Below are positions 1 to 64,000 of a stretch of DNA of 64,000 bases, in pieces. How positions within the stretch are numbered: position 1 is the stretch's first letter; each line of letters opens with the position of its first letter. The notes beneath the pieces are model-generated. The model saw nothing but the letters and a program-made list of their open reading frames with translations. It ran no database searches and was not told where the DNA came from. The position numbers and the translations under genes are program-made. Location of the stretch: positions 51,526 to 115,525 of the forward strand of contig CAVYVZ010000008.1 of assembly GCA_963772065.1 (NCBI GenBank). The letters are read 5' to 3'. Origin of the DNA: an uncultured Acidobacteriota bacterium. GTDB taxonomy: Bacteria > Acidobacteriota > Vicinamibacteria > Vicinamibacterales > UBA2999.

Positions 1-815
1 GTCCGAATCCGTGTCATGACATCCGGGTGCGCCAGATCGCGCTGATCCGGGATGGCGCATCCTGTCACATGGAGGCCGCCGTCCCGAGAGATCAGGATGT
101 AGTCGATCCGTGCACCACGCGTCCGTGTGCCGCCGCCCGGCGGGTTGTCAGGATACGCGACAGCCGCATTGTGGCGCACCGCCTCGTCCCACGCATCCGT
201 GTAGGCCGCCAGCAGCGGCTGGATCTCGGCCGCCCTCGGCCCCGCGTTCAGGTCGGCGTTGACGATCCGCGGCGGTGCGAATTCGGCGAGGTACGGCAGG
301 AGGATCCGTACCTGATCGGCGCGGCTCGCGCGCTGAAGGCCGCTCTCGATGTGCGTCGAAAACACGTTGATCGATTCTCCGCCGACGTCGACGGCGGCGT
401 ACGCAACACTCCGCTCGCGGGTGAGCATGCGGCCGCCGGACGCGCGAATCGGATGGCGCGTCAGAATGGCGTTCCCGTCGCGGCCGCGCACCGCCGCGAC
501 GTGGTGGAGAAACCAGGGGCGGCCCGTGGCCACGCGCAATCGTGCCTGATACTCGAACGCCGCGGATTCGGTGACCTCATTCAGCGTGACGATGTCAGGT
601 GCCTGAGAGAGGATCCAGGTCACCTGGCGCGCGCGGTCGAGCACGCCATCCGTGCCGAAGCCGCCGTGCTGCACGTTCCAGTGAAGCACGCGGATGGACG
701 GCGATTCGTCGAGGCGCGCGTGCGCCACCGCGATCAGGCAGCAGGCGGCGACGGTCAGACTCCCCGATTTAGCGCACCCGGGTTCCCGGCGCGATCTCCC
801 CGTCAAACGCCACAA
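1..815 (-). CDS. endonuclease/exonuclease/phosphatase (EEP) family protein; 3' end lies outside window
   Basis: Absent from ORF track because it runs off the edge. Own minus-strand translation: LTVAACCLIAVAHA / ARLDESPSIRVLHWNVQHGGFGTDGVLDRARQVTWILSQAPDIVTLNEVTESAAFEYQAR (EEP N-terminal motifs). Start tentative: TTG 815 with GGAGGA about 10 nt upstream. Confidence 0.6.
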   Translation of the reverse strand, partial: MWRLTGRSRREPGCAKSGSLTVAACCLIAVAHARLDESPSIRVLHWNVQHGGFGTDGVLDRARQVTWILSQAPDIVTLNEVTESAAFEYQARLRVATGRPWFLHHVAAVRGRDGNAILTRHPIRASGGRMLTRERSVAYAAVDVGGESINVFSTHIESGLQRASRADQVRILLPYLAEFAPPRIVNADLNAGPRAAEIQPLLAAYTDAWDEAVRHNAAVAYPDNPPGGGTRTRGARIDYILISRDGGLHVTGCAIPDQRDLAHPDVMTRIR

Positions 816-2727
816 GCGTCGGCTTTCCTCCCTCGGGGCTGGCAGCCAGAACCATGCCGTTCGATTCGATACCCATCAGCTTGGCGGGCTTCAAGTTGAA
901 CACGATCGCGATCGTCCTGCCCACCAGTTGCTCCGGCGTGTAGGCTTCCGCGATACCCGCCACGATCGTCCGCTGGTCCGTCCCGACGTCGATCTTCAGC
1001 TTCACCAGCTTCTTCGACTTCGGCACCGCTTCGGCCTCCAGCACTTTCGCGACGCGCAACTCGACCTTCATGAAGTCGTCCATCGAGATGCGGTTGTCTT
1101 CGGCGCCGGTGGCGCCGGCACCGATGGCCTGGGTCGCTTTCGGCTCTGACAGACGCTGCTCTGACGGACTCTGCTCCGACAAATTCTGGTCGGACGGACT
1201 GCTCTCCCCCACGGTTTCCTCCGCTCGAGGCCACATCGCGGGCCCCTTGGTTATCTCTCGCACGCCCTCGTTGCGCCAGCGGCCGTCGCGCTCGAGCCGC
1301 TGCTCGCCGGCCGGTCGCGTTTCGCCGACACGGCGCAGAATCTCTTCGCACGACTTCGGCATCATCGGCAGGAGCAGCACCGCCGCCACACGGACCGCTT
1401 CGGCGACATCGAACAACACCTGATCGAGCGCTGGGCTGTTCACGGGGTCCTTCGCAAGCGTCCAGGGCGCCTGCTGCGCGATGTATTCGTTGGCAGCGTC
1501 GACCAGCTGAAACGCGGTCGTCGCGCCTTCGTGCAGCGCGAAGCCGTCCATAGCCGCACGATACCGGCCCAACACGTGGTCGGCCATCGTGGCCAGCGGT
1601 CCCCCTGCGCCCGCGGGCGCCAGGCGGCCGGCGCGGTACTTCTCGGCCATCGCTCCGAGACGGCTGACCAGGTTGCCAAGATTGTTGGCGAGATCCACGT
1701 TGTAGCGCTCGGCGTACCGCTCCCACGTGAAGTCGCCGTCGCTCCCGTACGTAATCTCCTTCACGAGATACAGGCGCAGCGGGTCGGCTCCGAACTGGGC
1801 GGCCACGTCGGCGGGATCGAGGCTCGTTCCGAGTGACTTGCTCATCCTCTGGCCCATGAAGTGGACCCATCCATGGCCGAATACCTGGCGCGGGAGCGGC
1901 AGACGGGCGCTCATCAGCATCGCGGGCCACACGACCGTGTGGAACCGCGTGATGTCCTTGCCCACGATGTGCAGGTCGGCGGGCCACTCGCTCGCGAAGC
2001 GAGTTGCGTCGCTGCCATATCCGACAGCCGCCGCGTAGTTGATCAGCGCGTCATACCAGACGTAGACGACGTTGTCGGGCGCGAACGGCAGTGGAATCCC
2101 CCACGCCTGACCCGCGCGGCTGACCGAGATGTCCTCGAGGCCGCCCTCGAGGAGCCGCAGCATCTCGTTGCGTCGAACGTCGGGCTGCAGGAACTCCGGA
2201 TGTGCGAGGAAATGATCGAGCAGCGGCTGGCGGTACTTGGACAGCCGGAAGAAATAGTTCTTCTCCTTGATCCATGTCGCCTTGAGTGTCGGGTGCACCT
2301 GGCAGAAGCCGTCCACCAGGTCCTTGTCCTGCTTGAAGGCCTCGCAGGAGACACAGTACCAGCCTTCGTAGTAGCCCTCGTAGATGTCGCCCGCGCTGTG
2401 GTTCGCCTGCACCATCGCCTGGACCGCGGCCCGGTGCCGCGGCTCGGTGGTGCGGATGAAATCGTCGAACGAGATGTCGAGCTGCTTCCAGACGCCTCGG
2501 AACTCCTCCTCCATCTGATCGCAGTAGGCCAGCGGATCCATGCCGCGCTCGACGGCGCGCTTGTAGACGTTCTGCGAGTGTTCGTCATTGCCCATGAGGA
2601 AATGCGTCTCGAACCCCGCGAGACGCTTGTAGCGGGCAATGACGTCCGCAGTGATCTTCTCGTACGCCGTGCCGAGATGCGGCCGGCTGTTCACATAGTC
2701 AATCGCAGTAGTCAGAAAGAAGCGCAT
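769..2727 (-). CDS. metG: methionine--tRNA ligase with C-terminal EMAP-type tRNA-binding domain
   Basis: 652-aa ORF. N-terminus MRFFLTTAIDYVNSRPHLGTAYE, MSKSLGT (KMSKS-like), C-terminal VAKVLEAEAVPKSKKLVKLKIDVG tRNA-binding fold. Confidence 0.95.
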   Translation of the reverse strand: MRFFLTTAIDYVNSRPHLGTAYEKITADVIARYKRLAGFETHFLMGNDEHSQNVYKRAVERGMDPLAYCDQMEEEFRGVWKQLDISFDDFIRTTEPRHRAAVQAMVQANHSAGDIYEGYYEGWYCVSCEAFKQDKDLVDGFCQVHPTLKATWIKEKNYFFRLSKYRQPLLDHFLAHPEFLQPDVRRNEMLRLLEGGLEDISVSRAGQAWGIPLPFAPDNVVYVWYDALINYAAAVGYGSDATRFASEWPADLHIVGKDITRFHTVVWPAMLMSARLPLPRQVFGHGWVHFMGQRMSKSLGTSLDPADVAAQFGADPLRLYLVKEITYGSDGDFTWERYAERYNVDLANNLGNLVSRLGAMAEKYRAGRLAPAGAGGPLATMADHVLGRYRAAMDGFALHEGATTAFQLVDAANEYIAQQAPWTLAKDPVNSPALDQVLFDVAEAVRVAAVLLLPMMPKSCEEILRRVGETRPAGEQRLERDGRWRNEGVREITKGPAMWPRAEETVGESSPSDQNLSEQSPSEQRLSEPKATQAIGAGATGAEDNRISMDDFMKVELRVAKVLEAEAVPKSKKLVKLKIDVGTDQRTIVAGIAEAYTPEQLVGRTIAIVFNLKPAKLMGIESNGMVLAASPEGGKPTLVAFDGEIAPGTRVR

Positions 2728-3924
2728 CTAGTCGCGATCCAGATAAGCCTTGAGTGCCGCCGCCTGTACATCTTTCAAGGGGACGCCATGCTCGCGCGCA
2801 AGGCGCTCGCAGTCGTCGAATTCCGGTGACGCGTTGAGCACCTGACCGCCGCGGCGAGCCACCTTCATCTGCACGGGGCCGAGGGGGGTAGCAACGGTCA
2901 CCGACTCACGCTCCAGGCACTCGCGGGCCATCTCGCGGTAGCGCACACCGATGGTCGTCGTCTCGCTGAACACGAGCGACGTCAGGAGCTCCCGGCGATC
3001 CGGGGGCGCGATGACCGTCAGCAGGGTGCCCGGCCGGTTCTTCTTCATCTGCACCGACGTGTAGAACACGTCGAGCGCGCCCTCGGCAAGCAGCCGATCC
3101 ATGAGGACGCCGAAAATCTGCGGGTTCATATCGTCGATCTCGCACTCGATGACGACAACCTCAGTGTAGAGGGCCCCTTTCGCGGCGCCAGCTCGCTCGG
3201 CCTCGCCAATCAGGACGCGCAACACGTTCGGCGTCTCTCCAAAATCGCGCGTGCCGGCGCCGTAGCCAATCTTCCTGATCGTCATCGGCGGCATCGGGCC
3301 GTACCAGCTCGCGTAGCTCGAAACTAGCAATGCCCCGGTCGGCGTCACCAGCTCCGCTTGCTGCTCCCCTGCGTACACCGGCACCCCTTCGAGGAGCCGC
3401 ATCGTGGCGGGCGCCGGCACCGGATACAGGCCGTGCGCCACCTTGACCGTTCCACTTCCCACGTTCAATGGCGACGACACGACTTCGTCGGCACCGAGCC
3501 ATTCGAGGGCGAACACTGACCCCACGATGTCGATAATCGAATCGAGCGCTCCCACCTCGTGCAGGTGCACCTTGTCCATCGTCGTTCCGTGAATCGCGGC
3601 CTCGGCCTCGCCCAGCCGCTCGAACAACACCTTTGCCCTCGCCTTTCCGGCGTCGCTCAGCGCAGATCCGTCAATCAGCTTGTAGACGCCCTTGAGGTGC
3701 CGGTGCGCATGCGCGCGCTCCCCGCCGTCCTCTCCCCGGACGCAGAACTTCGTGGCCGTCACGCCGGCGCGGACCACGCGGTCGGTCCACACCGCGTCGG
3801 GGTCGATCGCGAGGCTCCCGAGCGCGCGCCGCACCTCCTCGAGCGGCACGCCCGCATCGATGAGACTGCCGAGCACCATGTCGCCCGCGGCGCCCGAAAA
3901 GCAGTCGAAGTAGAGGACCTTCAT
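2728..3924 (-). CDS. larC: nickel-pincer cofactor biosynthesis / nickel insertion protein LarC (DUF111)
   Basis: 398 aa; MKVLYFDCFSGAAGDM N-terminus and full-length DUF111-like sequence. Stop abuts metG start. Confidence 0.8.
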   Translation of the reverse strand: MKVLYFDCFSGAAGDMVLGSLIDAGVPLEEVRRALGSLAIDPDAVWTDRVVRAGVTATKFCVRGEDGGERAHAHRHLKGVYKLIDGSALSDAGKARAKVLFERLGEAEAAIHGTTMDKVHLHEVGALDSIIDIVGSVFALEWLGADEVVSSPLNVGSGTVKVAHGLYPVPAPATMRLLEGVPVYAGEQQAELVTPTGALLVSSYASWYGPMPPMTIRKIGYGAGTRDFGETPNVLRVLIGEAERAGAAKGALYTEVVVIECEIDDMNPQIFGVLMDRLLAEGALDVFYTSVQMKKNRPGTLLTVIAPPDRRELLTSLVFSETTTIGVRYREMARECLERESVTVATPLGPVQMKVARRGGQVLNASPEFDDCERLAREHGVPLKDVQAAALKAYLDRD

Positions 3925-3940
3925 CGTAGACGCAATCCCA

Positions 3941-4618
3941 TCATCTTATCGCGAGCAACCCGGCTTCCTGCAGGCTGACGTAGCGGTGCGCCGTGAGGAT
4001 GATGTGATCGACGACGTGAATGCCCATGACCTGGCCCGCCTCGAGCATGCGTTCCGTCAGCTCGAGGTCGTCGGCGCTCGGCGTCGGATCGCCCGAGGGA
4101 TGGTTGTGAAACAGCACGATGGCGGCGGCCGACGCCACCGCGGCTTCGCGAAACACCTCGCGCGGATGCGCGACCGTTGCGTCGATGGATCCGATCGCGA
4201 TGATCTTGATGCGCAGGATGTGGAGCTTCGAGTCGAGCAGCACGAGGCCGAACTGCTCCACCGGCGACGCGCCGAACTGCGGCAGCAGGTGTCGTGCAAT
4301 CTGGCGGGGCGATGTGAGGCGCGCGCGGGCGATCGGCCCGCGCGTGAGGGTACGGCGGCCGAGTTCGACGGCGGCGAGCACCTGCGCGGCGCGGGCGCGG
4401 CCGATGCCGGATACGTGCATCAGCTCGGCGAGGTCCGTTCGCGTGAGGCCGTAGAGCCCGTCGACGTGCGTGAGCACCTGATTGGCGAGCGCGAGCGCAC
4501 CAGCATCGCGCGAGCCGCTGCCGAGAATCACGGCGAGCAGCTCGTTGTCGCCGAGCGCGCCGGGACCGAGTCGTTCCAGCTTCTCACGCGGCCTGTCGTA
4601 CGGCGCCAGGTGTTTCAT
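3941..4618 (-). CDS. radC: RadC-family JAB/MPN domain protein
   Basis: HhH GIGRARAAQ plus JAMM motif HNHPSGDPTPSADD. ATG 4618 (MKHLAPYDRPREKL) preferred over TTG 4630. Confidence 0.85.
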   Translation of the reverse strand: MKHLAPYDRPREKLERLGPGALGDNELLAVILGSGSRDAGALALANQVLTHVDGLYGLTRTDLAELMHVSGIGRARAAQVLAAVELGRRTLTRGPIARARLTSPRQIARHLLPQFGASPVEQFGLVLLDSKLHILRIKIIAIGSIDATVAHPREVFREAAVASAAAIVLFHNHPSGDPTPSADDLELTERMLEAGQVMGIHVVDHIILTAHRYVSLQEAGLLAIR

Positions 4619-4635
4619 CGGTATACTCAAGCTCT

Positions 4636-5214
4636 ATGCTTCGCTGGTTCGCACCAGCAGTCCTTGCGGCCGCGCTCGCCGCGGGCGCATGCGCGGAACC
4701 CCCGAACACGGAGATGGACCAGGCACAGGGCGCGCTCGACGCCGCCAAGGCGGCTGGCGCCGAACAGTACGCCCGCGACGAGTACCGGGCCGCCGCCGAC
4801 GCGCTCAAGCGCTCCCATGAGGCCGTGGCGCAGAGCGACTACCGTCTGGCGCTCAACCATGCTCTCGACAGCCGGGAGCGCGCGCAGAACGCCGCGCGCC
4901 AGGCGGCCGAAGGCAGGGCCCAGGCGCGCAGTGAAGCCGACCGCCTCATACTGGAAGTCACGGGACCGATCGTGCAGGCCAACGCGCGCCTCGAGACGGC
5001 CCGCCGTGCGCGTGTGCCGCGGTCCCGCCTCGCGGCGCCCGCCCAGGAAGTCGCCACGATCAGTGAAGAGGTGCAAAAGGCGCGCGCGATGCTGAACAGC
5101 GGTCAGTACATCGAAGCGCGAGACCTCCTGCAGGCGCTCAAGTTGCGCATGCAGAAGACTATGGCGGCCATCGACCAGGCGGCGAACCCGCCGTCGGCGC
5201 GGCGGCGGCGCTGA
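4636..5214 (+). CDS. lipoprotein with DUF4398-like helical repeats
   Basis: Signal peptide plus lipobox LAAGAC; Ala/Arg/Glu-rich helical repeats (EQYARDEYRAAADAL). Confidence 0.6.
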   Translation: MLRWFAPAVLAAALAAGACAEPPNTEMDQAQGALDAAKAAGAEQYARDEYRAAADALKRSHEAVAQSDYRLALNHALDSRERAQNAARQAAEGRAQARSEADRLILEVTGPIVQANARLETARRARVPRSRLAAPAQEVATISEEVQKARAMLNSGQYIEARDLLQALKLRMQKTMAAIDQAANPPSARRRR

Positions 5215-5267
5215 GCCGCCGCGCAGAAACTGCCAGGCGTCTCGTCGCCGTACGGCGCAGAATCTCT

Positions 5268-6329
5268 CTACCCTCGGCCCAGGATCGATTCGAGCTCGTC
5301 GCCGTGCGCGGCGCGCATGACGGCGTCCGTTCGCGCGAGACGCCCCTGCTGCACGAGGCGCGCGAGCGACTCCTCGAACGTGAACGAACCCGCCTTCCGC
5401 GTGATCGTGATCTCCTGGTGCAGGTGCTGCAACGCGTTCTTTCGGACGTGCTGCCGCGCGCCGTAGCTGACCATCAGCAGCTCGGCGGCCGGGACCAGCA
5501 CCGCTGACGTGGTCACTACGAGCGTCTGCGTCAGCACCGCGGCCAGCGCCATCGCGAGCTCCTGGCGGACCGCGTTCTGCCGCTCCGCCGGGAAGGCGTC
5601 GGCGATGCGCGACACCGCGGCCGCGGCGTCCGTGGCGTGCACGGTTGCGAATACCAGATGGCCGGTCTCCGCGGCGTTGAGCGCGATCCGCATCGTCTCC
5701 GGATCGCGCATCTCGCCGACCACGATGACATCCGGAGCCTGCCGCAGCGCGGATCGCAGCGCGGTTGGAAAGTCCGGCGCATCGATCCCGATCTCGACCT
5801 GCTCGACGACGCATTTGCCGTGCGGGTGCTCGTACTCAATCGGATCTTCGATCGTGACGATGTGGCGCTCGGCGCGGGCATTGATGTCGGCGACGAGCGC
5901 GGCAAGCGTCGTGGTCTTGCCGGAACCTGTCGGGCCGCACACGAGCACGAGGCCGCGCGGCAGCCCGGCCAGCATGCTGATGTCGTGCGTGAACCCGAGC
6001 GCGGCGAGCGCCGGAATCCGCACCGGCAGCGCCCGGATGGCCGCCGCGGCATGCCCGCGCTCACGATGCAGGTTGACGCGGAGACGGCCCAGGCCGTCCG
6101 GATTCATCGCGAAATCCACCGCCTCGCCGTTGCGATAGCGCGCCTCTGCCGCCGCGGGCACGTGCGGCAGCACGGAGGCTTCGATCCGCTCGGTGTCCAG
6201 CGGCGTATCCGACACGGGAACCAGCCGGCCGCCCGCCCTCACCATCGGCGGCGCCCCTGCCACGAGCAGGAGGTCGGAGCCCTCGAGCTCACGTACGTGC
6301 CGGAGCCAGGTCACGAGGTCGTCTGCCAT
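5268..6329 (-). CDS. pilT: type IV pilus twitching-motility ATPase PilT family
   Basis: Real start MADDLVTWL at 6329 (overlaps upstream TGA as TGATG). Walker A GPTGSGKTT, VGEMRD, ATVHA His box. Upstream part of the 810-aa track ORF is antisense noise. Confidence 0.9.
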   Translation of the reverse strand: MADDLVTWLRHVRELEGSDLLLVAGAPPMVRAGGRLVPVSDTPLDTERIEASVLPHVPAAAEARYRNGEAVDFAMNPDGLGRLRVNLHRERGHAAAAIRALPVRIPALAALGFTHDISMLAGLPRGLVLVCGPTGSGKTTTLAALVADINARAERHIVTIEDPIEYEHPHGKCVVEQVEIGIDAPDFPTALRSALRQAPDVIVVGEMRDPETMRIALNAAETGHLVFATVHATDAAAAVSRIADAFPAERQNAVRQELAMALAAVLTQTLVVTTSAVLVPAAELLMVSYGARQHVRKNALQHLHQEITITRKAGSFTFEESLARLVQQGRLARTDAVMRAAHGDELESILGRG

Positions 6330-7843
6330 CAGATGACGACCGGCGCGAGGAGCAGCACGAGCGAGACGATGATCACGAACGCCACCAGGTCGAGCGCGAT
6401 GCCGTACTTCATCATGGCGGTAATGGGCACGTAGCCGGAGCTGTACACGATCGCATTCGGCGCCGTGGAGATCGGCATCATGAAGCCCATGCTCGCGCCG
6501 AGCGTGGCGCCAAGCGCGGGCTCCACCGGCCGAACGCCGGCCGCCTGCGCCACGGCAATCGCGATCGGCACGATCATGTTGGCCGACGTTGTGTTCGAGG
6601 TTGCCTCCGACAGCACGATCGCGGTGGCGGTGAACAACAGCGTCAACGACATCGTGGTTTGCGACGGCAGCTGCGACGTGATGCCCTTGCCCATCGCTTC
6701 CGCCAGGCCGGTCGAGAACGCGAGCTCGCCCATCGCGAGGCCGCCGCCGTACAGGAAGATGATCCCCCAGTCGATTCTGACGGCTTCGTCCCACGTGAGC
6801 GTGAACTTGCGGGCGCGCCAATCGACCGGCAGCACGAAGAGCAGAATCGCTCCGAGCATCGCGGCAATGCCCTCTGGCAGCGACGCCGCGTAAGCTCGCG
6901 AGAACGCCGTGTCGCCGACGCCCGCGATGGCAAATATGCCGGGCGCCACCCACAAGAGCACCGTTGCGCCGAACGCGATCAAGACGTTCCGCTGTCCGCG
7001 CGTCGGCGGGCCAAGCCGCGCGAGCTCCTCCTTCACGAGCGCCGTGCTCCCCTCGCCGACCCGTACGCCGCGGACACCGCCGAAATGAAAGAGCGCGCAC
7101 AGAAACACGAAGAGGAGCACCACCGCGGGCGTGCCGATCGCCATCCACTGAAAGAAGCTGATGTCGATGCCGGCGATCCGTTCGAGCATCCCGATGCCGA
7201 TCAGGTTGGGCGGTGTCCCGACCGGCGTCGCCATGCCGCCGACCGAGGGTCCGAAGGCGGTGATCAGCATCATCGCAATCGCGAAGCTCCGCACTTTGAC
7301 GCCCGTGCGCGCGAGGTGCGCGACGATCGAGAGCCCGATCGGAAACATCATCGCCGTCGTGGCGGTGTTGCTGATCCACATGGAGAGGGTCGTCGCCACG
7401 GCGCCGTACACGAAGAGGATGCGCGGCCCGCTCGCGCCGATCGCGCGCCACGACAGGGCCGTGTACGCAATCCGGCGGTCGACGCCGTGCACGAACATCG
7501 CCTGCGCCAGAATGAAGCTCCCCATGAACAGAAAGATGATGGGATCCGCGAACGGCGCGAGGGCGGTGCGCGCCGGCGCCACCTGGAACACGACGGCGAG
7601 CGCCGGCCCGAGCAGCGCCGTCACGGTGATCGGCAGCGCTTCCGTGATCCACAGCACGAACATCGTCGCCAGGATCGCCGCCAGCCGATGCGCGTGCCAC
7701 GTCAGCGGCAGCGGCGCGGCCAGCATGACGACCAGGATCAAGGGTCCGGCGAACAACCCCGCCGTACGACGCCGGCGGTTGAACAGCTCTTCGCTGGGTG
7801 AGTAGACCTCCACGCCCGCCAGCGCCTCATGAAAGGTCCTCAC
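6329..7843 (-). CDS. DASS/SLC13-family anion:sodium symporter
   Basis: Multi-TM; duplicated SNT hairpin motifs (MWISNTATTAMMFPI, SEATSNTTSANMIVPI). GTG 7843 forms a GTGA overlap with the dapF stop; start uncertain. Confidence 0.8.
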   Translation of the reverse strand: MRTFHEALAGVEVYSPSEELFNRRRRTAGLFAGPLILVVMLAAPLPLTWHAHRLAAILATMFVLWITEALPITVTALLGPALAVVFQVAPARTALAPFADPIIFLFMGSFILAQAMFVHGVDRRIAYTALSWRAIGASGPRILFVYGAVATTLSMWISNTATTAMMFPIGLSIVAHLARTGVKVRSFAIAMMLITAFGPSVGGMATPVGTPPNLIGIGMLERIAGIDISFFQWMAIGTPAVVLLFVFLCALFHFGGVRGVRVGEGSTALVKEELARLGPPTRGQRNVLIAFGATVLLWVAPGIFAIAGVGDTAFSRAYAASLPEGIAAMLGAILLFVLPVDWRARKFTLTWDEAVRIDWGIIFLYGGGLAMGELAFSTGLAEAMGKGITSQLPSQTTMSLTLLFTATAIVLSEATSNTTSANMIVPIAIAVAQAAGVRPVEPALGATLGASMGFMMPISTAPNAIVYSSGYVPITAMMKYGIALDLVAFVIIVSLVLLLAPVVI

Positions 7844-8631
7844 GTCAGCCAGTGCCCTTCGAAAACGACCTCCGCCCATCCGGTGAGATACACACCGTCG
7901 TCGCGCCATTCGACGCGCTGCGTGCCGCCGGGCGCAATCACATCGAGCGCGCGGGCCGCACCTCCATGCGCGGCGGCGGCAACCCCGGACGCCGAGGCGC
8001 CCGTGCCCGACGCCAGCGTCGGGCCGACGCCGCGTTCCCAGATCAGGATGCGGACGCGATCGGGCGCTTCGACCTGGGCGAACTCCACGTTCGTGCCGGC
8101 GGGAAACATCGGGTGGGTTGCGAGCGCCGGGCCGAACCGTTGGAAGTCGTCGGCATCCGGCAGCGGCCCGAGGACGACGCATTGTGGGTTGCCCATCGAG
8201 AGCGCGCTCGCTGTCAGCGTTCGGCCAAGAACGGGAATCTGCACCTGCCGAACGTTTTCCGGAGGGCCGAGCGCGGCCCGGAACGTATAACGTTCCCCCT
8301 CGATCGACAGGAGCTCGAGCGTTTTGACTCCGGCATCGGTATCCGCCGTCACCACGGCGCCGAGCGGGAGGCGCTGCGCGCGTGCGACCAGGGCCGCGAG
8401 GCATCGGAGGCCGTTGCCGGAAAGCTCCGATGGACTGCCGTCGGCATTCAGCAGCTTCATCGTGGCCGTGCGTGGCCCGAGCGCGTAGAAGATCAGTCCG
8501 TCTGCTCCAACGCCGCGATGCCGATCGCACATGGCCCGCGCGAGCTCCGCGGCATCGCTGCCGACCTCATCGCGCGGAACGAACAGGAAGTCGTTGCCGA
8601 ACGCGTGCGCCTTGGCAATCGTCAGCGGCAT
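7840..8631 (-). CDS. dapF: diaminopimelate epimerase
   Basis: 263 aa; AHAFGNDF, catalytic SGNGLRC and GPTLASGTGA motifs. Confidence 0.92.
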   Translation of the reverse strand: MPLTIAKAHAFGNDFLFVPRDEVGSDAAELARAMCDRHRGVGADGLIFYALGPRTATMKLLNADGSPSELSGNGLRCLAALVARAQRLPLGAVVTADTDAGVKTLELLSIEGERYTFRAALGPPENVRQVQIPVLGRTLTASALSMGNPQCVVLGPLPDADDFQRFGPALATHPMFPAGTNVEFAQVEAPDRVRILIWERGVGPTLASGTGASASGVAAAAHGGAARALDVIAPGGTQRVEWRDDGVYLTGWAEVVFEGHWLT

Positions 8632-9467
8632 CAGGGCAGCCGGAACGCGTCGAACACGTACGTCGCGCCCACCATGAACCCGATGCCCGGGTCGCGCGAC
8701 GTCAGGCCAATCACGATGCCCGCATCGAGCCGCGTCAGGCCCTGCGTGTAGCGGCCGCCGAAGCGCAGCGCCGATCGGCTCTCCGTGCCCACGGGAGGCA
8801 CGCCGCTGGCCACATCCGCGCGGCCGTTCACCTCGCCGACAACCTCGATGGCGTTCGTCAGCGCGCGAGCGAACGACAGGCCGTACGCCAGCACGTCATT
8901 CTGCCGATCGCCGCGCGTGGGATCGCCCAGAATCCCGAGGCCCACGTTGCCGACGACGCGGATCGACTGCACCGTTTTCGCCACCAGGCCCGTCACGTAG
9001 AAATCCGTCGTGTCGAGCCCGATGCCGTTCTCGTTCGACGCGTTCGGGAGCTTCGTCGCGAACCGGACGCCGAGCGAGGGCCTGCGAGTCCCCTCCCCCA
9101 GGATGCGGACCTTGGTGGCGATGACGACATCCTCGATGTCCGACGTGCTCGTTCCATCGACATCGAGCATGTCCGACAGCGGCGCGGGCCGCCGGTCGGT
9201 GATCGACAGGTTGTTGAACAGGCCGCCATCGATCTGCAGCTCCGCGATCGAGCTCAGGCCGACGCTGATGCCGATGAGAGGCGCCCGCAGCAGGTTTCCC
9301 GTGAGGCCCGATGCGGGAAACAGCACATCGCGGTTGTAGTCGATGCCGCCCTCGAGGAGGACGCGGCCGGCGCCGATCGTTTCCGGATCTTCGGTGACGA
9401 GAGGACGCTGCTGCGCCATCGCCGGCGTCGCAGCGAGCACGAGAACACCCAGGATCGCTAGTCGCAT
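8631..9467 (-). CDS. outer-membrane beta-barrel protein
   Basis: ATG 9467 gives signal peptide MRLAILGVLVLAATPAMAQQ. Alternating beta-strand pattern, aromatic C-terminus. Stop overlaps dapF start. Confidence 0.65.
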   Translation of the reverse strand: MRLAILGVLVLAATPAMAQQRPLVTEDPETIGAGRVLLEGGIDYNRDVLFPASGLTGNLLRAPLIGISVGLSSIAELQIDGGLFNNLSITDRRPAPLSDMLDVDGTSTSDIEDVVIATKVRILGEGTRRPSLGVRFATKLPNASNENGIGLDTTDFYVTGLVAKTVQSIRVVGNVGLGILGDPTRGDRQNDVLAYGLSFARALTNAIEVVGEVNGRADVASGVPPVGTESRSALRFGGRYTQGLTRLDAGIVIGLTSRDPGIGFMVGATYVFDAFRLP

Positions 9468-10012
9468 ATGTTCGTTGGACCGTACCTTACGTATGCCAGC
9501 GCGAGCGCGTCGTACACCGCGTGCGCCACGATCGGCGCCAGCAGGCCGCCAGTCTCCACCATCAGCCATCCAAACAACGCACCGATGCACGCGGCCCAGC
9601 ATCCGTAGCCGATGAAGCCGCGGCCACCGACGTGCACGGCGCCAAAGATCGCACTCGCCGCCGGCAGCCCCACGAGCGGCTGAAGCACGCCCCGGAACAG
9701 GAGCTCTTCAGCCGCGCCGGCGAGCACGCTCACCGTGACGATCTGCGTCCCGTTCACGTGCTCGAACAGCGGCCGCACGATGACACGGCACACGTGCCGG
9801 AGCGAGTCGCCGGGCCAGCGGTTTCCGCGGGCGCGCAGCAGCGTCAGGTTCATCGCCGCCAGCGCCACGGCGGCCCCGACCCCCCAGAGCACTCCCGCCA
9901 CGGGATTGCCCAACGTCAGCGGCAGCTGGACGTACCAGGCGCTCGCGTACACGATGACGAGCAGAATCCCTTCGCCCAGCACGACGATTGGCAGGATGCG
10001 GCGAGGGTCCAC
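9458..10012 (-). CDS. CPBP-family intramembrane glutamic endopeptidase
   Basis: EELLFRG, FGAVH and HAVYD motifs in a multi-TM protein. Confidence 0.8.
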   Translation of the reverse strand: MDPRRILPIVVLGEGILLVIVYASAWYVQLPLTLGNPVAGVLWGVGAAVALAAMNLTLLRARGNRWPGDSLRHVCRVIVRPLFEHVNGTQIVTVSVLAGAAEELLFRGVLQPLVGLPAASAIFGAVHVGGRGFIGYGCWAACIGALFGWLMVETGGLLAPIVAHAVYDALALAYVRYGPTNICD

Positions 10013-10013
10013 G

Positions 10014-10466
10014 TCAGAACGTTTTCTTGCTGTCCAGGAGGAGCGTGACGGGACCGTCGTTCACCAGCTCGACCCGCATCATGGCCTGGAACTCGCCGGT
10101 CGCCACCGGCACCGAAGCCGCGCGCAATTCTCTCACGAGATCTTCGTAGAGCGCGCGCGCCCGATCGGGAGCTGCGGCCTCGATGAACGAAGGCCGGCGC
10201 TGGCCCCGGGCGTCGCCGAAGAGCGTGAACTGCGAGACGACCAGCACCGACCCGCCGACATCGGCGACGGATCGATCGATGTCCTTTCCTTCGGCCCCCT
10301 GGAAGAGCCGAAGCGTCGCGATTTTTCCGGCGAGATACGTCGCGTCCTCCTGTCTATCGTCCTTACCGACGCCGACAAGCACCAGAAGGCCGTGGCCGAT
10401 CTCGCCAACCACGCGATCGTCCACGCGAACGCGTGCTTCCGTTACGCGCTGCACCACCGCGCGCAC
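10014..10466 (-). CDS. dtd: D-aminoacyl-tRNA deacylase
   Basis: GTG 10466 (TAGTG overlap with ttcA stop) gives VRAVVQRV...SQFTLFGD...NDGPVT, full-length Dtd. Longer track ORF N-terminus is Arg/Pro junk. Confidence 0.9.
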
Positions 10467-11290
10467 TAGCGTGCGATCTGCAGAAGGGAGCCTTCTTCGC
10501 CGAGGCGCTCTGCGATGCTGTCGCGCAGCTCGCCGCTCGGGTTCAGGCGCGTGTCGAGGAGGTGACGGGGCATGACATTGCCGAGGGCCTTGAGCATCGA
10601 CTGCTTCACGCCTGGATGCTCTCGCTCGAGGTCGAGGATCAAGCGCTTCACGCGCTGGCGCTGGAGGCTCAGGTCGCCGCACGCCGGGCAGCAGCAACCG
10701 ATGATTGGCAGCTCGCGCTCCTTGGTGTACGCCCGTGCCTCGTCTTCCGTCACGTAGGCGAACGGCCGGATCACGACGTGTTCGCCGGTGTCGGAGACCA
10801 GCCGGGCGGGCATCGCCTTCAGCGCTCCGGCGAAGAACAGGTTGAGGAGCAGCGTTTCGATGAAGTCATCGAGATGGTGGCCGAGCGCAATCTTGGTCGC
10901 GCCAACCTCGTGCGCCAGCCGATAGAGGACGCCGCGCCGCAGCCGCGCGCACAGGGAGCACGGCGTCGCGTTCGCCTCGAGGATGTCGTCCATGACCTCC
11001 CCGATGGTGGTGTGCTCGATCTTCAACTCCCAGCCATGCTCGGCGCACGTCGCCGCGATGAGGTCGTGCTTGTATTCCTTGTAGCCCGAGTCGACGTTGA
11101 CCGACACAATCGTGAAGTCGATTGGCGCCTTCTTCCGTAGGACATCGAGCATCTGGAGGAGCGCCCAGCTGTCCTTCCCTCCGGACAAGCCGACCATCAC
11201 GCGGTCGCCGTCTTCAATCAGGTTGAAGTCGGTGATCGCTTTCGTGGTCTTCTTCGCGATTCTGGCTTCGAGCGCGCTCCGATACGACAT
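10466..11290 (-). CDS. ttcA: tRNA 2-thiocytidine(32) synthetase TtcA
   Basis: PP-loop SGGKDS; [10 protein letters not shown] and CCCPACG Fe-S cysteines. Confidence 0.9.
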
Positions 11291-11330
11291 TCGCCTTTCA
11301 GTGTAACCTGCCCGCTACCCTGGTTCCGAG

Positions 11331-12080
11331 TTATGCGGTTGCCTCGCGCACTTCGCGTATTTCGTAGAGCGGCTCGGCGGCCGTCTCCTCTTCGAGCGCC
11401 TCGCGCATCAGACGGCGGAGCGTCAGGAGATCGCCGATCACCCGGAACGTGCGGGACAGACCGTACTTCGATCGTCCGTGCTGCCGAGGGCGATGCGTGA
11501 CCTCCAGCTCCGTCACGCGAGGGCCAATCTGACTGGCCAGGGCCGGCAGGTATCGGTGCATGCCGTGGCGCAGCTTCAGCGGCTTCACGACCTCCGCCCG
11601 GAACATTTTGAGCGAGCAGCCGTTGTCGTGGAGCCAGATCCCGGTGACGAGTCCAATCAACCAGTTCGCCACGACGGACGGCACGTGCCGCGTGAGGAAA
11701 TCGTCCTTTCGCTTCCTCCGCCACCCCACGACGACATCGTGCGTGGACGCGAGGCTCAACATGCGGGGAATGTCGTTCGGATCGTTCTGCAGGTCGCCAT
11801 CGCAGGTGACGATGAGGCGTCCGCGCGCGCGGGCAAAGCCGGCCGCGAATGCCGCCGTCTGGCCGAAATTCCGCCGGAACCGGACGACCCGTACGAACGG
11901 GTCGCGGCTCTGAACCTCGACGAGCTTCCCGAACGTTCCGTCGCCGCTGCCATCGTCGACCATGATGATCTCGTAGGCCGCGCCGGTGCGGCGCAGCACC
12001 GACGTGAGCTCCGCGTGCAATGGCTCGACGTTGCGCTCCTCGTCCATGAGGGGAATGACGATGGAGATGTCGGGGATCAC
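11331..12080 (-). CDS. family-2 glycosyltransferase (polyprenyl-phosphate sugar transferase-like)
   Basis: ISIVIPLMDEE, VDDGSGDGT, DGDLQNDP motifs. GTG 12080 forms a GTGA overlap with the upstream stop. Confidence 0.85.
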   Translation of the reverse strand: MIPDISIVIPLMDEERNVEPLHAELTSVLRRTGAAYEIIMVDDGSGDGTFGKLVEVQSRDPFVRVVRFRRNFGQTAAFAAGFARARGRLIVTCDGDLQNDPNDIPRMLSLASTHDVVVGWRRKRKDDFLTRHVPSVVANWLIGLVTGIWLHDNGCSLKMFRAEVVKPLKLRHGMHRYLPALASQIGPRVTELEVTHRPRQHGRSKYGLSRTFRVIGDLLTLRRLMREALEEETAAEPLYEIREVREATA

Positions 12081-12670
12081 GGCTTTGAATTGTAGCGATT
12101 CCAGCCCCACCAGCCGAGTGCGCCGAGCGCCAGGAGCGCCGCGAGCGCGATCGCCACGACGCGGCCCTTCGTACGCATCAGCTCGAGCGCGACATCGCCA
12201 AAGTAGATGGCCAGAACGCCGAGGGCGAGGTATCGCGCGCCCCGAGCCGCCGCGATGGCAATTACGAACTGGAGCGGGCGCACGCCGGCGACGCCGGCCA
12301 GCAGCACGAAGAGCTTGAAGGGGGCGGGCGGCGGCAGAATCGCCGGGATCATGAGCGCCATCAGACCGTGACGCTTATAGAGCGCCAGCGCCCGCTCGAC
12401 GCTTTTTGCGGGGGCGCGTCTGCTGAGGAACGCCTCGCCGCCTTTCTCCGCCAGGTAGTAGATCGCGTAGCAGCCGGCGATCGAGCCGAGCGTCGCCATC
12501 AGCGCGTAGTACGGCATCCAGGCCTTGTGCTTGGTCACCATCAGCACCACGAGGATGTCGTTGATCTGGGGAAGCGAGATGAACGAGGAGTCGAGGAAGG
12601 CAATTGCGAGGAGGCCCGGGCCGCCGAGGCCCACGGCGAACCCATAGATCCAGCTGATGAACGATTTCAC
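12077..12670 (-). CDS. DedA/YqaA (SNARE-associated) family membrane protein
   Basis: GTG 12670 gives VKSFISWIYGF...FLDSSFISLP..., 4-5 TM helices. Remainder of the 374-aa track ORF is noise. Confidence 0.7.
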   Translation of the reverse strand: MKSFISWIYGFAVGLGGPGLLAIAFLDSSFISLPQINDILVVLMVTKHKAWMPYYALMATLGSIAGCYAIYYLAEKGGEAFLSRRAPAKSVERALALYKRHGLMALMIPAILPPPAPFKLFVLLAGVAGVRPLQFVIAIAAARGARYLALGVLAIYFGDVALELMRTKGRVVAIALAALLALGALGWWGWNRYNSKP

Positions 12671-12718
12671 CTGATGTATGTTGGATCGGCCGTGATTATA
12701 TCCGACCCTCACCGGCAG

Positions 12719-14350
12719 GTGTCGCGTCTGCTTGCCGTGATGGCCGGTGTGGCCGGCATCGCAGCGTGGACGATGCACGCCCAGCGCGGGCTCGTTCTCA
12801 GTCACTACGACGCGAAGGCGCATCTCGTCGTCGCCCGCCGCGTCTTCGACAATCTCACGCCCGGCTGGCAGCAGATCGGCGCGGTGTGGCTGCCGCTGCC
12901 GCACCTGCTCAACATGGTGCCTACTCAGGTCGACTGGTTCTACCAGACTGGAATCGCCGCGTCCGCGCTCTCGATCCTGAGCTTCTGCATCTGCGCGTGG
13001 GCGACCGCTCGATTGGTCCTTGCGGTGACCGGGTCGGTAGCGGGCGCAGCCGCCTCGGCTGCCGTGCTCGCCCTCAATCCGAACGTCCTCTACCTCCAGG
13101 CCACGCCGATGACGGAGCCGCTGCTCCTCGCCTTGTCGTCGCTGGCAGTGCTGTGGCTGTTCGAGTGGGCGCAGACGGATCGAGACGACGTACCGCGGCA
13201 TCTCGGCCTGGCGCTCGCGGCGCTCGCCTGGACACGCTATGAAGGATGGGCCGTGATTGGCGCTGCCCTCGCTGCTGCGGCGTTCGCGACATGGCGGCGT
13301 GGCGCGTCAGCGCGCGTCGTGGCGATGCGCACGATGCGCCTCGCGTTATGGCCGGGTGTGGCCGTCATCGTGTTTCTGATCAACAGCCGGATCACTGTGG
13401 GCGCCTGGTTCGTGTCGGGCGGCTTTTACGTTCCCGATCCCACGTATCAAGGCAGGCTCGGGCGTTCGTTCGTGGCGATCTGGTGGGGCACGCACCAGTT
13501 GAGCGGCTATGTGATCGAGATCGTCGGGCTGGCCACGGCCGTCGTGCTGATCGCGCGCACGTTCGCCCGGCGGCAGGACGCGGCGCTGCTCCTGCCGACG
13601 GCGCTTCTTGCCGCCGCGGCGCTCCCGTTCTATGCGTTCTTCGAAGGCCACCCATATCGGATCCGCTACATGATGCCCGTCGTCGGCGCGTGCGCCGCAC
13701 TCGCCGGAATCGGCGTCGGGATGTTCGGGCGCAAGGCCGCCGCCCTGGGCTGGGTGCTCGCGATTGGGCTCGTGGCTGCGACCGTCATCGAATCACCGCC
13801 GTGGTCGCGTGACGCCCCGCTTCTGCTGGAGGCGCAGTGGGACCGCCCGAACAGCGCCGCCCGCCGCCGCGTGAGCGCCTGCCTCGCCGGCGAGTACCAG
13901 GGCGAAAAGATCCTCGCGAGCATGGGGTCGCTTGCGCACTACATGCAGGAGCTCTCGCATGAGGGCCTCGACATTTCTGATTTCGTCAACGAAGGGAACG
14001 GCGTGATCTGGGAGATGGCGCTCGAGACGGGGCCGGCGCCGCACGCGGGCTGGATGCTGGTGGAGGAGCAGGCGGAAGGCGGCGACGTTCTCGCGCAACT
14101 CATCCGCCAGCGCCCAAACTTTCTGGACGGCATGACGCGCACCTGTGACGGCGGTGGAGTCACTCTCTATCGTAAGGCAAAAGGCAAAAGGCAAAAGGTA
14201 AAAGGTAAAAGGCAAATGATGATTCCTACGAGTTGCATCGAAGCGAGCGTGCTGCTTCGAAGGCACTCGCGTGAATCACAATTTACCTTTTACCTTTTAC
14301 CTTTTGCCTTGTATCAACGTCCGAATCGCATACCGATGGTGAACGAGTAA
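12719..14350 (+). CDS. GT-C fold (ArnT/PMT-like) membrane glycosyltransferase; C-terminus encoded by repeat element
   Basis: About 10 TM helices then a soluble C-domain. Start GTG 12719 or ATG 12740/12674 (uncertain). No stop before the 14174-14310 element, so the ORF reads through it (KAKGKRQKVKGKRQ...FTFYLLPFAL) and ends inside the convergent gene. Confidence 0.6.
   Translation: MSRLLAVMAGVAGIAAWTMHAQRGLVLSHYDAKAHLVVARRVFDNLTPGWQQIGAVWLPLPHLLNMVPTQVDWFYQTGIAASALSILSFCICAWATARLVLAVTGSVAGAAASAAVLALNPNVLYLQATPMTEPLLLALSSLAVLWLFEWAQTDRDDVPRHLGLALAALAWTRYEGWAVIGAALAAAAFATWRRGASARVVAMRTMRLALWPGVAVIVFLINSRITVGAWFVSGGFYVPDPTYQGRLGRSFVAIWWGTHQLSGYVIEIVGLATAVVLIARTFARRQDAALLLPTALLAAAALPFYAFFEGHPYRIRYMMPVVGACAALAGIGVGMFGRKAAALGWVLAIGLVAATVIESPPWSRDAPLLLEAQWDRPNSAARRRVSACLAGEYQGEKILASMGSLAHYMQELSHEGLDISDFVNEGNGVIWEMALETGPAPHAGWMLVEEQAEGGDVLAQLIRQRPNFLDGMTRTCDGGGVTLYRKAKGKRQKVKGKRQMMIPTSCIEASVLLRRHSRESQFTFYLLPFALYQRPNRIPMVNE
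14174..14310. repeat. word-repeat hairpin element E1 (AAAAGGY heptamers / complement)
   Basis: Left arm 14174-14216 = 6x AAAAGG(C/T). Right arm 14282-14310 = 4x complement. Centre contains a nested hairpin CGAGT..TCGAAGC..GCTTCGA..ACTCG (14229-14269). Confidence 0.85.
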
Positions 14351-15012
14351 GTCCAGCCACCGAGATCGATCTTCGGACCGAGGAACTCCTCGGGAAGGTC
14401 TGCCTCCGCCGAGTGATACCGCACTTCTCCGCCAACGGAGTACGAGTCCGCCGCGAAGCGAATCCCGCCGAACGCGATCGGGCCTGTCGCGTTGCCGTCG
14501 GCGACATAGCGCTCGCGGAAGATGCTGTCGTCCCGGAAATCGACGAACTCACCGTCTTCGCTGTACCGCCAGTTGAAGATGCCGAGCCCCGCGCCGAAGT
14601 AGGGCTGAACGCTGTTTGACTGGCCGAGCGGCAGCACGCGCACCGTGAAGCTGACGGGCACGAGGCGCAGCCGGAGATCCTGATCGATCTCCGTACCGTC
14701 GTCATCGACGAAATCTTCGTAGACCGTGGGCACCGTGCGCCGATAGAAGCCGATGCCCGCACCAGCCTCGAAGTGCTGTCCGATTGGAATCAGCCATTCA
14801 CCGCTGACCGAGCCGCCGGTGAAGTCGCCCATCTCGAACACGAGGAAATCGCGATTCTCGACGAGCGTGTCGCCCGAGACGCGCGCGTCGAATCCGCGCG
14901 GCGAGAAACCGCCGAGCGTGAAGTTCAGTGTCTGTTGGGCCGCGACCGGGGCTGGTATGGCCGCGACGCACGCACCGGCGAGCAGCAATGAGGACGCAAG
15001 ACGTGTCACCAT
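14314..15012 (-). CDS. outer-membrane beta-barrel protein (OmpW/porin-like)
   Basis: Signal peptide ...AAIPAPVAAQQ, alternating strands, C-terminal FTIGMRFGR. Confidence 0.7.
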   Translation of the reverse strand: MVTRLASSLLLAGACVAAIPAPVAAQQTLNFTLGGFSPRGFDARVSGDTLVENRDFLVFEMGDFTGGSVSGEWLIPIGQHFEAGAGIGFYRRTVPTVYEDFVDDDGTEIDQDLRLRLVPVSFTVRVLPLGQSNSVQPYFGAGLGIFNWRYSEDGEFVDFRDDSIFRERYVADGNATGPIAFGGIRFAADSYSVGGEVRYHSAEADLPEEFLGPKIDLGGWTYSFTIGMRFGR

Positions 15013-15094
15013 GCCGCCCCAGAGAGCACGGCGTATGCCAGCGGCTCAGGTGAAAACACGCATGTTCCGAGGAGTGGCCTGTCGCTCCCGAAGG

Positions 15095-15865
15095 TCAGTC
15101 CGTCCTGTTTCGAGAACGAAACTCTCGGACTACGCCGAGCATCTGCGCGTGCAGCTGATCGTTGGCGGCGATCAGGTGCCCGGCCGCCGCGTCGAACGGC
15201 GCGCCATCGATGCCGGTGATGCGTCCGCCCGCCTCCTCGATGAGGAGCGCGCCCGCCGACACGTCCCACGGCTTCAGATGCTGCTCCCAGAATCCGTCGA
15301 AGCGTCCCGCGGCGACGTAGCACATATCGATGGCGGCCGAACCCAGGCGCCGCACCGCACGCGCACGCGCGAGGAACTCGCCGAAGAGGGCGACGAGCTC
15401 GGTGGAGTTCCTGTGCACGTCATAGGGAAACCCCGTCACGAGCAGGGCGTCGAGCAGCTGGTCGGTCGGCGATACGCGCAGCGGAGTCCCGTTCATCCGC
15501 GCGCCCTCGCCCCGCTCGGCCGTGAACAGCTCCTTCCGAGTTGGATCGTAGATGGCGCCCACGACCGCCCGGCCGTCCGCCTCGAGCGCGAGCGACGAGC
15601 AGAAGATCGGAAGACCGTGCGCGTAGTTCGTCGTGCCATCGAGCGGATCGAAGACCCACCGGAATGGCGACGGCGTCCGCGCGCTGCTCGTGGCGCCGAG
15701 CTCCTCGGCAAGAATATCGTGCGTCGGAAAGCGCTCGGCGAGCACGGCCCGGCACATCCGCTCGCACTCGAGGTCCACCTCGGTGACGAGATCGATCGCG
15801 CCTTTCTTGTCGATGCGGAAGCCGGTGGCGCGCCGCTCCATCTGGATGGCGCCAGCCTTCAGCAC
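15095..15865 (-). CDS. inositol monophosphatase family protein (SuhB-like)
   Basis: DLVTEVD, WVFDPLDGTTNY, WDVSAGALL motifs. First canonical start (GTG 15865) truncates the conserved N-terminal helix (upstream in-frame DPLFLATATEI); possible CTG 15904 start or undetected indel. Confidence 0.8.
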   Translation of the reverse strand: MLKAGAIQMERRATGFRIDKKGAIDLVTEVDLECERMCRAVLAERFPTHDILAEELGATSSARTPSPFRWVFDPLDGTTNYAHGLPIFCSSLALEADGRAVVGAIYDPTRKELFTAERGEGARMNGTPLRVSPTDQLLDALLVTGFPYDVHRNSTELVALFGEFLARARAVRRLGSAAIDMCYVAAGRFDGFWEQHLKPWDVSAGALLIEEAGGRITGIDGAPFDAAAGHLIAANDQLHAQMLGVVREFRSRNRTD

Positions 15866-15896
15866 GATCTCGGTCGCTGTGGCGAGGAAGAGGGGA

Positions 15897-16355
15897 TCAG
15901 TCAGTGGCCTGGGATTCCGATGAGTGCGCCGCGACCCGCTTGATCATCACCATCTCCATGCCGCCTTCGGGCGCGCGCTGCAGCCGCATCTCGTCCATGA
16001 AATTGCGGATCAGGAAGATGCCCCGCCCGCTCGACTTCAGCATGTTCTCGGGCGCGAGCGGATCGGGCAGCGTGGCGGGGTCGAAGCCGGGTCCCTGGTC
16101 GCGGACCCGGATCGCGATGCCGGGCCCTTCGTGCGCCAGCGGCGTGAACTCCACGAAGACGCGCTTGTGCTCGTCGTTCGCATTGCCATGCTTGATGGCG
16201 TTGATCACCGACTCGCGCACCGCGACGCCCACCCAATGGAGCGAATCGTCATCCAGGCCCGCCATCCGCCCGACGTGGTCGCTGACCACCTGAACGAAAT
16301 CGAGCATGTCGAACGCGCTTCGAAAATCGAGGCGGACCGTGGTCCCGTTGGTCAT
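15897..16355 (-). CDS. anti-sigma regulatory factor, RsbW/SpoIIAB-like Ser/Thr kinase (HATPase_c_2)
   Basis: ESVINAIKHGN (N-box), DQGPGFD (G1), SGRGIFLI (G2). Confidence 0.8.
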   Translation of the reverse strand: MTNGTTVRLDFRSAFDMLDFVQVVSDHVGRMAGLDDDSLHWVGVAVRESVINAIKHGNANDEHKRVFVEFTPLAHEGPGIAIRVRDQGPGFDPATLPDPLAPENMLKSSGRGIFLIRNFMDEMRLQRAPEGGMEMVMIKRVAAHSSESQATD

Positions 16356-16444
16356 CGGGTGGCCCGATTATACGGAGTGCCGTGTGTTGGGCGCAAAGTC
16401 CTGAGTGCGCACTGGTGCACGTCGAGGCTGTTATAGTCTCGGAT

Positions 16445-17753
16445 ATGTCTTCGACCGGCGCCGTGACGGTCTACCCGACCGCTCGCGTGCGCGGCCGTGT
16501 CCGCCTGCCGGGCGACAAGTCGATCTCGCATCGCTACGCCATCCTCGCCGCCATTGCCGACGGGCCGTCGATTATCCACGGCTTCTCCACCGGCGCGGAC
16601 TGTGCGTCGACGGTAACGTGCCTTCGATCCCTCGGCGTCGCCATCGATGATGCGGGCCGCGACTCGGAGCGCGGGCCTACCCTGCACATCGCGGGGCGCG
16701 GCCTCGGCGGCCTGCGGGCCCCTGCCACGGTGCTCGACGCCGGCAACTCCGGCAGCACCATGCGGATGCTCGCGGGCCTCCTCGCGGCGCACCCCTTCGA
16801 TTCGACCCTCGACGGCGATAACTCGCTCCGCCGGCGGCCGATGCGCCGGGTGATCGCGCCGCTCGAGGGCATGGGCGCCCGTATCACGGCCACCGACAAT
16901 CGGCCGCCGATCACGGGTACATGGGACTGCGGCGATTCGACCCATTGATTTCGCGCCCGAGGTTCCGAGCGCGCAGGTGAAGAGCGCGGTCCTCCTGGCC
17001 GGCCTGCAGACAGATGGCATCACACGCGTGCGCGAACGTGTCTCTACCCGTGATCATACGGAGCGCGCGCTCGAGGCGTTCGGCGCCCGCGTCGATCGCC
17101 AGGGGGATGCCGTCGCGCTCGCGGGGCGGCAGCGCCTGTCCGGCCGCATGCTCGATGTACCCGGCGACATTTCGTCGGCGGCCTTCTGGCTCTCCGCCGC
17201 GGCCGCGCTGCCGGGGTCGGACGTCGTGCTCGCCCATGTCGGCCTGAACCCGACGAGAACCTCCATGCTGGACGTCCTGCGCCGCATGGGGGCTCAGATT
17301 GACGCCGAGATCGACCACGAGCAGGCGCACGAACCCGTGGGGACGATCCGTGTGCGGCATCGAACCGTCGAACCCGCCGTGATTGTCCCGTCCGAAGTGC
17401 CAGGTATTATCGACGAGCTTCCCGTCCTCGCCGCGCTGGCCACGCACGGAGGCGACCTGGCGGTCAGTGGCGCGGAGGAGCTGCGCGTGAAAGAGAGCGA
17501 CAGGATATCGGCCCTCGCCGCGGGGCTGCGGGCGCTCGGAGGCACGATCGACGAGCGGCACGACGGGTTCCACGTCCGCGGCGACACGCGGCTCACCGGC
17601 GGCGAGGCGGATGCGAACGGCGACCACCGCCTGGCGATGGCCTTCGCGATTGCGGCCCTGGGCGCCAGCGGTCCGACCACCATCCACGGAGCGGCCGCCG
17701 CCACGGTGTCCTATCCAGAATTCTTCGACGTGCTGGAGTCGCTGCGTGGGTGA
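16445..17753 (+). CDS. aroA: 3-phosphoshikimate 1-carboxyvinyltransferase, interrupted by an apparent +1 frameshift
   Basis: LPGDKSISHRY, GNSGSTMR, then second-frame RPIDFAPEVPSAQVKSAVLLAGL... Removing one G from GGG 16915-16917 restores PPITVHGTAAIRPIDF. Confidence 0.85.
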
Positions 17754-17765
17754 CGCACGAAGCGG

Positions 17766-18269
17766 ATGAGGACCGACAAGCTGTATCTCGTCGGCTTCAT
17801 GGGCGCGGGCAAGACCACGGTGGCGCGGGCGCTCGGCAAGCGGATCGGCTGGCGTGTCGAGGATGTGGACGAACGGATCGAGACGCGCGAGCGCCGCACG
17901 GTCGCCGCGATCTTCGCTCAGGAGGGCGAGTCGCGCTTCCGGCAGGTCGAGCGTGACGTGATCAGAGAGCTGTTGCCGATGCGGGACACGATCGTGGCGG
18001 CGGGCGGCGGCACTTTTGCGGAGGCGGACAACCGCTCCGCGATGCTGGCCGACGGAGCGGTGGCGTGGCTCGATGTGCCGTTCGAGCGTCTCGTCGATCG
18101 CGTTCCGCCGGACGGCCGACGTCCGCTGGCGTCGGATCGTTCGCAGATGGAGCAGCTGTACGAGCGACGGCAGCTCGCGTACAGGCAGGCGCACCTTCGC
18201 GTCGACGCGGTACAACCGGTCGACGAGATCGTCGAGCGCCTGCTCGAATGGATTGGGTACCAGCGTCCG
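17766..18269 (+). CDS. aroK: shikimate kinase (as sequenced, continuous with the downstream phosphoesterase ORF)
   Basis: Walker A GFMGAGKTT, full AroK length up to LLEWIG. No stop before ATG 18270 in this frame. Confidence 0.8.
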
Positions 18270-19013
18270 ATGCGCTACCTCGTTCTGAGTGACATTCACG
18301 CCAACCTGGAGGCGCTCGACGCAGCCATGGCGGCCAGCGCCGGCGCACAATGCGACCGCGTCCTGCTGCTTGGCGATCTCGTCGGCTATGGCGCCGACCC
18401 GAACGCCGTCGTCGATCGGGTTCGCGCGATGGCCGACGTCGTCGTCATCCGCGGCAATCACGACAAGGTTGCCGCGGGTGTGGAGTCCGTGGAGGGCTTC
18501 AACCATATGGCGCGGCTTGCGATCGCGTGGACCGCGAACGCCCTCACCGAGGACAACCGCGCGTACCTCGCCGGGCTCCCCTCGGGGCCCATCGACGTCG
18601 ATCCGATGATCGAGATCTGCCACGGTACGCCGTTCGACGAAGACGTATACATCTTCGACGACCTCGACGCGTTACGGTCGATTCGCACGAGCCACCGGCC
18701 GCTTTGTCTGTACGGGCACACACACGTGCCGGCGGCCTTTCAGCTGCATGGCGATCAGCTACAGCTCATTGGTCCGCCCCGCGGCGAACGCTTCCGCCTG
18801 TCGATCGACGAGGATGGGCGGTATCTCGTCAACTGCGGCTCGGTCGGCCAGCCGCGTGACGGCGACCCGCGGGCGGCGTATGCGCTCGTCGACACCGACG
18901 CCCGCACGCTCACCGTCTTTCGGGTCGTCTACGACGTCGCCACTGCGCAAAACAAGATTCTTGCAGCGGGACTCCCCGAGGTCCTCGCCCAGCGTTTGGG
19001 TATGGGACGCTGA
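18270..19013 (+). CDS. metallophosphoesterase (YfcE/MPP_superfamily), own ATG in frame with aroK
   Basis: MRYLVLSDIHAN, LLGDLVGYG, RGNHD, GHTH motifs. Confidence 0.8.
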   Translation: MRYLVLSDIHANLEALDAAMAASAGAQCDRVLLLGDLVGYGADPNAVVDRVRAMADVVVIRGNHDKVAAGVESVEGFNHMARLAIAWTANALTEDNRAYLAGLPSGPIDVDPMIEICHGTPFDEDVYIFDDLDALRSIRTSHRPLCLYGHTHVPAAFQLHGDQLQLIGPPRGERFRLSIDEDGRYLVNCGSVGQPRDGDPRAAYALVDTDARTLTVFRVVYDVATAQNKILAAGLPEVLAQRLGMGR

Positions 19014-19071
19014 GCTCACGCGGCGTGTCCGCTTCGCTCGTTGATTCTCGTGACAATCCTTGTCACGTACG

Positions 19072-19162
19072 GGCCACGAAGAACACGAAGGTCACGAAGC
19101 ACACGAAGCGCGTCTTGAATTTGATGATCTTCGTGTCTTCGTGATCTTCGTGGCCTTCGTGG
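19072..19162. repeat. word-repeat hairpin element E2 (NNCACGAAG x4 / CTTCGTGNN x4)
   Basis: Left arm 19072-19108, loop 19109-19128, right arm 19129-19162. Cores pair, dinucleotide spacers do not. Lies between convergent gene ends. Confidence 0.85.
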
Positions 19163-19201
19163 TTGCTTTCGACCAGCGCGGCCATGAGAGTCATCGGAGT
19201 C

Positions 19202-19372
19202 TCAAGAATCTTCTCGAGACGTGGAAGTGGAAGACTGAGAATTTCGTCGAGACTGATCCCGCCGAGTCTGGACCGCGTACGCATCAGCCGCGGCGCGCGA
19301 GCCGAGGATCCACCCGATGACGATCCCGAGCAGCAGGATCGATGGGATGTAGATGAAGTGCGCGGCGGTCAT
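19202..19372 (-). CDS. small single-TM membrane protein (56 aa), last gene of the ccm run
   Basis: ATG 19372, 7 nt after the upstream stop; TM FIYIPSILLLGIVIGWILG. Function unknown. Confidence 0.4.
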   Translation of the reverse strand: MTAAHFIYIPSILLLGIVIGWILGSRAAADAYAVQTRRDQSRRNSQSSTSTSREDS

Positions 19373-19379
19373 GGCGCGA

Positions 19380-19655
19380 TCAGCGGCTTCGTTTCGTCTC
19401 TGTTTCCAGGCGCTCGATCTCGCGCTGAACGTGGTCCAGCCGGCGCGCGATCGAGAGGACGTAGCCGCCGAGCGCCAGCCACGCAAACGCGTAGGCGCCG
19501 ATGACGAGCGGCTGCGCGGGCAGCTGTTCCTCCGGCGGCAGCTCGGAGATCGGCACGAACTCGTCCTGCCGTTCGGGTTTCGGCTGCTGGGCGTTCGAGG
19601 CCGTCGTGAGGGCGGCGGCGAGCAGCAGGGCGATCAGCACGCGGCGTAGGCTCAT
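19380..19655 (-). CDS. CcmD-like small membrane protein
   Basis: ATGA overlap with ccmC stop; PLVIGAYAFAWLALGGYVLSIARRL helix followed by a charged tail. Position after ccmC. Confidence 0.5.
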   Translation of the reverse strand: MSLRRVLIALLLAAALTTASNAQQPKPERQDEFVPISELPPEEQLPAQPLVIGAYAFAWLALGGYVLSIARRLDHVQREIERLETETKRSR

Positions 19656-20311
19656 CGGTCTTCCAGCGTAAGGTAGAGCGCGTCGACGAGGGCACGGTGC
19701 TCCTCCAGCCGGACGCGGAGCTCGAGGAGAAGGACGAACAGCAGCATGAAGGCGGCAAAGCAGAACCAGAACGGGAGGCCCATCGACGTCGGCAGCGTCG
19801 GCACGACGTTGGTCGTCGGGTGGATCGTGCGCCAGTAGTTCACCGAGATGTAGATGAACGGCACGTTGGCCATCCCGAAGAGCGCCAGGCCGGCGGCGAG
19901 CTTGTCCGATCCCGGGCCGCCGTACTTCCGCACGAGCAGATACGCGACTCCGATCATCCAGCCCATGAGGCTCGACGTGAGGCGCACATCCCACTGCCAC
20001 CAGACGCCCCAGGCCTTCCGCGCCCACAGCGGGCCGGTGACGAGCGCAATCGCGCCGAAGAGCACCAGGAGCTCCGCCGCGGCCCACGCGAGCCTGTCGT
20101 GACGCGCGTCGCGACCCACGAGAAACCGCACGCTGGCATACCCGCATACGAGCGCGGCGACGAGAAACATCGACGCGGCCGGCATGTGGTAGTAGAAGAT
20201 CTTCTGGACCAGTCCCATCGTGGCCTCGAACGGCGCGCTCGCAATGAGGGCCGGCGAAATCACGAACATCAGGACGCAAACGACGGACAAAGGTCTGAAC
20301 CAGCGAGGCAT
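19652..20311 (-). CDS. ccmC: heme exporter protein CcmC
   Basis: WGVWWQWDVRL (WWD motif), conserved His residues, 6 TM. Confidence 0.9.
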   Translation of the reverse strand: MPRWFRPLSVVCVLMFVISPALIASAPFEATMGLVQKIFYYHMPAASMFLVAALVCGYASVRFLVGRDARHDRLAWAAAELLVLFGAIALVTGPLWARKAWGVWWQWDVRLTSSLMGWMIGVAYLLVRKYGGPGSDKLAAGLALFGMANVPFIYISVNYWRTIHPTTNVVPTLPTSMGLPFWFCFAAFMLLFVLLLELRVRLEEHRALVDALYLTLEDR

Positions 20312-20313
20312 CA

Positions 20314-21000
20314 CTACTCGGTCATCAGGGGTCCGAACGTCCACAACGCGAGGGTCACGAACACCGCGTCGAATGTGGCGAGCAGCATGAGCCAGAAGCG
20401 CAGCATCGCGATGTCTGGCTGAGGCTCGAGGAGCGCGGCCGTGCCGCGGACTCCCGCAATAATCACCGGAATCGTGATTGGATACAACAGCACCGGGAGG
20501 AGCACGTCCCGGCTGCGCGCGCGGACCAGCATCGCCGCGAAGAGCGTGCCGACCGCGCAGTAGCCGAGCGTTCCGGCCAGCAGGATGGCGATCAGCCAGG
20601 ACGGCCGCGCGACGAGCGCCGGCGCCTGGAACAGGAACGCGACGAGCGGCACCAGCACCGCCTCGGTCGCCAGCAGCAGCGCCATGATGCCGGCGAGCTT
20701 GCCGACGTAGATCGCCGGCCGGTCGGCGGGCGCGAGCAGCAGCGCGCGAAGCGTCTCGGACTGCCGCTCGCGCTCGAAGGTGCGGCCGAGCGCCAGCGTG
20801 CCGGCGAACGCGACGGCAATCCACAGGATGCCGGACGCGGCATCCTCCAGCGCGCGACCTTCCTTCACGAACGCCACGGAAAACACCAGGACGCATGACA
20901 CGGCGAAGAACAGCGTCGTGTAGACGATTTCCCGGCTCCGCACCTCGACCGTGAGGTCCTTGCGCAGCACAATCCACGCGACGCGCGCGAATGCGGTCAT
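20314..21000 (-). CDS. ccmB: heme exporter permease CcmB
   Basis: 228 aa, 6 TM, family-typical FERERQSETL motif. Confidence 0.85.
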   Translation of the reverse strand: MTAFARVAWIVLRKDLTVEVRSREIVYTTLFFAVSCVLVFSVAFVKEGRALEDAASGILWIAVAFAGTLALGRTFERERQSETLRALLLAPADRPAIYVGKLAGIMALLLATEAVLVPLVAFLFQAPALVARPSWLIAILLAGTLGYCAVGTLFAAMLVRARSRDVLLPVLLYPITIPVIIAGVRGTAALLEPQPDIAMLRFWLMLLATFDAVFVTLALWTFGPLMTE

Positions 21001-21707
21001 GCGCGCGCTCTCTCCATCGCCGTGCGATAGGCGTCGCGGAGCGCGCCGCTGCCGTGCATCTCCTCGACCATGCGGCCGTCGCGAATGAAGATCACCTGGT
21101 CGAAGAGGCCCTCGGCGACGTCGAGGTCATGGGTCGCGAGCACGACAATCGCGCCCTGGCCGCGCAGCGCCCGCAGCCGCGTCACGAGCGCCGCGAGCGA
21201 AGCATCGTCGAGGCCCGTGAACGGCTCGTCGAGGAGCACCAGACGCGGATCGTGCACGAGCGCGCGCTCGAGAGCGACGCGCTGGCGCATGCCGCGCGAG
21301 AAGCTGGAGACCGGATCGCCGGCGCGGTCGGCGAGGCCGGCGCCCGTGAGGGCGCGGTCCGCCGTCGCGCGGGGGCTGCGGTCGCCGTACAGCTCCGCGA
21401 AGAAAGCCAGGTTCTCGCGCGCCGTGAGCTCGGGGTACAGATAGAGGTCGTGTCCAAGGAGGCCGATGCGCGCGCGGAGGGCGGCACCCGCGCCCGCGGC
21501 GTGAGACCCGTAGCGCACGCCTCCCGCGCTCGGCTCGAGGAGGGTCGCGAGAATCGCGAGCAGGGTCGACTTCCCGGCTCCGTTCGGTCCAAGCAGGCCG
21601 ACAATCGATCCGCCACGGGCGACGAACGAGATCCGCGAGAGCGCCTTGCGTCGGCCGAAGTGGCGCGAGACGTCCTCGACCGCCACTTCGTCGAAGTCGA
21701 GACTCAC
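20997..21707 (-). CDS. ccmA: heme exporter ATP-binding protein CcmA
   Basis: GTG 21707 (GTGA overlap). Walker A GPNGAGKST, signature FSRGMRQR, Walker B LVLLDEP. Confidence 0.85.
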   Translation of the reverse strand: MSLDFDEVAVEDVSRHFGRRKALSRISFVARGGSIVGLLGPNGAGKSTLLAILATLLEPSAGGVRYGSHAAGAGAALRARIGLLGHDLYLYPELTARENLAFFAELYGDRSPRATADRALTGAGLADRAGDPVSSFSRGMRQRVALERALVHDPRLVLLDEPFTGLDDASLAALVTRLRALRGQGAIVVLATHDLDVAEGLFDQVIFIRDGRMVEEMHGSGALRDAYRTAMERARA

Positions 21708-22918
21708 GCGGCAGCCTCGGGGTCGTCGAGCTCGCCGTACACGCGCTCCAGCTGCGACAGCAGATGTCGCCGTCTCACCTGGTAGCGCTCGTCGTCGATG
21801 CGGCCCGCGCGGCGTTGCTCCTCCACTTTCACCAGCTCGCCGTACAGCGAGTCGCGATGCGCCACGAGCCGCCGGCGCTCGTCGCGCCGATCGTCGCGGC
21901 GCAATGCGAGCCACACCCCGACGGCGACGACTAACGCGGCGATGCCGAGGGCGACGTTTCGCGGCCAGGTGCTGTGGTGCGGCAGGTTCGTCAGCTGGAT
22001 CGTCAGCTCCGATCCAGCGGCGAGGGCGCCGCCGCTGGCGCTCTGGAAGGGTGTGCCGTCTGCCGTCTTCACCTCTCCGCGATCGGGTAGTTGCGGCGAC
22101 GTGAGCTCGAGAGCGCCGACTTTTTCCGCGAATACGGCAACCCGCTGCAGCGGCACAGGAAATGTCTGCCGGACGGTTGCGGCACCGCCGTCGTAGAGAA
22201 GCTGAAAACCGATCTGGATCGACGACGTGCCGGGCGGAAACGGACCGGCAATCGTGACGCGATCGCCCTGCGCCGTGGCACCGGCGAACGAGCCCTGCAT
22301 CACGCGCACGCCGCCGGCGCCGGCCGGCAGATCGACGATCAGCGGTCCTCCGGTGTCCACGCGCGTGCGAGCCGTGTTCACGACATCGAGCAGGTAGAAG
22401 ACGCTCAGCGCGTCGTTCTGGAATTCGAAGACGAATCGCGAGTCGCTCCCGAAGACCACCGACCCTCTCACGGCCGGCGCGCTCGCGGCGTCGGCGGCCT
22501 CCTTGTCGCGGCGCGCGCGCGCCCGCTCGAGACCGGCGATGAGGATGACGCGGACGCCTCCGCTGCCGGGCACCTGGAACGGCTGCGACGTCAGCGATTC
22601 GCCATCGACGACGGCATGGGCCGTGGCGCTCGCGCCTTTGGGCAGCCCGGTGATCCGTACGCGGCCGGAGTCGTCTGTTGTCGCCTTGCGCGTCGCGCCG
22701 CCGGCGGAAACCGTGACCTCGTGGCCGATGATGTTGTTGCCGAGAGACTCGCGTACGAGCCGCACCGAGACGTCGCCGTCCGGCAGTTCGGGAGCCGGAA
22801 GCGCCCGTCCGGCGATCTGCGACGGATCCGGCATGTTGATCTGCGCCAGCAGATGGCCCAGGGCCCAAGGCTCGAGCCCCAGGGCCCAAAGCCCAAGGCC
22901 CAGGGCCCAAGGCCTCAT
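21704..22918 (-). CDS. CarboxypepD_reg-like domain membrane-anchored protein embedded in the ccm cluster
   Basis: Signal peptide MRPWALGLGLWALGLEPWALG encoded by a heptamer array. Ig-like VSVRLV...GHEVTV...TDDSGRVRITGL. C-terminal TM plus charged coiled tail. Confidence 0.6.
   Translation of the reverse strand: MRPWALGLGLWALGLEPWALGHLLAQINMPDPSQIAGRALPAPELPDGDVSVRLVRESLGNNIIGHEVTVSAGGATRKATTDDSGRVRITGLPKGASATAHAVVDGESLTSQPFQVPGSGGVRVILIAGLERARARRDKEAADAASAPAVRGSVVFGSDSRFVFEFQNDALSVFYLLDVVNTARTRVDTGGPLIVDLPAGAGGVRVMQGSFAGATAQGDRVTIAGPFPPGTSSIQIGFQLLYDGGAATVRQTFPVPLQRVAVFAEKVGALELTSPQLPDRGEVKTADGTPFQSASGGALAAGSELTIQLTNLPHHSTWPRNVALGIAALVVAVGVWLALRRDDRRDERRRLVAHRDSLYGELVKVEEQRRAGRIDDERYQVRRRHLLSQLERVYGELDDPEAAA
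22856..22914. repeat. tandem heptamer array E3 (GCCCARG x8) inside coding sequence
   Basis: 8 consecutive 7-nt units with a central CTCGAG. On the minus strand it encodes the (WALGxxx) signal peptide of the 21704-22918 gene. Confidence 0.85.
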
Positions 22919-22925
22919 CACGCCT

Positions 22926-23534
22926 TTAGCCGTGAGCCTTGAGCTCTGAGCTTTCATTGAGCTGCTGACCGCAGGCTTTGCAGAACCGCGCGTCGCTGTC
23001 ATTCGCCGTACCGCACGCGCAGGACGATCGGAGGCGGGCAGGCGGGACCTTCAGTCGGGTGGCGAGCTCACGCTCGATCTCGCTGCGGTATCCCGCGCCG
23101 CGATCGAGCTGCCGCAGCAGACCGGAGGCGCGGGCGCGCAAGCGCGCGCTCACCTCCGTAAAATCGCCGTCCGCCACTTTCCCCATTGCCCGATCGAACT
23201 CGAGATCCTTGATGGCGCGCAGCACCAGCGTCTTCTCGCGCTCGAGCGCATTGCGCGTCCGTCCGCCGAGGAGCTGCCCGCCCCGCGCCCGCTGCTCGCC
23301 CCCGAGCGGACCAAGCATCCGCCAGGCGGCGATGCCCACGCACGCCGCCGCGCCGACGATCAGGCTGAGGAGAACGACGGCGGCCGGAGTGGCCTCCCGC
23401 GTCACGAACACGACGGCCGTGGCGCCGGCCAGCCCCGCCAGCGTGAAGAACTGCCAGGGCTGGAGTTGCTCGTGCGAGGGCGCGGCATCCGCCGCGTCAC
23501 CCTCGCGTCGATCAATCGAGGCTTCGGAGCTCAT
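22926..23534 (-). CDS. two-TM membrane protein with C-terminal zinc-ribbon
   Basis: TM helices FFTLAGLAGATAVVFV / VVLLSLIVGAAACVGIAAW; CACG...CKACG zinc-ribbon at the C-terminus. Confidence 0.5.
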   Translation of the reverse strand: MSSEASIDRREGDAADAAPSHEQLQPWQFFTLAGLAGATAVVFVTREATPAAVVLLSLIVGAAACVGIAAWRMLGPLGGEQRARGGQLLGGRTRNALEREKTLVLRAIKDLEFDRAMGKVADGDFTEVSARLRARASGLLRQLDRGAGYRSEIERELATRLKVPPARLRSSCACGTANDSDARFCKACGQQLNESSELKAHG

Positions 23535-23991
23535 CGTCCAGGCGCTCGTCGACCTCGGAATCGAATCCGGGGCCGGCGCCTCCCGCAGGTACCGGGGTCG
23601 CGGTATGCGACCAGCGCCGTGCCATCACGGCAATGACGACCAGACCCGCAACGCCGAAAGCGTACGGGACGATCCACGCCAGACGGTTGAAGCCGCGATC
23701 GATCGGGGCGGCGAGAATCGACTGGCTGCCGAACTCGTCGACGAACGCGGCAATCACCGCGTCGTAGTCCTTTCCCGCCGCGAGGTGCGCCTCGAGCTTG
23801 GCCCGCTGGCTCTCCTCTCCGTGGCAGCGCATCATCGGGCAATTGCTCAATGAGCTCTTGCAGCCGCCGCAGCTGCAGAGAATCTGGTCTTCGAGCTTTC
23901 GCTGCAGCTCGGTGCGATGGAGCGGCGCGACGTCCTGCGCGGTCTGCGACTGCGCGGCAGCGGGCCACGTCACCAGCGCGAGAGCGAGCAT
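23512..23991 (-). CDS. ccmH: CcmH/NrfF-like thiol-disulfide protein; in frame with and not separated by a stop from ccmF
   Basis: Internal ATG 23991 gives signal-like MLALALVTWPAAAQ, then LCSCGGC (CxxC), ...AGKDYDAVIAAFVDEFG..., C-terminal TM. Confidence 0.7.
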   Translation of the reverse strand: MLALALVTWPAAAQSQTAQDVAPLHRTELQRKLEDQILCSCGGCKSSLSNCPMMRCHGEESQRAKLEAHLAAGKDYDAVIAAFVDEFGSQSILAAPIDRGFNRLAWIVPYAFGVAGLVVIAVMARRWSHTATPVPAGGAGPGFDSEVDERLDDELRSLD

Positions 23992-25981
23992 CGATGTCGT
24001 GGCCGCTCCCGCCGGTATGCGCGCCGTGGCGAAGGCGAACGCCTGCTCGGGCAGCAGCGCGATGAAGATGCCGAGCGCCATCATGCCAAAGCCTGCCCAG
24101 ATCCAGTTCACGAGCGGATTGACGTAGATCTCCATGCTCGCGGCCTGGTCCTCGAGCTGGAACGCGCCGAGCGCGATGTACAGGTCCTCGGCGAATCCAC
24201 GCCGGATCGCCACCTCCGTGGTCGGTTGCTCCTCGTGCTTCCGGAAGAACCACTTCGCCGGGTACATCCGATCGAATTCGCGACCGTCTCTGAACACCGT
24301 CGTATGGGCGGTGACCATCTGCTTCGCGCCGTCGTCCGAGACGCGCAGCGCGTCGAGTCGCACGGTGAAGTCGCTCACCGTCGTTTGCTGTCCCGGCTTC
24401 AGGAGGACCTCTTCCCGCAGCTTGTAGCCTTCACCGGCGAAGCCGAGAAAGATGAGCACGATTCCAAGGTGGACCACGTAGCCGCCGTAGCGCCGCTTGT
24501 TGCGACCGACAAGACCGATCATCGCGGTGAGGACGTCGGTGCCCGTGTTCGCCTGCCGAACGCGCGCGCCGTGCCAGAACTCCTGTGCGACGGTGCCGGT
24601 CACGAAGCCGCAGAGCGCCCAGCAGATGCCGGACGTCCAGACCCGCACGCCGAGCGCGACGCAGCGTGCCCGACACGGCGAGGCCGACGGCGACGGGAAA
24701 GAGAAACTGATCGCGCAGGCTGATGAGCGTCGACTTCCGCCAGGCGAGCAGCGGGCCTACACCGGTCAGGGCCAGCAGCACGAGACCGATCGGCAGCATG
24801 AACTTGTTGAAGAACGGCGGACCCACCGTGAGGCGTTCTCCGGTCACGGCCTCGGAGATTGTCGGGAACAGCGTCCCGAAGAGGATGAAGAGCGCCGCAC
24901 TGACCAGGATCCAGTTGTTGACCATGAACGCCGCTTCACGGGAGAGCACGGAATCGAGCTCGTTGCGCGCCTTCAACAACGGCAGGCGGTAGACGACGAA
25001 CCCAAAGCTGACGACGAGGATCGTCACCATGAAGATCGTGAAGAGGCGCGTCAGCTCCGGATCCTCGCCGAACGCGTGCACCGACTGCACGACCCCCGAC
25101 CGCGTCATGAACGTGGCGAAGATCGTGAGGAAGAACGTCAGAATGACGAGCGAGACGTTCCAGATGCGCAGCATGCCGCGCCGCTCCTGGACCATCACCG
25201 AGTGGAGAAAGGCCGTTGCCGTGAACCATGGCAGCGAGCCGGCGTTCTCCACCGGATCCCACATCCAGTAGCCGCCCCAGCCGAGCTCTTCGTACGCCCA
25301 GATCATCCCCAGCCCGAGCCCGACCGAGAGAAAGAGCCACGCCATCATCGTCCAGCGACGCACGGCGCGAAGCCACGAGTCGTCCAGGTACCCGGTGATC
25401 AGCGCCGCCATGCCGAAGGCGTACGGAATGGTGAGCCCCACGAAGCCGAGGTACAGCGTGGGGGGATGAATCACCATGTAGAAGTTCTGCAGCAGCGGAG
25501 TCAGCCCCTGGCCGTCGGCGTGCGTCTCGGTCAGGTAGGTCGAGAACGGATTGTTGTGAATGATCGTGAGGTACAGGAAAAACATCTGCACGACCGCGAT
25601 CACCGCGACGACGTACGGAATCAACTCGCGGTGACGCTCCCTGTTCACGCGGACCGCGACGCTGCCGAAGATCGCCAGCAGCGTGATCCAGAACATGATC
25701 GAGCCGTCGAGTCCGCCCCAGTACCAGGTGATCTTGTAGAACAGTGGCAGCGCCGAGTCTGAGTAGCGCTGGACGTACTTGATCGCGTAGTTGCCGACGA
25801 CGAAGGCGTGGATGATGACGCCGGAGGCGACGAGCATCAGCGCCGTCACGAGATGAAACGCGCCGATGCCGCTCTCGGTGAGGCGCGTGGAACGCCGGCG
25901 CGCGCCCGCGACGGAGATGGACGCGGCATATGCCGCGGTGACAAACGCGGCGAGGAGAATGAAGGAACCGAGCGAGGCCAT
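23992..25981 (-). CDS. ccmF: cytochrome c heme lyase CcmF, one apparent frameshift, C-terminally continuous with the CcmH domain
   Basis: [12 protein letters not shown] (WWD), conserved His, more than 12 TM. Frame changes near GGG (minus) 24669-24671; removing one G joins ...[18 protein letters not shown]... Confidence 0.85.
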
Positions 25982-25990
25982 GGGCGGCCT

Positions 25991-26404
25991 CTACTCGGTG
26001 CCGGGAGCGCCGGGCTTTGGTTCGTACTTCGAGGGGCACTTCGCCATCACGCCATCTTTCTCGACGTGGAAGCCCTCCGGCGAAAGGCGGCCCTTCAACA
26101 CGACTTCAGCCTCGTCCTTGAACGTATCCGGCACGACGCCGCTGTAGCTCGCGCGAACCACGTGACCTTTGCTCTCGACGTCGAAGCGCCAGTCGAGCGA
26201 ATTGGGCCGGCGGTGGATGGACTTCGGGACGACGAAGCCGTGAAGCTGAAGGTTCTTCCCGTGCCACGCATCGGGGTCGACCATCACCTCGTCCACGTGC
26301 TTGTAGTACGCAGTGCCTTCGCTCAGCGCGGAATACAGCAGGCCGCCGAACGCGGCCACGAGCACCGCCGCCGTGAGGCCAATTCTGACCGCTTTGTGTT
26401 TCAT
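25991..26404 (-). CDS. ccmE: heme chaperone CcmE, Cys variant (AKCPSKY instead of AKHxxxY)
   Basis: ATG 26404 MKHKAVRIGL; TM anchor, OB-fold core (LQLHGFVV, VRASYSGVVPDTFKDEAEVVLKG). TGC codon at 26048-26046 at the heme-His position. Confidence 0.85.
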   Translation of the reverse strand: MKHKAVRIGLTAAVLVAAFGGLLYSALSEGTAYYKHVDEVMVDPDAWHGKNLQLHGFVVPKSIHRRPNSLDWRFDVESKGHVVRASYSGVVPDTFKDEAEVVLKGRLSPEGFHVEKDGVMAKCPSKYEPKPGAPGTE

Positions 26405-26550
26405 AAATAAGGCTTTGCAGGAATCTGCAAGGCTCAGGATAACCCCCGTGAGGGGGCGGGTCAATGTCGGGCTGTACGGGCGCGCCGGCGGATCAACCGC
26501 CGATTCGACGCCTCGACAGTGAGCTCGGCGCGTTGAGATTGGCTCCGTCG

Positions 26551-27243
26551 CTACGCGATTCGCGCGAAGACAGCGGCGACGATGCGATCGCAGCGCGTTT
26601 GATGGAAGGTGAACGCGTTTTCGGCCGCCAGCCCGGCCCGGTCGAAGAGATCGCGGCGCAGCGCCGCCTTCGCCCTCGAGAACCGGGTCTTCACGGCGTC
26701 GTCGCTGACGCCGAGAACCTGGGCCGTTTCGCTGGTGCTGAGCCCCTCGATCTGCCGCAGGACGAAGGCCTCGCGGCAGCCGTCCGGCAGATCGTCCACG
26801 GCCGCCTCGAGCAGCGCTCCGAGCTCGCGGCCGAAGGTCTCTCGCTCGGGATCAGGCACCCCACTCGTCGCCATCAATGGCTCCACGTTTTCGGCCGAGT
26901 CGATCTCGAGCGGCTCGTACCGGCCCTGGTGGCGTGCGCGCGCAATCGCCTCGTGCACGGCAATCTTCGTCAGCCATGTCGAGAATTTCGCGCGGCCTTC
27001 GAACTGCCGAAGGTGCGCGTACGCGTTCACGTATGCCTGCTGCATGACGTCCTCGGCTTCGCGATCGTCCCGCACGATGGCGCGCGCCGCGCGGTACAGC
27101 CGCTGGTTGTGCCGCCGCATCAGGACCTCGAAGAGCGCCGTCTGGCCCTGCACCACCTGAGCCACGATCTGCTCATCGGTGAGCTCGGTCCAGCGGTCGA
27201 GAACCGGTCCGCTTACCACGTGCATTGCAATCTCCTCAGTCAT
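26551..27243 (-). CDS. ECF-type RNA polymerase sigma factor with C-terminal extension
   Basis: Region 2 (DVMQQAYVNAYAHLRQFEGRAKFSTWL) and region 4 (LPDGCREAFVLRQIEGLSTSETAQVLGVS) plus about 45 extra C-terminal residues. Confidence 0.8.
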   Translation of the reverse strand: MTEEIAMHVVSGPVLDRWTELTDEQIVAQVVQGQTALFEVLMRRHNQRLYRAARAIVRDDREAEDVMQQAYVNAYAHLRQFEGRAKFSTWLTKIAVHEAIARARHQGRYEPLEIDSAENVEPLMATSGVPDPERETFGRELGALLEAAVDDLPDGCREAFVLRQIEGLSTSETAQVLGVSDDAVKTRFSRAKAALRRDLFDRAGLAAENAFTFHQTRCDRIVAAVFARIA

Positions 27244-27330
27244 ACAGAGTACCAAGCGATGAAAAGGTGACGTCAATTGAGTGCTGTCACGTTTGGGGCG
27301 TTCACGACTCCGTTCGATGGAGGCATACGC

Positions 27331-28661
27331 ATGCACACCCGACGCTTCGCCGTCGCGGTCCTCCTGTGGACCTGCGGACTGGGCGCCATCGTGGCGTACC
27401 CCACTCTCACGCGCGCATCATCGCAAGCCAACGAGCGAGGCCTCGTAGCCGCGACGGCTCATGCCGCCAAGCTGATCAAGCAGGGTCAACGCATCTTCCG
27501 TTATGACACGTTCGGCGACGAGCAGTTCTGGGGCGGAGAGCTTCAGCTGCATCGCGCCATCGCGGGTGCCCGGTTTGGCGGGGTCGGCCCCGGCCTCAGT
27601 CCGGCGCAGGCGCTGGGCGTCGGGTTGAAAGTGGACTCCGACGCACTACCCTCCGAGCTGCTCCGTGCGATTCGCGCAGGAACGGTCAACTTGAAAGATC
27701 CCGCGACCACGCTGACCCTCCTGCGGCTCAACTCGGTCGTGGGTCTGACCGGCTTCTTCGATGGCCCACGCCTCTCGTCAGTGGGCATACAGTGCTCGCT
27801 CTGCCACTCCGATGTCGACAACCGGGTGGCGCCGGGCATCGGCCGGCGGCGGGACGGGTGGCCGAACCGCGATCTGAATGTCGGCGCGATCATCGCTCTT
27901 GCGCCGGATCTCTCGCCGCTCACATCACTCCTCGGCCTGAGCGATGCAACTCTGCGATCGGTGCTCAAGAGCTGGGGCCCCGGGCGATTCGACGCGTCGG
28001 TGATTCTCGACGGCAAGGCGTTTCGTCCCGACGGAAAGACGGCGGCGGTCATGATTCCCGCGGCGTTTGGTCTCGCCGGCGTAAACCTGCACACGAACAC
28101 GGGGTGGGGCGGCGTGTCGCACTGGAACGCATTCGTCGCGAACCTCGAGATGCACGGCCAGGGCACGTTCTACGATCCGCGTCTGAACGACGAGGTCCGC
28201 TTCCCCGTGGCGGCCCGCGCCGGGTTCGGCAACGTGCGCGCGGAGCGCGACCTGATCACGTCGAAGCTGCCGGCACTCCAGCTCTATCAGCTGGCCCTCG
28301 AGGCGCCGAAGCCGCCGGAGGGGAGCTTCGATCGAGAGGCGGCGAGGAACGGGAAGCGTGTGTTCAACGGCCGCGCGCGGTGCGCGACTGCCACGTTCCG
28401 CCGATCTTCACCGAGCCTGGCTGGAACATGCACACGGCGGCCGAGATCGGCATCGACGATTTTCAGGCGCAGCGCGCGCCGGATGGCCACTATCGCACGA
28501 CGCCGCTCCGTGGCCTCTTCACGCGGCTGAAGGGTGGCTTTTACCACGATGGGCGCTTCAAGACGTATGACGCCGTCGTGGACCACTACCAGCGTGTGTT
28601 CGGCCTGGGGCTCAGCGCGGACGAACGGCGGAATCTCGTGGAGTACTTGAAATCGCTGTGA
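27331..28661 (+). CDS. di-heme cytochrome c (peroxidase/MauG-like family), apparent -1 frameshift in the second heme motif
   Basis: Signal peptide; first CSLCH. Second motif reads RCATAT.. in frame 1 and ..DCHVPPIF in the next frame; adding one base near A 28387 gives CA(N/D)CH. Confidence 0.7.
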
Positions 28662-29215
28662 GCCCGAGCTCGCGCAGCATCGCGTAGACGAGAGCCACCG
28701 GGAGACCGACGACGTTCGAGGACGAGCCGTCGATACGGGTGACGAAGCGGGCGGCCAGCCCCTGGACGGCGTAGGCGCCCGCTTTGTCGAAGGGCTCTCC
28801 TGTTGCGACGTACCACGCAACCTCCTCTTCGGAGAGTGGCGCGAACTCTACGTCGGTCACCGCAACCCGCGTCAGCATGCGCGCTGCCCGCGCGAGCGTC
28901 GACCGCCGTCAGCACCTGATGGCGCCGCGCCGACAGAAGCCGCAGCATACGCGACGCATCGGCCGCGTCGTTCGGCTTGCCGAGGATGTGATCGTCCGCG
29001 ACGACGGTGGTGTCGGCTGCGAGCACGACGCGGTCGCCCGCGTCAGCAAGAACGGCGCGCGCCTTGGCGTCCGCCACACGCCGCACGTACTGTTCGGGCG
29101 ATTCGCCGACGTGGACGGATTCATCGACGTGTGCGGGCTGGACGTCGAATTCGAGTCCCGCGGCACGCAGCAGCTCGGCGCGCCGCGGCGACGCCGACGC
29201 GAGCAGAAGCGTCAT
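28612..29215 (-). CDS. maf: Maf-family nucleoside-triphosphate pyrophosphatase, apparent frameshift
   Basis: [16 protein letters not shown]..., then second-frame [41 protein letters not shown] (minus) 28887-28889 is the likely site. Confidence 0.8.
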
Positions 29216-29226
29216 AATGTGAAGCG

Positions 29227-29559
29227 ATGATACCGGTTCAACGGCTGGTGCCGGAGGCGCTTGCCGAGGTGCTTCGAAAGGCGCCGCTGAGCGCCGAGAA
29301 GGTGGCATTCGCCTGGCGCACGGCCGTTGGTGCGTCAGTCGATCGGGTCAGCAGCGTTCGTCTGGATGGCCACACGCTGCGGGTCCGCGCCCGGGACGCG
29401 AGCTGGCAGCGCGAGATCGAGCGCTCGGCGTCGCTCATCTGCGCGCGTCTCGACGCGCTCCTGGGAAAGGATGTCGTCCGCGGTCTGGACGTCAGTTTGG
29501 GGTCTGGCCCCTATGGTGCCAGGTCTCCCCAAGAACCCTCAGGAGGCCTGGCACCATAG
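29227..29559 (+). CDS. DUF721 (DciA-like) protein; 3' end runs into hairpin E4
   Basis: [40 protein letters not shown] pattern typical of DUF721. Last about 20 aa encoded by the repeat. Confidence 0.6.
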
Positions 29560-29572
29560 GGGCCAGACCCCA
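29498..29572. repeat. perfect 26-bp inverted repeat hairpin E4
   Basis: TGGGGTCTGGCCCCTATGGTGCCAGG (29498-29523) / exact reverse complement (29547-29572). 23-nt loop contains AGGAGG. The last arm base is the A of the thiolase ATG. Confidence 0.9.
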
Positions 29573-30753
29573 TGAACGAGTCCGTCATCATCTCCGCCGT
29601 CCGCACGCCCACGGGAAAGTTCCTCGGCGCGCTGAAAGGGTTCACGGCGCCCGAGCTCGGCGCAATGGTGGTGCGCGAAGCCGTTCGCCGCGCCGGCATC
29701 GAGGCGCAGTCGGTGGAGGAATGCATCCTGGGCAACGTCGTCTCGGCTGGCCTCGGCCAGGCGCCGGCGCGGCAGGCCGCGCTCCGCGGCGGCCTCTCCG
29801 ATCACGTGGCGGCGCTCACGATCAACAAGGTGTGCGGCTCGGGCCTCAAGGCCGTGATGCTCGCCGCGCAGGGCATCGCCACGGGCGACATCGACATCGC
29901 GGTCGCCGGCGGCATGGAGTCGATGAGCAACTGCCCGTACCTGCTCACGCGCGTCCGCGACGGCTTGCGCATGGGACACGGCGAGGTGATCGACTCGATG
30001 ATCAACGACGGCCTCTGGTGCTCGTTCGAGCAGTGCCACATGGGACACGCCGGTGAGGTGATCAGCACCGAGTACAACATCGCGCGCGCACCGCAGGACG
30101 AGTACGCGTATCACAGCCACCGCAAGGCGGCCGAGGCGACGCGGGCCGGGCATTTCAAAGCGGAGATGCTGCCCATCTCGATCCCACAGAAGAAAGGCGA
30201 TCCGATCGTCATCGATGGCGATGAATCCATTCGCGCCGACACCACCGCTGAGAGCCTTGCCGCGCTGAAGCCGGCCTTCAAGAAGGATGGGACCGTTACC
30301 GCCGGCAACGCTCCGCCGGTCAACGATGGCGCTGCAGCCCTGGTGGTGATGTCGGCCGCGCGCGCGCAACAGCTCGGCGTCAAGCCGATGGCGCGCATCG
30401 TCGGCCAAGCCACGAGCGGTCTCGCGCCGAAGTACGTCCTGATGACACCGGTCGAAGCGGTGCGCCGCCTGTCGAAGAAGATTGGCTGGAAGCTCGAGGA
30501 CGTCGATCTGTTCGAGCTGAACGAAGCATTTTCCGTTCAAGCGCTCGCCGTGCTGAAGGAGCTCGGGATCGATTCCACGAAGGTGAACGTGAACGGCGGC
30601 GCCGTGGCGCTCGGCCACGCGATCGGTTCGAGCGGCGCGCGCATTCTCACCACGCTGCTGTACGCACTGCAGCATCGCAACCTGAAACGCGGGATCGCAA
30701 CACTTTGCCTCGGGGGAGGCAACGGTGTGGCGCTGGCGGTCGAACGAACTTAA
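29572..30753 (+). CDS. acetyl-CoA C-acetyltransferase (thiolase II)
   Basis: 393 aa; [12 protein letters not shown] active-site Cys, [26 protein letters not shown]. Confidence 0.92.
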
Positions 30754-30841
30754 CGTTCCAGGTTCCAGGTTCCCCGTTCCAGGTTCGTGTTCTTTGTTCG
30801 GTTCTCGGTTCTCAGTTCTCGGTTCTCGGTTCTTTGTTCGT
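30754..30841. repeat. left arm of four-helix-bundle cassette 1 (GGTTC-rich 7-nt words)
   Basis: Starts immediately after the thiolase TAA. Imperfect reverse complement of 31257-31349 (shared CCAGGTTCC..., GGTTCGTGTTCT...). Confidence 0.8.
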
Positions 30842-31136
30842 CCGTCACGTTGCATCGCCTGAGCGATGTAGCCGCGATCGACGGCGTCCCTCAGGTGCCC
30901 GCAACACTCCTTGAGCGAAGCGCGGGCGTTGACGACCATGCGTCCGAAATCTCTCGGGTAAAAGCGCGCGAATCCTTCCTCGATCTGGCTCACCGCCGAC
31001 GCGGCGGACTCACGCGTTGATCGCGGAGTTTGAAGTCAGCGGCGATGGAACTCGTCCCCACAACCTCGTACACCGCGAGTTTGAAGCGATACGTGAGCTG
31101 CCACGCTCGAAGATCCTCAACACGGCCGGCGGTCAT
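30842..31136 (-). pseudogene. four-helix-bundle protein (Avd / 23S rRNA IVS protein family), decayed copy
   Basis: MTAGRVEDLRAWQLTYRFKLAVYEVV...FKLRDQ | TRESAASAVSQIEEGFARFYPRDFGRMVVNARASLKECCGHLRDAVDRGYI. Frameshift at AA 31017-31018. Helix 4 is missing and the frame stays open through the arm (RTKNREPRTENREP...). Confidence 0.65.
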
Positions 31137-31256
31137 CCGATCCGCAAGTGCACATGGAATGCCGCGACGATCTGGGCCCGAATTCGCCGACAGGATGCCA
31201 AAGTACGCAGATTGCAAGCGCGTCAGCGTCAGTTCGGTACGATCAATTTGCGTCGA

Positions 31257-31349
31257 GACCAGAACCCCGAACCCAGAACCGCGAACCAAGAACCAAGAAC
31301 AGAACGCAGAACACGAACCCGGAACCTGGAACCGGGAACCTGGAACCGG
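31257..31349. repeat. right arm of cassette 1
   Basis: GAACC-rich words, reverse complement of 30754-30841. Ends 10 nt before the convergent sulfatase stop. Confidence 0.8.
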
Positions 31350-31358
31350 AGTGACGCG

Positions 31359-33073
31359 CTAGCGCTTCCTGAGCCGCGCGAGCAGGTCCGACGCGGCGTC
31401 GAACGTCGGGTCGAGTTGCAGCGCGGCCTTCAGGTGCTGCGTGGCCTCGGTCACGTTGCCCAGGGCGCTGAATGCTCTCGCCAGCAGGAACCGCGCGTCG
31501 GGACCCGCGTCTTCGGCTTCGACCAGCGGCTCGAGAATCGCGATGGCCCCGCGTGGATTCTTCGTGACCAGCAGCGCTGACGCGAGCCGTTCGATCAGCG
31601 CGCGATGGCGCAGCCCGCCGGCGCGCGCATTCCCGAGGATGGTCACGGCCTCCTTCGCCCGCCCCTCACCAATCAACAGCGCGCCCATGGCGTCGACCGC
31701 CGCCGCGAAGTCGGGACGCTGATCCACGATCGAGTGCAGCCGGCGGATGGCGGAATCCGGATCGGTCCCCGCCATCCCGAGCGCGGCTTCGTATTCGAGG
31801 TGAAGCGGCAGAAGCCGTTTCGGGTCGTCCTCCACTCGCGACGCGCCAAGGCGCCACGAGGCGGACCCCACGTAGCCGAGAGACCGCAGCCGGGCGCGCG
31901 CCTCCGGCTCGGCGAGCGAGACGGCCGGATCGGCGCGGGCGGCTCTCGTGCGCGCCTTCACCGTCGCGTCACGCATGGCCATCAGGCGCCGCGGTTCGGA
32001 CCCTGCCAGATTGTTGCGCTCGCCCGGATCGGAGCCGAGGTCGTACAGCTCGGGAATCGGGAGATCGATGTACTTCCAGTCCCTCGCGATCACGCCCGTG
32101 AGCGGCGCTCCACCACGCATCAGCGCGGCGTCGAGCGCTTCGAAGTAAATCGGCTGGTCATCGAAGCGCTCGTCAGACACGAGCGTGCGCAACGACGGCC
32201 CGTCGAAGGCGCGCGGTGTGATGCCGAGCAGATCGAGCACGGTCGGGGCGATGCTGACGTGCGCGACGCCTGGCGTCGTGACCGTCCGCCGCGGAACGCC
32301 CGGACCGGCGACAATCAGCGGAACACGAAGCGTGCTCTCGTACGCGAATAGGCCATGCGTCCGCTCGCCATGCTCGCCGAGGCTCTCACCGTGGTCCCCG
32401 GTGACCACGACCAGCGTGCGACCGAGCAGGTCCTTGTGTGCGGGCGATGACAGAAACGCACCGAGCGCCGCATCCGCGGAGGCCACCGCGGCGTTGGTAC
32501 GATTCGTACGGCGGCAGCGGGTCGCGCAGGTGCGCCCATGCAAACCACGGTTCGCGTTCCCGCGCGATCCACGCCGACGCGGCGGCAAGGACGCGCGCGG
32601 CGGGCCTGGCGCCGCGTCGGAGCGCCGCCGCTGCCGATGCGCCGGGCCTGTCCTGCGTGACGTCGTAGCGGTCGTCGTAACTCGTGGAAGCCCTGCGAGA
32701 GGCCGAAGCGCGCGTCGAGCGCGGATGCGCCTACGAAGGCGCCGGTTCGATACCCCGCCTCGGAGAGCAGTTCGGCGATCGTGACCACCGTGTCGTCGAG
32801 CCGGAAGCCGTTGTTGCGAACGCCGTGGGCCGGCGGCACCAGGCCCGTGAGGATCGACGCGTGCGACGGCAGCGTGAGCGGTGTGTGCGCGTATGCGCGC
32901 TCGAACCGCGTGCCGCGTGCGGCTAGCGTGGTCAGCGCGGGCGTCAGCTTCTCGGAAACGCGATCCGCCCTGAGCGCGTCGATGGTGACAAGGAGAACAT
33001 TCGGCCGAGCGGAATCCTGCGCCGCAACGACCGCGACGAGCGCAAAAGGAAGGACACAGCTCAGCCTGCCCAC
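31359..33073 (-). CDS. sulfatase-family protein with C-terminal TPR domain; two apparent frameshifts
   Basis: LLVTIDALRADR, TPLTLPSHASILTG; middle frame YDDRYDV...PWFAWAHLRDPLPPYE; then VVVTGDHGESLGEHGE and TPR-like tail. Shifts near 32679-32680 (TT) and 32496-32497 (CC on the coding strand). Confidence 0.8.
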
Positions 33074-33119
33074 GCGCGCAGTTTACCAGCCCGCAGATCG
33101 GAGAGCGACGAGCAACGAG

Positions 33120-34658
33120 CTACGAACGACGATCGGCCGACGCGGCGCGGGCGGGGATCGGCTTCACCTCGAGATCCGACACCGCCGGCCCGTTGATCAC
33201 CCGTCCCTCGGGCGAGAATCGCGAGCCGTGGCATGGACAGTCCCACGACTGCTCCGCGCGGTTCCACGCCACGTCGCAGCCGAGGTGCGTGCACACGGGC
33301 GAGACGGCGTGCAACGTTCCCTCTCGATCGCGGCACACCGCAGCCTTGCCGCCCGGTCCCGCGAGAATGCCTCCCTCGCCCGGACGCAGATCCTCGGGCG
33401 ACGTCACGTCGGCATTCGTGTTCGTGAGACGGTCCTTCACGAGGTGTGCGGGGAATGCCAGGTTCTCGGCGACGTAGTCGTAGGCGGACGCAATTGGCTT
33501 CACGCGGGTGGCGTCGAACAGCTCCGAATACGGGTTCTTCCGTCCCGAGACGTGGTCGGTGAACATCATGCCGGCCAGCGTCCCGTAGGTCATACCGTTG
33601 CCCGCAAACCCCGTGGCGACGAACACGTGACTGGAACCGCTGTTCGGGCCGATGAATGGCAGACCGTCCACGGACTCGATGATCTGTCCGGACCAGTGAT
33701 ACTTCACGGGCCCGCCCTCGAACCGGACGCGAGCGAACTCGAGCAGGTTGTCGTAGTGCACCTCCGTCTGCGTTTCCTCGCCGGTCCGGTGATCCTCGCC
33801 GCCGATGATGAGATATGTCCTGCCCTCGACGTCGTGCGTGCGCGTGTAGTGATACGGATCCACGGTGTCCCAGAACAGTCCTCGGACGTAGTCCGGCTCC
33901 ACTTCAATCGCGAGCGCATAGCTCCGATAGGCGGCGATCTTGGTGTGCAGCAACACGCGATTGTTGACCGGGACGTTGGTCGCCACGAGCACGTGCCGCG
34001 CGGTGATCCGACGCGCATCCGTCTCGACGCGGCACGGCTCCCCCTCGTGAACGCCGGTCACCTTCGTCTGCTCGAAGATCTCGACACCACGGCGTGAGGC
34101 CTCCTTCGCGAGGCCTGCGAGATAGGCGGTCGCATGCACCTGCCCCTGACCGTCCCACCTGACGCCGCCCTTCGTGGCAAACGGCAGCGGCACCGCATCG
34201 ACCCATTCGACCGCACAGCCAGCACGGCGGGCGGCATCGAGCTCGTCGGCGAGCGTGGCCAGATGAGCCGCGTCCTCGGTGTAGAGGTATCCGGGCGTGC
34301 GCTCGAAGCGAGCACCCAGCGTCGATGCCGCAAGGCTCTCGATCTGATCGATGGCATCGCGCTTCGATGCGCTCACGAGGCGCGCACCTTCGAGGCCGAA
34401 GTCCTTGATCACCGTCTGATAGCGCGCATCGATCGCTTCGGTGAGATGGCTCGTGGTATGGCCTGACTCGCCGCTGCCGATCCGGTCGTGCTCGAGGACG
34501 GCGACGCGAAGACCTCGACCGCTGAGCAGCACGGCCGCGGTGAGACCGGTCACACCGCCGCCGACGATGGCGACGTCGAGATCGAGATCCCGGGAGAGCG
34601 CGGAAAACGCGGGCGTCTGAGCTGTGGCGCGCCAAAGCGATTCGGTATCAGGAATCAT
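33120..34658 (-). CDS. FAD-dependent oxidoreductase fused to a Rieske [2Fe-2S] domain
   Basis: DVAIVGGGVTGLTAA dinucleotide fold; C-terminal CTHLGC...CPCHGSRF Rieske motif. ATG 34658 preferred. Confidence 0.85.
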   Translation of the reverse strand: MIPDTESLWRATAQTPAFSALSRDLDLDVAIVGGGVTGLTAAVLLSGRGLRVAVLEHDRIGSGESGHTTSHLTEAIDARYQTVIKDFGLEGARLVSASKRDAIDQIESLAASTLGARFERTPGYLYTEDAAHLATLADELDAARRAGCAVEWVDAVPLPFATKGGVRWDGQGQVHATAYLAGLAKEASRRGVEIFEQTKVTGVHEGEPCRVETDARRITARHVLVATNVPVNNRVLLHTKIAAYRSYALAIEVEPDYVRGLFWDTVDPYHYTRTHDVEGRTYLIIGGEDHRTGEETQTEVHYDNLLEFARVRFEGGPVKYHWSGQIIESVDGLPFIGPNSGSSHVFVATGFAGNGMTYGTLAGMMFTDHVSGRKNPYSELFDATRVKPIASAYDYVAENLAFPAHLVKDRLTNTNADVTSPEDLRPGEGGILAGPGGKAAVCRDREGTLHAVSPVCTHLGCDVAWNRAEQSWDCPCHGSRFSPEGRVINGPAVSDLEVKPIPARAASADRRS

Positions 34659-34802
34659 GAAAAACGGCGTTGCGAAAACTGCGCCCATTTCACGCGGAGC
34701 CCGTAGCAAGACCTCCTACGGAGGAGATGAGGCGAAAGTCGGTCGTGTCTGTAAGTTGTTGACTTGATTAGGTCGATCCGCCGAGACTGCACGGATTTTC
34801 GC

Positions 34803-34831
34803 TTGACTTTCGCGCGGCACGACCCTAGGAT
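34803..34831 (+). promoter_or_regulatory. putative sigma-70 promoter of recA (TTGACT-N17-TAGGAT)
   Basis: -35 at 34803-34808, -10 at 34826-34831; followed by a 7-bp hairpin CCGTGAC/GTCACGG (34841-34861) and RBS AAGGAG. No recognizable LexA box found. Confidence 0.4.
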
Positions 34832-34900
34832 CAACCCCGGCCGTGACCTCCTCTGTCACGGCCTCCCGAGACGATGGTGCAGGTCAATTAAGGAGAACGC

Positions 34901-35932
34901 ATGCCGCTCGAAGATCTGAAGGAACGCAGCAAGGCCATCGACCTCGCGGTCGGACAAATCGAGAAACAGTTTGGCAAGGGCTCGATCATGCGCCTCGGCC
35001 AGAAGGGCGCCATCGCGCCGATCGAGGCAATTTCCACGGGCTCAATCAGCATCGACTACGCGCTCGGCGTCGGCGGCGTGCCCCGCGGCCGCGTCATCGA
35101 GATCTTCGGTCCCGAGTCGTCTGGCAAGACCACGCTTGCCTTGCAGGTCATCGCTGAAGCGCAGAAAACTGGCGGGATGGCGGCGTTCGTGGACGCCGAG
35201 CACGCGCTCGACGCGCAGTACGCGCAGAAGCTGGGGGTCGACCTCGAAAACCTTCTCGTCTCGCAGCCGGATCACGGCGAGCAGGCGCTCGAGATCGTCG
35301 AGGTCCTCATCCGCTCCAACGGCGTCGACGTCGTCGTCGTCGACTCGGTGGCGGCGCTCGTGCCGAAGGCGGAGATCGAAGGCGAGATGGGCGATGCGCA
35401 GATGGGCCTGCAGGCGCGCCTCATGTCGCAGGCACTGCGGAAGCTCACGGGCGTCGTCTCGAAGTCGAAGACCACGCTGATCTTCATCAACCAGCTCCGC
35501 GAGAAGATCGGCGTGATGTTCGGCAACCCGGAAACGACCACCGGCGGCCGCGCGCTGAAGTTCTATGCCTCGGTGCGCGTCGATATTCGACGCATCGCGA
35601 GCATCAAGGACGGCGATCAGGTGATCGGCGGCCGCACGCGCGTGAAGATCGTCAAGAACAAGGTGGCGCCGCCGTTCCGCGAAGCCGAGTTCGACGTGAT
35701 GTACGGCGAGGGGATCTCCCGCGAGGGCGATCTGCTCGACCTCGCCGTCGAGAAGCGGATCATCGAGAAGAGCGGCGCCTGGTTTGCCTATGGCGGCGAG
35801 CGTCTCGGCCAGGGACGCGAGAACGTGAAGCAGTTCCTCAAGGACAACCCCGCGATGTTCCGCGCGATCGAGGATCGCGTGCGCCGCGAGCTGGGGTTGA
35901 TCAGGGAATCCGCAGAAGCAATCGCCGTGTAA
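34901..35932 (+). CDS. recA: recombinase RecA
   Basis: 343 aa; [12 protein letters not shown] Walker A, full-length RecA similarity. Confidence 0.97.
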
Positions 35933-35953
35933 GCGACAGTTCGTCGACCGTGT

Positions 35954-35977
35954 GGGCGCCCCGTAAAAGGGGCGCCC
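35954..35977. terminator. bidirectional stem-loop between convergent recA and the beta-helix gene
   Basis: GGGCGCCCC-GTAAAA-GGGGCGCCC, perfect 9-bp GC stem. Confidence 0.55.
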
Positions 35978-35985
35978 TACACCGT

Positions 35986-38758
35986 CTATTTCACCATGGC
36001 GGTCGTGGCGGCCGTCGACGTCTGGCCTACTGAATCCGTCACCCAGATCCGTACTGGATACGCACCGCGCCGCCGCCAGGCGTGAACCGCGGTAATGCCT
36101 GTGTCCGCGCCCACGGATGTCGGCACGATCGTGGTGTCCGACTTGAGCGAGCCTGGCGACTTGCCGGAATACACGTTCGAGCTGATCACAATCTGATCGA
36201 ACATCACGCCGTCTTCGCGCTGTTGGATTCTCAGTTTCTGCGGGCCGGCGGTCTGGAAGTATATCGGCGTGCCGACCGAGCACCAGCCGCCGTCGCTCCA
36301 GCCCCAGCCGGCAAGGCCGGCGTGGTCGCAGGCCTCCAGGATCATGTGCATGCTTCCCGTTGTGCCGATTCGATGGATCGCCGCTCCGCTGGCCGTCACG
36401 GCGCGATCGAACTGGAGGTGCAGCGAATCGCCCGTCCATAGGTCCCGTTCGGCCTTGAGGCGTACCCATATCCAGTACGGAACGCCCGCGCCAGCTTCGA
36501 AGGTCACCTCCACATAGCTCGAGGGAGCGGCGAGTGCCGTTACGCGCTTCGGCTCCGCCAGTCCCGGATTCTGGATCGCGACACCGCCCGCGGCGCCGCT
36601 CGCGTTCACGCGGCGCCACCTCGTTCCGTGAATGTTCGCGGCCGGGATGTCCGACGCGCGCAGGACGATGTCTTCTCCAAAATGCCAGTCGTACCGGACG
36701 AGCGGCGCCTCCGCGTCGGTCGACGCGCCACCATTCACGGTGGTCGCGGTCGCGGCCATTGTGGAATACGGGCCGCCCGCATTCGCCACTGGTGGCTGGT
36801 TCACCGACGGTTGGGGTGCGGGGGCAGGCGCCGGCGGCGGCGGAGGGGTGCTGCCTCCGGAGGCGGTCGACCACGTGCTCGACTTCTGGGCAGTCAGCAG
36901 CGTGCCGAGGTTGGCCCCGACATCCGTGCCATCCGTCGCCCTGTTGTTGTAGGTGCTCACCGACGCAAGGCGCCAATCGCCCGTTGACGGGCTGACGAAC
37001 TGGGAAAGAAAGTCGGCCGCCGGCGGAAAGTAATTGCCGCTCGGGTACCACGACGCGGTGCCGCCTGCGAGCACATTCCCCTTGACGACCGCGCCTGGAA
37101 AGTACTTGGCCAGCGTCTGGTTTCCGCTGGCGGTGCCCTGACCCTTTATCCCGTAGGTGTTGTGCCTCGCGATATTGTTCGTGAACACGAATCCCGTTGC
37201 GCCCCCCGACATCGCCTCGACCACCGTGCCCTCGTTGTCGATCGTGTTGTGATCGACCACGACGCCCGCGGGGGTTTCGCTGATCTCCAGGAAGCGTCCC
37301 GTGTTGCCGAACACGTTGTCCAGGTCCTCGAAGAGATTGTTGCGGATGGTGATGTTGCGCGCCTGCTGGCTCGTGTATCCCGTCCGGTCGTCGCGTCCCA
37401 GGACGTAGATCCCCGCTGCAACATGCCGGACAGTGTTGTTGGTGAACGTCACATCGCGCACCACCGACCAGGGTGCTTTCCCCGATTGATTGCGCACCGT
37501 GAAGAGGATGGCCTGGCCCTGTTGGCCGGCCAGCCAGTTGTATTCCATCACGTTGCCGTCGATCGTCACCCGCTGCGCGTTTTTCAGCTCCAGCAGGTTC
37601 TTCACCGCCCACTTGTGGCCCGTGGTCCGCGGCGTTGCGGAGCCCTCGTTTGCGCCTTTGTAGGTGAAGTTCGTCTGCGTGCCGCTCGTGTCGAGATACA
37701 CCTTCTGCGCGTTGGACGACGTTCCACGATAAATCCGGTACTTGTCGGCCCCCGGGACCGAGGACCACGACAGCGTGACCGAACGGCCCGCCGACACCGT
37801 GGCCTTCGTTTCGATTGAGCCGGCTGAATAGACGTATGCACCGCCCGTGGCCATCACGGCCGCGACCTTGAAGTAGTGCGTCCCGGCGGCGAGACTCCCT
37901 GTCGTGCTCGACGCGGCGGCGGCCGGCATCGCAGGCGCCGCCAGCGCAGGACTGCGCCATTTCAGATCCTTCGCCATGTAGTTCGCGCGGATCTGAATGT
38001 CGCTCGGAACGAGATTGAGGATCTTCGGATCGTCTCCGCCGAACTGAATGTTCTCGCCGGCGGCTTCGAGATGATTGTTGATGATCCGGAAGGGCCCCGG
38101 GCCGTTGGTGCTGCTGATCGCCTGGGAGTCGGCCAGACTCCAGAAATTCTCGAAGTAGCTGTTCAGAATGTCGGTCGACGCGCTGTTCAGATAAATCCCC
38201 CGCTTCATCCCTTTGACAGCGTGACCATGGAGCCACACCCTGTCGATGACCAGCGAGTGCGGTACCTGCGACAGCGACGTCTGACCAGTGCCCACGCCGA
38301 GCTCCACGAGCGTTTCGTAGCCGACGTTGGCGGTTCCATCGATCTCGACGAACTGGATGCGGTAGTGATGCGCACCGGCCGACGCTCTGAAGATCGCCGT
38401 CGACTTCGACGTTCCGCCGGCGCCCAGGAGCCGCGCCAGCGCGCTTCTCCGCGTGTTCCATCCGGGCTTCCCTTCGGGAATGAGCCGGACGCCTGCCGCC
38501 GGGAAGTTCGAGTCGGCCGCATCGGACCGGATCGTGATGAACTGCGTCGAGGAGGTGTTCTTGTTGCGCAGGACATAGTTGCCGACGAACGTCTGCCCCG
38601 CGCGCAGCAGAATCGTGTCGCCCGGCACCGCCGCATCGATGGCCGCCTGCACGTTCGAGTACCTGACAACCACTCGAGCAGACTGTGCGATTGGCCGCCT
38701 CGGCGGCTCCGGCGAGCATCAAGGCAGCAGAAGCGAACACACCGACGGCGAAGCGCAT
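35986..38758 (-). CDS. secreted right-handed parallel beta-helix protein with Pro-rich linker and C-terminal beta-sandwich domains; apparent frameshift after the signal peptide
   Basis: MRFAVGVFASAALMLAGAAEA signal (ATG 38758, RBS GGAGA) in one frame, RYSNVQAAIDAAVPGDTILL... in the next (shift near 38664-38671). Repeated NN/beta-helix turns, PPPPPAPAPAP linker. Confidence 0.7.
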
Positions 38759-38921
38759 CAACGTCTCCGATTGAATGGTTGGGTTCTTGAACGGCCGGCT
38801 ACAGGCAAGGAACCGGCCACACGGCAGGGTCGCCCTGTATTGAAGAATAACGCTGCTTGCCGGACGCCGGCCGATCGCACCGTCCGCCAACGCAACTGAG
38901 CAAAAAACCTTACTTACACGC

Positions 38922-40562
38922 TCACGGTTCGGGAAGGCGCCGAAGGAGGGCGAAGACGGGCCGGAGGCGCGCGCAATCGGCACCTTTTCCGGGCATCCAT
39001 TCTTCGCAGGCGGTGCCGGCCAGCTTCTCGATCATCCGTTCGCGCGAGGCGCTCACGTTTGGAGCGCCGCCGTCTTTGTGCTTGTTGTAGTTCCCAAGGT
39101 GCGGGGGCGGCGCGTCGCCGATCACGTTCCCCGAGATCTGCAGGTCGGCGCCGACAAAAGCCTCGATACCGGCGCCGAAATGCGCGCCGTCGGGTGCGGT
39201 GATTCCGTATTTGCCGTTGCTGGTGATGACGTTGTCCACCAGCCTCAGGCCCTCCATGGCGCCGCCGGGCCCCAGCGTGTCCTTGTCCGACCACGCGCGA
39301 CCGTAGGATCCGACGAGCCATGCGGGGCTCGCGTTGATGAACGTCGATCGCTCGATGCGGATATCGTGTCGCCCCAGCACGTTCGAGATGTGAATCGGCC
39401 GGCCGGGTCCCGAGATCTGGATATACGCGTTTCGAAGCGTCACGCCGCGCAGCTTCCCGTCGCTGTGCGTGCCGCGCTGCCACGCATAGCCTTGCAAGGA
39501 GACGCCGCCGCCGGCATTCAGCATCACGAGGTCCTCGACCAGGACGTTCTCGAGGTTTCCACACTCGCGGCAGAGGCCGTTGGTGGCGTAGGTGATGAGC
39601 ACACCCATCCCATCCTGCGCCGCGCGCCAGTTGTTGACCGCAAGCACGCGCCGGGCGGTGATGTTCCTGCCATGCTTGAACTCGAGCAGGTTCTTGACCT
39701 GCCGGTTGCGGCCGTCTTCCTTCCAGCGAAGCGGCTTGTGCAGGATGACGTCCTCGATCACCCAGTCCTCCGGCGCCATCTCGGGCGATGCGATCGGAGC
39801 GCCCCCGATCATCAGGCTCTCCGCCCCCGCGGCGAGGTAGGAATGCCGGACCGTCACGCGCTTGCCGCCGTTCCAGGCGCCGATGCACTGCGCGTCCTGC
39901 CCCGGCGTGAAGACCTCCTCGCACCACACTTGCGCGATGTCGATGTCCTGGCCGTTGGCTGCGATCCCGCGCTTTTGCCCGAACGTCCGATCGCCCTGGA
40001 TCAGCACCTGGCGGATTGAGATGCTCCGTGCCATGTTCGCGGCGCTCGCCTCGCGCCCGGTGCCGATCCGGATCACATCGCCCTGCCCCATCGGCGGGTT
40101 GGCCTCGAAGGACAGGCCAACGAGGGTGACGTACCCACCGCTGTCGCCGTTCCGGATGTCGACCGCGGCGGTTCCGCGCGCCGACCCGCGCAGCACGGCC
40201 ATGCGCGGCTTGTCATCCGGCGTGACCAGGCCATCCCACGAAGGGCCCTTGTCTTTCCAGCCCCGCGTGGTGATGGTGAGGCGCTTGTCGGCCGCCGCGC
40301 CGATCTTCGGCTTGATGACGATGGTGCCGTCGTAGACCTTGGCCGGGTCGAGCGTCAGCGTGGTGCCAGCGGGAGCGGTATCGATCGCTTCCTGGAGGGC
40401 CTGGGCGCAGGCCTGTCCGCTCTCCGCGCACGGCACGTGGACCTCTGCGTGTGCTGCGCCGTCTCCCCACGTGGAGAGGATCAGCAGCGCGGCGATCACA
40501 ACACCGGCGGGCACGGCTTGCGGAGCTCGAACACGGTCACGGTCGCGTACGTCCTGAGCCAC
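38922..40562 (-). CDS. secreted parallel beta-helix protein (second paralogous-type gene)
   Basis: Signal-like ...VVIAALLILSTWGDGAAHA; beta-helix repeats. Start uncertain (GTG 40562, 40511 or 40499). Confidence 0.6.
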   Translation of the reverse strand: MAQDVRDRDRVRAPQAVPAGVVIAALLILSTWGDGAAHAEVHVPCAESGQACAQALQEAIDTAPAGTTLTLDPAKVYDGTIVIKPKIGAAADKRLTITTRGWKDKGPSWDGLVTPDDKPRMAVLRGSARGTAAVDIRNGDSGGYVTLVGLSFEANPPMGQGDVIRIGTGREASAANMARSISIRQVLIQGDRTFGQKRGIAANGQDIDIAQVWCEEVFTPGQDAQCIGAWNGGKRVTVRHSYLAAGAESLMIGGAPIASPEMAPEDWVIEDVILHKPLRWKEDGRNRQVKNLLEFKHGRNITARRVLAVNNWRAAQDGMGVLITYATNGLCRECGNLENVLVEDLVMLNAGGGVSLQGYAWQRGTHSDGKLRGVTLRNAYIQISGPGRPIHISNVLGRHDIRIERSTFINASPAWLVGSYGRAWSDKDTLGPGGAMEGLRLVDNVITSNGKYGITAPDGAHFGAGIEAFVGADLQISGNVIGDAPPPHLGNYNKHKDGGAPNVSASRERMIEKLAGTACEEWMPGKGADCARLRPVFALLRRLPEP

Positions 40563-41353
40563 GGGTATGCGGCGAGGAGACGTCCGTCGAGCGCCACGAG
40601 CCGTGCGTCGAGCGCCTTGGATGCGCCGAGCATCCTCGCAATGCGCACGAACGGCAGCATGAACTCGCGGCCGCGCAGGCGCTCGAACGGACGACTGAAC
40701 GCTTCCATCTCTGAGGGCAGCAGCGGCCTCTCGTACGGCGAGACGTTCGGCTGCCGGTATGGAATCAACGGCCGCAGCGCGCGCATCAGGCGTGACTGGC
40801 GGATCGGCTCGCGGAAGATCGCCCGGCCTCCCGGGCGCAGGACGCGAAACACCTCGCGCGATGCGGCCGTGACATCGAGGTGATGCAGCACGACGTTGCC
40901 GACCACGAGGTCCATCGACGCGTCCGGAAGCGGAATCGCGTGCGCCGAACCGCACAGGAACCGAACGCTCTCCCGCACATCGTCTTCGACCGCCCGGCGC
41001 GCGGCCTGCTCCAGGAGATCGGGAGAGAGATCGAGTCCGTAGACACGGCACCCCCGCGCCGCCAGCAGCGCCGTATTGCAGCCGTCGCCGCATCCGAAGT
41101 CGAGCACGTCCCGGCCGCGGACGTCGCCGATCAGGTGATAGACGTATTCGAGGGGATACAGCGTGTCGGCTGGCGGGTTCGCGTAGCGCCGCAAAACACC
41201 GGGCGAGGTCGGCTGGACATCGCGACGCGCCGCCTGACCGCGGCTGCGCGCGATCTCGGCGCGCTCCCACTGAATCAGGCCGGATCGGCTAGCCATGCGC
41301 GGCCCGTTCATGCAAGGACCGAACCGGCCGTTGTGAGGCAGGGCATCCGGCAC
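40496..41353 (-). CDS. class I SAM-dependent methyltransferase
   Basis: VLDFGCGDGCNT motif I, LRPGGRAIF. Start uncertain (41353 / 41311 / 41296). Confidence 0.8.
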   Translation of the reverse strand: MPDALPHNGRFGPCMNGPRMASRSGLIQWERAEIARSRGQAARRDVQPTSPGVLRRYANPPADTLYPLEYVYHLIGDVRGRDVLDFGCGDGCNTALLAARGCRVYGLDLSPDLLEQAARRAVEDDVRESVRFLCGSAHAIPLPDASMDLVVGNVVLHHLDVTAASREVFRVLRPGGRAIFREPIRQSRLMRALRPLIPYRQPNVSPYERPLLPSEMEAFSRPFERLRGREFMLPFVRIARMLGASKALDARLVALDGRLLAAYPWLRTYATVTVFELRKPCPPVL

Positions 41354-41486
41354 GATGCCAGACGCCCCGCCGAGCCACCTTATTTACAGAGGGGGCAGCA
41401 ACCGGTCGCGGCGGTCTCGCGGCATCCTCTCAGATAGCGTGGCGGGTCATCCGACACCCTGTCAGCGTAGGGGCTCAAGTGGAGTG

Positions 41487-41531
41487 GAAGGTCAAGCTCT
41501 TGACCTTCAAGTCGTCTTGAGGGTGACAAAA
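41487..41531 (+). promoter_or_regulatory. MerR-type promoter/operator with 20-nt spacer and overlapping dyads
   Basis: Dyad GAAGGTCAAG-CT-CTTGACCTTC (41487-41508). TTGACC (41500-41505) + 20-nt spacer containing ACCTTCAAGTCGTCTTGAGGGT + ACAAAAT. Layout resembles E. coli PzntA TTGACT-ctggagtcgactccagagtg-TATCCT. Confidence 0.55.
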
Positions 41532-41538
41532 TAGGGGG

Positions 41539-41925
41539 ATGGCAGGCTTGCTGATCGGCGACGTGGCGAAGCGTGCAGGCGTGTCGCCTCCGACGATCCG
41601 GTACTACGAAGAGATCGGACTGCTGCCGGCAACGTCGCGATCTGCCTCCGGATACCGGCGATACTGGGACACGGCGGTGGAAGACCTTCGCTTCATCCGG
41701 AAGGCGCAGGCGCTCGGATTTGCTCTCGATGAAGTGGGCGAGATCCTCCGGTTGTCGCGTTCGGGGAAGCCGCCATGTGAGCGCGTGCTCTCGCTGGCGC
41801 ATGAGCATCTGGCTGCAATCGACGAACGCATCCGGCACCTTCAGAGCTGTCGCGATCATCTCGCGTCTGATCTCGCGAAATGGGACGCAGAGGGAACGTC
41901 CGTGACGTGCCGCGGCCTTTGCTAG
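41539..41925 (+). CDS. MerR-family heavy-metal-responsive transcriptional regulator
   Basis: IGDVAKRAGVSPPTIRYYEEIGLL HTH; C-terminal Cys cluster (PPC, QSC, VTCRGLC). Confidence 0.85.
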   Translation: MAGLLIGDVAKRAGVSPPTIRYYEEIGLLPATSRSASGYRRYWDTAVEDLRFIRKAQALGFALDEVGEILRLSRSGKPPCERVLSLAHEHLAAIDERIRHLQSCRDHLASDLAKWDAEGTSVTCRGLC

Positions 41926-42025
41926 TGGATCTCCGAAGCAGAGCCCGATTCGGAAAAGAGGAACGTCGCTGTCACGATGAAGCCGGTTCAGCGCGCCCGA
42001 CGTGCACGGAGCGGCCGGCGATGAG

Positions 42026-42053
42026 CACGCGCGAGACTCGCGCTCGTGTTTTT
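42026..42053 (+). terminator. putative intrinsic terminator/attenuator after merR
   Basis: CACGCGCGAG-A-CTCGCGCTCGTG stem (one bulge) followed by TTTTT; sits 13 nt before the next start codon. Confidence 0.45.
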
Positions 42054-42065
42054 GGGAGCTTCTGA

Positions 42066-43031
42066 ATGTTCAAGCGAACAATCTGCGCCATGGTGATCGC
42101 GGGGGCGGTATGGGCATTGCCCGCGCCTGCTTCCGCGCAAATGACGTGAAGCGGCTGCGCCAATCCGTACCTGCCAGGCTGGCGGGGCGTACTGACCGAA
42201 GGCGTCTCAGGAAGCCGCGTCAAGATCGGCGCCTGGTACGTGGCCGAGGATCGCGACGAGGCGTACGACGGATCCTCGGAAGTCGAGAACCCGATGCGCG
42301 AGCGCACTCGCATTCAGGTCCCGCTGCTCACCGTCGACGTTCGCGTGACGCAGCAATTCGGCGTACAGGCCGCTGCCAGCATTCCCGACGTCACGCGCAG
42401 CGCCGTGGTGCCGCGTCCGACTGGTGCGATCGACTTCTCAGAAACATTCAGCGGAATTGGCGACACGTCGGTACTCGGCTGGTACAAACTGCGGCCGATG
42501 CGCGGCTGGTACACGGTGCTGAACGCGGGCGCGTCGCTGCCGACCGGAAAGACGGAAACCCCCCGCTTCCGCAGCGAGCTCGAGGGTGGCAGCCTCGTAC
42601 CTCTTTCCCGTCTTCAGCGCGGTTCCGGTACGTTCGACCCGCTGTTTGGCTTGAACGTCGCCCGGCGCTTTCAACCGTTGACGGTGTTCAGCAGTGTCGC
42701 CGCGCGGACGCCTGTTGCGAAGAATGACGACGGGCTGCGAACCGGTGCATCGTGGGAGATCAACAGCGGGCTCGCCCGCGACGTCGGAACGTCTCGCGTC
42801 TCAGCGCTTGCGCGTGTCGGCTGGCTGCACCGTCAGCAGGATTCGTTTCGGGGGACGCCCGTTCTCGTCGGCGGCGGGAACTGGCTGTACGTGACGCCAG
42901 GTCTCGCCGCGCAGATCGGCAAGGGCGTCAACGTGCAGGCGGAAGTGAAGGTTCCGGTCTACCGGTCGCTCGCGAACAAGCAGCTGGATTCGTCGGCGAT
43001 CTTCCAATTCGGGATCAGTCGCGCATTCTGA
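42066..43031 (+). CDS. outer-membrane beta-barrel transporter-like protein (MetA-pathway/phenol-degradation-like family) with in-frame TGA at codon 28
   Basis: ATG 42066 gives signal peptide MFKRTICAMVIAGAVWALPAPASA. TGA at 42147-42149 is in the same frame as the 263-aa barrel ORF (42240-43031), which ends ...IFQFGISRAF. Confidence 0.6.
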
Positions 43032-43076
43032 AAGGGCACATCAGAGAGGGCGATCAGAACAAGCCTGAATGGATTG

Positions 43077-43097
43077 GTGGTGGCCAGGGGCGGAATT
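43077..43097 (-). repeat. direct repeat of the tRNA-Phe 3' end (att-like)
   Basis: TGGTGGCCAGGGGCGGAATTG vs tRNA 46209-46229 TGGTGGCCAGGGACGGAATTG (20/21), same orientation. Confidence 0.75.
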
Positions 43098-43340
43098 GTG
43101 CCCGCTCGCGCGGCCGAGAGGCCGCGCGACGTGCTCGGAGCCTCCTTTTCCGCGGCGTTCATCTGCGAGGATCCGAATCCACCTGCGGAAGACGCTCACA
43201 CCGAAACGTCTCACAGCTCTGCGCCCTGCCGGAGAACGCGCTCGGCCTGCGTTCGCGTCTGCGTGCCGGACGCAGCGCGCGAGGATGGGAACCTCTTGCG
43301 GGTGGGACTATAATCGCCGCCCTGCCTTGAGGTGCCCCTC

Positions 43341-44027
43341 ATGCGGAAGACACTCGCGTTCGTTGGCGTCGCGTTCGTTCTGTTGTCCGCCTCGGCTCAC
43401 GCGAAATCCGTGACACTCGACTTCGAGGGGAGCGGATGGGGCTTCAATGACCATGAGTGGAAATTTCTTGGCTGTGGCACCCTTCCCGAGCAGTGCTCCT
43501 TCTGGGAGGGGTTGGCGGCAATCGGCGTAACTGAAGGATCGAGTATCTATTGGTCCCTCACGTTCGATGACAGCCTTCCGCCTCTCGACACGTTCGGCAC
43601 CTATAGCGCGCTAAGAGGGGAAGTCACAATCGGCAGGAACTCGTATGCGTTGATCTCGCCGACCTTTTCGTTGGCCCCCTCTGGATCAATCGGGATGTTC
43701 AACGGGATGACGGGACCCTCGCTACCGCCCTCCAATGGGTTGGCGCTGGTGCCGGGGTTCTTCCAATTCGGCTACTCATCAGCGGGCTTGATGGCCAGCC
43801 AGCTATCGTTAATCGACTGGACCAACCCTTCGCTCTTCACCTCAAGTAGCTCCAACCTGGCCTTCGTGGGCTTCAATCCAGGTAATAACATTGGCATCGT
43901 CCAGCCTCGCTTGATCAGCGTCCGCGTGCCCGAGCAGACGTCACTGCGCATGCTGATGAGCGGTCTACTTGTCCTCATGGTGTTCAGTGTCACACGCCCG
44001 AGTAGATCAGCCAGAAATTCAACCTGA
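43341..44027 (+). CDS. secreted protein with PEP-CTERM-like sorting signal
   Basis: MRKTLAFVGVAFVLLSASAHA signal; C-terminal VPEQ + TM (LMSGLLVLMVFSV) + basic tail RPSRSAR. Confidence 0.6.
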   Translation: MRKTLAFVGVAFVLLSASAHAKSVTLDFEGSGWGFNDHEWKFLGCGTLPEQCSFWEGLAAIGVTEGSSIYWSLTFDDSLPPLDTFGTYSALRGEVTIGRNSYALISPTFSLAPSGSIGMFNGMTGPSLPPSNGLALVPGFFQFGYSSAGLMASQLSLIDWTNPSLFTSSSSNLAFVGFNPGNNIGIVQPRLISVRVPEQTSLRMLMSGLLVLMVFSVTRPSRSARNST

Positions 44028-44254
44028 CCTATCGGAACAGCGATGCGGTTCCGACTAGACCGAGCCGCCTATCGCCACGGCGGGTGCTAAGCATACCGAG
44101 AGAATAGCTGTCGCTCGCTTGATCGCATCGATAGCGGGTGCGCGCGTGTCCTGAAATGGACCCCGACGGCCACTTTCGGCACAGTCGGTTCATCGGCTTG
44201 CGCGAAGACAGGCCCGCGCGAGAAGTGAGGCGCGAGTAAGCGCCGGCGATCTTT

Positions 44255-44548
44255 TTATCGCGGCCAGCGACGACGCTCTGAGGTGAACTGCTCAAGCACA
44301 TAGCCAGACGCGATTAACTGCGCCTCGAGTTGCGTCTGATGCTCAATCAGCTGGAGGACATCCGGGAAATCGTATGCTGCTCTGTTTTTGCTCGGTCCCT
44401 TGACGGTGAGGCGGCCGCCGCTTCCGACAGCAGTGGCCTCTATGCGGACCGATTCAGGCCCTCGCGTGAAGAGCCATGCGACGCGGGGAGCTTCCGGCGC
44501 GAAAACCACTGGACACTGCGTATCGGATCTGCGGCCGCGTGGCTTCAA
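44255..44548 (-). CDS. hypothetical protein (97 aa)
   Basis: ORF only; no recognizable motif. In the islet. Confidence 0.3.
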   Translation of the reverse strand: MKPRGRRSDTQCPVVFAPEAPRVAWLFTRGPESVRIEATAVGSGGRLTVKGPSKNRAAYDFPDVLQLIEHQTQLEAQLIASGYVLEQFTSERRRWPR

Positions 44549-44690
44549 CGGGTGTCCTTAATGAACCAAATGAACGCTCTACCCGTTGAGTTCGGCGTTC
44601 ACGACAGCGCATTGGAACAAAGGCCGGGTTGTCGTCAGGACGCGCTCGGCCAGCACCCGAATAGCCCGAGCGACTTCAACACGCCGACAT

Positions 44691-45002
44691 TCACCGAGCC
44701 GGCGTCACGCCAGGTATGGAAACTACTCTCACATCGCGATCCTGCTCTCGAATCGCGGAACTGAGCCAAGCGCCACGTCGATACACTTCCAACCGCCGGA
44801 CACCCACCCAACGGCGCTCAGCGAGCTGCAACGCTTCGTCATGCGTGGAGGCTACGATGGAATCTTCCCGCCGGTTGTTGACCCAAACGTAAAACTCAAT
44901 CGCCCCGTCCCGAACCTTGCCAGTCATGCGCCTTGCCTCTTCGGAAGAGATCCAAGCCACAGGCAAGCCCATGCGCAAAGAGGGCGCCTGCCGCTCAGTC
45001 AA
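44691..45002 (-). CDS. hypothetical protein (up to 103 aa)
   Basis: ORF only; start uncertain. Confidence 0.3.
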   Translation of the reverse strand: MTERQAPSLRMGLPVAWISSEEARRMTGKVRDGAIEFYVWVNNRREDSIVASTHDEALQLAERRWVGVRRLEVYRRGAWLSSAIREQDRDVRVVSIPGVTPAR

Positions 45003-45100
45003 ACGCAGTATCGAAGAAAGCCCTCGGGCGCATTAGGGCATCTAACGGGGCCGATGCATTTTGTGAAGGCTGGATGGGGAGCTCTGTCGTCAAGGGTGAA

Positions 45101-45367
45101 TCACCATTGATCAGGTTTGGTTCGCTCGACCGTGGGAGACCGAGGCGGCCTCGGAACCTCCTCGTCCATGTCATTCAGGGCTCGCCCCAAGAGCATCTGG
45201 CGAAGTTCGCGTAGTTCGTTGGCCGACCGGATTTGCTCCTGTTCGAGCTCAGCGATCCGTGACTCTATGTCGCCCAAGGTGAAGTGCGAGGTACCCATAC
45301 CGGCGTTTACGATCCGGCAAGTGCCTCCGTTTAGCGACAATTCTGCGACGCTGAAGAGCGCGTGCAA
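45101..45367 (-). CDS. hypothetical small coiled-coil protein
   Basis: IESRIAELEQEQIRSANELRELRQML heptad-like segment. Alternative start ATG 45298. Confidence 0.3.
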   Translation of the reverse strand: MHALFSVAELSLNGGTCRIVNAGMGTSHFTLGDIESRIAELEQEQIRSANELRELRQMLLGRALNDMDEEVPRPPRSPTVERTKPDQW

Positions 45368-45431
45368 GGAAGAGCGGCGAAGGGCACACGGGATCGGACC
45401 GCCGATGGGTGCGGCTCCGCCGGGCGGGGTG

Positions 45432-45680
45432 CTACCGGAACAGGTCGACGGCGGACAGCAGCGCCATAACCACGAACATGCCGATCAGCCACGCCCTTGT
45501 CCGCGGCGTCGCCGTTCGCGGCGGGCGCACGAACCACCAGATCGCAAACACCGAAAAGGCGATCAGTGAGATCCAGTCCTGCGTGGTTGCGCTCCACGGC
45601 AGCCTGAGGCCGAATGACACAGCGACAAGTACGGCGATGAACAATGCGGCGGACCAGAGAGTCGCCGTCAGCGTACTCAT
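45432..45680 (-). CDS. hypothetical 3-TM membrane protein (82 aa)
   Basis: ATG 45680 MSTLTATLWSAALFIAVLVAV...; three hydrophobic helices. Confidence 0.4.
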   Translation of the reverse strand: MSTLTATLWSAALFIAVLVAVSFGLRLPWSATTQDWISLIAFSVFAIWWFVRPPRTATPRTRAWLIGMFVVMALLSAVDLFR

Positions 45681-45706
45681 GGTTATCCCTCGCGATACCG
45701 CGTCAC

Positions 45707-46114
45707 TTATGAACGCCTGGAGAATAGCGCGGGGCCTGCGCCGGCTGGCCCACGCTGAACGATCGGCCGGCGCCGCGAAGGCTTCCCAACCCGCGGCGCC
45801 GTCGCTCCTGAGGCGCGTATGGGCTGATCGACGGATAGGGCGGTACCGCCGTTTGCGAACTCCACGATCGCGCCATGCTCGTCGACGAGGAAGACACCGA
45901 TCGCCGCTCCGCGGCCGACATTCTTGATAAGCAGTTTCGTGGGGTCGAGAAGGTTCGTTCCTTTGATGAATGCAGGGGCCAAGCGCAGCGCCGGAGAATG
46001 CGCGAGGCGCAATAACAGCCAGTGCCGTTCGGCATAAATGAGCGCGCCGGCTGACACGAAGGTCGTGGCGACAGCACCGACCATCGTCCACACGCCTTCG
46101 TCCGTCCAATCCAC
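45707..46114 (-). CDS. hypothetical protein with N-terminal TM helix
   Basis: ORF only; adjacent to the tRNA. Not integrase-like. Confidence 0.3.
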   Translation of the reverse strand: MDWTDEGVWTMVGAVATTFVSAGALIYAERHWLLLRLAHSPALRLAPAFIKGTNLLDPTKLLIKNVGRGAAIGVFLVDEHGAIVEFANGGTALSVDQPIRASGATAPRVGKPSRRRPIVQRGPAGAGPALFSRRS

Positions 46115-46208
46115 GCGCTCGTTACCCCTGCGTTACCCTAAGCCAAAAAAGGGTTTCATGGGCGGCCGTTGCATGGGCGACAAGTACTTGTGTGGTAATG
46201 GTTTGTTT

Positions 46209-46284
46209 TGGTGGCCAGGGACGGAATTGAACCGCCGACACCGTGATTTTCAGTCACGTGCTCTACCAACTGAGCTACCTGGCC
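46209..46284 (-). tRNA. tRNA-Phe (GAA), CCA encoded
   Basis: Manual fold: acceptor GGCCAGG/CCTGGCC, D-arm GCTC-AGTTGGTA-GAGC, anticodon stem CGTGA/TCACG with loop CTGAAAA, T-arm GGCGG-TTCAATT-CCGTC, 76 nt. Confidence 0.9.
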
Positions 46285-46394
46285 GGGCTGCTACGGCGCG
46301 CAAAGAGCCTGCAGGAACAGACCTCCGAGTATAACAAGCCCCGCGCGTACAGAGAAACGCCGCCAGCACCGGACTGGCGGCGTTTCGACTTCCG

Positions 46395-49344
46395 TTAGAA
46401 GCCGTAGCGGATGTTGATCTGCGCCGTGCGGGTCGGGCTGCCGTCGACGACCTGTGTCAAGACCAGGAACGATGCCGGCACGCGACGATCGCTCGACGTG
46501 TTCGCGGTATTCGGACTCGCAAAGTTCGGCTCGTTGGTCGCGTTGAACAAGATCCAGGAACGCATCGAGCGTCCGGCCGCCTGCCATGCGGAACCGATAG
46601 CCGGCACGGAAGTCGAGCCGCTGGTAGTTGGGACCGCGCGCGCCGTTGCGTCCGCCCTTGTAGTCGATGCTAATGGAGTCCCGTCCGACACCACTGTAGC
46701 TGCCTGCCGGCAGGTACTCGTTCGTCGTCAGGCCGTTCCGATCGCTGTCCAGCGAGGTATCGACCAGCGAGAACGGCGTCCCGCTTCGCGCGCTGTACAC
46801 AGCGCTGAGCTTCAGCCCTCCGGTCCGCGGCACGTCATACGAACCGCTCGCCGTCAGGATGTGCGGCCGGTCGACGTTCGTCGGCCCCTCCTCGGTATCC
46901 AGCCTCAGATCACCGAGGAACTGCGAGGGCTGAGTCAGGACTGCCTGACCGTCAGGCGTGTTGCCTCGGCCGCGCGACCACGCGTACGAAAGGCGCCCTT
47001 GCCAGCGGTCCGCGTACCGCTTCGTGCCCGACACCTGGACGGTGTCGTAATTGATCGTACCGTCGTTCGTCACGGTCAAGACGCTCGCCGCCCACTCGCC
47101 GACGCTGCCAATCAACGGGTTCGTCCGGGTCACCGTGCCCGTCGCCAGCGCCGTACTGCGAACGCCAGGGTTCAGCTCCTTCAGGATGTACTGGTTCCGC
47201 TGTTCGCTGCGGATGTAGTCGACGCTCAGGCCAATCGTGGAGCCAAACTGTCGCTCGTAGCCCAAGCTGTACTGCCGCGAGTACGAGTTCTTCCGGTCCG
47301 GGTTGTCGAAGCGAACCGTGCCGCTATTGCGCACGCGCGTGCCCGGAGGGAACAGCGCATCGACGGCGGCGTGGTTCACAGTTGGTCCGTTCACGAGCAT
47401 CGGATCCGTTGGGAAGTTTCCCAGCCTCGGTCCTGGATCGACGTTGTTCGTCGGGAAGTTCACGAGGAAGGAATCCGAAAAGCGGCCGGCCGAGAACATG
47501 TTCGTCAGGAACGTGTATGACGTGCGCTGGTAGAACACGCCGAAGCCCCCGCGCATCGCCGAACGCCCAGCGTCGTCCAGCGCCCATGAGAAGCCGAGCC
47601 TCGGTGAGACGTTGTTCATGTCCCGTGGATACGAGCCGGCGTCACTCGCAAACAACGGGTTGTCCTGGTTGGGTGTCGGCAGAACCTCGAAGTCGTAGCG
47701 CGTGCCAAGGCTGAGCGTGAAGTTGTCGCGGACCTTCCACTTGTCCTGCGCGAACAGCCCCACGAAGTGACCCTTCATGTAGAAGTCGACGGGACCGGGC
47801 ACCCGGATCTGGAGACGCTCGGGATACGTTCGCGGATTGTTTCGATCGAACGGAAGATCCGTGTTGAGCACGAACAGCCCGTTCTCGGTGCTGTAATCCT
47901 GAATGCGCAGCGAGGAATACAGGTAGCTGAACCCGAACTTCAGATCGTGGTCGCCGCCTTTGCCGGGGACGAACCACGCGAACACATCGTCGGCACCGTA
48001 CGCCAGATCGAGGCGACGGTTCGCGCGTGCGCTCTGCTGATCCTGGAAGCTGAGGTAGTTCAGCTGCGGCAGCAGGATCTTCTGGTCGTGTCCGTTGGTG
48101 TTGAAATTCGGGTTGCCGAAGAACACGTCTTCGTTCACCGCCGACACGCGGAACGTATTCACTCTCGTCGAGCCGAGCACCGAGCTCAGGTTGCCGACAA
48201 TCGTCCAGTCGACGTCGGTTTCCGCCTCATGGCGCGATGGGGTGTGGTTCTCAGCCTGTATCTGCAAAGGCTGCGGCGACGTTTCTCGCAGCCAGCGCAT
48301 CCCGTAGGTGTTGCTGGCGTTGATCTGGTGATCGGCGCGCAGGAACGTATTCCACACGCGCGACTTCTCGAAGTCCGTGCGCGCCAGATCGGGACGGGTC
48401 GCGATGTTCGTTGTCACCGCCGCGTCGAGCACGATCCGTTCGAGGCTGAAGAAGTAGTGCGCCTTGTCCTTGATGATCGGACCGCCGATCGTGCCACCCC
48501 ACTGCTGCTGCGTCGACTCCGCTTCCTCGAGACCGTCGCGCTTCGCGAAGTAGTCGATCGACGCCAGCTTCTCATCCTGATAGAAGAGAAATGCGCTGCC
48601 GTGGTACTGGTTCGTGCCCGTCTTCGAGACCGAGTTGACGATGCCGCCTGAGGCCAGGCCGTATTCGGCGTCGAACTGACTGGTGAGGAGCTGGAACTCC
48701 TGCACGGCCTCGACCGGCACGCGCGCCTGCGCGCCGCCGTTGCCGCCGTTGAAGGTGTCGTTGTTGTTCGAGCCGTCCATCGTGTAGTTGACGTTTCGAA
48801 CGTTCTGTCCGGCGACGCTGATGGAGTCGGCGCCGAACGTCGTCGCGGAAATGCTGGCCACGACGCCCGGCAGCATTCCGAGATAGCCGGCGAAGTTACG
48901 GTTGAATGATGGCGTATCGACGAATTCCTGCGCGCTGATGTGCCCGCCGATCTCCTTCGACGTCGTGTCGACGAGCGGCGCCTCTGCGGTGACGGTGATC
49001 GATTCCGCAATCGCGCCGACCTCCAGCGGGATCTCGATTTGCGTGGTGCGGCCGACCTCGAGCCGAACGTCGCGCCGCTGGTACTTCTTGAATCCCTGCA
49101 ACGATGCCTCGATCTCGTAGAGCGCGGGTGTCATCGCGCTCAAGAAGAACGAACCATCAGGGCCGCTCGTTGTCTCGCGGAATTGTCCGCTGGCCTGGTT
49201 GCGGACCACGATATTGACGCCAGGCAGAGCGGCCTGCTGCGCGTCCACGACGCGGCCGCTCATGTCGGCGGTGCCCTGCTGGGCGAGCACCGACGCCCCG
49301 ACCGCCGTTGAAATCAGAAACGCCAGGACAATCACACGCCGCAT
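46395..49344 (-). CDS. TonB-dependent receptor with N-terminal CarboxypepD_reg-like domain; apparent frameshift near the C-terminus
   Basis: Signal peptide, GRVVDAQQAALPGVNIVV...TSGPDGSFFL, plug and barrel. The last 50 aa (FNATNEPNF...QINIRYGF, terminal Phe) are in the frame of track ORF 46395-46694; shift near 46546-46551. Confidence 0.85.
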
Positions 49345-49633
49345 GGGAATACCCTCCTGAAAAGCTCCGCACGCGACATTCGCGCGCTGAGGATCCGCAA
49401 AAACAACCGATCAAATGACCGAGACCGAAAGGCAAGGACGAGACGGCCCCCTCGAGGAAACCGTCTCGATCAACAAACGCAGCGGATAAGGGCAGCCGGC
49501 GTAGCGCGCCGAGTCATAAGCAGCACAGATGGAAACGCGCAGATAGTAGCATGGCTGCGGAAACCGCGCACGCCCGATGTGACGAGACGCTGCCAGGCGG
49601 TAACGGGCCATTTTCGTCAATAATCGCGGGGCG

Positions 49634-50968
49634 ATGCGGATTTCTGCGGCGGCGCTCGCCCTGGCACTCGCCGGCGGCGCATGCGCAACCTCACATCCTG
49701 ACACTTCAAAGGTTTCACGCGAGATCGAACGCCGCACGGGCGCCGCAATTCGTCCTGCCGGGTCCGAAGAAGCGCTCCCACCGGGCGCCACGATCGACGA
49801 CGGTCTGACGCAGACGGAAGCGGTGGCCATCGCGCTCTGGAACAACGCCGAGTTTCAGGCTAGCCTCACCGAGCTCGGCTTCGCGCGCGCGGACCTCGTG
49901 GAGGCAGGGTTGCTCCGGAATCCGGTGCTGTCGCTGCTGTTCCCTGTCGGACCGAAACAACTCGAGGCCACCCTCAAGTGGCCAATCGAGGCGCTGTGGG
50001 AACGGCCTCGACGCATCGCGGCGGCGGGACTTGCGCTCGACCGGGTTGCGGCGTCGCTCGAAGCGCGCGGCCTCGATCTCGCGGCGGCGGCCAAAACGGC
50101 CTACGCGGAGCTGGCGCTTGCGATCGACCGGCTTGGCCTCAGCGAGGAGGCGGCGGTGCAGCGTGAGCGTTTCGCCGGGCTGACCGACGCGCGCCTCCGC
50201 GCGGGAGACATCAGCGAGCTCGAAGCACGCACCGCGCGAATCGAGGCCGCCCGTGCGCAGCAGGACGCGGCCCGCGCACGGCTCGACGTCTCGGTGCGCT
50301 CGAGTGAGCTCCGCCAACTGCTCGGCCTCGCCCTCGATTCGCGACCGATTCAGCTGGCGGGCGGGCCTTCGCCGGTGGCCAGCTGCGGGACTATCGCGGC
50401 GATGCGGGAGGAAGCGTTCGCGTCGAGGCCAGACGTGCGCGCCGCGGAGATTGCGGTCGAGGAAGGCGGCCGTCGTCTGGGGTGGGAGCGCGCGCGAATC
50501 ATCGCCTTGACCGGGGTGCTCGATGCAAACGGCCAGGGCAGCGAGGGATTCGAGATGGGGCCCGGGATTGAAATCGGCGCTCCGCTGTTCGACCGCAACC
50601 AGGGCGGCCGCGCGCGGGCGGCAGCGGCCCTGGAGCATGCAAGCCGCACGTACGTGGCCACGCGCGAGCGGGTAGCCACCGAGCTTCAGACAGCGGTCTC
50701 ACAGCTCGAGTACGCGCGACAGGCGCAGTCGCTGTGGCGAGACAGCGTGGTGCTGCCGTCGGAACAGCAGGTTCAGGCGGCAGAACGCGCCTACGTCGAA
50801 GGCGATGTGTCGATGCTCTTCGTGCTCGACACCACGCAGCGCCTGACCGATGCGCGGCTGCGGGCGCGAGAGGCGCAGGCCGATGTGGACCGCGCCATGG
50901 CGCGACTCGAGCGAGCCATTGGACGGCGATGCGGTGCTGACGGTAAGGAGATTCGTGCGAATCAGTAG
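49634..50968 (+). CDS. czcC: TolC/CzcC-family outer-membrane efflux lipoprotein
   Basis: Lipobox LAGGAC; two OEP repeats. Precedes the adaptor and RND pump. Confidence 0.8.
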   Translation: MRISAAALALALAGGACATSHPDTSKVSREIERRTGAAIRPAGSEEALPPGATIDDGLTQTEAVAIALWNNAEFQASLTELGFARADLVEAGLLRNPVLSLLFPVGPKQLEATLKWPIEALWERPRRIAAAGLALDRVAASLEARGLDLAAAAKTAYAELALAIDRLGLSEEAAVQRERFAGLTDARLRAGDISELEARTARIEAARAQQDAARARLDVSVRSSELRQLLGLALDSRPIQLAGGPSPVASCGTIAAMREEAFASRPDVRAAEIAVEEGGRRLGWERARIIALTGVLDANGQGSEGFEMGPGIEIGAPLFDRNQGGRARAAAALEHASRTYVATRERVATELQTAVSQLEYARQAQSLWRDSVVLPSEQQVQAAERAYVEGDVSMLFVLDTTQRLTDARLRAREAQADVDRAMARLERAIGRRCGADGKEIRANQ

Positions 50969-50970
50969 TC

Positions 50971-51030
50971 AAACCACGAAAGCCGCGACATGCACGGTAG
51001 CGAGTTCGTGGTTTTCGTGTGTTCCGTGGT
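50971..51030. repeat. word-repeat hairpin element E6 (CACGAA / TTCGTG words)
   Basis: AAACCACGAA (50971-50980) / TTCGTGGTTT (51005-51014), perfect 10-bp IR, plus extra TTCGTG-like words. Same word as E2. Begins 3 nt after the czcC stop. Confidence 0.7.
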
Positions 51031-52196
51031 TGAGCCATCTGCCGCTCGCGATGGGCGCAATGGTGGTCGCCGCAGGCTGCGGCGGCAGCGCCGAACCGGC
51101 CAAGTCGCCCGCGCCGGCAACCGTCTCCGCTCCCGTGAAGGAAGCCGATCTCAGCACCGTCACACTGACGCCTGAGGCCGAGAAGCGGCTCGGCATCGCA
51201 ACCGCCGTCGTCGAGCGCCGACCGATTGCGCGCAATCGCGTCGTGGGCGGAGAAATCACCGCACCATCGGGTGCGCAGCTCGCGATCACTGCTCCTGTCG
51301 CAGGGACCCTGCAGGGTGGCGAGGTGCCGCGTGCCGGAATGGTGGTCTCGCGCGGCCAGACGCTCTTCCACCTGCTCCCGATTCAACCGGCCGAGCGCGA
51401 TGCGCCCGTGGATGCGCAGCAGGCGCTCGACACCGCGCTCGCCAGGCAGGCCGCGGCTTCCGCGAAAGTGCGCCGCGCAGAACAGTTGCTGAAGGACGGC
51501 GCCGGGAGCCGCCGTGCCCTCGAGGAAGCGCAGGCCGAGCTCGCCATCGCTGAAGCCGATGCGAAGGCCGCGCGCGGGAAGGTGGCGCTCGCCTCCCGAA
51601 GCCGAACGACGGCGGGCGGCGTGACCATCGACGCGCCGGAAACCGCCGTCGTGCTCGCCGTGCACGTGACGAGCGGTCAAACCGTGGCCGCGTCTGCTCC
51701 GCTCGTGGACCTGGTGCAGCTCGACACCGCGTGGGTCAAGGTTCCGATCTATGCCGGCGAGCGAGCGGACATCGATCCGAGCGCCCCCGCGCACGTGCTC
51801 GCCCTCAGCGGTCCGATCGATGCCGAGGGTGTGCTCGCCCGCCCAATCGCGGCGCCACCATCCGCAAACGCCGCCGCGGCGGCGGTCGATCTGTACTACG
51901 CCTTCTCCAACCAGGGTCGACGCTTTCGACCCGGCGAGCGCGTCAGCGTCCGCCTGCCGCGACGAGCGGGCGCCGAGGCGCTCGTCGTGCCGAAGGCCGC
52001 GCTGCTGCACGATGCCTACGGCGGCACCTGGGTCTACGTGGCGCGCGCAGCCCACCAGTTCGCACGTCATCGTGTTGCGGTGGTCGACGTGACGGGCGAA
52101 TTCGCCGTTCTCAGCCGCGGCCCGCAACCGGGCGCTCGCGTGGTCACCGAAGGCGCGGCCGAGCTGTTCGGCACCGAGTTCGGGACAGGGAAATGA
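51030..52196 (+). CDS. czcB: RND efflux periplasmic adaptor (CzcB/HlyD family)
   Basis: Lipobox VAAGC; coiled-coil hairpin and beta-barrel domains. Start uncertain (TTG 51030 or ATG 51051). Confidence 0.75.
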   Translation: MSHLPLAMGAMVVAAGCGGSAEPAKSPAPATVSAPVKEADLSTVTLTPEAEKRLGIATAVVERRPIARNRVVGGEITAPSGAQLAITAPVAGTLQGGEVPRAGMVVSRGQTLFHLLPIQPAERDAPVDAQQALDTALARQAAASAKVRRAEQLLKDGAGSRRALEEAQAELAIAEADAKAARGKVALASRSRTTAGGVTIDAPETAVVLAVHVTSGQTVAASAPLVDLVQLDTAWVKVPIYAGERADIDPSAPAHVLALSGPIDAEGVLARPIAAPPSANAAAAAVDLYYAFSNQGRRFRPGERVSVRLPRRAGAEALVVPKAALLHDAYGGTWVYVARAAHQFARHRVAVVDVTGEFAVLSRGPQPGARVVTEGAAELFGTEFGTGK

Positions 52197-52197
52197 G

Positions 52198-52288
52198 CAC
52201 AGGGAGATCAGGGAGGCGGATCTTCACGGGGAAGTTCGAGAGATCAGGGATACCAAGATTCCTCCCTGACCTCCCTGATCTCCCTGTG
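52198..52288. repeat. word-repeat hairpin element E7 (GATCAGGGAGG words)
   Basis: CACAGGGAGATCAGGGAGG (52198-52216) / exact reverse complement (52270-52288), with nested TCAGGGA/TCCCTGA words inside. Starts 2 nt after the czcB stop and ends 15 nt before the czcA ATG. Confidence 0.85.
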
Positions 52289-52302
52289 ACTCCGACTCCC
52301 GT

Positions 52303-55300
52303 ATGATGACGTGGATCGTCGAGACGTCGCTGCGCCTGCGGCTCGTCGTGGTGATGCTTGCGCTCGTCCTGATGGTTGCCGGGACGCGCGCCGCGCGCAC
52401 CACGCCGCTCGATGTCTTCCCCGAGTTCGCGCCCCCGCTCGTCGAGGTCCAGACCGAGGCGCCCGGCCTGTCAACGGCCGAAGTAGAGAGCCTGGTCACC
52501 GTGCCGCTCGAAACGGCGATGAACGGTGTGCCCCGCCTCAAGACCCTTCGCTCCAAATCGGTGCTGGGCCTCTCGTCCGTCGTCATGATCTTCGAAGAAG
52601 GCGCCGACCTCATGGCCGCGCGGCAGCTCGTTCAGGAACGGTTGCTGCGCGTCGCCGCCAGCCTGCCGAACGCCGCGCGCACGCCAGTCATGCTCTCGCC
52701 GCTCTCCTCGTTGAGCCGCGTGCTGAAGGTCGGGATGTCGTCGAAGCGACTCTCGCAGATGGAACTGACCACGCTCGCCAAATGGACCGTGCGTCCGCGG
52801 CTCATGTCGATCCCCGGCGTCGCGAACGTCGCCATCTGGGGGCAGCGCGATCGTCAGCTGCAAGTGCTCGTGGATCCCGACCGGCTGCGCGCGAGCAACG
52901 TCACGCTCACCGACGTCGTCGCCGCCGCGCGCGAGGGCACGGCGGTCGCGGCCGGCGGCTTCCTCGACACGCCCGCCCAGCGCCTTGCCGTGTCGCACGC
53001 GGCCGCCGTGGCAACAGCCGGCGACCTCGAACAGATGGTGATCAGCGCCACGCCCGGCGCGATCCTGCGTATCGGCGACGTGGCCGACGTCGTGGAGGGC
53101 TTCCCCGCTCCGATCGGCGATGGGGTGATCAACGGCGGCCCCGGCCTGCTGCTGATCGTCGAAAAGCAGCCGGACGGGAACACGCTGCAGGTCACCCGTG
53201 ACGTGGAGTCGGCGCTGGACGCGCTCAGGCCGGGACTGAAGGACGTCGACATCGATTCCACGATCTTCCGTCCTGCCACGTTCATCGAGATGTCGCTCGA
53301 GAACCTGAACCAGGCACTGCTCGTCGGCTGCGTCCTCGTGATTCTGGTCCTGGCGGTCTTCCTCTACGACTGGAGGACGGCGCTGATCAGCGCCATCGCG
53401 ATTCCGCTGTCGCTCATCACCGCGGCGCTCATCCTCAAGTATCGCGGCGGGACGCTGGACACGATGGTCATCGCGGGCCTGATCATCGCGCTGGGCGAAG
53501 TCGTGGACGACGCGATCATCGACGTGGAGAACATCGTGCGGCGCCTGCGCCTGAATGCGAGTGAGGGGCATCCGCGTTCGGCGTTTCAGGTCGTCCTCGA
53601 TGCCTCCATCGAGGTCCGAAGCGCGGTCGTCTACGGAAGCATGATCGTCATCCTGGTGTTCCTGCCCGTGTTCCTTCTGCAGGGGCTGGCGGGGTCGTTC
53701 TTCCGCCCGCTCGCGCTTTCCTACGTGCTGGCGATCGTCGCGTCGCTGCTCGTGGCGCTGACCGTGACGCCGGCGCTGTCGTTACTGCTGCTGCCGAAGG
53801 CCACGCAGGCGCGCGAGGCACCGCTCGTCACCTGGCTGAAAGCGCGATACCGGCGGACGCTGCCCGCGCTCATCGAGGCGCCGCGACGCGCGATCGCCGT
53901 AATAGTGGTCGCTCTCATCGCAGCCGCGGCGGCGTTTCCGTTTCTCGGCGAGGAATTCCTTCCGCACTTCAAGGAGTACGACTTCCTGATGCACTGGGTG
54001 GAAAAGCCCGGGACCTCGCTGGACGCGATGCGGCGCATCACGGTGCGCGCGAGCGACGAGCTGCTCGCCATTCCGGGCGTGCGCAACTTCGGCGCGCACA
54101 TCGGGCGCGCGGAGGTCGCCGATGAAGTCGTCGGCCCGAACTTCACCGAGCTGTGGATCAGCCTGGATCCCACGGTCGACTATGAACCAACGGTCGCGAA
54201 GATACAGGCCGTCGTCGATGGGTATCCGGGTCTGTATCGCGACCTGCTGACGTATCTGCGCGAACGGATCAAGGAAGTGCTCACCGGCGCGAGCGCCACG
54301 ATCGTCGTCCGCATCTTCGGACCGAACCTGGATGAACTGAGCAGCAAGGCCGCGGAGGTCGGCAAAGCGCTCGCCGGCGTGCGTGGCGTCGTCGATCTGA
54401 AGGTGCAGCCGCAGACGCTCGTCCCGCAGGTGGAGGTGCGCATGCGTCCCGAGGCGGCGCAGATCGCCGGGGTGACGCCGGCGCGTCTGCGCGAGACGGT
54501 TGCGACGCTCCTCCGCGGCACGAAGGTCGGTGAAATCTACGACGAGCAGAAGATCTTCGACGTGGTGGTGTGGAGCACGCCCGCCGTCCGCGGCGATCTC
54601 TTCGCGATCAAGCGGCTGCCGATCGACACGCCGGGGGGCGGCTACGTGCCGCTGGACGCGATTGCCGACATTGCCCTCGTGCCAACGCCGAACGAAATCA
54701 CCCGCGAAGGCGGGTCACGGCGCGTCGACGTCACGTGCAACGTGCGCGGCCGCGATCTCGGCGCGGTCGCCCGCGACATTCAGGCGGCGCTCGGCACCGT
54801 TCAATTCGATGCCGGCTATCACCCGGAGGTCCTGGGGGAATACGCGGCGCGCGAGGAATCTCAGAACCGCCTGATCGCGCTCGGCTTCCTGTCCCTGCTG
54901 GGCATCCTGCTCATCCTGCACATCGATTTTGGCTCGGTGCGTCTCGTATCCCTCGTGGCGCTCACGCTGCCGTTTGCCTTGATTGGCGGCGTGGCCGCGG
55001 CGTTTCTTTCGGGTGGCGTGCTGTCGCTCGGGTCGCTCGTCGGCTTCGTGACCGTTCTGGGCATCGCCGCCCGCAACGGCATCATGCTCGTGAGCCACTA
55101 CCGGCATCTGCAGGAGGTTGAAGGCGTGCCGTTCGGGCGTGAGCTGGTGCTGCGCGGCGCCGAGGAACGCCTGGCGCCCATCCTGATGACGGCGCTCGTC
55201 ACGGCGCTCGCGCTGGTGCCCATCGTGATTGGCGGCAGCCGCTCGGGTCAGGAGGTCGAACACCCGATGGCCGTCGTCATCGTCGGGGGCCTCTTCACCT

Positions 55301-55383
55301 CGACGGTCCTGAACCTGTTCCTGCTGCCGGCGATATTCCTTCGATATGGCCAGGCTGGCCCGAGCCTAACCGCCGGGTCGTAA
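52303..55383 (+). CDS. czcA: heavy-metal efflux RND transporter, CzcA/CusA family
   Basis: 1026 aa, 12 TM with two large periplasmic loops; HME-RND-like TM4 ([16 protein letters not shown]). Confidence 0.9.
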
Positions 55384-55402
55384 CCCCCGTCAAAATCACC
55401 AG

Positions 55403-55981
55403 ATGCCGGGAAGTGACGCCGCCGCGGTCGCCAGCGCGCGCGGTGGAGACAGCGAGGCGTTCCGCCTGCTCGTCGAGCGCCACAGCCGGGGTGTCTACAA
55501 AGTTGCGTTTCGGATTACCGGGCGGGCCGAAGACGCCGAAGACGTCGTTCAGGAGACGTTCCTCAAGGCGTACCGACAGCTCGACCGATTCGAGGAGCGC
55601 TCCAGCTTCGGGACGTGGCTGCACCGGATCGCGTGGAATTGCGCGGTCGACCTGTTGCGGTCTCGACCCAAGCGAGAGCAAGCCGAGGAGACGGAGAAGT
55701 TGGAACACCTGGGCGCAGCGTCGGGGGGCACGGTGGGGGGCGGCGGCGGCGCGCCGTCGCCCGAGCGGCTGATGGCCAGTGTGCAGGTGGGCGATCGCGT
55801 GAAGGCGGCGATGGCCCGGCTCTCGGCGCTCGAGCGGGCGGCGTTCGTCATGCGGCACTACGAGGGGCGCACGATCGACGAAATCAGCCGCGCGCTCGAC
55901 ATTCGCGAGAACGCGGCGAAGCACAGCATCTTCCGCGCGGTGCGCAAGATGCGCGTGGCGTTGGAACCGTTCGTGTCGTGA
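55403..55981 (+). CDS. ECF RNA polymerase sigma factor
   Basis: Region 2 DVVQETFLKAYRQLDRFEERSSFGTWL, region 4 LSALERAAFVMRHYEGRTIDEISRAL. Confidence 0.85.
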   Translation: MPGSDAAAVASARGGDSEAFRLLVERHSRGVYKVAFRITGRAEDAEDVVQETFLKAYRQLDRFEERSSFGTWLHRIAWNCAVDLLRSRPKREQAEETEKLEHLGAASGGTVGGGGGAPSPERLMASVQVGDRVKAAMARLSALERAAFVMRHYEGRTIDEISRALDIRENAAKHSIFRAVRKMRVALEPFVS

Positions 55982-56047
55982 GGCGATCGCGATTGGAGCC
56001 AAGCCTGATTATCAGGAGGGGCCGGCTGTAGCCGGCCCGAGAGAACG

Positions 56048-56803
56048 ATGCATCTAACAGACGACGACCTCGTCCTTCACTACTACGGCGAGATGACCGA
56101 GGCCGCCGAAGCCAAGGCGTGCGAGCACCTCGATGGGTGCGCGGCATGCCGCGAGAACCTCACACGTCTGCAGCGCGTGATGTCGGCGATCGACGCCACG
56201 CCGGTACCGGAGCCGGACGCGTGGTTCGAGCAGCGTGCGTGGGCGCGCCTGGCACCGGCGCTCGTCGCCACCGACCGCCGCGTCCGGTGGCAGCTCCCCT
56301 GGCGTGCGATCGCGTGGGGCGCCGCCGCGGCGCTCGTGGTGATCGCGGCCTTCATTGCGGGCCAGTTCACGTCACGGCCGTCCGCTCCGATCCAGACCGC
56401 ATCGACGCCGCAGGTCATGCCCGAACGCGTACTGCTCGTCGATCTTGGCGATCACCTGGATCGTACGGAGCTCGCGCTCGTTGAGTTCGTCACCGGCACC
56501 GATGGCCGGCAGAGCGCGGGGAGCCGCGAGCGCGTGCAGGAACTTGTCGCGGCGAACCGGCTGTATCGCCGCACGGCCGTGACGTCCGGCGATACCGCGG
56601 TGGCCGACGTGCTCGACGAGCTGGAGCGCGTGCTGATCGAGATTGCGGGAACCGCACCGACGGCATCGACCACGGATCTGGACGTCGTGCGTCAACGGAT
56701 CGATACGCGCGGGCTGCTGTTCAAAGTGCGCGTCATGCGCGAGCAGCTTCAGGAGCGCGCTAAGGAAACACCACTCGTTAAGGGACAGGAAACAACGCTA
56801 TGA
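56048..56803 (+). CDS. anti-sigma factor (zf-HC2-like, single TM)
   Basis: N-terminal H/C motif CEHLDGCAAC, TM AIAWGAAAALVVIAAFIAG. Immediately downstream of the ECF sigma. Confidence 0.7.
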   Translation: MHLTDDDLVLHYYGEMTEAAEAKACEHLDGCAACRENLTRLQRVMSAIDATPVPEPDAWFEQRAWARLAPALVATDRRVRWQLPWRAIAWGAAAALVVIAAFIAGQFTSRPSAPIQTASTPQVMPERVLLVDLGDHLDRTELALVEFVTGTDGRQSAGSRERVQELVAANRLYRRTAVTSGDTAVADVLDELERVLIEIAGTAPTASTTDLDVVRQRIDTRGLLFKVRVMREQLQERAKETPLVKGQETTL

Positions 56804-58137
56804 AGACATCACGAGTGATCTGGGCGGCCGCGTTCGCGCTCTCGCTGGGAGGGCCCGTGCTGGCTCAGCCCGAGCTCCGAGAGGAGCAGGCGCGGGAGCG
56901 CGAAGCGCAGGACCGCGAGCGGGAGCGGCGCGATCGGGAACGGGAGCAGCGGGATCGCGAACGCGAACAGAAGGATCGCCAACGCGAGCAGGGCGAGCGG
57001 GATCGCGAACGCGTCGAACGCCAGAACGACCTCTACGACGACGGCCAGGAAGCGCTCGATGATGGCGAATGGGACAACGCGGCGCGCTTGTTCGGAGAGT
57101 TCGCCGCGTTGAAGGGGCCCCGAACCGATGCCGGCCTCTACTGGAAGGCCTACGCACAGAACCGCCTCGGGCAGCGCGCCGAGTCGCTGCAGACGCTGGC
57201 GGAGTTGATCAAGGCCTACCCTGCCAGTCGTTATCTCCAGCAGGCGCGGGTGCTCGAAGTCGAAGTACGTCGGGACGCCGGCCAGCCGGTACGCCCCGAG
57301 AGCCAGAGCGATGAAGAGCTGAAGCTGATGGCCATTCAGGGGCTGCAGCACTCGGATCCCGAGCGCGCGATCCCGCTCCTGGAGGGCATCCTGCAGGGCA
57401 CCGGGTCGCCCAAGCTCAAAGGGCGCGCGCTGTTCGTGCTGGCGCAGATGAGCGAGCTGCGGGCGCGCACGGCGCTGGCGAACGTGGCCAAGGGCAACTC
57501 GCTTCCCGATCTCCAGGAGAAGGCGATCCAGTATCTCGGCGTCCACGGCGGGCGCGAAAACCGTGCGCTCCTCTCGGAGATCTATGCGGCCTCGAGCGAC
57601 GTCGGCGTCAAGCGGCGGGTGCTGAGGGCGTTCATGGTCGCCGGTGAAAAGGATCGCGTCATGGCGGCCGCCACCGGCGAGCAGAACGCGGAGCTCCGCG
57701 CCGAGGCGGTGCGACAGCTGGGCGTCATGGGCGCGCACGCCGAGCTCGCACAGCTCTATCAGAAGGAGCCCTCGGTCGACGTCAAGAAACAGATCCTGCA
57801 GGCGATGTTCGTCGGCGGCGACTCGAACCGGCTGATCGAGCTGGCCCGAAATGAGCCGAATGCGGAACTGCGACGGACCGCGGTGCGGAACCTGGGCCTG
57901 ATGGGATCGCAGCGGACCGGCCCGGCGCTCGTCGAGATCTACAGCAAGGAGAGCGACGCCGAGATCAAGCGAGCGGTCATCCAGGCGTTCTTCATCCAGA
58001 ACAACGCCGAGTCCCTCGTGGCGCTGGCGCGCAAGGAGCCGAAGAACTCCGAGCTGCAGCGTGAGATGGTGCAGAAGCTCTCTCTCATGGGGCGAAACAA
58101 AGTGGCCCTCGATTACCTGATGGAGCTGCTGAAGTGA
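56800..58137 (+). CDS. secreted HEAT-repeat protein with Arg/Glu-rich low-complexity N-region
   Basis: Signal peptide; (RERE/DRER) tract; repeated xxVRxxAxxxLG HEAT units. ATGA overlap with the anti-sigma stop. Confidence 0.65.
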   Translation: MKTSRVIWAAAFALSLGGPVLAQPELREEQAREREAQDRERERRDREREQRDREREQKDRQREQGERDRERVERQNDLYDDGQEALDDGEWDNAARLFGEFAALKGPRTDAGLYWKAYAQNRLGQRAESLQTLAELIKAYPASRYLQQARVLEVEVRRDAGQPVRPESQSDEELKLMAIQGLQHSDPERAIPLLEGILQGTGSPKLKGRALFVLAQMSELRARTALANVAKGNSLPDLQEKAIQYLGVHGGRENRALLSEIYAASSDVGVKRRVLRAFMVAGEKDRVMAAATGEQNAELRAEAVRQLGVMGAHAELAQLYQKEPSVDVKKQILQAMFVGGDSNRLIELARNEPNAELRRTAVRNLGLMGSQRTGPALVEIYSKESDAEIKRAVIQAFFIQNNAESLVALARKEPKNSELQREMVQKLSLMGRNKVALDYLMELLK

Positions 58138-58952
58138 AATTGCTCTTTGGCGTCGCATTCATCGCGTGTGCTCTCCCGTGCGCGGCGCAGCCGCTGCTCA
58201 AGAACGCGAAGGTGACCGACCGTGCTGTATCGGGCGCCCTCGACGCAACCGTCCGTTCGATTGCCGAGCAGATCACCGAGCCCGCATGGATCGCCTGGGA
58301 GACTCCGGCCGTGCCCAGGCGGCACGGCGACAACTGGTGCTGGAGCGATGGCGCCCTCGTGCAGTCCAATCGTCTCGAACCGGTCGACACGCTCTTCGTG
58401 TTCATGCGGCTCGAGAACCGCCGCATCGAACGGATCCGCACGTTCGACGACGGATGCCCGATCGACGCCGGGAACCGACCGGTCACGTGGCTCCGCGACG
58501 TGAAGCCGGCAGAGAGCGTGGCGCTGCTGACGGCGATAGCCGCGGGCCAGGCACCGCTCGCTGTTGCGGGCGAAGAGCACCGGGTGTCGAAAGGAGCGCT
58601 CGCCGCGCTGGCTCAGCACGCGGGACCGGAGGCCGTTCGACCGCTCATCCGGCTCGCTCGTCAGTCGCCCGAGCCGAAGCTCCGCGGCGAGGCGCTCTTC
58701 TGGCTGGCACAGCGCGCCGGCGGCGAGGCGAGCGCCGCGATTACCGACGCACTGGCAAACGACCCCGACACCGCCGTCAAGAAACGCGCGGTCTTCGCCT
58801 TGTCGCAGCTGCCGGCGAACGAGGGCGTGCCGAAGCTGATCGAAGTGGCGCGCAGCCATCAGAACCCAGCCGTTCGCAAGCAGGCGATGTTCTGGCTCGG
58901 TCAGTCGAAGGACCCGCGGGCGCTGACATTCTTCGAGGAAGTGCTCAAGTAG
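58134..58952 (+). CDS. secreted HEAT-repeat protein
   Basis: Signal peptide; PKLRGEALFWLAQ, TAVKKRAVFALSQ, PAVRKQAMFWLGQ repeats. GTGA overlap. Confidence 0.65.
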   Translation: MKLLFGVAFIACALPCAAQPLLKNAKVTDRAVSGALDATVRSIAEQITEPAWIAWETPAVPRRHGDNWCWSDGALVQSNRLEPVDTLFVFMRLENRRIERIRTFDDGCPIDAGNRPVTWLRDVKPAESVALLTAIAAGQAPLAVAGEEHRVSKGALAALAQHAGPEAVRPLIRLARQSPEPKLRGEALFWLAQRAGGEASAAITDALANDPDTAVKKRAVFALSQLPANEGVPKLIEVARSHQNPAVRKQAMFWLGQSKDPRALTFFEEVLK

Positions 58953-58995
58953 CGCCGTTTGACCCGTCGTAGCAGCCGTCGGTACTCTGTACGAA

Positions 58996-60039
58996 ATGCT
59001 CAGAGTGCTTTCGGTCATGCTTGTCGTGGTCCTGTCCGCCTGCTCGAAAGAGAACGCGGCATCGGCATCCGCCAACCCGGCATCTACCAACCCCGCGGCG
59101 AAGCAGAGCGCGCAGGCGCCCGCGGCTGGCGTCCAGCCCAAGCCGGTGCCGGCGCAGCTTCCCGACGTCATCGCGCGTGTCAACGGCGAGGCGATCGCCA
59201 AGGGTGACCTGGAGAAGGCAATCAAGAACGTCGAGGGGCGCGCCGGTCAGCCGGTGCCGGCCGCCGAGCGCGACCGCATCTATCGGGGCGTACTGGAACA
59301 GCTCATCGCCTACCGGCTGCTGAAACAGGAAAGCTCCTCGCGCAAGATCGAGGTGCCCGATGCCGAGGTCGATGCCCGCATGGCGCAGATCAAACAGCAG
59401 TTTCCCTCGGAGGACGTGTTCAAGCAGTCGCTCATCCAGCAGAACATGACGTTCGACCAGCTGCGCGAGGATGCGAAGAGCGACATGCGCGTCGCGAAGA
59501 TGCTCCAGGGCGAGGTCAATGTGGGTGTTGGCGTGCAGCCGCAGGACGTGACCGCGTTCTATGAGAAGAACCCGGACAAGTTCAAGCAGGGCGAGCGCGT
59601 ACGAGCGAGCCACATCCTGATCCGCGTCCCGGAGAAGGCGGATCCGAAGACGAAGGAGGAGGCGCGCACGAAAGTCGCAGGCGTCCTGAACGAGGTGAAG
59701 GCGGGCAAGGATTTCGGCGAGCTGGCGAAGAACTACTCCCAGGATCCCGGCAGCGCGGCCAATGGCGGCGATCTGGGCTACTTTGCCCAGGGCCAGATGG
59801 TCGGTCCCTTCGAGCAGGCGGCGTTTGCCCTGAAGCCCGGCGGGATCAGCGACATCGTCGAGACGCCGTTTGGCTTCCACATCATCAAGGTCGCCGACAA
59901 GCAGGCGGCGCGCACGGTGCCGCTCGATGAGGCCAAGCCGCAGATCGAGCAGTTCCTGCAGAATCAGCAGCGCCAGCAGAAAACCGAGGCTTTCATCAAT
60001 TCGCTGAAAGCCAAGGGCAAGGTCGAAATCCTCATTTGA
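58996..60039 (+). CDS. parvulin-type peptidyl-prolyl isomerase lipoprotein (SurA/PrsA-like)
   Basis: Lipobox LSAC; SurA_N-like region. PpiC domain RASHILI...GGDLGYF...PFGFHIIKV. Confidence 0.85.
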   Translation: MLRVLSVMLVVVLSACSKENAASASANPASTNPAAKQSAQAPAAGVQPKPVPAQLPDVIARVNGEAIAKGDLEKAIKNVEGRAGQPVPAAERDRIYRGVLEQLIAYRLLKQESSSRKIEVPDAEVDARMAQIKQQFPSEDVFKQSLIQQNMTFDQLREDAKSDMRVAKMLQGEVNVGVGVQPQDVTAFYEKNPDKFKQGERVRASHILIRVPEKADPKTKEEARTKVAGVLNEVKAGKDFGELAKNYSQDPGSAANGGDLGYFAQGQMVGPFEQAAFALKPGGISDIVETPFGFHIIKVADKQAARTVPLDEAKPQIEQFLQNQQRQQKTEAFINSLKAKGKVEILI

Positions 60040-60228
60040 GTCGTTCACGCTTCTGTGTTCTCTCTGCTCGGTTCGTGTTCAGGTTCGGTTCGGTTCGGTT
60101 CGGTTCGTCGTTCGCATTCATCGTTCGTCGTTCGGAGGCCCGAACCGTGAAGGTTCGAACCCAGAACCCGAACCGAACGATGAAGCTGAAGATGAACCGA
60201 GCAGAGAGAACGCAGAAGCGTGAACGAC
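60040..60228. repeat. ORF-less long hairpin element E8 sharing termini with cassette 2
   Basis: Outer 38 nt of the arms match 37/38 (GTCGTTCACGCTTCTG[T/C]GTTCTCTCTGCTCGGTTC). GGTTC words inside; apical CGAACC-GTGAA-GGTTCG. Begins 1 nt after the ppiC-like stop and contains the GTG start of the next gene. Confidence 0.85.
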
Positions 60229-60600
60229 GTACGCCTTGACGTGTGGCTGGATGTCGCCTGTCTTTTCAAGACCCGCTCCGAGGCGAAGCGGGCCTGCGAG
60301 GGCGGCAAGGTGGAGGTCAACGGCGAGCACGCGAAGCCGCACCGTGCCGTTCGCGAGGGCGACGAAATTCGCGTGAGCCGTGGATTCGGCCGCCACCAGA
60401 TCGTCGTCGTGCGCGGCGTCATGGACGCGCACGTGAAGAAGTCCGACGCCCGCACGCTCTACGAAGACCTCACCCCCCGACCCACGCCTGAAGAAGTCGA
60501 GATTCGCCGCATGGATCGCATCTATCGCGCGGCCGCCGCGGCCGCCGGCACCGATCGCCGCAAGCGGCGGGAGATTCGGAGTGCGAAGCAGCGATACTAG
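60220..60600 (+). CDS. S4-domain RNA-binding protein (Hsp15-like)
   Basis: VRLDVWLDVACLFKTRSEAKRACEGGKVEVNG S4 motif; basic C-terminal tail. Confidence 0.75.
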   Translation: MNDVRLDVWLDVACLFKTRSEAKRACEGGKVEVNGEHAKPHRAVREGDEIRVSRGFGRHQIVVVRGVMDAHVKKSDARTLYEDLTPRPTPEEVEIRRMDRIYRAAAAAAGTDRRKRREIRSAKQRY

Positions 60601-60601
60601 A

Positions 60602-60722
60602 CGTCGTTCACTCTTCTGAGTGCACGCTTCTCGGTTCGTGTTCAGCTTCGCCGTTCGATTCCTCGTTCGCGGTTCGCGGTTCGCGGTTCGTGGTTCTTGT
60701 TCTCTGTTCGGGGTTCGTGGTT
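60602..60722. repeat. left arm of four-helix-bundle cassette 2
   Basis: Starts 2 nt after the S4 gene TAG. (GCGGTTC)n words. 26/26 nt CGCTTCTCGGTTCGTGTTCAGCTTCG shared with the reverse complement of the right arm. Confidence 0.85.
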
Positions 60723-60838
60723 CCCAAATCCTGCGCGCCGCGATGCCTTCCCGCGTGGCAGATCTTCGCATCCGCGAAGTGCTTTGTGTGTTTTCAACCA
60801 GCAATCCGTGCGGCATTATCCGTGCACTATGAGTCCGC

Positions 60839-61395
60839 ATGGGAGTTCATCGTTTCACCGAATTGCGAGCGTGGCAGGTGTGCAACACCTACAAGCGAGC
60901 CATCTACCGGCTGTGCGCGGCCGGCGCGTTGTCGCGTGATTTTGAACGGCGAGACCAGCTCGAACGATCAGCCGCGAGCCGTGTGCGCATCTGTCGGAAG
61001 GGTTTGGTCGATTCAGCCCGCCAGATTTCGCGCGCTACTGCGTGATGGCGCGGTCGTCACTGATGGAGTCGCAGAACCACCTGATCGACATTGTCGACCG
61101 AGGCCACATCACCGAGGACGCGAGAGTCGAACATAATGCGATGGCCGAAGCGGCCCTCGAGGAAGTGACTGGCCTGATGGAGTACCTTCAGTCGCCCGAA
61201 GCGCTCCGAAATGCGCGTCGAGCGCGCGAACGGAGAATTGAGAACCGCGCGAAACGCGCGAACCAGGAACGCGAACCCCGAACCAAGAACCGCGAACCTC
61301 GAACAGCGAACCGCGAACCCCGAACAGAGAAGCGAACCCCGAAGCTGAACACGAACCGAGAAGCGAGAAGGCGAAGCGTGAACGACGACGAATGA
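60839..61395 (+). CDS. four-helix-bundle protein (Avd / 23S rRNA IVS protein family) with arm-encoded (NREPRTx)n tail; one apparent frameshift
   Basis: FTELRAWQVCNTYKRAIYRL / RRDQLERSAAS | PCAHLSEGFGRFSPPDFARYCVMARSSLMESQNHLIDIVDRGHI / AMAEAALEEVTGLMEYL. CC 60979-80 should be CCC to stay in frame. Stop directly after the right arm. Confidence 0.75.
61240..61387. repeat. right arm of cassette 2
   Basis: (GAACCGC)n words, reverse complement of the left arm. Terminus ...GTGAACGACG pairs with CGTCGTTCAC at 60602. Confidence 0.85.
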
Positions 61396-61410
61396 GATTA
61401 GGATGAGTAA

Positions 61411-62395
61411 GTGCCGCGCAACCAGGAAGTCATCCGGCAGTGGAAGGTGCTGCACGCGCTGGAGTCGTCGCGGCATGGCGCCTCCATCGACTCGCTCGGC
61501 GGGCGATCTCGAGGTGACGACGCGGACGATCCGGCGCGACCTGGCGGCGCTGCAGGAAGCGGGGTTTCCGCTCTTCGACACGCGCGACGAGGACGGCCGC
61601 GTGCGCTGGCGGCTCGACGGCCAGGTGCTCAAGGGCCTCGATACCGGCTTCACCCTCGGCGAGCTGTGCGCGCTCTATTTGAGCCGGAACCTCCTCGAGT
61701 CGGTCGCCGGCACACCGTTTCAGCGCGACCTCGGTCACGCCTTCGCGCGGCTTCAGGGGGCGCTCTCCCCTCGCATGCGTCAGTTTCTCGATCGGCTGCC
61801 TGGTGTGCTCGCGGCCAAGCCGGGGCCGCGCGCGCGCGGCGGCGAGGCGGCGTCGGACATCGTGGCGCGCCTCCTCGAGGCGACCCTGCACTTTCGCATC
61901 GCGACGATGCGGTATCACTCGGTATCGAGCGCGAAGATTAAAGACTATGTGATCCACCCATACCGTCTCGCGTTCGCGCAAGGCGGGCTGTACCTGCTGG
62001 CGTACGTCCCCGCGTACGAGGACGTGCGCACGTTCGCGGTCGACCGCATCAAGGCGGTGTCTCTCGAGAAGCAGACGTTCACGCCGCGTCGCGACCTGCC
62101 GGAAGACGTCTTCGCCAATTCGCTGGGCGTGAACACGGGGCCGCCCGAACGCGTGGAGATCGCCTTCGACGCGCAGATCGCCCCCTACATCCGCGCGCGC
62201 GTCTGGCACGCATCGCAGGAGCTGCGCGACGAAACCGACGGCGCGCTGACGCTCACGATGCACGTGTGTCACGATTGGGCGTTGCGAAGCTGGATCCTCA
62301 GCTGGGGCCCGTTTGCCCGTATCCTCTCTCCTGCAAAGCTTGCTGCCCAGATCCGCGAAGACCTCGACGCCGCGAAAGCGAAATATGGGCCATAA
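61411..62395 (+). CDS. HTH-WYL domain transcriptional regulator; apparent frameshift in the HTH
   Basis: GTG 61411 PRNQEVIRQWKVLHALESSRHGASIDSL | GDLEVTTRTIRRDLAALQEAGFPL, then WYL core (HPYRLAFAQGGLYLLAY) and a WCX-like C-terminus. Removing one G at 61498-61503 restores the frame. Confidence 0.8.
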
Positions 62396-62416
62396 GCCAT
62401 GAGCCGTAAGCCATGA
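62389..62416. repeat. tandem heptamers E10 (GCCRTRA x4) bridging stop and start codons
   Basis: GCCATAA GCCATGA GCCGTAA GCCATGA. Unit 1 holds the WYL TAA. Units 2-4 form a 5-codon mini-ORF (ATG AGC CGT AAG CCA TGA) whose stop overlaps the next ATG (62413). Confidence 0.8.
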
Positions 62417-64000
62417 ATAGACGTCCGCTTCGCTTCGCCATCCTCATCGCTGCCGGCCTGCTCTTCTTCCTTGGGCCGTCGATGCTCGGCTTCTACACCG
62501 ACTGGCTCTGGTTCGGCGAGCTCGGGTACCCGCAGGTGTTCACGACGATGCTGCGGGCACAGACGACGACGTTCACCATCGTGTTCGGGGTGTCGGCGCT
62601 GTGGCTGGCGGGGAATCTCAACGTGGCGCTGCGCGCGATCGGCGACGCGCGACCGGTGTTCACGACGCGCGAAGGCCTCGAGGTGGTGCTCCCCGGACGC
62701 CAACAGCTTCGCGGGATCGCGCTTGGCGTCGCGGGGGTCGTCGCGCTGCTCATCGGGTTGTACGCGTCGAGCCGCTGGCTCACCTGGACGTCGTGGTACC
62801 ACGCGGTTCCTTTCGGCCACGCCGATCCGATCCTCGGACATGATGTCGCGTTCTACGTGTTTTCCCTCCCGGTGCTGCAGATGGCCCGCGGGCTCGCGCA
62901 GGCGCTCGTCGTGCTTGCGGCGATCGGCTCGGGAATCGTGTACTTCGTGTCCGGGACGCTCGGTGCGGGCTTCGGAACCGCAATCCGCGTGTCACCCGGC
63001 GCGCGCCGCCATCTCGCCGCGCTTGCCGTCGTCTTCTTCGCGCTGCTCGCCTTCGGCGCGTGGCTCGGACGGGCCGAGCTGCTGACGGGTCAGTCCGGCA
63101 TCATTCACGGCGCCTCCTATGCGGATGTGCACGGGAGAATGCCCGCTGCCCTGGTGCTCATCGCTGCGGGTGTGGTCGGCGCCGGCCTGGCCGCGTATCA
63201 GGCGGCGGTGGCGCGCAAGTGGCCGATTGCCGCGGCGGTGGCGCTCTACGCCGTGGCATCCGCGGCGGGCGAAGGCTACAGCACGCTCCTTCAGCGCTTC
63301 GTCGTCACGCCGAACGAACAGGCGCGCGAGTCGCCGTACATCCAGCACAACATCACCGCCACTCGCCGTGCCTTTGCGCTCGATCAGGTCGAGGCGCGTG
63401 AGCTGTCCGGCGACGATCGGCTGACGCGCGACGATATCGCGCGGAACGCGTCGACGCTGGACAACGTGCGCCTCTGGGATCACCAGCCGCTGCTCGACAC
63501 GTTCGGGCAGCTTCAGGAGATCCGCACCTACTACGACTTCGCCTCCGTGGACAATGACCGCTACATGGTGAGCGGAGCGATCAGGCAGGTGATGCTCTCC
63601 GCGCGAGAGTTGAATTCCAACAGTCTGCCGAATCGAACGTGGGTCAACGAGCGGCTGATTTTCACCCACGGGTATGGGCTGACTCTCGGTCCTGTCAACG
63701 AGGTCACGGCCCAGGGCCTGCCGGTGTTGTTCATCCGCGACCTGCCACCGCAAAGCGTGGTCGCCGACCTTCAGGTGAACGAACCGAGTATCTACTTCGG
63801 CGAGCTCTCGAACGACTACGTGGTCGTCCGCACGCGCACGCGTGAGTTCCACTACCCGAAGGGCGACGAGAACGTCTTCACGTCCTACCAGGGGCGGGGC
63901 GGCGTATCCCTGGGCTCGCTGTGGCGAAAGGTGATCTTCGCGCTGCGGTTCGGCGCGTATCAGATCGTCCTCAGCGACGACATCACCGCCGAGAGCCGGA
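62413..64000 (+). CDS. UPF0182 (COG1615) family membrane protein; 3' end outside window
   Basis: Own translation from ATG 62413: about 7 N-terminal TM helices, then PNEQARESPYIQHNITATRRAFAL...LWDHQPLLDTFGQLQEIRTYYDF...ERLIFTHGYG, characteristic of UPF0182. Confidence 0.8.
   Translation, partial: MNRRPLRFAILIAAGLLFFLGPSMLGFYTDWLWFGELGYPQVFTTMLRAQTTTFTIVFGVSALWLAGNLNVALRAIGDARPVFTTREGLEVVLPGRQQLRGIALGVAGVVALLIGLYASSRWLTWTSWYHAVPFGHADPILGHDVAFYVFSLPVLQMARGLAQALVVLAAIGSGIVYFVSGTLGAGFGTAIRVSPGARRHLAALAVVFFALLAFGAWLGRAELLTGQSGIIHGASYADVHGRMPAALVLIAAGVVGAGLAAYQAAVARKWPIAAAVALYAVASAAGEGYSTLLQRFVVTPNEQARESPYIQHNITATRRAFALDQVEARELSGDDRLTRDDIARNASTLDNVRLWDHQPLLDTFGQLQEIRTYYDFASVDNDRYMVSGAIRQVMLSARELNSNSLPNRTWVNERLIFTHGYGLTLGPVNEVTAQGLPVLFIRDLPPQSVVADLQVNEPSIYFGELSNDYVVVRTRTREFHYPKGDENVFTSYQGRGGVSLGSLWRKVIFALRFGAYQIVLSDDITAESR

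What the first reader, a model, noticed from the sequence alone, without database searches (positions are those of the whole stretch)
14174..62416. Family-level pattern: intergenic spacers filled stop-to-start by word-repeat hairpins with 7-nt periodicity
- At least ten loci share one design but use different words: 14174, 19072, 22856, 29498, 30754, 50971, 52198, 60040, 60602, 62389.
- The words are AAAAGGY, CACGAAG, GCCCARG, GGTTC-type, GATCAGGGAGG and GCCRTRA, usually as a tandem array followed by its complement.
- The 5' edge lies 0-3 nt after the upstream stop codon at six loci: 30754, 50971, 52198, 60040, 60602, 62389.
- The 3' edge overlaps or lies within 24 nt of the next start codon at 29572, 51030, 52303, 60220, 61411 and 62413.
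- Because units are 7 nt, all frames become 7-aa periodic, and flanking ORFs read into the elements at several sites.
- I do not recognise this as REP/BIME, ERIC, CRISPR or a known MITE class.
Basis: seen in the sequence. Interest (0 to 1): 0.8.

Follow-up and report, generated by a model that had tools for sequence, protein, structure and literature searches.

The report
Repeat-armed hairpin insertions between genes
The short gaps between genes in this soil acidobacterial genome hold inserted hairpins whose arms are tandem 7- to 9-base words. The same design brackets a small gene known from ribosomal-RNA "intervening sequences", which links these hairpins to the unexplained heptamer repeats of cyanobacteria and Xanthomonas.

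Summary
Eight of the ten loci fold into hairpins far beyond shuffled controls. 50971 is weak, and 62389 is only a short array with no hairpin. The period is 7 at about half the loci and 9 at 19072, 50971 and 52198. 29498 has no word repeats at all.

Two loci (30754-31350 and 60602-61395) are cassettes. In each, long inverted heptamer arrays enclose a PF05635 gene (23S-rRNA intervening-sequence protein, Avd-like four-helix bundle). 60040-60230 is a gene-less copy with the same conserved ends.

Orthologous operons from soil metagenomes usually have spacers of -4 to +20 nt. The hairpins are therefore insertions that are present in some lineages and absent in others, and this explains the "stop-to-start" fill.

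Flanking inverted word arrays accompany PF05635 genes in 39 of 48 loci tested, across Acidobacteriota, Bacteroidota and Cyanobacteria. Published data add Xanthomonas XCC0516 and the Coxiella rRNA intervening sequence, where RNase III cuts inside heptamer repeats.

The closest known relatives are rRNA intervening sequences, cyanobacterial STRR repeats and Xanthomonas GGGAATC arrays. RNA-level looping-out or excision is my inference, not a demonstrated result. I rate this a new variant of a known kind, with interest about 0.65.

The parts
14174..14310 (.). Gene-less hairpin. It has an AAAAGGY x6 heptamer array, a palindromic core and the complementary array. It lies between two convergent genes. 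The plus-strand ORF has lost its stop and reads through the hairpin; the minus-strand gene's stop is 4 nt from the right edge.
   Evidence: (z -10.2 / -12.0)
19072..19164 (+). Gene-less hairpin made of CACGAAGNN words (period 9, four copies per arm). It starts 58 nt after the stop of the shikimate-kinase/phosphoesterase gene. The same word family occupies a different spacer in L093/L084.
   Evidence: (dG -63.2 on the plus strand against -51.8 on the minus)
22856..22951 (-). GCCCARG heptamer array (8.6 copies) followed by an imperfect complement. G-U pairs let it fold only on the minus (mRNA) strand. The upstream zinc-ribbon gene's stop (22926-22928) lies inside the 5' arm. The next gene probably starts at 22834.
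   Evidence: (dG -69.6 minus against -52.4 plus)
29498..29572 (+). Plain 31-bp hairpin with no word repeats. The DciA ORF ends inside it, and its last paired base is the A of the thiolase ATG. Its membership of the family is doubtful.
   Evidence: (z -10.8)
30754..31350 (-). Gene-bearing cassette. Its arms are GGTTCNN heptamer arrays (30755-30840) and their complement (31259-31350). It sits between the thiolase stop (30751-30753) and the stop of a convergent gene (31359-31361).
   Evidence: 85-nt arms, 82% complementary; z -6.8
30850..31212 (-). PF05635 (four-helix-bundle / IVS protein) reading frame of the 30754 cassette. The assembly shows one frameshift near 31020.
   Evidence: (E 6e-7 for the C-terminal half)
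33103..33135 (-). One-sided GTCGYTC-type heptamer array (about 4 copies) over the stop codon of the 33120-34709 gene, in a 46-nt spacer.
50972..51031 (+). Weak hairpin plus TTCGTGNNN words (period 9). It lies between the outer-membrane efflux gene stop (50966-50968) and the membrane-fusion gene start.
   Evidence: (z -3.5 / -2.2)
52198..52288 (+). Gene-less hairpin of GATCAGGGAG-type words (period 9). It starts 1 nt after the membrane-fusion gene stop and ends 14 nt before the RND pump ATG. It is present in the closest relative L135 and absent from L136, L137 and L138.
   Evidence: (z -6.1)
60040..60230 (+). Gene-less copy of the GGTTC-type element, with the family's conserved terminal inverted repeat (GTCGTTCACGCTTCT...GGTTCGTGTTCAGGTTCGG). 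It starts at the base after the SurA-like stop. Its last 11 nt contain the native GTG start of the S4-domain gene.
   Evidence: (dG -129.9, z -15.1)
60603..61387 (+). Gene-bearing GGTTC-type cassette. The left arm is 60603-60723 and the right arm 61257-61387, with the same terminal inverted repeat as 60040. It sits between the S4 gene stop (60598-60600) and the true WYL-regulator start (GTG at 61411).
   Evidence: (z -12.7)
60839..61236 (+). PF05635 reading frame of the 60602 cassette. The assembly lacks one base near 60980. The protein is 89% identical to an intact copy in a relative, with dN/dS 0.04.
   Evidence: E 2e-17; PDB 2GSC = XCC0516, E 1.2e-10
62385..62416 (+). Marginal array GCCRTRA x4.6. 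It spans the WYL gene stop and the next gene's ATG and forms no hairpin.
   Evidence: (z -0.5)

Best explanation
These loci are insertions of one class of palindromic element whose two arms are tandem arrays of a short word, most often 7 nt and sometimes 8-10, in inverted orientation. The full form carries a PF05635 gene in the loop (23S-rRNA intervening-sequence protein / S23p / Avd-like four-helix bundle). The short forms are the arms alone.

Shown:
- The window holds two gene-bearing cassettes and one gene-less copy that shares their conserved 50-nt ends. It also holds four or five gene-less hairpins of other word families.
- The elements lie in spacers that are only about 0-20 nt long where empty, so any insertion appears to fill the gap from stop to start.
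- They are present in some lineages and absent in others, even among close relatives.
- The arrays change quickly, while the PF05635 protein and the terminal repeat are conserved.

Inferred:
- The insert is tolerated because the operon transcript folds into a long stem that loops it out. This brings the upstream stop and the downstream start together at the stem base, which would keep translational coupling.
- As in the homologous rRNA intervening sequences, the stem is probably cut by RNase III, so that the insert is removed at the RNA level.
- The arrays grow and shrink by replication slippage.

How the element reaches new sites is unknown. The conserved termini suggest that some protein recognises them.
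For: PF05635 genes sit between the arms:
- Pfam E 2e-17 and 6e-7.
- 691 homologs were found, many named 'four helix bundle protein' and several from Vicinamibacterales.
- These are the only two copies in the window.
- The family profile hits PDB 2GSC, which is XCC0516.

Long-range stems enclose the ORFs.

The family has conserved ends:
- The termini of 60040 match both ends of gene-bearing copies in about 25 other assemblies at 85-96% identity over about 50 nt.
- GTGAACGAC occurs 5 times in the window against 0.69 expected, and 4 of the 5 are element ends.

The association is general. In 39 of 48 PF05635 loci the flanking inverted repeat scores above the 95th percentile of control positions (median 68.5 against 22). 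The arm period is 7 in most and 8-10 in the rest. This includes 6 of 7 cyanobacterial plasmid loci, where heptamer arrays fill the spacers on both sides.

Empty sites exist:
- In 80 orthologous SurA-S4-WYL loci the spacers are mostly -4 to +5 nt. Most of the long spacers carry word hairpins or arrays, of the same or different words.
- The RND operon gives the same result.
- A close relative, L134, has an empty SurA|S4 site.

The gene is functional: dN/dS is 0.04 with dS 1.3. The terminal repeat stays 80-94% identical although synonymous sites are saturated.

RNA level:
- The mRNA strand folds better in 12 of 17 gene-less hairpins, and every large difference (9-17 kcal/mol) favours the mRNA strand.
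- The stem bases lie within about 10 nt of the stop and the start.

Precedent: the Coxiella 23S rRNA intervening sequence carries an S23p ORF preceded by 2-3 tandem GACAGAT heptamers inside its stem. RNase III excises it in vitro, and the 5' cut falls at the first heptamer (PMC4990558). rRNA intervening sequences are generally cut by RNase III without ligation.
Against: - No gene-bearing counterpart was found for the AAAAGGY, CACGAAG, GCCCARG or GATCAGGGAGG word families, so their descent from cassettes is an inference from shared design.
- No transposase, target-site duplication or other mobility signature was identified. There is no duplication at SurA|S4 and only an ambiguous GAC at S4|WYL.
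- The strand-asymmetry test is small and partly non-independent. It showed nothing for the arms of gene-bearing copies (18 against 18, a noisy measure).
- There are no RNA data for this organism.
- One-sided arrays (62389, 33103, L047, L135) show that arrays can exist without a hairpin.
- The loci used for the statistics were chosen around PF05635 genes and two operons.
- The window assembly contains several frameshifts, so the state of its two PF05635 genes is uncertain.
Confidence: 0.62

Rival explanations
1. The arrays arise on the spot and nothing moves. At each spacer a tandem array starts by replication slippage. Heptamers are favoured by the polymerase footprint, as proposed for the general excess of heptameric simple repeats in bacteria. 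Template switching then copies the array into its complement. PF05635 genes merely lodge in such hairpins or are retained there.
For: - Each locus uses its own word, and BLAST finds no relatives for most words among 553 kb of related DNA.
- One-sided arrays exist at 62389, 33103, L047, L049, L118 and L135.
- Array content differs strongly between copies whose proteins are 89% identical.
- The literature reports intergenic over-representation of heptamers and offers the slippage hypothesis.
Against: - The GGTTC-type copies share a non-repetitive 50-nt terminal repeat across many unrelated sites and genomes.
- CACGAAG-type hairpins occupy at least four different spacers and lineages and start with the same CCACGAA motif right after the stop.
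- Proteins and words co-vary: the two loci that share a word are 81% identical, while loci with different words are 25-48% identical.
- Flanking inverted repeats are found in 39 of 48 PF05635 loci.
Confidence: 0.2
2. The hairpins are host-selected regulatory structures. They act as operon-internal mRNA stabilisers, processing sites or translational-coupling devices, like REP/BIME in enterobacteria, and are kept because they tune the relative expression of neighbouring cistrons.
For: - The mRNA strand folds better in 12 of 17 cases.
- Stem bases bring the stop and start codons together, and the S4 start codon is sequestered in the 60040 stem.
- The same roles were proposed for the cyanobacterial hupS-hupL STRR hairpin.
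Against: - Most orthologous spacers are empty, and close relatives differ in presence, so no locus-specific function is conserved.
- Different words occupy the same spacer in different lineages (L079 against the window).
- The same architecture carries a selfish-looking gene and occurs inside rRNA.
Confidence: 0.12
3. They are a known repeat class that went unrecognised: REP/BIME-RAYT elements, transposase-mobilised MITEs, CRISPR remnants or intrinsic terminators.
For: They are intergenic palindromes that are present in some lineages and absent in others. One family has terminal inverted repeats.
Against: - The stems are not followed by T-tails, and terminator-like sites are no more frequent than in shuffled sequence.
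- There is no Rfam family match.
- There are no spacer-repeat units of CRISPR size.
- The only gene found inside or next to the elements is PF05635, with no transposase or RAYT.
- No clear target-site duplication was found.
Confidence: 0.04
4. The arrays are assembly or sequencing artefacts.
For: The window contains several apparent frameshifts: the WYL regulator, the sulfatase-like gene and both PF05635 frames.
Against: The same architecture is present at homologous and non-homologous sites in dozens of independent short-read and long-read assemblies and in finished cyanobacterial plasmids.
Confidence: 0.01

Closest known systems
23S (and 16S) rRNA intervening sequences that carry an S23p / PF05635 open reading frame (Leptospira, Coxiella, Brucella, CPR bacteria)
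   Same: - A PF05635 gene is enclosed by terminal inverted repeats that form a long stem.
- In Coxiella the stem contains 2-3 tandem heptamers whose copy number varies between strains, and RNase III cuts there.
- The elements are regarded as selfish and horizontally spread, with gene-less forms at the same sites.
   Different: - Here the elements lie in spacers of protein-coding operons, not in rRNA helices. No rRNA gene is in the window.
- The arms are much longer arrays (up to about 120 nt).
- One genome holds many word families.
- RNase III processing is untested here.
Cyanobacterial STRR (short tandemly repeated repetitive) heptanucleotide sequences, such as the hupS-hupL intergenic hairpin
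   Same: - The units are 7 bp and there are several word families per genome.
- They are intergenic and lie within operons.
- An array followed by its complement forms a hairpin.
- Their function is unknown; transcript stability or translational coupling has been proposed.
- In my sample, heptamer arrays bracket PF05635 genes on Nostoc, Aulosira, Anabaena and Pseudanabaena plasmids.
   Different: - STRR were described only in filamentous cyanobacteria, whereas this is a 66% G+C acidobacterial genome with other words.
- I found no paper that links STRR to PF05635 genes.
Xanthomonas GGGAATC heptamer arrays (Rehm et al. 2015)
   Same: - The heptamer arrays are 89-93% intergenic and lie close to ORF ends.
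- There are 70-75 convergent inverted pairs per genome.
- Length varies between species while position is kept.
- One array lies 6 nt from bccP and overlaps the start of XCC0516, the PF05635 protein of PDB 2GSC.
   Different: - A single word family dominates.
- The authors interpreted the arrays as G-quadruplex formers.
- The authors noted no link to PF05635.
REP/BIME elements and REPIN-RAYT systems
   Same: - They are intergenic imperfect palindromes inside operons.
- A protein gene is flanked by the repeats it is associated with.
- REP elements affect mRNA stability (from general knowledge of the family).
   Different: - The elements here have no Y1 transposase.
- Their arms are tandem word arrays rather than a fixed 20-40 nt palindrome.
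- The word differs from locus to locus.
TAACTGA heptamer direct repeats of Beggiatoaceae, Cyanobacteria and Bacteroidetes (MacGregor 2015)
   Same: They are intergenic heptamer arrays lying a few nucleotides upstream of start codons, with a patchy cross-phylum distribution.
   Different: They are almost always direct repeats with no complementary arm, and they use a single word.

Membership tests
rRNA intervening sequence (IVS) of the S23p/PF05635 type | Encodes a PF05635 (23S_rRNA_IVP) protein | tested here: met
   Met for 60839-61236 and 30850-31212. Not met for the gene-less hairpins.
rRNA intervening sequence (IVS) of the S23p/PF05635 type | Bounded by inverted repeats that form a long stem enclosing the ORF | tested here: met
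   The arms are 85-120 nt, with z -12.7 and -6.8. The same holds in 39 of 48 related loci.
rRNA intervening sequence (IVS) of the S23p/PF05635 type | Inserted in a helix of a 23S or 16S rRNA gene | tested here: not met
   The window has no rRNA gene. The elements lie between protein-coding genes.
rRNA intervening sequence (IVS) of the S23p/PF05635 type | Excised from the transcript by RNase III | not testable with these tools
   Known only by analogy with Coxiella. It needs RNA-end mapping or an in vitro assay.
STRR-type heptamer hairpins | Tandem arrays of a 7-nt unit, three or more copies | tested here: met
   Met at 14174, 22856, 30754, 60602, 62389 and 33103. The period is 9 at 19072, 50971 and 52198, and 29498 has no repeats.
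STRR-type heptamer hairpins | Several unrelated word families in one genome, located between genes | tested here: met
   The window has at least five words. Intergenic enrichment has p 3.5e-23.
STRR-type heptamer hairpins | Occurs in heterocyst-forming or filamentous cyanobacteria (as the family was defined) | tested here: not met
   The closest homologs are from Acidobacteriota / Vicinamibacterales assemblies.
MITE (miniature inverted-repeat transposable element) | Conserved terminal inverted repeats shared by dispersed copies | tested here: met
   Met for the GGTTC type only.
MITE (miniature inverted-repeat transposable element) | Target-site duplication flanking the insertion | tested here: inconclusive
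   Comparison of filled and empty sites shows none at SurA|S4. At S4|WYL a GAC triplet could equally be read as an extension of the palindrome.
MITE (miniature inverted-repeat transposable element) | A cognate autonomous element encoding a transposase | tested here: not met
   The only cargo gene is PF05635, which has no known catalytic activity. The rest of the genome could not be searched.
REP/BIME-RAYT | A fixed 20-40 nt imperfect palindrome in many copies, associated with a Y1 (RAYT) transposase | tested here: not met
   The sequence differs from locus to locus and the arms are tandem arrays. No RAYT lies in or beside the elements.
Intrinsic (Rho-independent) terminator | A G+C-rich stem followed by a run of T | tested here: not met
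   None of the word hairpins is called, and terminator-like sites are not above shuffled expectation.
CRISPR array | Direct repeats of 23-55 nt separated by unique spacers of similar size | tested here: not met
   The units are 7-9 nt, arranged head to tail with no spacers.

The most novel reading that the evidence does not exclude
PF05635 genes bracketed by inverted tandem-word arrays form one widespread class of selfish cassette that has not been recognised as such. It would be found in Acidobacteriota, Cyanobacteria, Bacteroidota, Xanthomonas and Coxiella/Leptospira, in rRNA and in operon spacers alike. Its gene-less derivatives would be the source of cyanobacterial STRR repeats, of the Xanthomonas GGGAATC arrays, and of much of the long-noted excess of intergenic heptameric repeats in bacteria. 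The word arrays would be the signal that lets RNase III remove the insert from any transcript. The Avd-like protein would act on these arms, in mobility or in processing.
Probability: 0.3. Interest if true: 0.85.

Novelty: new variant of a known kind. Interest (0 to 1): 0.65.

Why it matters
Intergenic heptamer repeats have been described since 1990: STRR in cyanobacteria, GGGAATC in Xanthomonas, and the general excess of heptameric simple repeats. Neither their origin nor their function is known. The PF05635 "intervening-sequence protein" family is large and widespread, and apart from its DGR relative Avd it has no known role.

This analysis connects the two. The same gene sits between inverted word arrays in four phyla, and gene-less hairpins with the same termini sit next to it. 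Comparing filled and empty sites shows that they are insertions. This gives a concrete hypothesis that can be tested: an element that makes its own insertion harmless by being looped out or cut out of the RNA.

On the practical side, these hairpins break short-read assemblies. They also add spurious C-terminal tails and false start codons to annotated genes, and they can be mistaken for regulatory RNA.

Tried and rejected
- Exact look-ups of two window proteins in the assembly index found nothing, probably because the gene starts were called differently. A later homology search showed that the window comes from a 508,674-bp contig.
- Rfam returned only a tRNA at gathering threshold. At permissive threshold it returned only spurious microRNA-precursor matches to the long hairpins.
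- Promoter and terminator scans gave nothing at the elements.
- BLAST of the non-GGTTC elements against 553 kb of related DNA found only the CACGAAG family elsewhere. The origin of the other words stays open.
- A duplex-energy comparison of the sense and antisense arms of gene-bearing copies was uninformative: 18 against 18, and the method forces long spurious pairings.
- A search of all held loci for further PF05635 subfamilies with other words found none beyond those already targeted.
- I first read the PF05635 frameshifts as pseudogenes. I withdrew that reading once the WYL regulator and a sulfatase-like gene also proved to be frameshifted and the gene showed dN/dS 0.04.
- I considered that the stop-to-start fit reflects precise targeting of junctions. 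The simpler reading is that native spacers are only 0-20 nt long.
- Literature searches for a published link between PF05635 and heptamer arrays found only the Coxiella observation.

Full report
**What is in the window**

The window is 66% G+C. Tandem Repeats Finder and a lag-autocorrelation scan agree that period-7 arrays are a specific feature. Ten segments (418 nt) are periodic at lag 7, against 0-1 at every other lag except the harmonic 14.

The arrays lie at 14174/14282, 22855, 30755/31259, 60665/61257 and 62385, and at an unlisted site, 33103. 60068 has mixed period 5/17/7. 29498 is a plain hairpin without repeats.

Folding against dinucleotide-preserving shuffles gives strong hairpins at most loci:
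- 14174: z -10 on the plus strand and -12 on the minus
- 19072: z -11
- 29498: z -10.8
- 52198: z -6.1
- 60040: z -15
- 22856: z -5.7, on the minus strand only

50971 is weak (z -3.5 and -2.2) and 62389 does not fold. The stated distances to stop and start codons hold.

**The two long loci carry a gene**

At 60602-61395 and 30754-31350, inverted heptamer arrays of 85-120 nt enclose about 400-600 nt. They form long-range stems with z -12.7 and -6.8.

[quoted passage not shown] A database search returns 691 homologs, many at 65-93% identity. They are named 'four helix bundle protein', and several come from Vicinamibacterales or Acidobacteria assemblies. A profile of the family hits PDB 2GSC, which is Xanthomonas XCC0516.

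These are the only two copies in the window. Homologs often have C-terminal tails such as EPRT-x-N, which are the translated GAACC arrays.

**One family with conserved ends, with and without the gene**

The 190-nt hairpin at 60040-60230 begins and ends with the same sequence as the 60602 cassette: GTCGTTCAC-N-CTTCT...GGTTCGTGTTCAGGTTCGG (I6/I8).

That 50-nt terminus recurs at both ends of gene-bearing copies in about 25 other assemblies, at 85-96% identity. It typically begins a few bases after a neighbouring stop codon.

GTGAACGAC occurs five times in the window against 0.69 expected, and four of the five are these element ends. So 60040 is a gene-less copy of a dispersed element family.

**The association between PF05635 and inverted word arrays is general**

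I compared the two flanks of 48 PF05635 genes by local alignment, using positions 1.3 kb away as controls. In 39 of 48 loci the score exceeds the 95th percentile of the controls (median 68.5 against 22). The arms are periodic at 7 in most loci and at 8-10 in the rest.

Distant acidobacterial paralogs (34-40% identity) have 7-, 9- or 10-nt words around a GTTCG core. Roseivirga (Bacteroidota) has TTCAACAC 8-mers.

On cyanobacterial plasmids the gene is bracketed by heptamers that fill the spacers up to the neighbouring start codons:
- GAGTCAG in Nostoc and Aulosira
- GGGAAAA in Nostoc
- AACAGGG in N. edaphicum
- CAGGTGA/CAGGGAA in Anabaena 90, between cas6 and cas4
- AAAAGCT/AAAAGCC in Pseudanabaena

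The two loci that share a word have proteins 81% identical, while loci with different words have proteins 25-48% identical.

Published tables place a GGGAATC array 6 nt from bccP and overlapping the start of XCC0516.

**They are insertions into tiny spacers**

I fetched 80 soil-metagenome loci that carry the orthologous SurA-like / S4-domain / WYL-regulator / next-gene operon.

The estimated spacers are mostly -4 to +5 nt. A minority reach 40-194 nt.

The long spacers mostly carry word hairpins or arrays:
- GGTTC-type hairpins in the SurA|S4 spacer of L104, L062, L112, L109 and L082
- a hairpin of a different word (GGTNACA) in that same spacer in L079
- a CACGAAGNN period-9 hairpin in S4|WYL of L093/L084, the same word as window 19072
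- an AAAATGC hairpin in WYL|next of L107
- several one-sided arrays

A close relative whose PF05635 protein is 89% identical has an empty SurA|S4 site (TAGTGGAGAAC).

The RND efflux operon gives an independent replicate. The window has 82-nt and 106-nt spacers with period-9 hairpins. L136, L137, L138 and one further contig have 3-20 nt. The closest relative, L135, has a 97-nt hairpin of the same GATCAGGGAG words but a different array layout, plus a one-sided TTCGTG remnant.

The 'stop-to-start' fit therefore needs no special targeting. In these genomes the only place an insertion can go without breaking a gene is a spacer of a few bases.

**Dynamics**

Between the window and L134 the PF05635 gene shows dN/dS 0.04 with dS about 1.3. 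The gene is under strong purifying selection.

The arrays of the same two copies are largely different. The terminal repeat stays 80-94% identical across copies, more than saturated neutral sites would allow. This suggests the termini are recognised by something.

In L134 and L048 the cassette after the S4 gene is inverted relative to the window. This fits either recombination between the arms or re-insertion.

**How it probably works**

The hairpins have no T-tails and are not called as terminators. No Rfam family matches them.

For gene-less hairpins in co-directional operons, the mRNA strand folds better in 12 of 17 cases. Every large difference (9-17 kcal/mol) favours the mRNA strand through G-U pairs. 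This is suggestive evidence that the RNA structure matters. The sample is small and partly non-independent, and a similar test on gene-bearing arms was uninformative.

The stem bases lie within about 10 nt of the upstream stop and the downstream start. At 60040 the native GTG start of the S4 gene is the last part of the stem. A ribosome terminating at the stop would melt the stem base and expose the start. The insert would then be looped out and the coupling seen in empty sites could persist. This step is inferred.

The homologous elements in rRNA are cut out by RNase III without ligation. In Coxiella the intervening sequence has an S23p ORF preceded by two or three tandem GACAGAT heptamers inside the stem. 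RNase III excises it in vitro, and the 5' cut falls at the first heptamer.

By analogy I propose that the operon copies are RNase III substrates too. This is untested here, and the way new copies arise is unknown.

**What remains unexplained**

- The element's terminal GTGAACGAC is identical to the native start of the S4 gene, which is present in many empty sites. At S4|WYL the same nonamer clearly belongs to the element, because orthologs lack it. This could mean a preference for sites that resemble an element end, or it could be a historical accident. I could not decide between these.
- The AAAAGGY, GCCCARG and GATCAGGGAGG families have no gene-bearing counterpart in the data I hold.
- 29498 (no words) and 62389 (no hairpin) may not belong to the family.

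**Comparison with what is known**

The closest relatives are:
- rRNA intervening sequences with an S23p ORF. They share the gene, the enclosing stem and, in Coxiella, the heptamers. Their location differs.
- Cyanobacterial STRR hairpins. They share the 7-bp design inside operons, and their function is unknown.
- Xanthomonas GGGAATC arrays, with 70-75 inverted pairs per genome.

Heptameric simple repeats are known to be over-represented between genes in many bacteria. PF05635 genes are known to sit between cas genes.

Seven searches found no paper that links PF05635 genes in general to flanking word arrays, or that describes these elements in Acidobacteriota.

I rate the finding a new variant of a known kind. 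It is an intervening-sequence-type element living in operon spacers, with many word families and gene-less derivatives.

**Caveats**

- The gene calls are crude (GC3-based), and the related loci were chosen around specific genes.
- The window assembly has several frameshifts, in the WYL regulator, a sulfatase-like gene and both PF05635 frames. I do not call any of these pseudogenes.
- The source organism is inferred only from its best homologs.

Noticed in passing
window 61403-61520: The WYL-domain regulator is split between two frames. Orthologs show that the true start is the GTG at 61411 (MPRNQEVIRQWKVLHALE...). After about 30 codons the window switches to the frame of the 61403 ORF. This looks like a single-base indel in the assembly.
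   Followed up: partly
window 31359-33073 (minus strand): A sulfatase-like gene with a TPR C-terminus is split into two overlapping ORFs (32315-33073 and 31359-32588). This is another apparent frameshift. With the two PF05635 frameshifts, it suggests about one indel error per 15 kb in this assembly.
   Followed up: partly
L051, L055, L058, L063, L066, L071 and about 9 more loci, SurA|S4 junction: In about 15 orthologous loci the S4-domain reading frame follows the SurA-like TGA stop in the same frame with no canonical start codon (…ATGTGA|AGCGAC…). This could be stop-codon read-through, an unusual initiation codon or a fusion protein. I did not pursue it.
   Followed up: no
L134 2229-4519; L048 598-957: In two relatives the PF05635 cassette after the S4 gene is in the opposite orientation to the window. 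L134 also has an extra peptidase S10 gene between the cassette and the WYL regulator.
   Followed up: partly
window 41474-41521: A further intergenic hairpin (23-nt arms, 83% complementary, 2-nt loop) lies in the 41353-41539 spacer. It has no clear word repeats and was not in the finding.
   Followed up: no
window 49634-55383: This is a three-gene RND efflux operon (outer-membrane factor, membrane-fusion protein, RND pump). It has a word hairpin in each of its two spacers. Relatives name the family as cobalt-zinc-cadmium / heavy-metal efflux.
   Followed up: yes
window 46209-46284 (minus strand): A tRNA-Phe (GAA) gene is the only RNA gene detected in the window.
   Followed up: no
L001 670-730, L008 667-757, L027 697-739: An AGTCTGA heptamer hairpin sits at the same site in three different acidobacterial assemblies, with a different number of repeat units in each. 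It would be a good case for measuring array turnover.
   Followed up: no
L130 638-1000 (Anabaena sp. 90 plasmid pANA02): About 300 nt of alternating CAGGTGA / CAGGGAA heptamers lie between cas6 and a PF05635 gene in a type I-D CRISPR-Cas locus. No matching array is evident on the other side of the gene.
   Followed up: partly

Follow-up and report, generated by a model that had tools for sequence, protein, structure and literature searches.

Four-helix-bundle (4HB) proteins of the PF05635/TIGR02436 family are among the commonest unexplained small proteins of soil Acidobacteriota, Bacteroidota, and other phyla. To our knowledge, the contexts described for this family are limited to the intervening sequence (IVS) of rRNA and the DGR accessory protein Avd. 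The 23S rRNA IVS, present in Leptospira, Coxiella burnetii, and others, has terminal inverted repeats that pair into a stem, with an ORF of PF05635 (S23p, or 23S_rRNA_IVP) in its loop. RNase III cuts this stem in Coxiella, where the S23p ORF is decaying and the IVS contains tandem heptamers (GACAGAT) in two to three copies, the number being strain-dependent (PMC4990558). Avd is recognized as PF05635-like and is a small, basic, nucleic-acid-associated pentamer (PMC10053308). Paired or tandem arrays of short repeats are also on record, such as the 'global regulator binding sites' of Geobacter metallireducens, which are intergenic pairs of tandem 7–8-mers, one on each strand and variably spaced (PMC2700814), and the heptamer arrays of cyanobacteria and Beggiatoa, which are plentiful near gene ends (PMC4679880). 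In these reports, the arrays are not associated with any 4HB gene and have unit sequences other than those of the elements described below. A full-text search of the literature, partly obscured by an unrelated acronym, returned no paper linking 4HB genes with flanking tandem-repeat arms.

In the window, that is, the whole 64,000-nt stretch of DNA analyzed, the segment 30754-31349 (copy 1) is, on balance, probably a dead copy of a self-contained, hairpin-bracketed 4HB cassette, the free-standing counterpart of the ORF-bearing 23S rRNA IVS; the anatomy of the live cassette is established by comparison of loci, whereas its mode of working is inferred. Copy 1 lies between convergent thiolase and sulfatase genes and encloses a minus-strand remnant of a PF05635/TIGR02436 gene. 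A sister cassette (copy 2) has S4-domain and WYL genes as neighbors, and an ORF-less mini-hairpin is found as well. The features are as follows.

30754-30841, minus strand: thiolase-side arm of tandem heptamers, the downstream (GAACC-sense) arm relative to the minus-strand ORF (inverted repeat I1 and TRF)
30782-30792, plus strand: subterminal box GGTTCGTGTTC in the left arm (exact match)
30841-31014, minus strand: C-terminal segment of the ORF, RESAASAVSQIEEGF...DRGYIAQAMQRDG, which then reads into the arm (tblastn, translation, and PF05635 match)
30843-30844: deletion junction, ~40 codons (helix 4 and the basic C-terminal helix), from comparison with the orthologue P0131
31013-31017: break of the reading frame through loss of one base between RDQ and RESAAS, from three-frame translation (intact relatives read RDQLRESAAS)
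31017-31136, minus strand: N-terminal segment of the ORF, MTAGRVEDLRAWQLTYRFKLAVYEVVGTSSIAADFKLRDQ, with the start codon at 31136-31134 (translation and tblastn)
31149-31164, minus strand: candidate sigma-54-type -24/-12 element CGGCATTCCATGTGCA (GG-N10-GC), 13 nt before the ATG
31203-31217, minus strand: upstream box TTGCAATCTGCGTAC (family form GCA-N5-CTGCGTAC), found again in leaders of the subfamily, ~38 nt ahead of the -24 element
31257-31349, minus strand: sulfatase-side arm, the upstream (GGTTC-sense) arm relative to the ORF (I1 at 31262-31346, TRF at 31259-31349)
31309-31319, minus strand: box GGTTCGTGTTC in the right arm (exact match)
60041-60229: ORF-less mini-hairpin with the termini GTCGTTCAC...GTGAACGAC and the box as in copy 2, filling the SurA-S4 gap
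60602-61387, plus strand: sister cassette, copy 2, with arms at 60602-60723 and 61259-61387 and an ORF from 60839
60811-60826, plus strand: sigma-54-like element of copy 2 (-24/-12 pattern)

The arms of copy 1 form an inverted repeat (I1, 30755-30839 and 31262-31346) of 85 nt that is 82% complementary with 422 nt between, and TRF reports period-7 tandem arrays in both (30755-30786, 30798-30833, and 31259-31349), the units being GGTTCNN/NNGAACC heptamers. The left arm starts right after the stop of the thiolase ORF (29572..30753), and the right arm ends 9–10 nt from the sulfatase stop at 31359. This is the layout of the original prediction, which had one arm following the thiolase TAA and the other ending about 10 nt from the sulfatase stop, and each element of its description was checked, with the observation confirmed. 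The whole of copy 1 folds at −308 kcal/mol (z = −9.8 versus shuffles), its minimum-free-energy structure pairing the arms; the corresponding z-score is −11.8 for copy 2 and −14.7 for the mini-hairpin (−129.9 kcal/mol). The box GGTTCGTGTTC is present in both arms of both window copies and in the mini-hairpin, whose ends are ~80% identical to those of copy 2 as judged by eye.

The mini-hairpin end GTGAACGAC is identical to the native S4 start. Other ORF-less hairpins of the window are built of unrelated units, for example, AAGGCAA and CACGAAGNN, and heptamer arrays and ORF-less array hairpins are frequent both in the window and in relatives.

After repair of one missing base, the ORF of copy 1 exceeds the curated cut-offs of both profiles, reaching 65.8 bits for PF05635 (cut-off 33.8) and 56.3 bits for TIGR02436 (cut-off 24). 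Alignment of 30754-31349 with copy 2 (60602-61387), which had been proposed as the check on homology, proves collinear, with 47% amino-acid identity (pairwise E 2e-27) and the DNA aligned too, and all three peptide strings that had been quoted for a homologous ORF are found on the minus strand, in two frames. Helix 4, which copy 1 was said to lack, is indeed missing: the TIGR02436 match covers the profile only to 84/109, and the orthologue P0131, 97% identical and from the same sulfatase/thiolase locus, keeps ~40 further codons where copy 1 stops matching. The junction reads ..QAMQRD-G-RTKNREP in copy 1 and ..QAMQRD-AASLAGEALKEIAGLIDYLQSPEAERNASRIRERRAERRRA-RTNKEPRTEN in P0131, and the deletion (~120 nt) is defined at the protein level, against this orthologue. 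The C-terminal segment reads on into the thiolase-side, GAACC-sense arm, and its frame continues as ORF 29539..30993, in line with the expectation that the ORF exits there and finds no stop inside the element; in other loci, too, the 4HB frame commonly runs on into the GAACC array, which has few stops. Copy 1 does not hold four helices in one open frame, ~40 codons being gone and the frame being broken at ~31013-31017. With helix 4 and the basic helix deleted, and the frame perhaps broken too, no functional protein would be made from copy 1, whose 4HB gene is a remnant and not a functional member of the family.

Of the decay that had been claimed, the deletion relative to P0131 stands, but the frameshift is unreliable. 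Copy 2, which had been taken as the intact reference, is itself frameshifted, with one base missing after 60978 in comparison with the intact relatives P0001–P0003, and the Maf, sulfatase, and WYL genes of the window are also split between frames, which makes the break in copy 1 weak evidence of decay. An assembly error could account for the single-base frameshift but not for the ~120-nt deletion. Programmed frameshifting was considered and rejected, given that the breaks lie at different places in the two copies, a slippery heptamer is absent, close relatives are intact, and housekeeping genes of the window are split as well.

The protein of the live cassette is a four-helix bundle of ~120 aa with a basic C-terminal helix. 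Its fold was compared on the intact relative P0003, not on copy 1: the AF2 model (pLDDT 86.7) has helix 4 at 93–117 and the C-terminal helix at 120–153, and Foldseek matches it to 2GSC (TM 0.90), 2RLD (TM 0.83), and Avd (4DWL, TM 0.83), the last being a homologous fold at a Foldseek sequence identity of 6%. 2GSC is also found by sequence (E 2e-10). Among the immediate neighbors of the window copies (thiolase, sulfatase, S4, and WYL), neither a reverse transcriptase nor a template/variable repeat pair, as in a DGR context, was found. Live copies are under strong purifying selection (4HB dN/dS 0.03–0.18), with a dN of 0.05 versus 0.11–0.18 in neighboring genes and a dS similar to that of the neighbors. 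A purely selfish, decaying ORF would not show stronger purifying selection than its housekeeping neighbors, as the 4HB gene does. PADLOC and PHROGs returned no family match for the intact relatives, and viral contigs yielded one weak match (27% identity), from which no phage link follows. A HEPN-like Rx4-6H motif, looked for by inspection, is absent, the spacing being R-x8-H.

Approximately 80 4HB loci of relatives (6 kb each, from several phyla) were compared, of which 77 are testable for inverted arms. Such arms are present at 74 of the 77 (96% above the 95th percentile of the null). The retrieval patterns behind this set came from a single subfamily, so the figure may not apply across PF05635 as a whole, DGR Avd genes being one example. 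The median inverted-repeat score is 30.5 at 4HB loci versus 11 for shifted controls. The arms are mostly tandem 7-, 8-, or 9-mers (59 loci have a unit period of 7, 8, or 9) and consist of a conserved outer part, a fixed heptamer series ending in the GGTTCGTGTTC box, and an inner array. The box recurs in 23 other loci, as inverted pairs in many of them. The copy number of the inner array varies between strains, units being gained and lost, and in six assemblies with identical protein and leader, the arm lengths differ in 7–8-nt steps. The joint presence of arms and ORF in this sample, together with the box common to the copies, bears out the claim of a real element and not chance repeats. The conserved orientation of the ORF relative to its arms, which had been offered in support, is weak evidence because inverting X, or the element as a whole, leaves an arm-X-arm' arrangement looking the same; arm polarity is, moreover, opposite in some lineages (Terriglobia).

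In the live cassette, the leader measures ~100–150 nt. The GG-N10-GC element occurs in 42 of 81 loci, lying 12–14 nt before the start codon in 41 of these 42, versus 2.5% in control windows. The -24/-12 element is thus a candidate internal promoter of the sigma-54 type, from which transcription would start about at the start codon; a scan for sigma-70 consensus promoters found none in either window cassette. The motif GGCAY-N5-RTGC was initially read as a small RNA hairpin, as suggested by C-G/T-A covariation, and this reading was dropped in favor of the -24/-12 promoter because distant members carry a non-palindromic TTGC at equal GG-N10-GC spacing and start distance.

The cassette and the 23S rRNA IVS, its closest known counterpart, are alike in protein family and in the placement of the ORF within the loop of a stem but differ in several respects. 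The window cassettes lie between protein-coding genes, and not in helix 25 or 45 of a 23S rRNA gene, and Rfam searches (gathering thresholds over the whole 64-kb window; E-value mode over 30600-31500) identify only a tRNA (46212-46284) and no rRNA. The cassette arms are 70–120 nt of tandem heptamers, whereas the IVS stem is 28 bp, and the cassette has, in addition, the putative sigma-54-type promoter inside. The protein of the live cassette is strongly constrained, whereas its Coxiella counterpart is probably not made. Excision by RNase III, known for the Coxiella IVS, is only a candidate step in the cassette.

It is far-fetched to suppose that a resident small gene merely sits beside low-complexity repeats or terminator hairpins common in a high-GC lineage, with no functional link between ORF and arms. 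ORF-less heptamer arrays and array hairpins are frequent enough in the window and relatives to suggest it, and heptanucleotides are reported, in work cited in PMC4679880, to outnumber all other long-unit simple repeats of prokaryotes; this explanation is nevertheless largely refuted by inverted arms at 74/77 4HB loci in several phyla (null median 11), a conserved arm box common to diverged subfamilies, and fold z-scores of about −10 to −15. Possible, albeit rather unlikely, is that the arms are arrays of binding sites and form no stem, in which case a pentameric 4HB ring or some other factor, such as an activator of the sigma-54 promoter, would bind the GGTTC-type cores in DNA or RNA, the cassette arms and ORF-less hairpins would make up a regulon of sites, and inversion would be secondary. 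Ring proteins such as TRAP and HutP read short repeats parted by variable spacers. In the arms, the core is 97–99% conserved and the spacers vary, one core occurs at period 7, 8, or 9 depending on lineage, and the two-arm box is kept between subfamilies only 47% identical. The 5′ array stops ~100–170 nt short of the promoter-like element, within the usual range for an enhancer, the strongly conserved protein has a long basic helix, and its structural relatives are homopentameric, with Avd binding nucleic acid (PMC10053308); similar paired hepta-/octanucleotide arrays were taken as regulator sites by the Geobacter authors (PMC2700814). A sense-strand excess of G.U-type over A.C-type mismatches, as expected of RNA-level selection on a stem, is absent (120 G.U-type, 152 A.C-type, and 448 other mismatches). 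Pairing is weaker at spacer positions than in the TTC core, and the inner array of one arm need not share the unit or length of the other; a repeated protein-binding motif fits both facts at least as well as a stem. However, the mirror order of the arms extends far beyond the core (spacers match at 65–78% in register, falling to 35–43% after a slide of one or two units), more order than plain arrays of sites require, and the ORF-less hairpins of the window use units so unrelated (AAGGCAA, CACGAAGNN) that one protein cannot read them all. We infer a role for the arms as RNA stem, protein-binding array, or recombination site.

A transposon-like mobile element, with the outer arms as terminal inverted repeats and the mini-hairpins as MITE-like derivatives, mobilized by the 4HB protein itself or by an enzyme, from the host or unlinked, that acts in trans, is quite improbable. 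As in transposons and MITEs, terminal inverted repeats are conserved between copies (the outer heptamer series and the GGTTCGTGTTC box), full and miniature forms have common ends, and the terminal series GTTCACN-CTTCTNN-...-GGTTCGTGTTCA is kept at unrelated loci and in different genomes. Different arm types accompany different 4HB paralogues within one genome (L018/L029 and L016/L036), and the elements abut exactly on neighboring stop and start codons. Close relatives differ in whether a given orthologous intergenic site is occupied by a cassette or mini-hairpin, most SurA-S4-WYL relatives being without the cassette and the mini-hairpin being sporadic. MITEs, in contrast, carry target duplications and have a cognate transposase: the sole ORF of the cassette is the 4HB gene, with no transposase, recombinase, or HUH motif and no PADLOC or PHROGs match, and the comparison of filled with empty sites reveals no target-site duplication. 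Nor are there near-identical copies (47% between the window copies, ~80% by eye between the ends of mini-hairpin and copy 2), cassette positions are conserved across species at a dS like that of the neighbors, and the mini-hairpins could equally come from decay in place, as in copy 1. 'Propagating', the word of the original prediction, goes beyond what is observed, given a family that encodes no transposase or recombinase, has no target duplication in the sites compared, and consists of old copies (47% identity) at positions kept across species. In REPIN/RAYT systems, a REP-associated tyrosine transposase gene is flanked by inverted REPs and REP doublets are dispersed, with long-term vertical residence and slow turnover. 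Going by this general description, the cassette is similar in having one small gene bracketed by inverted short repeats and ORF-less hairpins elsewhere, but the 4HB protein is without HUH/Y1 features, and the arms are variable-copy tandem arrays, whereas a REP is a single palindrome.

If copy 1 is a dead hairpin-bracketed cassette, as preferred here, a transcript of a neighboring gene that crosses such an element on either strand would fold the arms into a 70–100-bp stem, which, by analogy with RNase III at the rRNA IVS, may insulate or process read-through RNA; the cassette's own mRNA would begin internally, without the 5′ arm. The arms would be recombinogenic as DNA too, such that the interior could flip and the arms could outlast the ORF. 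Flipped ORFs are found at syntenic loci with both flanks swapped (window vs L001, L020 vs L021, and L032 vs L033), and others match on one flank only (L001/L010 and L007/L057). In copy 1, the arms, still 82% complementary, and the promoter-like element persist, and the locus, now probably only a long stem-loop between convergent thiolase and sulfatase genes, would be an intermediate toward ORF-less mini-hairpins. It is conceivable, though unlikely, that free-standing PF05635 proteins are trans-acting partners of genome-wide tandem-repeat hairpins, each paralogue recognizing its own arm core and box, and that they maintain, move, or regulate the cassette and the ORF-less hairpins. Were this true, the system would resemble REPIN/RAYT but lack any known transposase fold, or else be a TRAP-like ring regulator controlled by sigma-54, and the rRNA IVS would be a 4HB cassette that landed in an rRNA helix.

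For the annotation of these genomes, heptamer arrays are a potential source of error in the calling of repeats, CRISPRs, and ORFs, and frameshifts of the present assembly should not be taken for biology. Decay of the cassette offers an origin for the many tandem-repeat hairpins in these genomes, with copy 1 caught partway from complete cassette to bare hairpin. In the lineages sampled, free-standing 4HB genes nearly always belong to a fixed module of 7–9-nt inverted arrays, box, candidate promoter, and constrained protein, and this module turns 'function unknown' into testable questions concerning the binder of the arrays, the cutting of the arms, and the switching of the promoter.

The element at 30754-31349 (copy 1), a minus-strand remnant of a four-helix-bundle (4HB) ORF bracketed by inverted tandem heptamer arrays, is a genuine, degraded member of an element family that includes the sister cassette at 60602-61387 (copy 2). 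In a window of 66% G+C, inverted arms had been predicted after the thiolase TAA and near the stop of the convergent sulfatase gene, and both the repeat finder and TRF recovered them, the former as two 85-nt arms (30755-30839 and 31262-31346), 82% complementary with 422 nt between, and the latter as period-7 arrays in each arm. The flanks are as follows:

29572..30753, acetyl-CoA acetyltransferase-like ORF (thiolase); a GGTTCNN heptamer array begins directly after its stop
31359, stop of the convergent sulfatase gene; the complementary NNGAACC array ends 9-10 nt from it

Folded as RNA, the 614-nt element pairs its arms at -308 kcal/mol against a shuffle mean of -240 (z = -9.8). The peptides named in the original prediction lie between these arms on the minus strand, in two frames offset by one missing base. 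Restoring the base gives a product that scores 65.8 bits against PF05635 (23S_rRNA_IVP; cut-off 33.8) and 56.3 bits against TIGR02436 ('four helix bundle protein'), and that shares 47% identity with the copy-2 product (pairwise E 2e-27), which bears out a homologous ORF; the alignment of copy 1 with 60602-61387 is collinear through arm, leader, ORF and arm.

The decay of copy 1 is read from P0131, its nearest database relative (97% identity across the shared part), which lies in the same context, preceded by a sulfatase-side gene and followed by a convergent one. Where P0131 reads ...RGYITQAMQRD-AASLAGEALKEIAGLIDYLQSPEAERNASRIRERRAERRRA-RTNKEPRTEN, copy 1 reads, in alignment, ...RGYIAQAMQRD-G-RTKNREPRTEN, and by this comparison ~40 codons (~120 nt) have been lost at 30843/30844. 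In the AlphaFold model of the intact relative P0003 (pLDDT 86.7), the lost stretch maps to helix 4 (93-117) and the long basic C-terminal helix (120-153), in agreement with the predicted absence of helix 4. The element also has no internal stop, as had been claimed: the remaining frame passes through the arm into the thiolase antisense as ORF 29539..30993. P0131 itself starts in the wrong frame, at a different place, suggesting that the orthologous lineage of copy 1 is truly in decay.

The frameshift ascribed to copy 1 stands as a missing base but carries little weight as a sign of decay, because other genes in the window are frame-split as well. Even copy 2, supposedly intact, is one base short after 60978 relative to the intact proteins P0001-P0003, and the breaks comprise:

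28586-29308, Maf; profile positions 2-105 in one frame, 118-186 in another
31359-33073, sulfatase; profile positions 1-101 and 201-301 split between frames
60976-60980, copy-2 4HB ORF; single-base frame break
61463-61503, WYL regulator; single-base frame break

Indel errors are thus likely in this assembly, and frameshifts in the window should not be taken as pseudogenisation without re-sequencing; the 120-nt deletion of copy 1 is not an error of the indel type.

In the copy-2 subfamily, the outer ~45 nt of the arms form a fixed heptamer series (GTTCACN CTTCTNN GTTCTCN NTTCTCG GTTCGTG TTCA..), in place of which the outer part of the copy-1 arms has GTTCCNG units, and both arm types lead to a common box, GGTTCGTGTTC:

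30782 (plus) and 31309 (minus), copy 1; exact, once per arm
60633 (plus) and 61347 (minus), copy 2; exact, once per arm
60070, ORF-less mini-hairpin

Allowing at most one mismatch, the window holds 11 matches to the box against 1.1 expected, and 23 other loci carry it, many of them as inverted pairs. The arrays inside the box are unstable: six assemblies that are identical in protein (P0127) and leader have arrays that differ, the upstream (GTTCGGY)n array by 7-nt steps and the downstream one independently. In the 38 loci compared, complementarity between the arms is 97-99% at the TTC core and, at the spacer positions, 65-78% in register versus 35-43% when slid by one or two units, which indicates that the arms are truly mirror images, yet with a core more constrained than pairing. 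Among sense-strand arm mismatches, G.U is not in excess over A.C (120 vs 152; 448 of other kinds), giving no positive support for selection on pairing in the sense RNA.

No sigma-70 consensus was found in either cassette. A GG-N10-GC element of sigma-54 type (at least 8 of 11 positions matching TGGCAC-N5-TTGCW) occurs in 42 of 81 loci, against 2.5% of random windows in the same loci, and in 41 of these 42 the C of the -12 GC sits 12-14 nt 5' of the start codon. The elements of the two copies, and a second conserved box ~38 nt 5' of the -24 element, are:

31149-31164, minus, copy 1; sigma-54-type element CGGCATTCCATGTGCA, 13 nt 5' of ATG
60811-60826, copy 2; sigma-54-type element CGGCATTATCCGTGCA, 13 nt 5' of ATG
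31203-31217, minus, copy 1; box GCA-N5-CTGCGTAC, also in the leaders of L004, L005, L007-L009 and L013

The second box could be a candidate activator or IHF-type site. On inspection, neither copy has a Shine-Dalgarno sequence between the -24/-12 element and the ATG. Transcription from sigma-54 promoters conventionally starts ~12 nt downstream of the -12 GC, so the 4HB mRNA would be essentially leaderless and exclude the 5' arm.

The 4HB protein is not junk and is under purifying selection, with dN/dS of 0.03-0.18 between orthologous pairs (0.04 for copy 2 against the syntenic locus L001). Between the window and L001, dS of the 4HB gene is 1.37, near saturation, versus 0.76-1.15 for its neighbours S4, SurA and HEAT, and dN is 0.05 versus 0.11-0.18; thus, the cassette has diverged alongside its neighbours while its protein has been more constrained. 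The predicted fold (P0003) resembles the pentameric XCC0516 (2GSC, TM 0.90), also retrieved by sequence search, as well as BT_0352 (2RLD) and Avd (4DWL), the accessory protein of diversity-generating retroelements (DGRs), both at TM 0.83.

A search with the copy-2 protein returned >700 relatives (64-93% identity; 142-230 aa), mainly from soil metagenomes and Acidobacteriota MAGs, whose extra length is a variable tail (E-P-x-T-x-N-x), no more than the GAACCNN array in translation. Scanning one genome per species gave 80 loci, from Vicinamibacterales, Terriglobia, Bacteroidota, Acidimicrobiia and one Desulfobacteraceae MAG. When the 450 nt 5' of each ORF were aligned to the reverse complement of the 450 nt 3', the median score was 30.5 versus 11 for the same alignment displaced by 1.4-2 kb inside the same loci, and 74 of 77 testable loci surpassed the 95th percentile of this null. 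The inverted short-tandem-repeat bracket is therefore a property of the 4HB family in the sampled lineages, not of the window alone. Array periods are 7 (38 loci), 8 (14) and 9 (7), and the typical core reads GGTTC or GGTGC in the upstream arm and GAACC or GCACC in the downstream arm; in Terriglobia the polarity is reversed (GAAACTC upstream, GAGTTTC downstream).

The cassettes flip, and they are gained and lost. L001 shares with the window the order sigma factor, hypothetical gene, TPR, HEAT, SurA, S4, cassette, WYL and UPF0182, but its 4HB ORF is reversed relative to S4 and WYL, the interior aligning in sense and the flanks in antisense. The 80 loci contain ~15 syntenic groups; of these, L020/L021 and L032/L033 likewise show their upstream and downstream flanks exchanged, and in L001/L010 and L007/L057 only one flank matches. 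The flips are most simply explained by recombination between the arms, independent insertion in opposite orientation being a conceivable alternative. When metagenomes were scanned with the S4 protein, most of the relatives had SurA-S4-WYL separated by gaps of just 50-140 nt, with no cassette; the window, L001, L089 and L010 are the only ones with a cassette, and L088 and L090 (S4 85-88% identical) lack it. In L001 (4229-5809), L088, L089 and L090, a peptidase S10 gene separates the cassette (or S4) from WYL; it is missing from the window and most other relatives, a second insertion/deletion polymorphism at this locus. The SurA-S4 gap of the window is filled by an ORF-less element:

60041-60229, mini-hairpin of 189 nt; -129.9 kcal/mol, z -14.7

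It shares the termini GTCGTTCAC...GTGAACGAC and the box GGTTCGTGTTC with copy 2, and its 3' end, GTGAACGAC, provides the S4 start codon; in hairpin-less relatives, the native S4 start is the same 9-mer. This mini-hairpin occurs in L103, L123, L145, L150 and L153 and is absent from L001 and >25 others, and similar ones with the box flank L007 and L045.

Other arrays and one RNA gene, the sole Rfam family match, were recorded in the window:

14168-14316, AT-rich heptamer hairpin, (AAGGCAA/AAGGTAA) x6 paired with (TTTACCT) x4; 65-nt loop, itself a hairpin; z -10 plus strand, -12 minus, the minus fold slightly better
19071-19165, short-loop hairpin of 9-nt units, (CACGAAGNN) x4 vs (CTTCGTGNN) x3
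22855-22956, period-7 array GGCCCAA, no clear inverted partner; maybe at the 5' end of a minus-strand gene
33092-33137, period-7 array GAGCGAC, no clear inverted partner
46212-46284, minus, tRNA gene
62385-62416, period-7 array ATGAGCC/ATAAGCC, no clear inverted partner; maybe at the WYL 3' end

The CACGAAG/CTTCGTG unit of 19071-19165 also builds the S4-WYL intergenic hairpin in the unrelated metagenome contigs L125 and L134. L090 (1945-2100), L120 (320-440) and L088 (1295-1370) have, at the same intergenic positions, hairpins of unrelated units (GGCACAGA, GGTACAG). Such differences between close relatives imply that array hairpins turn over fast; they are lineage-wide and tied to no single sequence.

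The closest described element to the cassette is the ORF-bearing intervening sequence (IVS) of 23S rRNA genes. The Coxiella IVS, which RNase III processes, resembles it in having a stem, an S23p ORF and heptamers varying between strains (PMC4990558); however, an IVS is defined by its location in a 23S rRNA helix, and copy 1 lies outside one, so the likeness is one of probable mechanism rather than membership. Assignment to a DGR was rejected, neither copy being adjoined by a reverse transcriptase or template/variable repeats. In Geobacter metallireducens, paired hepta- and octanucleotide tandem arrays on opposite strands have been listed as putative regulator sites, with no link made to a 4HB gene (PMC2700814), and some cas loci have been noted to contain 23S_rRNA_IVP genes (PMC3936711; PMC10910872). 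A full-text search covering few subscription journals found no publication on the arm-ORF-arm module, on its inversion or on its sigma-54-type promoter; the protein is already known, and the free-standing cassette architecture appears undescribed.

As to function, the likeliest reading is that in transcripts entering from neighbouring genes the two arms pair as a long stem, which would be processed or would terminate these transcripts, by analogy with RNase III action on the Coxiella IVS, while the 4HB gene would be expressed from its putative internal sigma-54-type promoter. The main rival reading takes the repeated arm cores as putative binding sites for a 4HB ring or another factor, to which core conservation exceeding pairing, the lack of G.U bias in arm mismatches and the conserved box GGTTCGTGTTC all point. 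A transposon-like element fits in part: the ends common to cassettes and mini-hairpin and the presence/absence pattern among relatives agree with it, but there is no enzyme, target duplication or recent copy. The stem, binding-site and transposon-like readings are not mutually exclusive and may hold together. Under the stem reading, the dead copy 1 would now be only a stem-loop between convergent genes; with its arms intact and its interior shrinking, it looks like an intermediate on the way from full cassettes to ORF-less hairpins.

Follow-up and report, generated by a model that had tools for sequence, protein, structure and literature searches.

A 189-nt hairpin at a PPIase-S4 gene junction as a probable member of an undescribed foldback family related to intervening-sequence-type four-helix-bundle cassettes

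The 64,000-nt stretch of Vicinamibacterales DNA analysed here (the window) contains, on its plus strand, a SurA-like PPIase gene (58996–60039; PF13616, PF00639 and SurA_N), an S4-domain gene (60220–60600; PF01479, with a weak Hsp15 match) and a gene for a WYL/WCX HTH regulator (61411–62395), which is the conserved right-hand neighbour of the S4 gene in relatives and has an apparent frameshift near 61497. The PPIase TGA stop codon occupies 60037–60039, and on the very next base begins an ORF-less foldback hairpin element of 189 nt (60040–60228, no strand assigned), recognised by its fold, by the complementarity of its arms and by empty orthologous sites. At its right end the hairpin overlaps the S4 gene, whose GTG start at 60220 lies in the 37-bp basal stem and inside the terminal GTGAACGAC; these are both the last 9 nt of the right terminal module and the first three S4 codons (M-N-D). 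On the other side of the S4 gene lies a longer element, cassette 2 (60603–61386, no strand assigned), in which inverted arms enclose a PF05635 gene. A sequence-only reading of this DNA had placed the hairpin immediately after the PPIase stop with the S4 GTG in its right arm, and had described the S4 gene as bracketed by two related elements; the coordinates agree on both points.

The hairpin has the sequence GTCGTTCACGCTTCTG...CAGAAGCGTGAACGAC and is composed of a left terminal module of about 48 nt (60040–60087, plus strand), defined from a consensus of 177 arms and from metagenome depth, a right terminal module that is an inverted copy of the left one (60181–60228, minus strand), and a variable interior (60088–60180, no strand assigned) of GGTTCG/CGAACC word arrays with an apical stem-loop, CGAACC-GTGAA-GGTTCG, at 60141–60157. 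The interior is not conserved between family members. Folded as RNA, 60040–60228 gives one long near-perfect hairpin with an MFE of -128.5 kcal/mol, compared with -64.3 +/- 4.5 kcal/mol for shuffled controls (z = -14.3; 0/200 shuffles as stable), and the base of the stem has 37 consecutive pairs when two G.U pairs are counted. Strict Watson-Crick matches between the outer arms are 16/16, 34/35, 35/38 and 43/47. Sequence and fold thus bear out the earlier description of a 189-nt ORF-less hairpin with an interior of GGTTC words and that apical stem-loop, but the match of 37/38 reported for its arms holds only with the two G.U pairs included, the strict value being 35/38.

The outermost GTCGTTCACGCTTCTG is present at 60040 on the plus strand and at 60213–60228 on the minus strand, and recurs with 1–2 mismatches at both ends of cassette 2, at 60603 (plus) and 61371–61386 (minus). 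Likewise, CTCGGTTCGTGTTCAG is found exactly at 60067, at 60630 and at 61345–61360 (minus). About one terminus match is expected by chance at up to 3 mismatches, and with 16-mers recurring at both cassette ends the claim that the hairpin and cassette 2 have termini in common is upheld. The segments 60170–60230 and 60601–60661 are also 82% complementary, a pairing that would loop out the S4 gene; we ruled this out, as the hairpin and cassette 2 each self-pair in a 1.4-kb fold. An intrinsic terminator is excluded by the lack of a U-tract at the hairpin, and a promoter by the lack of sigma-70-like sites there. A search of 57000–64000 against Rfam at permissive E-values returned no rRNA or other Rfam match.

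The inverted arms of cassette 2 are about 120 nt long (about 60603–60723 and 61259–61386) and surround a plus-strand ORF (60839–61395) for a PF05635/TIGR02436 four-helix-bundle protein ('23S rRNA IVS protein'), a family originally recognised within the intervening sequences (IVSs) of 23S rRNA. The low-complexity C-terminal tail of this protein is encoded by the right arm of the cassette. A 1-nt frameshift near 60976 interrupts the ORF, and in a metagenome contig (run X1, 98–99% identical) one additional C behind 60976 brings the two parts back into frame. The frame-repaired protein scores 56.6 bits on PF05635 (Pfam cut-off 33.8), similar to the proteins of two other loci described below (L121 and L027, 56.9 and 58.9 bits), the TIGR02436 match is 49.5 with a cut-off of 24, and PDB entry 2GSC (Xanthomonas XCC0516) is matched at E = 6e-5. 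A second PF05635 cassette in the window (30735–31350) has arms of GGTTCC words and also a gene with a single frameshift. Because single frameshifts occur both in this cassette and in the WYL gene, assembly indels are as likely as true pseudogenes. Elsewhere in the window there is a hairpin of AAAGGY words (14188–14310). Cassette 2 is absent from most S4-WYL junctions of relatives; at L121 an intact PF05635 cassette directly follows the S4 stop codon, in the opposite orientation to that in the window.

The sequence-only reading had proposed a genome-wide search with the terminus, and one part of its refuting condition was that the terminus be confined to the two loci. Using the pattern GTCGTTCACNCTTC(N11-15)CTCGGTTC, which specifies 21 bases and spans both conserved blocks of the terminus, we searched contigs representing one genome per species and found matches in at least 119 stretches from more than 20 Vicinamibacterales MAGs, with at least 19, at least 21 and at least 12 loci in three single MAGs; the terminus is clearly dispersed. 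The matches listed are all from Vicinamibacterales/Acidobacteriota except for one oddly binned contig and two from Nocardia. The two Nocardia matches were rejected as chance occurrences without the GGTTCGTGTTC core. Among the matches listed there are 234 arms and 73 inverted pairs within 400 nt, mostly 100–280 nt, and these pairs fold at -42 to -228 kcal/mol; the length range of the elements is 66–344 nt. The terminal modules start with GTCGTTCAC, the consensus of 177 arms is GTCGTTCACnCTTCTnggTTCTCgcTtCTCgGTTCGTGTTCAgGTTCgg, and beyond about 48 nt the copies cease to agree and run on as word arrays.

Metagenomes provide a second view of copy number. In four soil and freshwater metagenomes the depth over 60029–60109 is 70–626, compared with 0–50 in the flanking genes, an excess of the module over its flanks of 30–100-fold; for the left module the depth reaches 626, with 5–50 beside it. 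No sequencing run contains more than 22% of the words of the strain, none of RNA carries the sequence, and exact-protein look-ups with the S4 and PPIase sequences gave no hit. Dozens of metagenome contigs break exactly at 60040 and at 60086–60091, which are the edges of the module. Searches of PLSDB plasmids and INPHARED phages gave no similarity, IMG/VR gave no match to the pattern, and in the literature we found no prior description of dispersed repeats flanking PF05635 genes or of hairpin repeats in Acidobacteria.

We scanned metagenomes with the S4 protein and recovered 80 orthologous loci, 61 of which have a PPIase gene upstream, and determined the gap from the PPIase stop codon to the projected S4 start (n = 61). 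The gap is -4 to +7 nt at 42 loci, where the two genes abut or overlap (GTGA overlaps, TGA-GTG and similar), such that 42/61 junctions are empty. At 10 loci it is 14–30 nt by projection, with a longer S4 N-terminus and no hairpin, and at 3 loci it is 40–47 nt and contains other word repeats. The remaining 6 loci have gaps of 100–194 nt with hairpins, those at L135, L155, L177, L182 and L185 belonging to the same family and that at L152 to another word family. A further filled site is present at L171. L121, a close relative with an 82.5% identical S4, has an empty site reading ...ATCTGA-GCGTC-GTGAACGAA-GTACGT..., and metagenome contigs of relatives skip the hairpin, with 60032–60041 joined to 60228–60244. 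On a neighbour-joining tree built from the PPIase C-terminus plus S4, filled sites are located among empty ones in at least four separate clades (the window, L155, L135, and L177/L182/L185). The junction copies in other lineages are decayed, with folding energies of -0.39 to -0.50 kcal/mol per nt compared with -0.68 in the window. The other part of the refuting condition of the sequence-only reading was that orthologous loci carry the same sequence as ordinary conserved UTR; neither part holds. Most of the orthologous PPIase-S4 junctions are empty, and this and the Rfam result together rule out a conserved UTR or riboswitch.

At most of the empty sites GTGAACGAC opens the S4 gene, either as such or with one base changed (for example GTGAGCGAC or GTGGACGAC), and CGC often precedes it. 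GCGTGAACGAC is at once the native S4 start and the consensus of the element's right end. Orthologues that are more distant and lie in other gene contexts differ in their S4 N-termini, with one still starting ATGAACGAC. Given this start in the empty sites, the S4 start is native and was not brought by the element, and the junction mimics the terminus. As the 9–11-mer is present in single copy in the window and at the other filled sites, the inserted DNA is effectively 60040–60219. We infer that this mimicry helps to explain the repeated insertions, for example through an annealing-based or terminus-recognising integration. Terminus similarity cannot be the whole story, however, as unrelated word-hairpin families with different termini are positioned at the same junction (L152, L122, L120 and L158).

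The word families at such junctions in relatives are GGTTCC, AAAGGY, GGTTACAGG, GAGGATT, GGGATTT and CCAAAG. That so many unrelated families share the same kinds of junction, and that the interiors are simple repeats of variable length, could be accommodated without any mobility, with word-repeat palindromes formed repeatedly in situ at gene boundaries, through slippage or template switching, and homogenised from locus to locus by gene conversion. We consider this very improbable. What recurs, across more than 20 MAGs and in more than 200 arms, is a specific 48-nt module that is not repetitive in its order and ends abruptly on its outer side; moreover, the PF05635 gene travels with the module, and filled and empty junctions are interleaved on the tree.

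The proposal to compare flanks for target-site duplications gave a negative answer: 0/73 listed copies have a direct repeat of at least 3 nt, none was found from 2 to 9 nt, and the flanks of these copies show only a weak extension of the inverted symmetry. No transposase gene recurs between long-range terminus pairs or beside the 46 unpaired termini among the matches listed, as judged by eye from ORF translations without a profile or domain search; on that reading the ORFs at these places are ordinary genes. The exceptions are single IS630-like and IS1595-like genes beside or between termini, which look like secondary insertions. The observation made from the window alone that no transposase is present can thus be extended to the family, within the translations read.

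Absence of a target-site duplication, palindromic structure, an extragenic position near stop codons and high copy number are all shared with REP/REPIN elements, and the family might accordingly be mobilised in trans by a RAYT (IS200/IS605-like Y1) or another HUH enzyme (IS91-like) encoded elsewhere, with the four-helix-bundle gene as mere cargo; that unrelated genes can be bracketed (see below) is in keeping with this. IS91-type elements insert beside GTTC/CTTG without duplication, and the elements described here are built of GTTC words. However, we saw no Y1/HUH gene either in the 119 8-kb loci (about 0.9 Mb of flanks) or in the window region when ORF translations were read, again without a profile search, and PF05635 is the only gene recurrently enclosed. 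The units are also of a different order, 100–280 nt with 48-nt termini as against REPs of 20–40 nt with GTAG/CGTC tags (PMC3733652). Within the translations read, we regard mobilisation by such an enzyme as unlikely.

The elements occupy intergenic gaps that are very short. A stop codon lies 0–15 nt from one end in 32/73 listed copies, and in 19 tandem contexts the upstream stop is 0–29 nt before the left end (median 7 nt), with the start, where callable, at -9 to +45 nt of the right end and mostly within 20 nt. Divergent, promoter-bearing spacers account for 2/73 listed copies. Gene calls in these loci were made with a crude GC3 filter. Such tight siting 0–15 nt after stops, with copies spanning stop-to-start intervals, and the great stability of the stems raise the question of whether the elements are domesticated, as mRNA processing or stability modules (an RNase III site, a 3'-end protector or a stop-start coupling device) kept to regulate operons such as PPIase-S4. 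The cutting of IVS stems by RNase III offers an analogy (PMC4990558). Two end types are also conserved, many elements having one 'TTCTGGG-TTCTCAC' arm and another arm in which the words are reordered, and these give fixed internal mismatches in the terminal stem.

The signatures of a selected RNA were nevertheless absent. Neither the folding energy nor the number of G.U pairs separates sense from antisense (n = 51, p = 0.9), the transcribed strand has no excess of G.U over A.C, and orientation relative to neighbouring genes is unbiased (13 versus 11 in the end-type test). There is no U-tract, the hairpin is missing at most orthologous junctions, and old copies decay. In addition, a comparison of own with shuffled partners shows no greater likeness between the two arms of an element than between arms of different elements. 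A retained regulatory role is quite improbable on these grounds. What the elements resemble is selfish or neutral DNA that is tolerated at gene boundaries and nowhere else, not a selected RNA structure.

Long members of the family are rare, 700–750 nt in length, and carry a PF05635 gene in the loop. At L013, L027 and L105, terminus pairs 695–753 nt apart surround PF05635 ORFs, and the PF05635 proteins of L013, L027, L093, L105, L121 and cassette 2 of the window are 70–87% identical and are associated with the same termini. There is about one cassette per MAG, compared with tens of hairpins. All PF05635 genes in the DNA examined (8/8) sit between inverted arms, and among the matches listed no other gene is recurrently enclosed. 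A 500-nt member (L090) keeps only codons 1–70, joined directly to the right arm, and is by its structure an internal-deletion intermediate. The IS/MITE-like pairing of long and short forms that had been suggested for the window is borne out by these same-terminus copies with a PF05635 gene and by the intermediate, and we infer that the short forms arose from the long by internal deletion.

The direction of derivation is not strictly proven, because the arms are able to flank cargo: the same arms also bracket a histidine kinase gene (L031) and a Ser/Thr kinase gene (L029), with arm matches of 55–80 nt. The alternative direction is that hairpins capture genes, instead of cassettes giving rise to hairpins. 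The role of the PF05635 cassette as the 'autonomous' partner is likewise unproven. The sequence-only reading had also derived the hairpin from its neighbouring cassette; the link between long and short forms stands, but not the descent from the adjacent copy, as the hairpin arms are closer to copies in other MAGs (about 38/40 for L015) than to cassette 2 (85%). Judged from the arm sequences, cassette 2 is not its particular source, and the hairpin is to be counted with the family as a whole.

Taken together, these results make the hairpin a young copy in a foldback family that has not been described before and that has kinship with IVS-type four-helix-bundle cassettes. It is inserted in the 0–5-nt spacer between PPIase and S4/Hsp15-like genes that otherwise abut, directly at the native start of S4. 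We think it probable that it is a non-autonomous, ORF-less member of a high-copy foldback insertion family which, within the sampling, is confined to Vicinamibacterales and related Acidobacteriota. The best reading is that of a selfish MITE-like foldback derivative of an intervening-sequence-type cassette; no transposition or strain polymorphism has been observed for this copy.

A mechanism can be proposed by inference. The elements would spread at the DNA level, by means of a host or trans-acting function that either recognises the terminus or anneals to it, and an insertion would be tolerable only where it falls at a gene boundary, immediately behind a stop codon. In transcripts that run from PPIase into S4, the basal stem of 37 bp may sequester the S4 start codon, which in the predicted fold is paired with the nine bases after the PPIase stop, and a stem of this length would be a canonical substrate for RNase III, like the stems of IVSs; there are no RNA data for either effect. 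A ribosome terminating on the PPIase gene would presumably melt the base of the stem and so free the S4 GTG beside the stop, such that reinitiation or coupling may survive the 189-nt insertion.

Arms made of short words are not restricted to the PF05635 genes of this order. Only two PF05635 genes were found on PLSDB plasmids, in the cyanobacteria Nostoc and Pseudanabaena, and these are 31–34% identical to that of the window; both (2/2) are flanked by inverted short-word arrays. In Nostoc the words are GGGAAAA and the arms begin 4–6 nt after the upstream stop codon. In Pseudanabaena the gene lies between cas6 and cas4 with AGCTTTT words, the arms begin at about the end of cas6, and an ORF-less hairpin adjoins the cassette. 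PF05635 genes have been noted wedged between cas genes before (PMC3936711). It is possible, and we offer it only as a tentative idea, that PF05635 genes with word-repeat arms are widespread unrecognised mobile cassettes in which the encoded protein serves its own element in mobility or maintenance, that ORF-less hairpins are spawned from them at operon junctions immediately behind stop codons, and that the classical 23S rRNA IVSs, whether or not they contain an ORF, are copies that landed in rRNA genes.

Where rRNA IVSs come from, and what their conserved ORF does, has been unresolved since 1990–93, a mobile origin having been proposed but never shown (PMC4990558). Since the long versions of the family carry the gene found in bacterial 23S rRNA IVSs, the family gives a concrete handle on this origin; an IVS-like architecture of ORF plus stem that behaves as a transposable family makes the mobile-origin hypothesis directly testable. 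Whether the four-helix-bundle protein supplies the mobilising activity is the most interesting question. In Vicinamibacterales, an order abundant in soil, long palindromes systematically colonise the spaces between genes; they interrupt short-read assemblies, and they can hide start codons or enclose entire genes. For annotators, genes labelled 'four helix bundle protein' that lie within operons, cas operons among them, may be insertions and not members of the operon (PMC3936711).

Among known systems, the closest architecture is that of the 23S rRNA IVSs with an S23p/PF05635 ORF, as in Leptospira and Coxiella burnetii, in which the complementary ends pair into a long stem that encloses a small four-helix-bundle ORF. 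A stem of complementary termini, with or without a PF05635 ORF, is present both in the hairpin (stem) and in cassette 2 (arms and ORF). ORF-less short versions occur in both systems, both are regarded as selfish, and the ORF tends to decay. Unlike IVSs, however, the Vicinamibacterales elements are positioned between protein genes and not in helix 25 or 45 of 23S rRNA, the hairpin itself being between PPIase and S4 and not in a 23S rRNA gene. The family also differs in having tens of copies per genome and 48-nt conserved termini that give way to word arrays.

Bacterial MITEs that fold as RNA hairpins, such as Correia/NEMIS in Neisseria and the enterobacterial ERIC/IRU, are short, non-coding, bounded by terminal inverted repeats (TIRs), dispersed, mostly intergenic and co-transcribed. 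The copies described here are similarly short, TIR-bounded, dispersed and hairpin-forming, and empty sites exist. The hairpin itself is short, non-coding and TIR-bounded (189 nt, no credible ORF, arms 43/47), and its family has the many dispersed copies and the presence and absence at orthologous sites that are expected of a MITE. By contrast, two further hallmarks, a target-site duplication and TIRs shared with a transposase-encoding element, are lacking in the hairpin family: there is no transposase-encoding parent, the long partner encoding PF05635, and the interior is a variable array of short words in elements of 66–344 nt.

The REP/REPIN-RAYT system provides a parallel of another kind, in that a high-copy extragenic palindrome coexists with a low-copy gene flanked by the same inverted repeats, target-site duplications are absent, and copies lie near stop codons. 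REP units are palindromes of 20–40 nt with a GTAG or CGTC tag, and the family fits neither in tag nor in size, with 48-nt repeats that start with GTCGTTCAC in elements of 100–280 nt (PMC3733652). The flanked gene also differs, encoding a four-helix-bundle protein with no match to an HUH/Y1 motif family.

Eukaryotic Foldback (FB) transposons have long inverted arms of tandem short subrepeats, conserved outer ends and very variable length, and are mostly non-coding. The family described here differs in being bacterial, in the lack of a target-site duplication, in its much smaller scale and, presumably, in its enzymology. It nonetheless shares with FB elements the architecture of the arms, which at times bracket unrelated genes, as at L031 and L029.

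The long family member in the window, cassette 2 (60603-61386), in which a PF05635 four-helix-bundle gene lies between inverted arms, recurs in a close relative (locus L121, 400-1160) in the corresponding position downstream of the S4 stop codon. This copy has an intact ORF and its interior is in the opposite orientation to that of the window copy; either the segment between the arms has been inverted or the two copies were inserted independently. The PF05635 ORFs continue through the right arm, both in the window (61230-61395) and at the equivalent positions in L013, L027, L105 and L121, and GAACC-type words are therefore translated as low-complexity tails (…NREPRTKNREPRTANREPRT…) that stop just past the element. 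Family arms are also seen around whole unrelated genes, matching over 55-80 nt at L031 2998-4711 and L029 516-1659, where they bracket genes for a PAS histidine kinase and a Ser/Thr kinase, and cargo other than PF05635 can therefore be enclosed.

In many elements (e.g. L053, L045, L098 and L102) the 7-nt words TTCTGGG and TTCTCAC are in swapped order between the two ends, within positions 11-32 of the terminal module of the arms, so that the terminal stem contains conserved mismatches and the ends fall into two types that can be told apart. Two like ends, as in the window hairpin (60040-60228), are unusual for the family. At the PPIase-S4 junction of L135 there is a 104-nt family hairpin in which both arms have changed together relative to the consensus, and at the same junction in L137, from a sister lineage, there is no more than a spacer of 30 nt with remnants resembling element ends, possibly a footprint left by excision.

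A second PF05635 cassette flanked by inverted repeats is located at 30735-31350 in the window, with its gene on the minus strand, and follows directly after the stop codon of a thiolase gene. Its arms are composed of GGTTCC/GGTTCT words and have only the GGTTCGTGTTC core in common with those of the family studied here. The ORF is broken over two frames by a single-base frameshift at ~30990, and similar single-base frameshifts are present at ~60976 and ~61497, such that both PF05635 genes and the WYL regulator gene downstream of cassette 2 are affected; that in the WYL regulator gene falls at a GGG run. Because a metagenome contig with one extra C restores the reading frame at 60976, we suggest that the window frameshifts are assembly indel errors, instead of or besides real pseudogenes.

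Two further hairpins were identified in the window. An ORF-less hairpin of ~123 nt at 14188-14310 (-69.7 kcal/mol, z = -9.7), with arms made of AAAGGC/AAAGGT word arrays, is a third 'word-hairpin' family within the window. The other, a 75-nt hairpin at 29498-29572 (-72.6 kcal/mol, z = -10.8), has 31-nt arms that are 97% complementary, with the ATG start of an acetyl-CoA acetyltransferase gene at the end of the right arm; no further copies were found among the 199 loci fetched. In relatives, the PPIase-S4 and S4-WYL junctions can be occupied by other short-word arrays or hairpins (L152, L122, L120, L158, L176, L157/L166, L171, L191 and L193), with words including GGTTACAGG, GAGGATT, GGCACTGAG, GGGCTGAG, CACGAA, CCAAAG, GGGATTT and CTCATAA. 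Word-repeat DNA seems to characterize intergenic regions of the Vicinamibacterales in general.

Genes annotated as 'four helix bundle protein' are also positioned between inverted word arrays on two cyanobacterial plasmids, one from Nostoc (NZ_CP046706; L200 1445-1910) and one from Pseudanabaena (NZ_CP112875; L201 1254-1954). The Nostoc arrays, built of GGGAAAA words, begin a few bases past the upstream stop codon, and the Pseudanabaena copy, with AGCTTTT words, is located between cas6 and cas4 and is adjoined by an ORF-less hairpin.

Follow-up and report, generated by a model that had tools for sequence, protein, structure and literature searches.

The window, which is the whole 64-kb stretch of DNA analysed here, harbors a compact cassette whose neighbours encode a SurA-like protein, an S4-domain protein, a WYL/WCX regulator and a UPF0182 protein. 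The element starts at the second base past the stop codon of the S4-domain gene, whose last position is 60600, while the WYL/WCX regulator starts about 25 nt past the right arm; the first-pass annotation of this DNA had set the element exactly between these two genes, 2 nt after a stop codon, and this placement is borne out. The features to which the text refers are as follows.

60602-61387, plus strand: cassette, inverted arms of 122 and 148 nt around one ORF
60602-60723, plus strand: left arm, with the outer ~45 nt forming a conserved terminal inverted repeat (TIR) and the inner part made of tandem GGTTCNN heptamers
60730-60762, plus strand: leader dyad showing weak conservation (YTGCN ... 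N'GCAR, ~20 nt apart), from an alignment of 20 leaders
60812-60826, plus strand: sigma-54-type -24/-12 promoter-like motif GGCATTATCCGTGCA (GG-N10-GC), 13 nt before the ATG
60839-61395, plus strand: four-helix-bundle ORF (PF05635/TIGR02436), encoding a core bundle, an arginine-rich fifth helix and a disordered tail derived from the right arm
61240-61387, plus strand: right arm, in which GAACCNN heptamers lead into the conserved TIR (terminus GTGAACGACG), overlapping the 3' end of the ORF
60040-60229, plus strand: hairpin without an ORF, from the same TIR family, flanked by the SurA-like stop codon and the S4 start
30755-31349, minus strand: a second cassette in degenerate form, flanked by a thiolase and a sulfatase/TPR gene

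The arms are bounded by the termini CGTCGTTCAC.../...GTGAACGACG, and the left-arm TIR reads GTCGTTCAC-N-CTTCT...CTCGGTTCGTGTTCAG. Inverted arms of about 121 and 148 nt built from GGTTC/GAACC words had been proposed from inspection of the letters; the measured lengths are 122 and 148 nt, the spacing of GTTC/GAAC is mostly 7 nt, and the autocorrelation at a lag of 7 reaches 0.57 in the left arm and 0.59 in the right arm, versus ~0.25 at other shifts. The internal match of 26/26 nt was likewise exact (60625-60650 against 61340-61365) and is the longest perfect complementarity between the arms. When the 801-nt region was folded, the arms were predicted to pair into a single long stem with a free energy of -387.5 kcal/mol, compared with -310 +/- 6 for shuffled sequences (z = -12.4), which places the ORF in the loop of a stable stem, the layout of a 23S rRNA intervening sequence (IVS) that the first reading had recognised. 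The long TIRs consist of a conserved end of ~45 nt and an expandable array of GTTC-containing heptamers. The outermost ends of the cassette are not sharply defined, and the flanks at some related loci are drawn into the palindrome.

A 1-nt deletion, in AG(G)CCG near 60978, interrupts the ORF, after which the frame stays open to the stop codon at 61393-61395. After repair of this deletion, the protein exceeded the curated cutoffs of both families to which the first reading had assigned it, with 7e-17 and 62 bits for PF05635 (cutoff 33.8) and 4e-15 and 56.1 bits for TIGR02436 (cutoff 24). The core was modelled by AlphaFold2 with a pLDDT of 88-98, and Foldseek matched the model to XCC0516 (PDB 2GSC; TM 0.89-0.92, rmsd 1.5-1.7), BT_0352 (PDB 2RLD; TM 0.80-0.86) and the accessory protein Avd of diversity-generating retroelements (DGRs; 4DWL, TM 0.84, rmsd 2.1). 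The helix-2 motif of the family, R-x3-S-x3-N-x2-E (PMC3936711), is found as R43-SAA-S/R47-PCA-H51-LS-E54, with H replacing N in most members of the subfamily and N retained in some. An arginine-rich fifth helix is encoded at about 61195-61269, beyond which the frame does read through the right arm in the periodic manner first noticed, giving a tail of (xNxEPRT)-type repeats whose residues 149-185 are predicted to be disordered. Codon comparisons of the ORF (dN/dS 0.033-0.039, dS > 1) indicate strong purifying selection, at a dN/dS of about 0.035, and the C-terminal arginine-rich segment is conserved while its synonymous sites vary freely. PADLOC returned no match, and the sole PHROGs match (0.008) was meaningless. 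The cargo of the cassette is a single selected gene for an XCC0516/Avd-like bundle with an arginine-rich helix.

Upstream of this gene, all 26 aligned leaders contain the motif YGGCAY-N5-RTGCW without variation, 10-14 nt from the ATG; the motif occurs in a second subfamily too, and has only three matches in the 64 kb, each 12-14 nt before an ATG. At the sequence level it has what is expected of a sigma-54 promoter, namely GG-N10-GC with TGGCAC-N5-TTGCW-like flanks, conservation and a fixed distance to the gene, and the cassette thus appears to carry its own -24/-12 promoter-like signal. With the motif 13 nt from the ATG, the implied mRNA is leaderless or almost so, and because the motif lies inside the loop, a transcript of the gene started there would not include the left arm. 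Modest support was obtained for the dyad named by hand in the leader: the named pairs were paired in 67% of cells versus 26-47% with the partner slid, and the covariation score of 0.198 versus 0.125 was reached by 4 of 500 shuffles; RNAalifold predicted no consensus structure for the 20 leaders. One contig carrying a gene of the cassette family was binned as Acidimicrobiia, a group from which rpoN is usually absent.

The second cassette has arms at 30755-30840 and 31259-31349, a promoter-like motif at 31149-31163 and an ATG at 31136; its ORF is frameshifted and lacks helix 4, and it scored 65.6 bits against PF05635 and 56.2 bits against TIGR02436. The ORF-less hairpin at 60040-60229 was predicted to fold with -129.9 kcal/mol (z = -13.4), and its final 9 nt (GTGAACGAC) coincide with the first three codons of the S4 gene, whose start codon is thereby buried in the stem. 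Further hairpins in the window are built from the unrelated units AAGGCAA and CACGAAGNN. Indel-type frameshifts are carried by both four-helix-bundle ORFs of the window and, relative to the syntenic contig L001, by the WYL gene and a TonB-dependent receptor gene. Since both bundle ORFs need a -1 shift, programmed frameshifting was considered and rejected: the two sites differ and the orthologues are unbroken, the WYL and receptor genes are frameshifted as well, and copies in other long-read metagenome-assembled genomes (MAGs) are likewise split.

As the initial reading had stated, the cassette is accompanied by neither rRNA nor DGR components. At the gathering threshold, Rfam detected one tRNA and no rRNA in the 64 kb, no reverse transcriptase domain was present among the flanking genes here or in the syntenic locus L001, and the repeat search revealed neither a template/variable pair nor long direct repeats near the cassette. 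The cassette has no associated transposase, recombinase or reverse transcriptase.

Comparison of orthologous sites revealed that the cassette comes and goes. About 50 orthologous SurA-S4-WYL loci lack both cassette and hairpin; in 50 loci, S4 is followed directly by WYL with a spacer of 2-74 nt in 47 of them. The cassette occupies the S4-WYL junction only in the window, in plus orientation, and in the metagenome contigs L001, L002 and L054, in minus orientation, and the sister lineages L053 and L055 lack it. With 49, 45 and 50 of 60 positions identical in the outer arm ends, comparison of the window with L001 was ambiguous between inversion of the inner segment and inversion of the whole element. 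An ORF-less hairpin of the same family is found at the SurA-S4 junction in four separate parts of the tree. Because the spacer measures -4 to +30 nt at both junctions in most of about 60 loci, the short form is taken as ancestral and the long forms as gains, at least four of them at one junction. A search for further copies, empty sites and target duplications had been suggested with the first reading; it yielded the former two and no consistent target-site duplication: a 6-bp direct repeat was present at one of 20 loci (L021), and the others have a palindromic extension of 0-5 nt instead. As in TIR transposons and miniature inverted-repeat elements (MITEs), TIRs are common to dispersed copies and orthologous sites occur both occupied and empty; the fixed-length target-site duplication of such elements was not found. 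Part of this pattern of presence and absence may have arisen without transposition, through deletion or through allele exchange by homologous recombination.

The same packaging was encountered far beyond this operon. Inverted tandem-repeat arms were detected at 40 of 49 related loci, with alignment scores of 41-156 versus a background of ~20-22, and the armed relatives include Vicinamibacterales, Roseivirga, a Desulfobacteraceae MAG and Xanthomonas XCC0516. Far from being a one-off, the cassette is one member of a large cross-phylum class, of which the crystallised XCC0516 is another. The arrays usually hold at least four units, and the unit varies by lineage (GGTTCNN, GATCGTTCG, GGGTTCCAG, AAGTGTTG, GAAATTC and CAGGGCA). 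The ends GTTCAC-N-CTTC ... GAAG-N-GTGAAC, the TIR pattern by which subfamily A is defined, were found at 20 of the 21 loci of this subfamily examined, in different genomes, and in the hairpin at 60040-60229. ORF-less hairpins with the repeat unit of a nearby cassette occur at five loci (L005, L038, L040, L041 and L049), and loop lengths fall into two groups. In Xanthomonas, XCC0516 orthologues lie between accB and accC inside inverted GGGAATC arrays; this copy is common to Xanthomonas and Pseudoxanthomonas and hence looks stably inherited rather than recently mobile. In unbiased DNA the density of the subfamily is low, at one gene in 262 kb.

These observations are, in our judgement, best accounted for by an IVS-class foldback insertion cassette situated outside rRNA, in a tiny spacer of the SurA-S4-WYL operon, an explanation that we consider somewhat better than even. 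It agrees with the free-standing IVS-like element envisaged by the first-pass annotation, which fits the absence at about 50 sites, the inversion in relatives and the ORF-less derivative, and an overlooked insertion element is preferred to a one-off because the packaging recurs in several phyla and comes and goes at one site. The alternative that treats the arms as ordinary structures of the host, for instance bidirectional terminators, insulators or RNase III sites, born in place by slippage and palindrome-perfecting template switching around an insulated host gene, with nothing moving and all differences being deletions, seems decidedly unlikely. It would suit the lack of both a target-site duplication and a mobility enzyme, the flanks sometimes pulled into the palindrome, the unrelated tandem-repeat hairpins at many intergenic junctions of the operon and the stable inheritance of the Xanthomonadaceae copy; however, the likeness of the outer ~45 nt at ~20 unrelated loci in different genomes has no explanation under such a local origin, the short ancestral spacers make the long forms gains, and the gene family also resides inside 23S rRNA, cas operons (PMC3936711) and accBC. 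An origin as the remnant of a DGR, with the Avd accessory gene as its sole survivor, is effectively refuted: the fold similarity to Avd speaks for it, but neither a reverse transcriptase nor a template/variable pair exists at either cassette or the syntenic loci, the sequence is much nearer to XCC0516, and dozens of relatives share the self-contained layout. A palindromic mis-join in a long-read metagenome assembly, to which the four frameshifted genes might point, has a negligible chance of being correct, since the same cassette lies at the same site in independent JGI metagenome contigs (L001, L002 and L054) and the architecture recurs in many independent assemblies, including finished Xanthomonas chromosomes.

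A more serious competitor, still an unlikely one, is a protein-plus-operator system rather than a parasite, in which a pentamer would bind heptamer arrays in single-stranded nucleic acid (RNA or DNA), each subunit taking one unit, in the manner of TRAP on GAG repeats; the arms would serve autoregulation, and the ORF-less hairpins would be other targets affecting processing, termination or translation of neighbours. Such a system is compatible with a repeat unit that changes with the protein subfamily, with same-unit ORF-less hairpins in the same genomes, with the strong purifying selection and the conserved arginine-rich helix, with arrays that usually hold at least four units, and with the S4 start codon hidden in the stem at 60040-60229. 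XCC0516 is a homopentamer (PMC4990558, citing Lin et al. 2006), and the Xanthomonas GGGAATC arrays are numerous and positionally conserved (PMC4692102). It leaves the inverted arrangement of the arms and the conserved outer 45-nt TIR without explanation, and the AAGGCAA and CACGAAGNN hairpins have no matching protein gene within the 64 kb.

For the insertion cassette, the following scenario can be envisaged. The element would spread, or would once have spread, as DNA, and its repeat arms may promote slippage, inversion and the loss of the loop that gives rise to ORF-less hairpins. Read-through transcription of the host operon would allow the arms to form a duplex of ~120 bp, at which RNase III could excise the cassette, as shown for 23S intervening sequences, and such removal would make insertion in essential transcripts tolerable. 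Mismatches in the arms showed no sense-strand bias towards G:U over A:C (153 against 180, p = 0.15), and for lack of a strand-specific G:U bias the arms do not support an RNA-only role. A broader and rather doubtful proposal unites PF05635 proteins and inverted arrays of tandem heptamers in one system conserved across phyla, in which a pentameric bundle would recognise arrays of ~7-nt units and thereby drive either the spread of cassettes, by a new transposase-less mobility that perhaps homes to matches of its own ends such as GTGAACGAC at the S4 start, or a regulon marked by ORF-less repeat hairpins.

To our knowledge, there has been no explanation since 1993 for ORF-bearing 23S rRNA intervening sequences, the S23p/XCC0516/"four helix bundle protein" family ranks among the commonest uncharacterised small bacterial proteins, and an excess of heptameric repeats has repeatedly been reported without a cause. 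The present analysis suggests that all three belong to a single entity, a gene flanked by inverted arms of heptamers that lodges in operons, rRNA and cas loci. If true, a single recognition system would explain where the ORF-bearing 23S IVS come from, what S23p/XCC0516 does and why heptameric repeats are in excess in Xanthomonas and cyanobacteria, among other bacteria. The accB-XCC0516-accC locus of Xanthomonas campestris offers a tractable test case because its protein has already been crystallised. Cassettes and ORF-less hairpins also split operons, can be mistaken for CRISPR-associated genes, and trouble assemblers and gene callers through read-through tails and frameshifts.

No description of this architecture was found in the literature searched, and several known systems resemble it in part. 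The DGR protein Avd shares the four-helix-bundle fold, a basic character and a presumed nucleic-acid-binding role, whereas the cassette lacks a reverse transcriptase and template/variable repeats, and a profile search detected no sequence similarity between the two proteins. MITEs and foldback elements (Correia, REPIN-type and eukaryotic Foldback) likewise possess TIRs, short ORF-less forms beside ORF-bearing copies, an intergenic location and presence/absence polymorphism, and the arms of eukaryotic Foldback transposons are also made of tandem repeats; in contrast with these, the gene of the cassette is not a known mobility enzyme and no consistent target-site duplication accompanies it. Heptameric repeats have been reported as GGGAATC and GGGGAYT in Xanthomonas and Nostoc (PMC4692102) and as TAACTGA in Beggiatoaceae (PMC4679880); these are also intergenic 7-nt arrays of conserved position and no known function, and GGGAATC is the very unit that flanks XCC0516, yet both papers treat them as direct repeats or G-quadruplex formers and, in the passages searched, draw no link to inverted arms or PF05635 genes.

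Also close are the proteins annotated as "four helix bundle / S23 ribosomal", including XCC0516 and BT_0352, which are of the same family and fold. The orthologues of XCC0516 also sit inside an operon between inverted heptamer arrays, of which no mention was found in the literature searched; the Xanthomonas arms are short (26-30 nt, unit GGGAATC), and the Vicinamibacterales subfamily differs by its arginine-rich fifth helix and by reading through the arm. Another close counterpart is the ORF-bearing 23S IVS of Leptospira and Coxiella, whose S23p ORF belongs to PF05635 and occupies the loop of a long TIR stem inside a heavily used transcript that it does not destroy. The Coxiella IVS, long suspected like other 23S IVS to be a mobile element, has tandem GACAGAT heptamers beside its ORF in a copy number that varies between strains, and is excised by RNase III (PMC4990558). 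The IVS lies in a 23S rRNA helix, whereas the cassette lies in a spacer on the 20-nt scale between protein-coding genes, and its arms are far longer (120-150 nt) and almost wholly heptameric; in contrast with the decaying, probably untranslated ORF of Coxiella, its ORF is under purifying selection and has its own promoter-like motif.

Cassette 1, the element inserted between an S4-domain gene and a WYL regulator, is constructed by repeat-built inverted arms around a four-helix-bundle ORF, and its arms, termini, 26/26-nt match and 7-nt periodicity were all reproduced as described in the first-pass annotation. The main features of the window are as follows.

60602-61387 (+): cassette 1
60602-60723: left arm of cassette 1, terminus CGTCGTTCAC
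61240-61387: right arm of cassette 1, terminus GTGAACGACG
60839 (start) to 61393-61395 (stop): cassette 1 ORF, one base missing in AG(G)CCG near 60978
Flanks of cassette 1: S4-domain gene (stop at 60600) and WYL/WCX regulator
60040-60229: ORF-less hairpin at the SurA|S4 junction
30755-31349 (-): cassette 2, between a thiolase gene and a sulfatase/TPR gene
14174-14310, 19075-19161 and 22855-22951: tandem-repeat hairpins of other units

The arms are exactly complementary at 60625-60650 and 61340-61365 (26/26 nt), and their autocorrelation reaches 0.57-0.59 at a 7-nt shift against about 0.25 at other shifts. Single-strand folding bore out the stable pairing that had been proposed, with the arms forming one long stem (-387.5 kcal/mol vs -310 +/- 6 for shuffles, z = -12.4). 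No rRNA was detected by Rfam in the 64-kb window, in agreement with the earlier description of the locus and its flanking genes.

The family assignment, previously made from sequence motifs, also held: the repaired ORF matched PF05635 at 7e-17 (62 bits, cutoff 33.8) and TIGR02436 at 4e-15. A profile of its subfamily matched XCC0516 (PDB 2GSC) at 1e-9, the crystal structure of which established the fold of the family. The AlphaFold2 model (core pLDDT 88-98) was superposed on 2GSC with a TM score of 0.89-0.92, on BT_0352 (2RLD) with 0.80-0.86, and on Avd (4DWL), an accessory protein of diversity-generating retroelements (DGRs), with 0.84. Among the best 120 of the 646 close homologues, which are mostly 160-230 aa long, the EYLQSPEALRNARRARERRI segment is invariant and is followed by (xNxEPRT)n tails. 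In the C-terminal segment SPEALRNARRARERRIASRPERR, synonymous sites vary freely but the protein sequence is conserved; in the model the segment forms a fifth helix (residues 120-144), the arginine-rich motif of which suggests nucleic-acid binding. The arm-encoded tail beyond this helix is predicted to be disordered; its composition is the same in all three frames because each heptamer moves the reading frame by one base, and its stops differ among homologues. Purifying selection on the ORF is strong (dN/dS 0.033-0.039, dS 1.3-2.4, comparing the window, the syntenic JGI metagenome contig L001 and locus L054).

Both four-helix-bundle ORFs of the window require a -1 shift, at different codons. 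The WYL regulator (~61463-61503) and a TonB-dependent receptor (~46580) are likewise frameshifted relative to their L001 orthologues, with seven other genes intact, and indel errors are probably present in the assembly at about one per 5 kb. Since split ORFs also occur in several long-read MAG copies, and given the differing codons, the other frameshifted genes and the purifying selection, the break in cassette 1 probably stems from a sequencing error, or failing that from a lesion that arose very recently. A programmed frameshift was rejected, as the differing codons, the damage in other window genes and the selection on the ORF all speak against it. Cassette 2 has arms of 85 nt (82% complementary) and a frameshifted ORF matching PF05635 at 5e-18; having lost helix 4 by deletion, it is genuinely degenerate.

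Scanning one genome per species gave 49 loci, mostly from Vicinamibacterales and other Acidobacteriota MAGs, and 47 of them together with L001 and L003 made up the 49 loci of the arm analysis. Inverted arms of 28-182 nt bracket the gene in 40 of these, with alignment scores of 41-156; the nine arm-less loci give a background of 20-22. The arms consist of tandem short units, which vary by lineage.

Arm units by lineage
Close subfamily: GGTTCNN
Second Acidobacteriota subfamily: GATCGTTCG
Locus L040: GGGTTCCAG
Acidimicrobiia-binned contig: a 13-mer
Roseivirga: AAGTGTTG
Desulfobacteraceae MAG: GAAATTC
Terriglobales MAG: CAGGGCA

A conserved terminal repeat, GTTCAC-N-CTTCT...CTCGGTTCGTGTTCAG, makes up the outer ~45 nt of the arms in the close subfamily. 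The XCC0516 orthologues of Xanthomonas and Pseudoxanthomonas are located between accB and accC (L135 2425-2872; L136 2489-2933) and flanked by GGGAATC inverted arrays of 26-30 nt; the 5' end of the ORF appears to read out of the left array. This heptamer is enriched in Xanthomonas intergenic regions, according to a report whose searched passages make no link to the XCC0516 gene (PMC4692102).

Copies and empty sites, expected of a mobile element in the first-pass annotation, were both found. Besides the second cassette and the ORF-less hairpin of the window, there are the 80 loci found by scanning metagenomes with the S4 protein; 50 of them have S4 directly followed by WYL without the four-helix-bundle gene (spacer 2-74 nt in 47/50). 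The remnant spacer of the window (GATTAGGATGAGT) matches the empty-site spacer of locus L061, which places cassette 1 after the stop codon of S4 and before the old spacer. Among the scanned loci, the cassette occupies this site only in the window, L001, L002 and L054; in the latter three the inner segment is opposite in orientation to that of the window (local alignment score 257 reversed vs 13 direct), and the gene that comes next encodes a peptidase S10. Neither of the sister lineages L053 and L055 has the cassette; at the S4|WYL position L055 carries a hairpin built from another unit.

At the SurA|S4 junction, where most loci have a spacer of -4 to +30 nt, same-family hairpins of 100-194 nt were found in the window, L068, L088 and the clade L110/L115/L118, which represent four separate places on the SurA+S4 tree. 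The hairpin of the window (-129.9 kcal/mol, z = -13.4) has outer sequence in common with cassette 1, with 85% identity across 48 nt at the left end and full identity across 15 nt at the right. The base of its stem is formed by the first three codons of S4 (60220-60228, GTGAACGAC), so that a SurA-S4 read-through transcript would bury the start codon in a stem of ~-130 kcal/mol. In many empty loci S4 natively begins with the same GTGAACGAC, a sequence that also makes up the right end of the terminal repeat; hence the start codon becomes the last part of the stem in occupied loci. This identity suggests that insertion was directed to a sequence resembling the end of the element itself; allele exchange by homologous recombination is an alternative. 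Five other loci harbor ORF-less hairpins with the unit of a nearby cassette, and the loops form two size classes, 14-234 nt and 348-1003 nt. Short one-sided arrays at SurA|S4 in L053 (880-920, GAACCTG-type) and L055 (1517-1566, TGAGGAT-type), having no complementary partner, may be remnants of deleted hairpins. No consistent target-site duplication was observed across the cassette loci examined; only L021 has a perfect 6-bp direct repeat, GGTATA (~3771-3776, ~4559-4564), flanking its terminal repeats, which may be such a duplication or chance.

The motif YGGCAY-N5-RTGCW is invariant in 26 aligned leaders, 10-14 nt before the ATG, and recurs in the second subfamily and the Acidimicrobiia-binned copy; its GG-N10-GC spacing is that of sigma-54 -24/-12 promoters. 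A weak dyad, YTGCN...N'GCAR, lies ~60-100 nt upstream in the leader, with modest covariation support. The whole window contains three occurrences of the YGGCAY-N5-RTGCW pattern (1.06 expected), two of which belong to the cassettes. Because the third (15025-15039 (-), TGGCATACGCCGTGCT) precedes the ATG of the unrelated ORF 14314-15012 (-) by 13 nt, with the same promoter-to-ATG geometry, the putative sigma-54-type motif looks like a general promoter type of the host, yielding leaderless mRNAs. A transcript from it would include the right arm and not the left. The unrelated ORF encodes 232 aa with a signal-peptide-like start and no Pfam match, and directly 3' of it, the ORF-less hairpin 14174-14310 adjoins the stop codon; its (AAGGCAA)n and (TTTACCT/TTGCCTT)n arrays fold at -82 kcal/mol over 181 nt.

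Elsewhere in the window, 19075-19161 is a hairpin of 9-nt units (CACGAAGNN / NNCTTCGTG), and its recurrence downstream of S4 in metagenome loci L090 and L099 makes it a second dispersed hairpin family. The GGCCCAA-type array at 22855-22951 folds only partially, and a separate non-periodic hairpin (29498-29572, 31-nt arms, 97% complementary) lies just upstream of the thiolase gene.

The cassette is best explained as an IVS-class foldback insertion element, akin to 23S rRNA intervening sequences (IVSs), outside rRNA. It carries a gene under selection, a putative promoter of its own and repeat-built terminal inverted repeats, and ORF-less derivatives of it exist. The earlier IVS-like interpretation is retained for the foldback layout, the family, and gain and loss. 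Arm mismatches in 41 cassettes exhibited no sense-strand G:U excess (153 sense vs 180 antisense, binomial p = 0.15), so that the pairing of the arms behaves as expected of a terminal inverted repeat at the DNA level. The main rival is that a pentameric four-helix-bundle protein recognises heptamer arrays, the scattered hairpins being its targets. Origin of the arms in place fits poorly with gain, loss and inversion at orthologous sites. A DGR remnant, brought to mind by the resemblance to Avd, and an assembly artefact, brought to mind by the indel errors, also fit poorly; arms bracket the gene in most loci examined, and the cassette recurs at the same site in L001, L002 and L054.

The PF05635 family, its presence in 23S IVSs, its free-standing copies and the heptamer abundance in some genomes are already known. 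In the literature searched, no description was found of PF05635 genes being consistently packaged, across phyla, in inverted tandem-repeat arms, nor of the ORF-less derivatives, insertion polymorphism or conserved promoter of the cassettes, which is not proof of novelty. Genes of the family have been noted wedged within cas operons (PMC3936711). The foldback insertion element finds its counterpart in the 23S IVS of Coxiella, where tandem GACAGAT heptamers, differing in copy number between strains, adjoin the S23p ORF and RNase III excises the IVS (PMC4990558); by analogy, the arms may have a role at the RNA level when the cassette is read through, with RNase III cutting it out as it does in rRNA.
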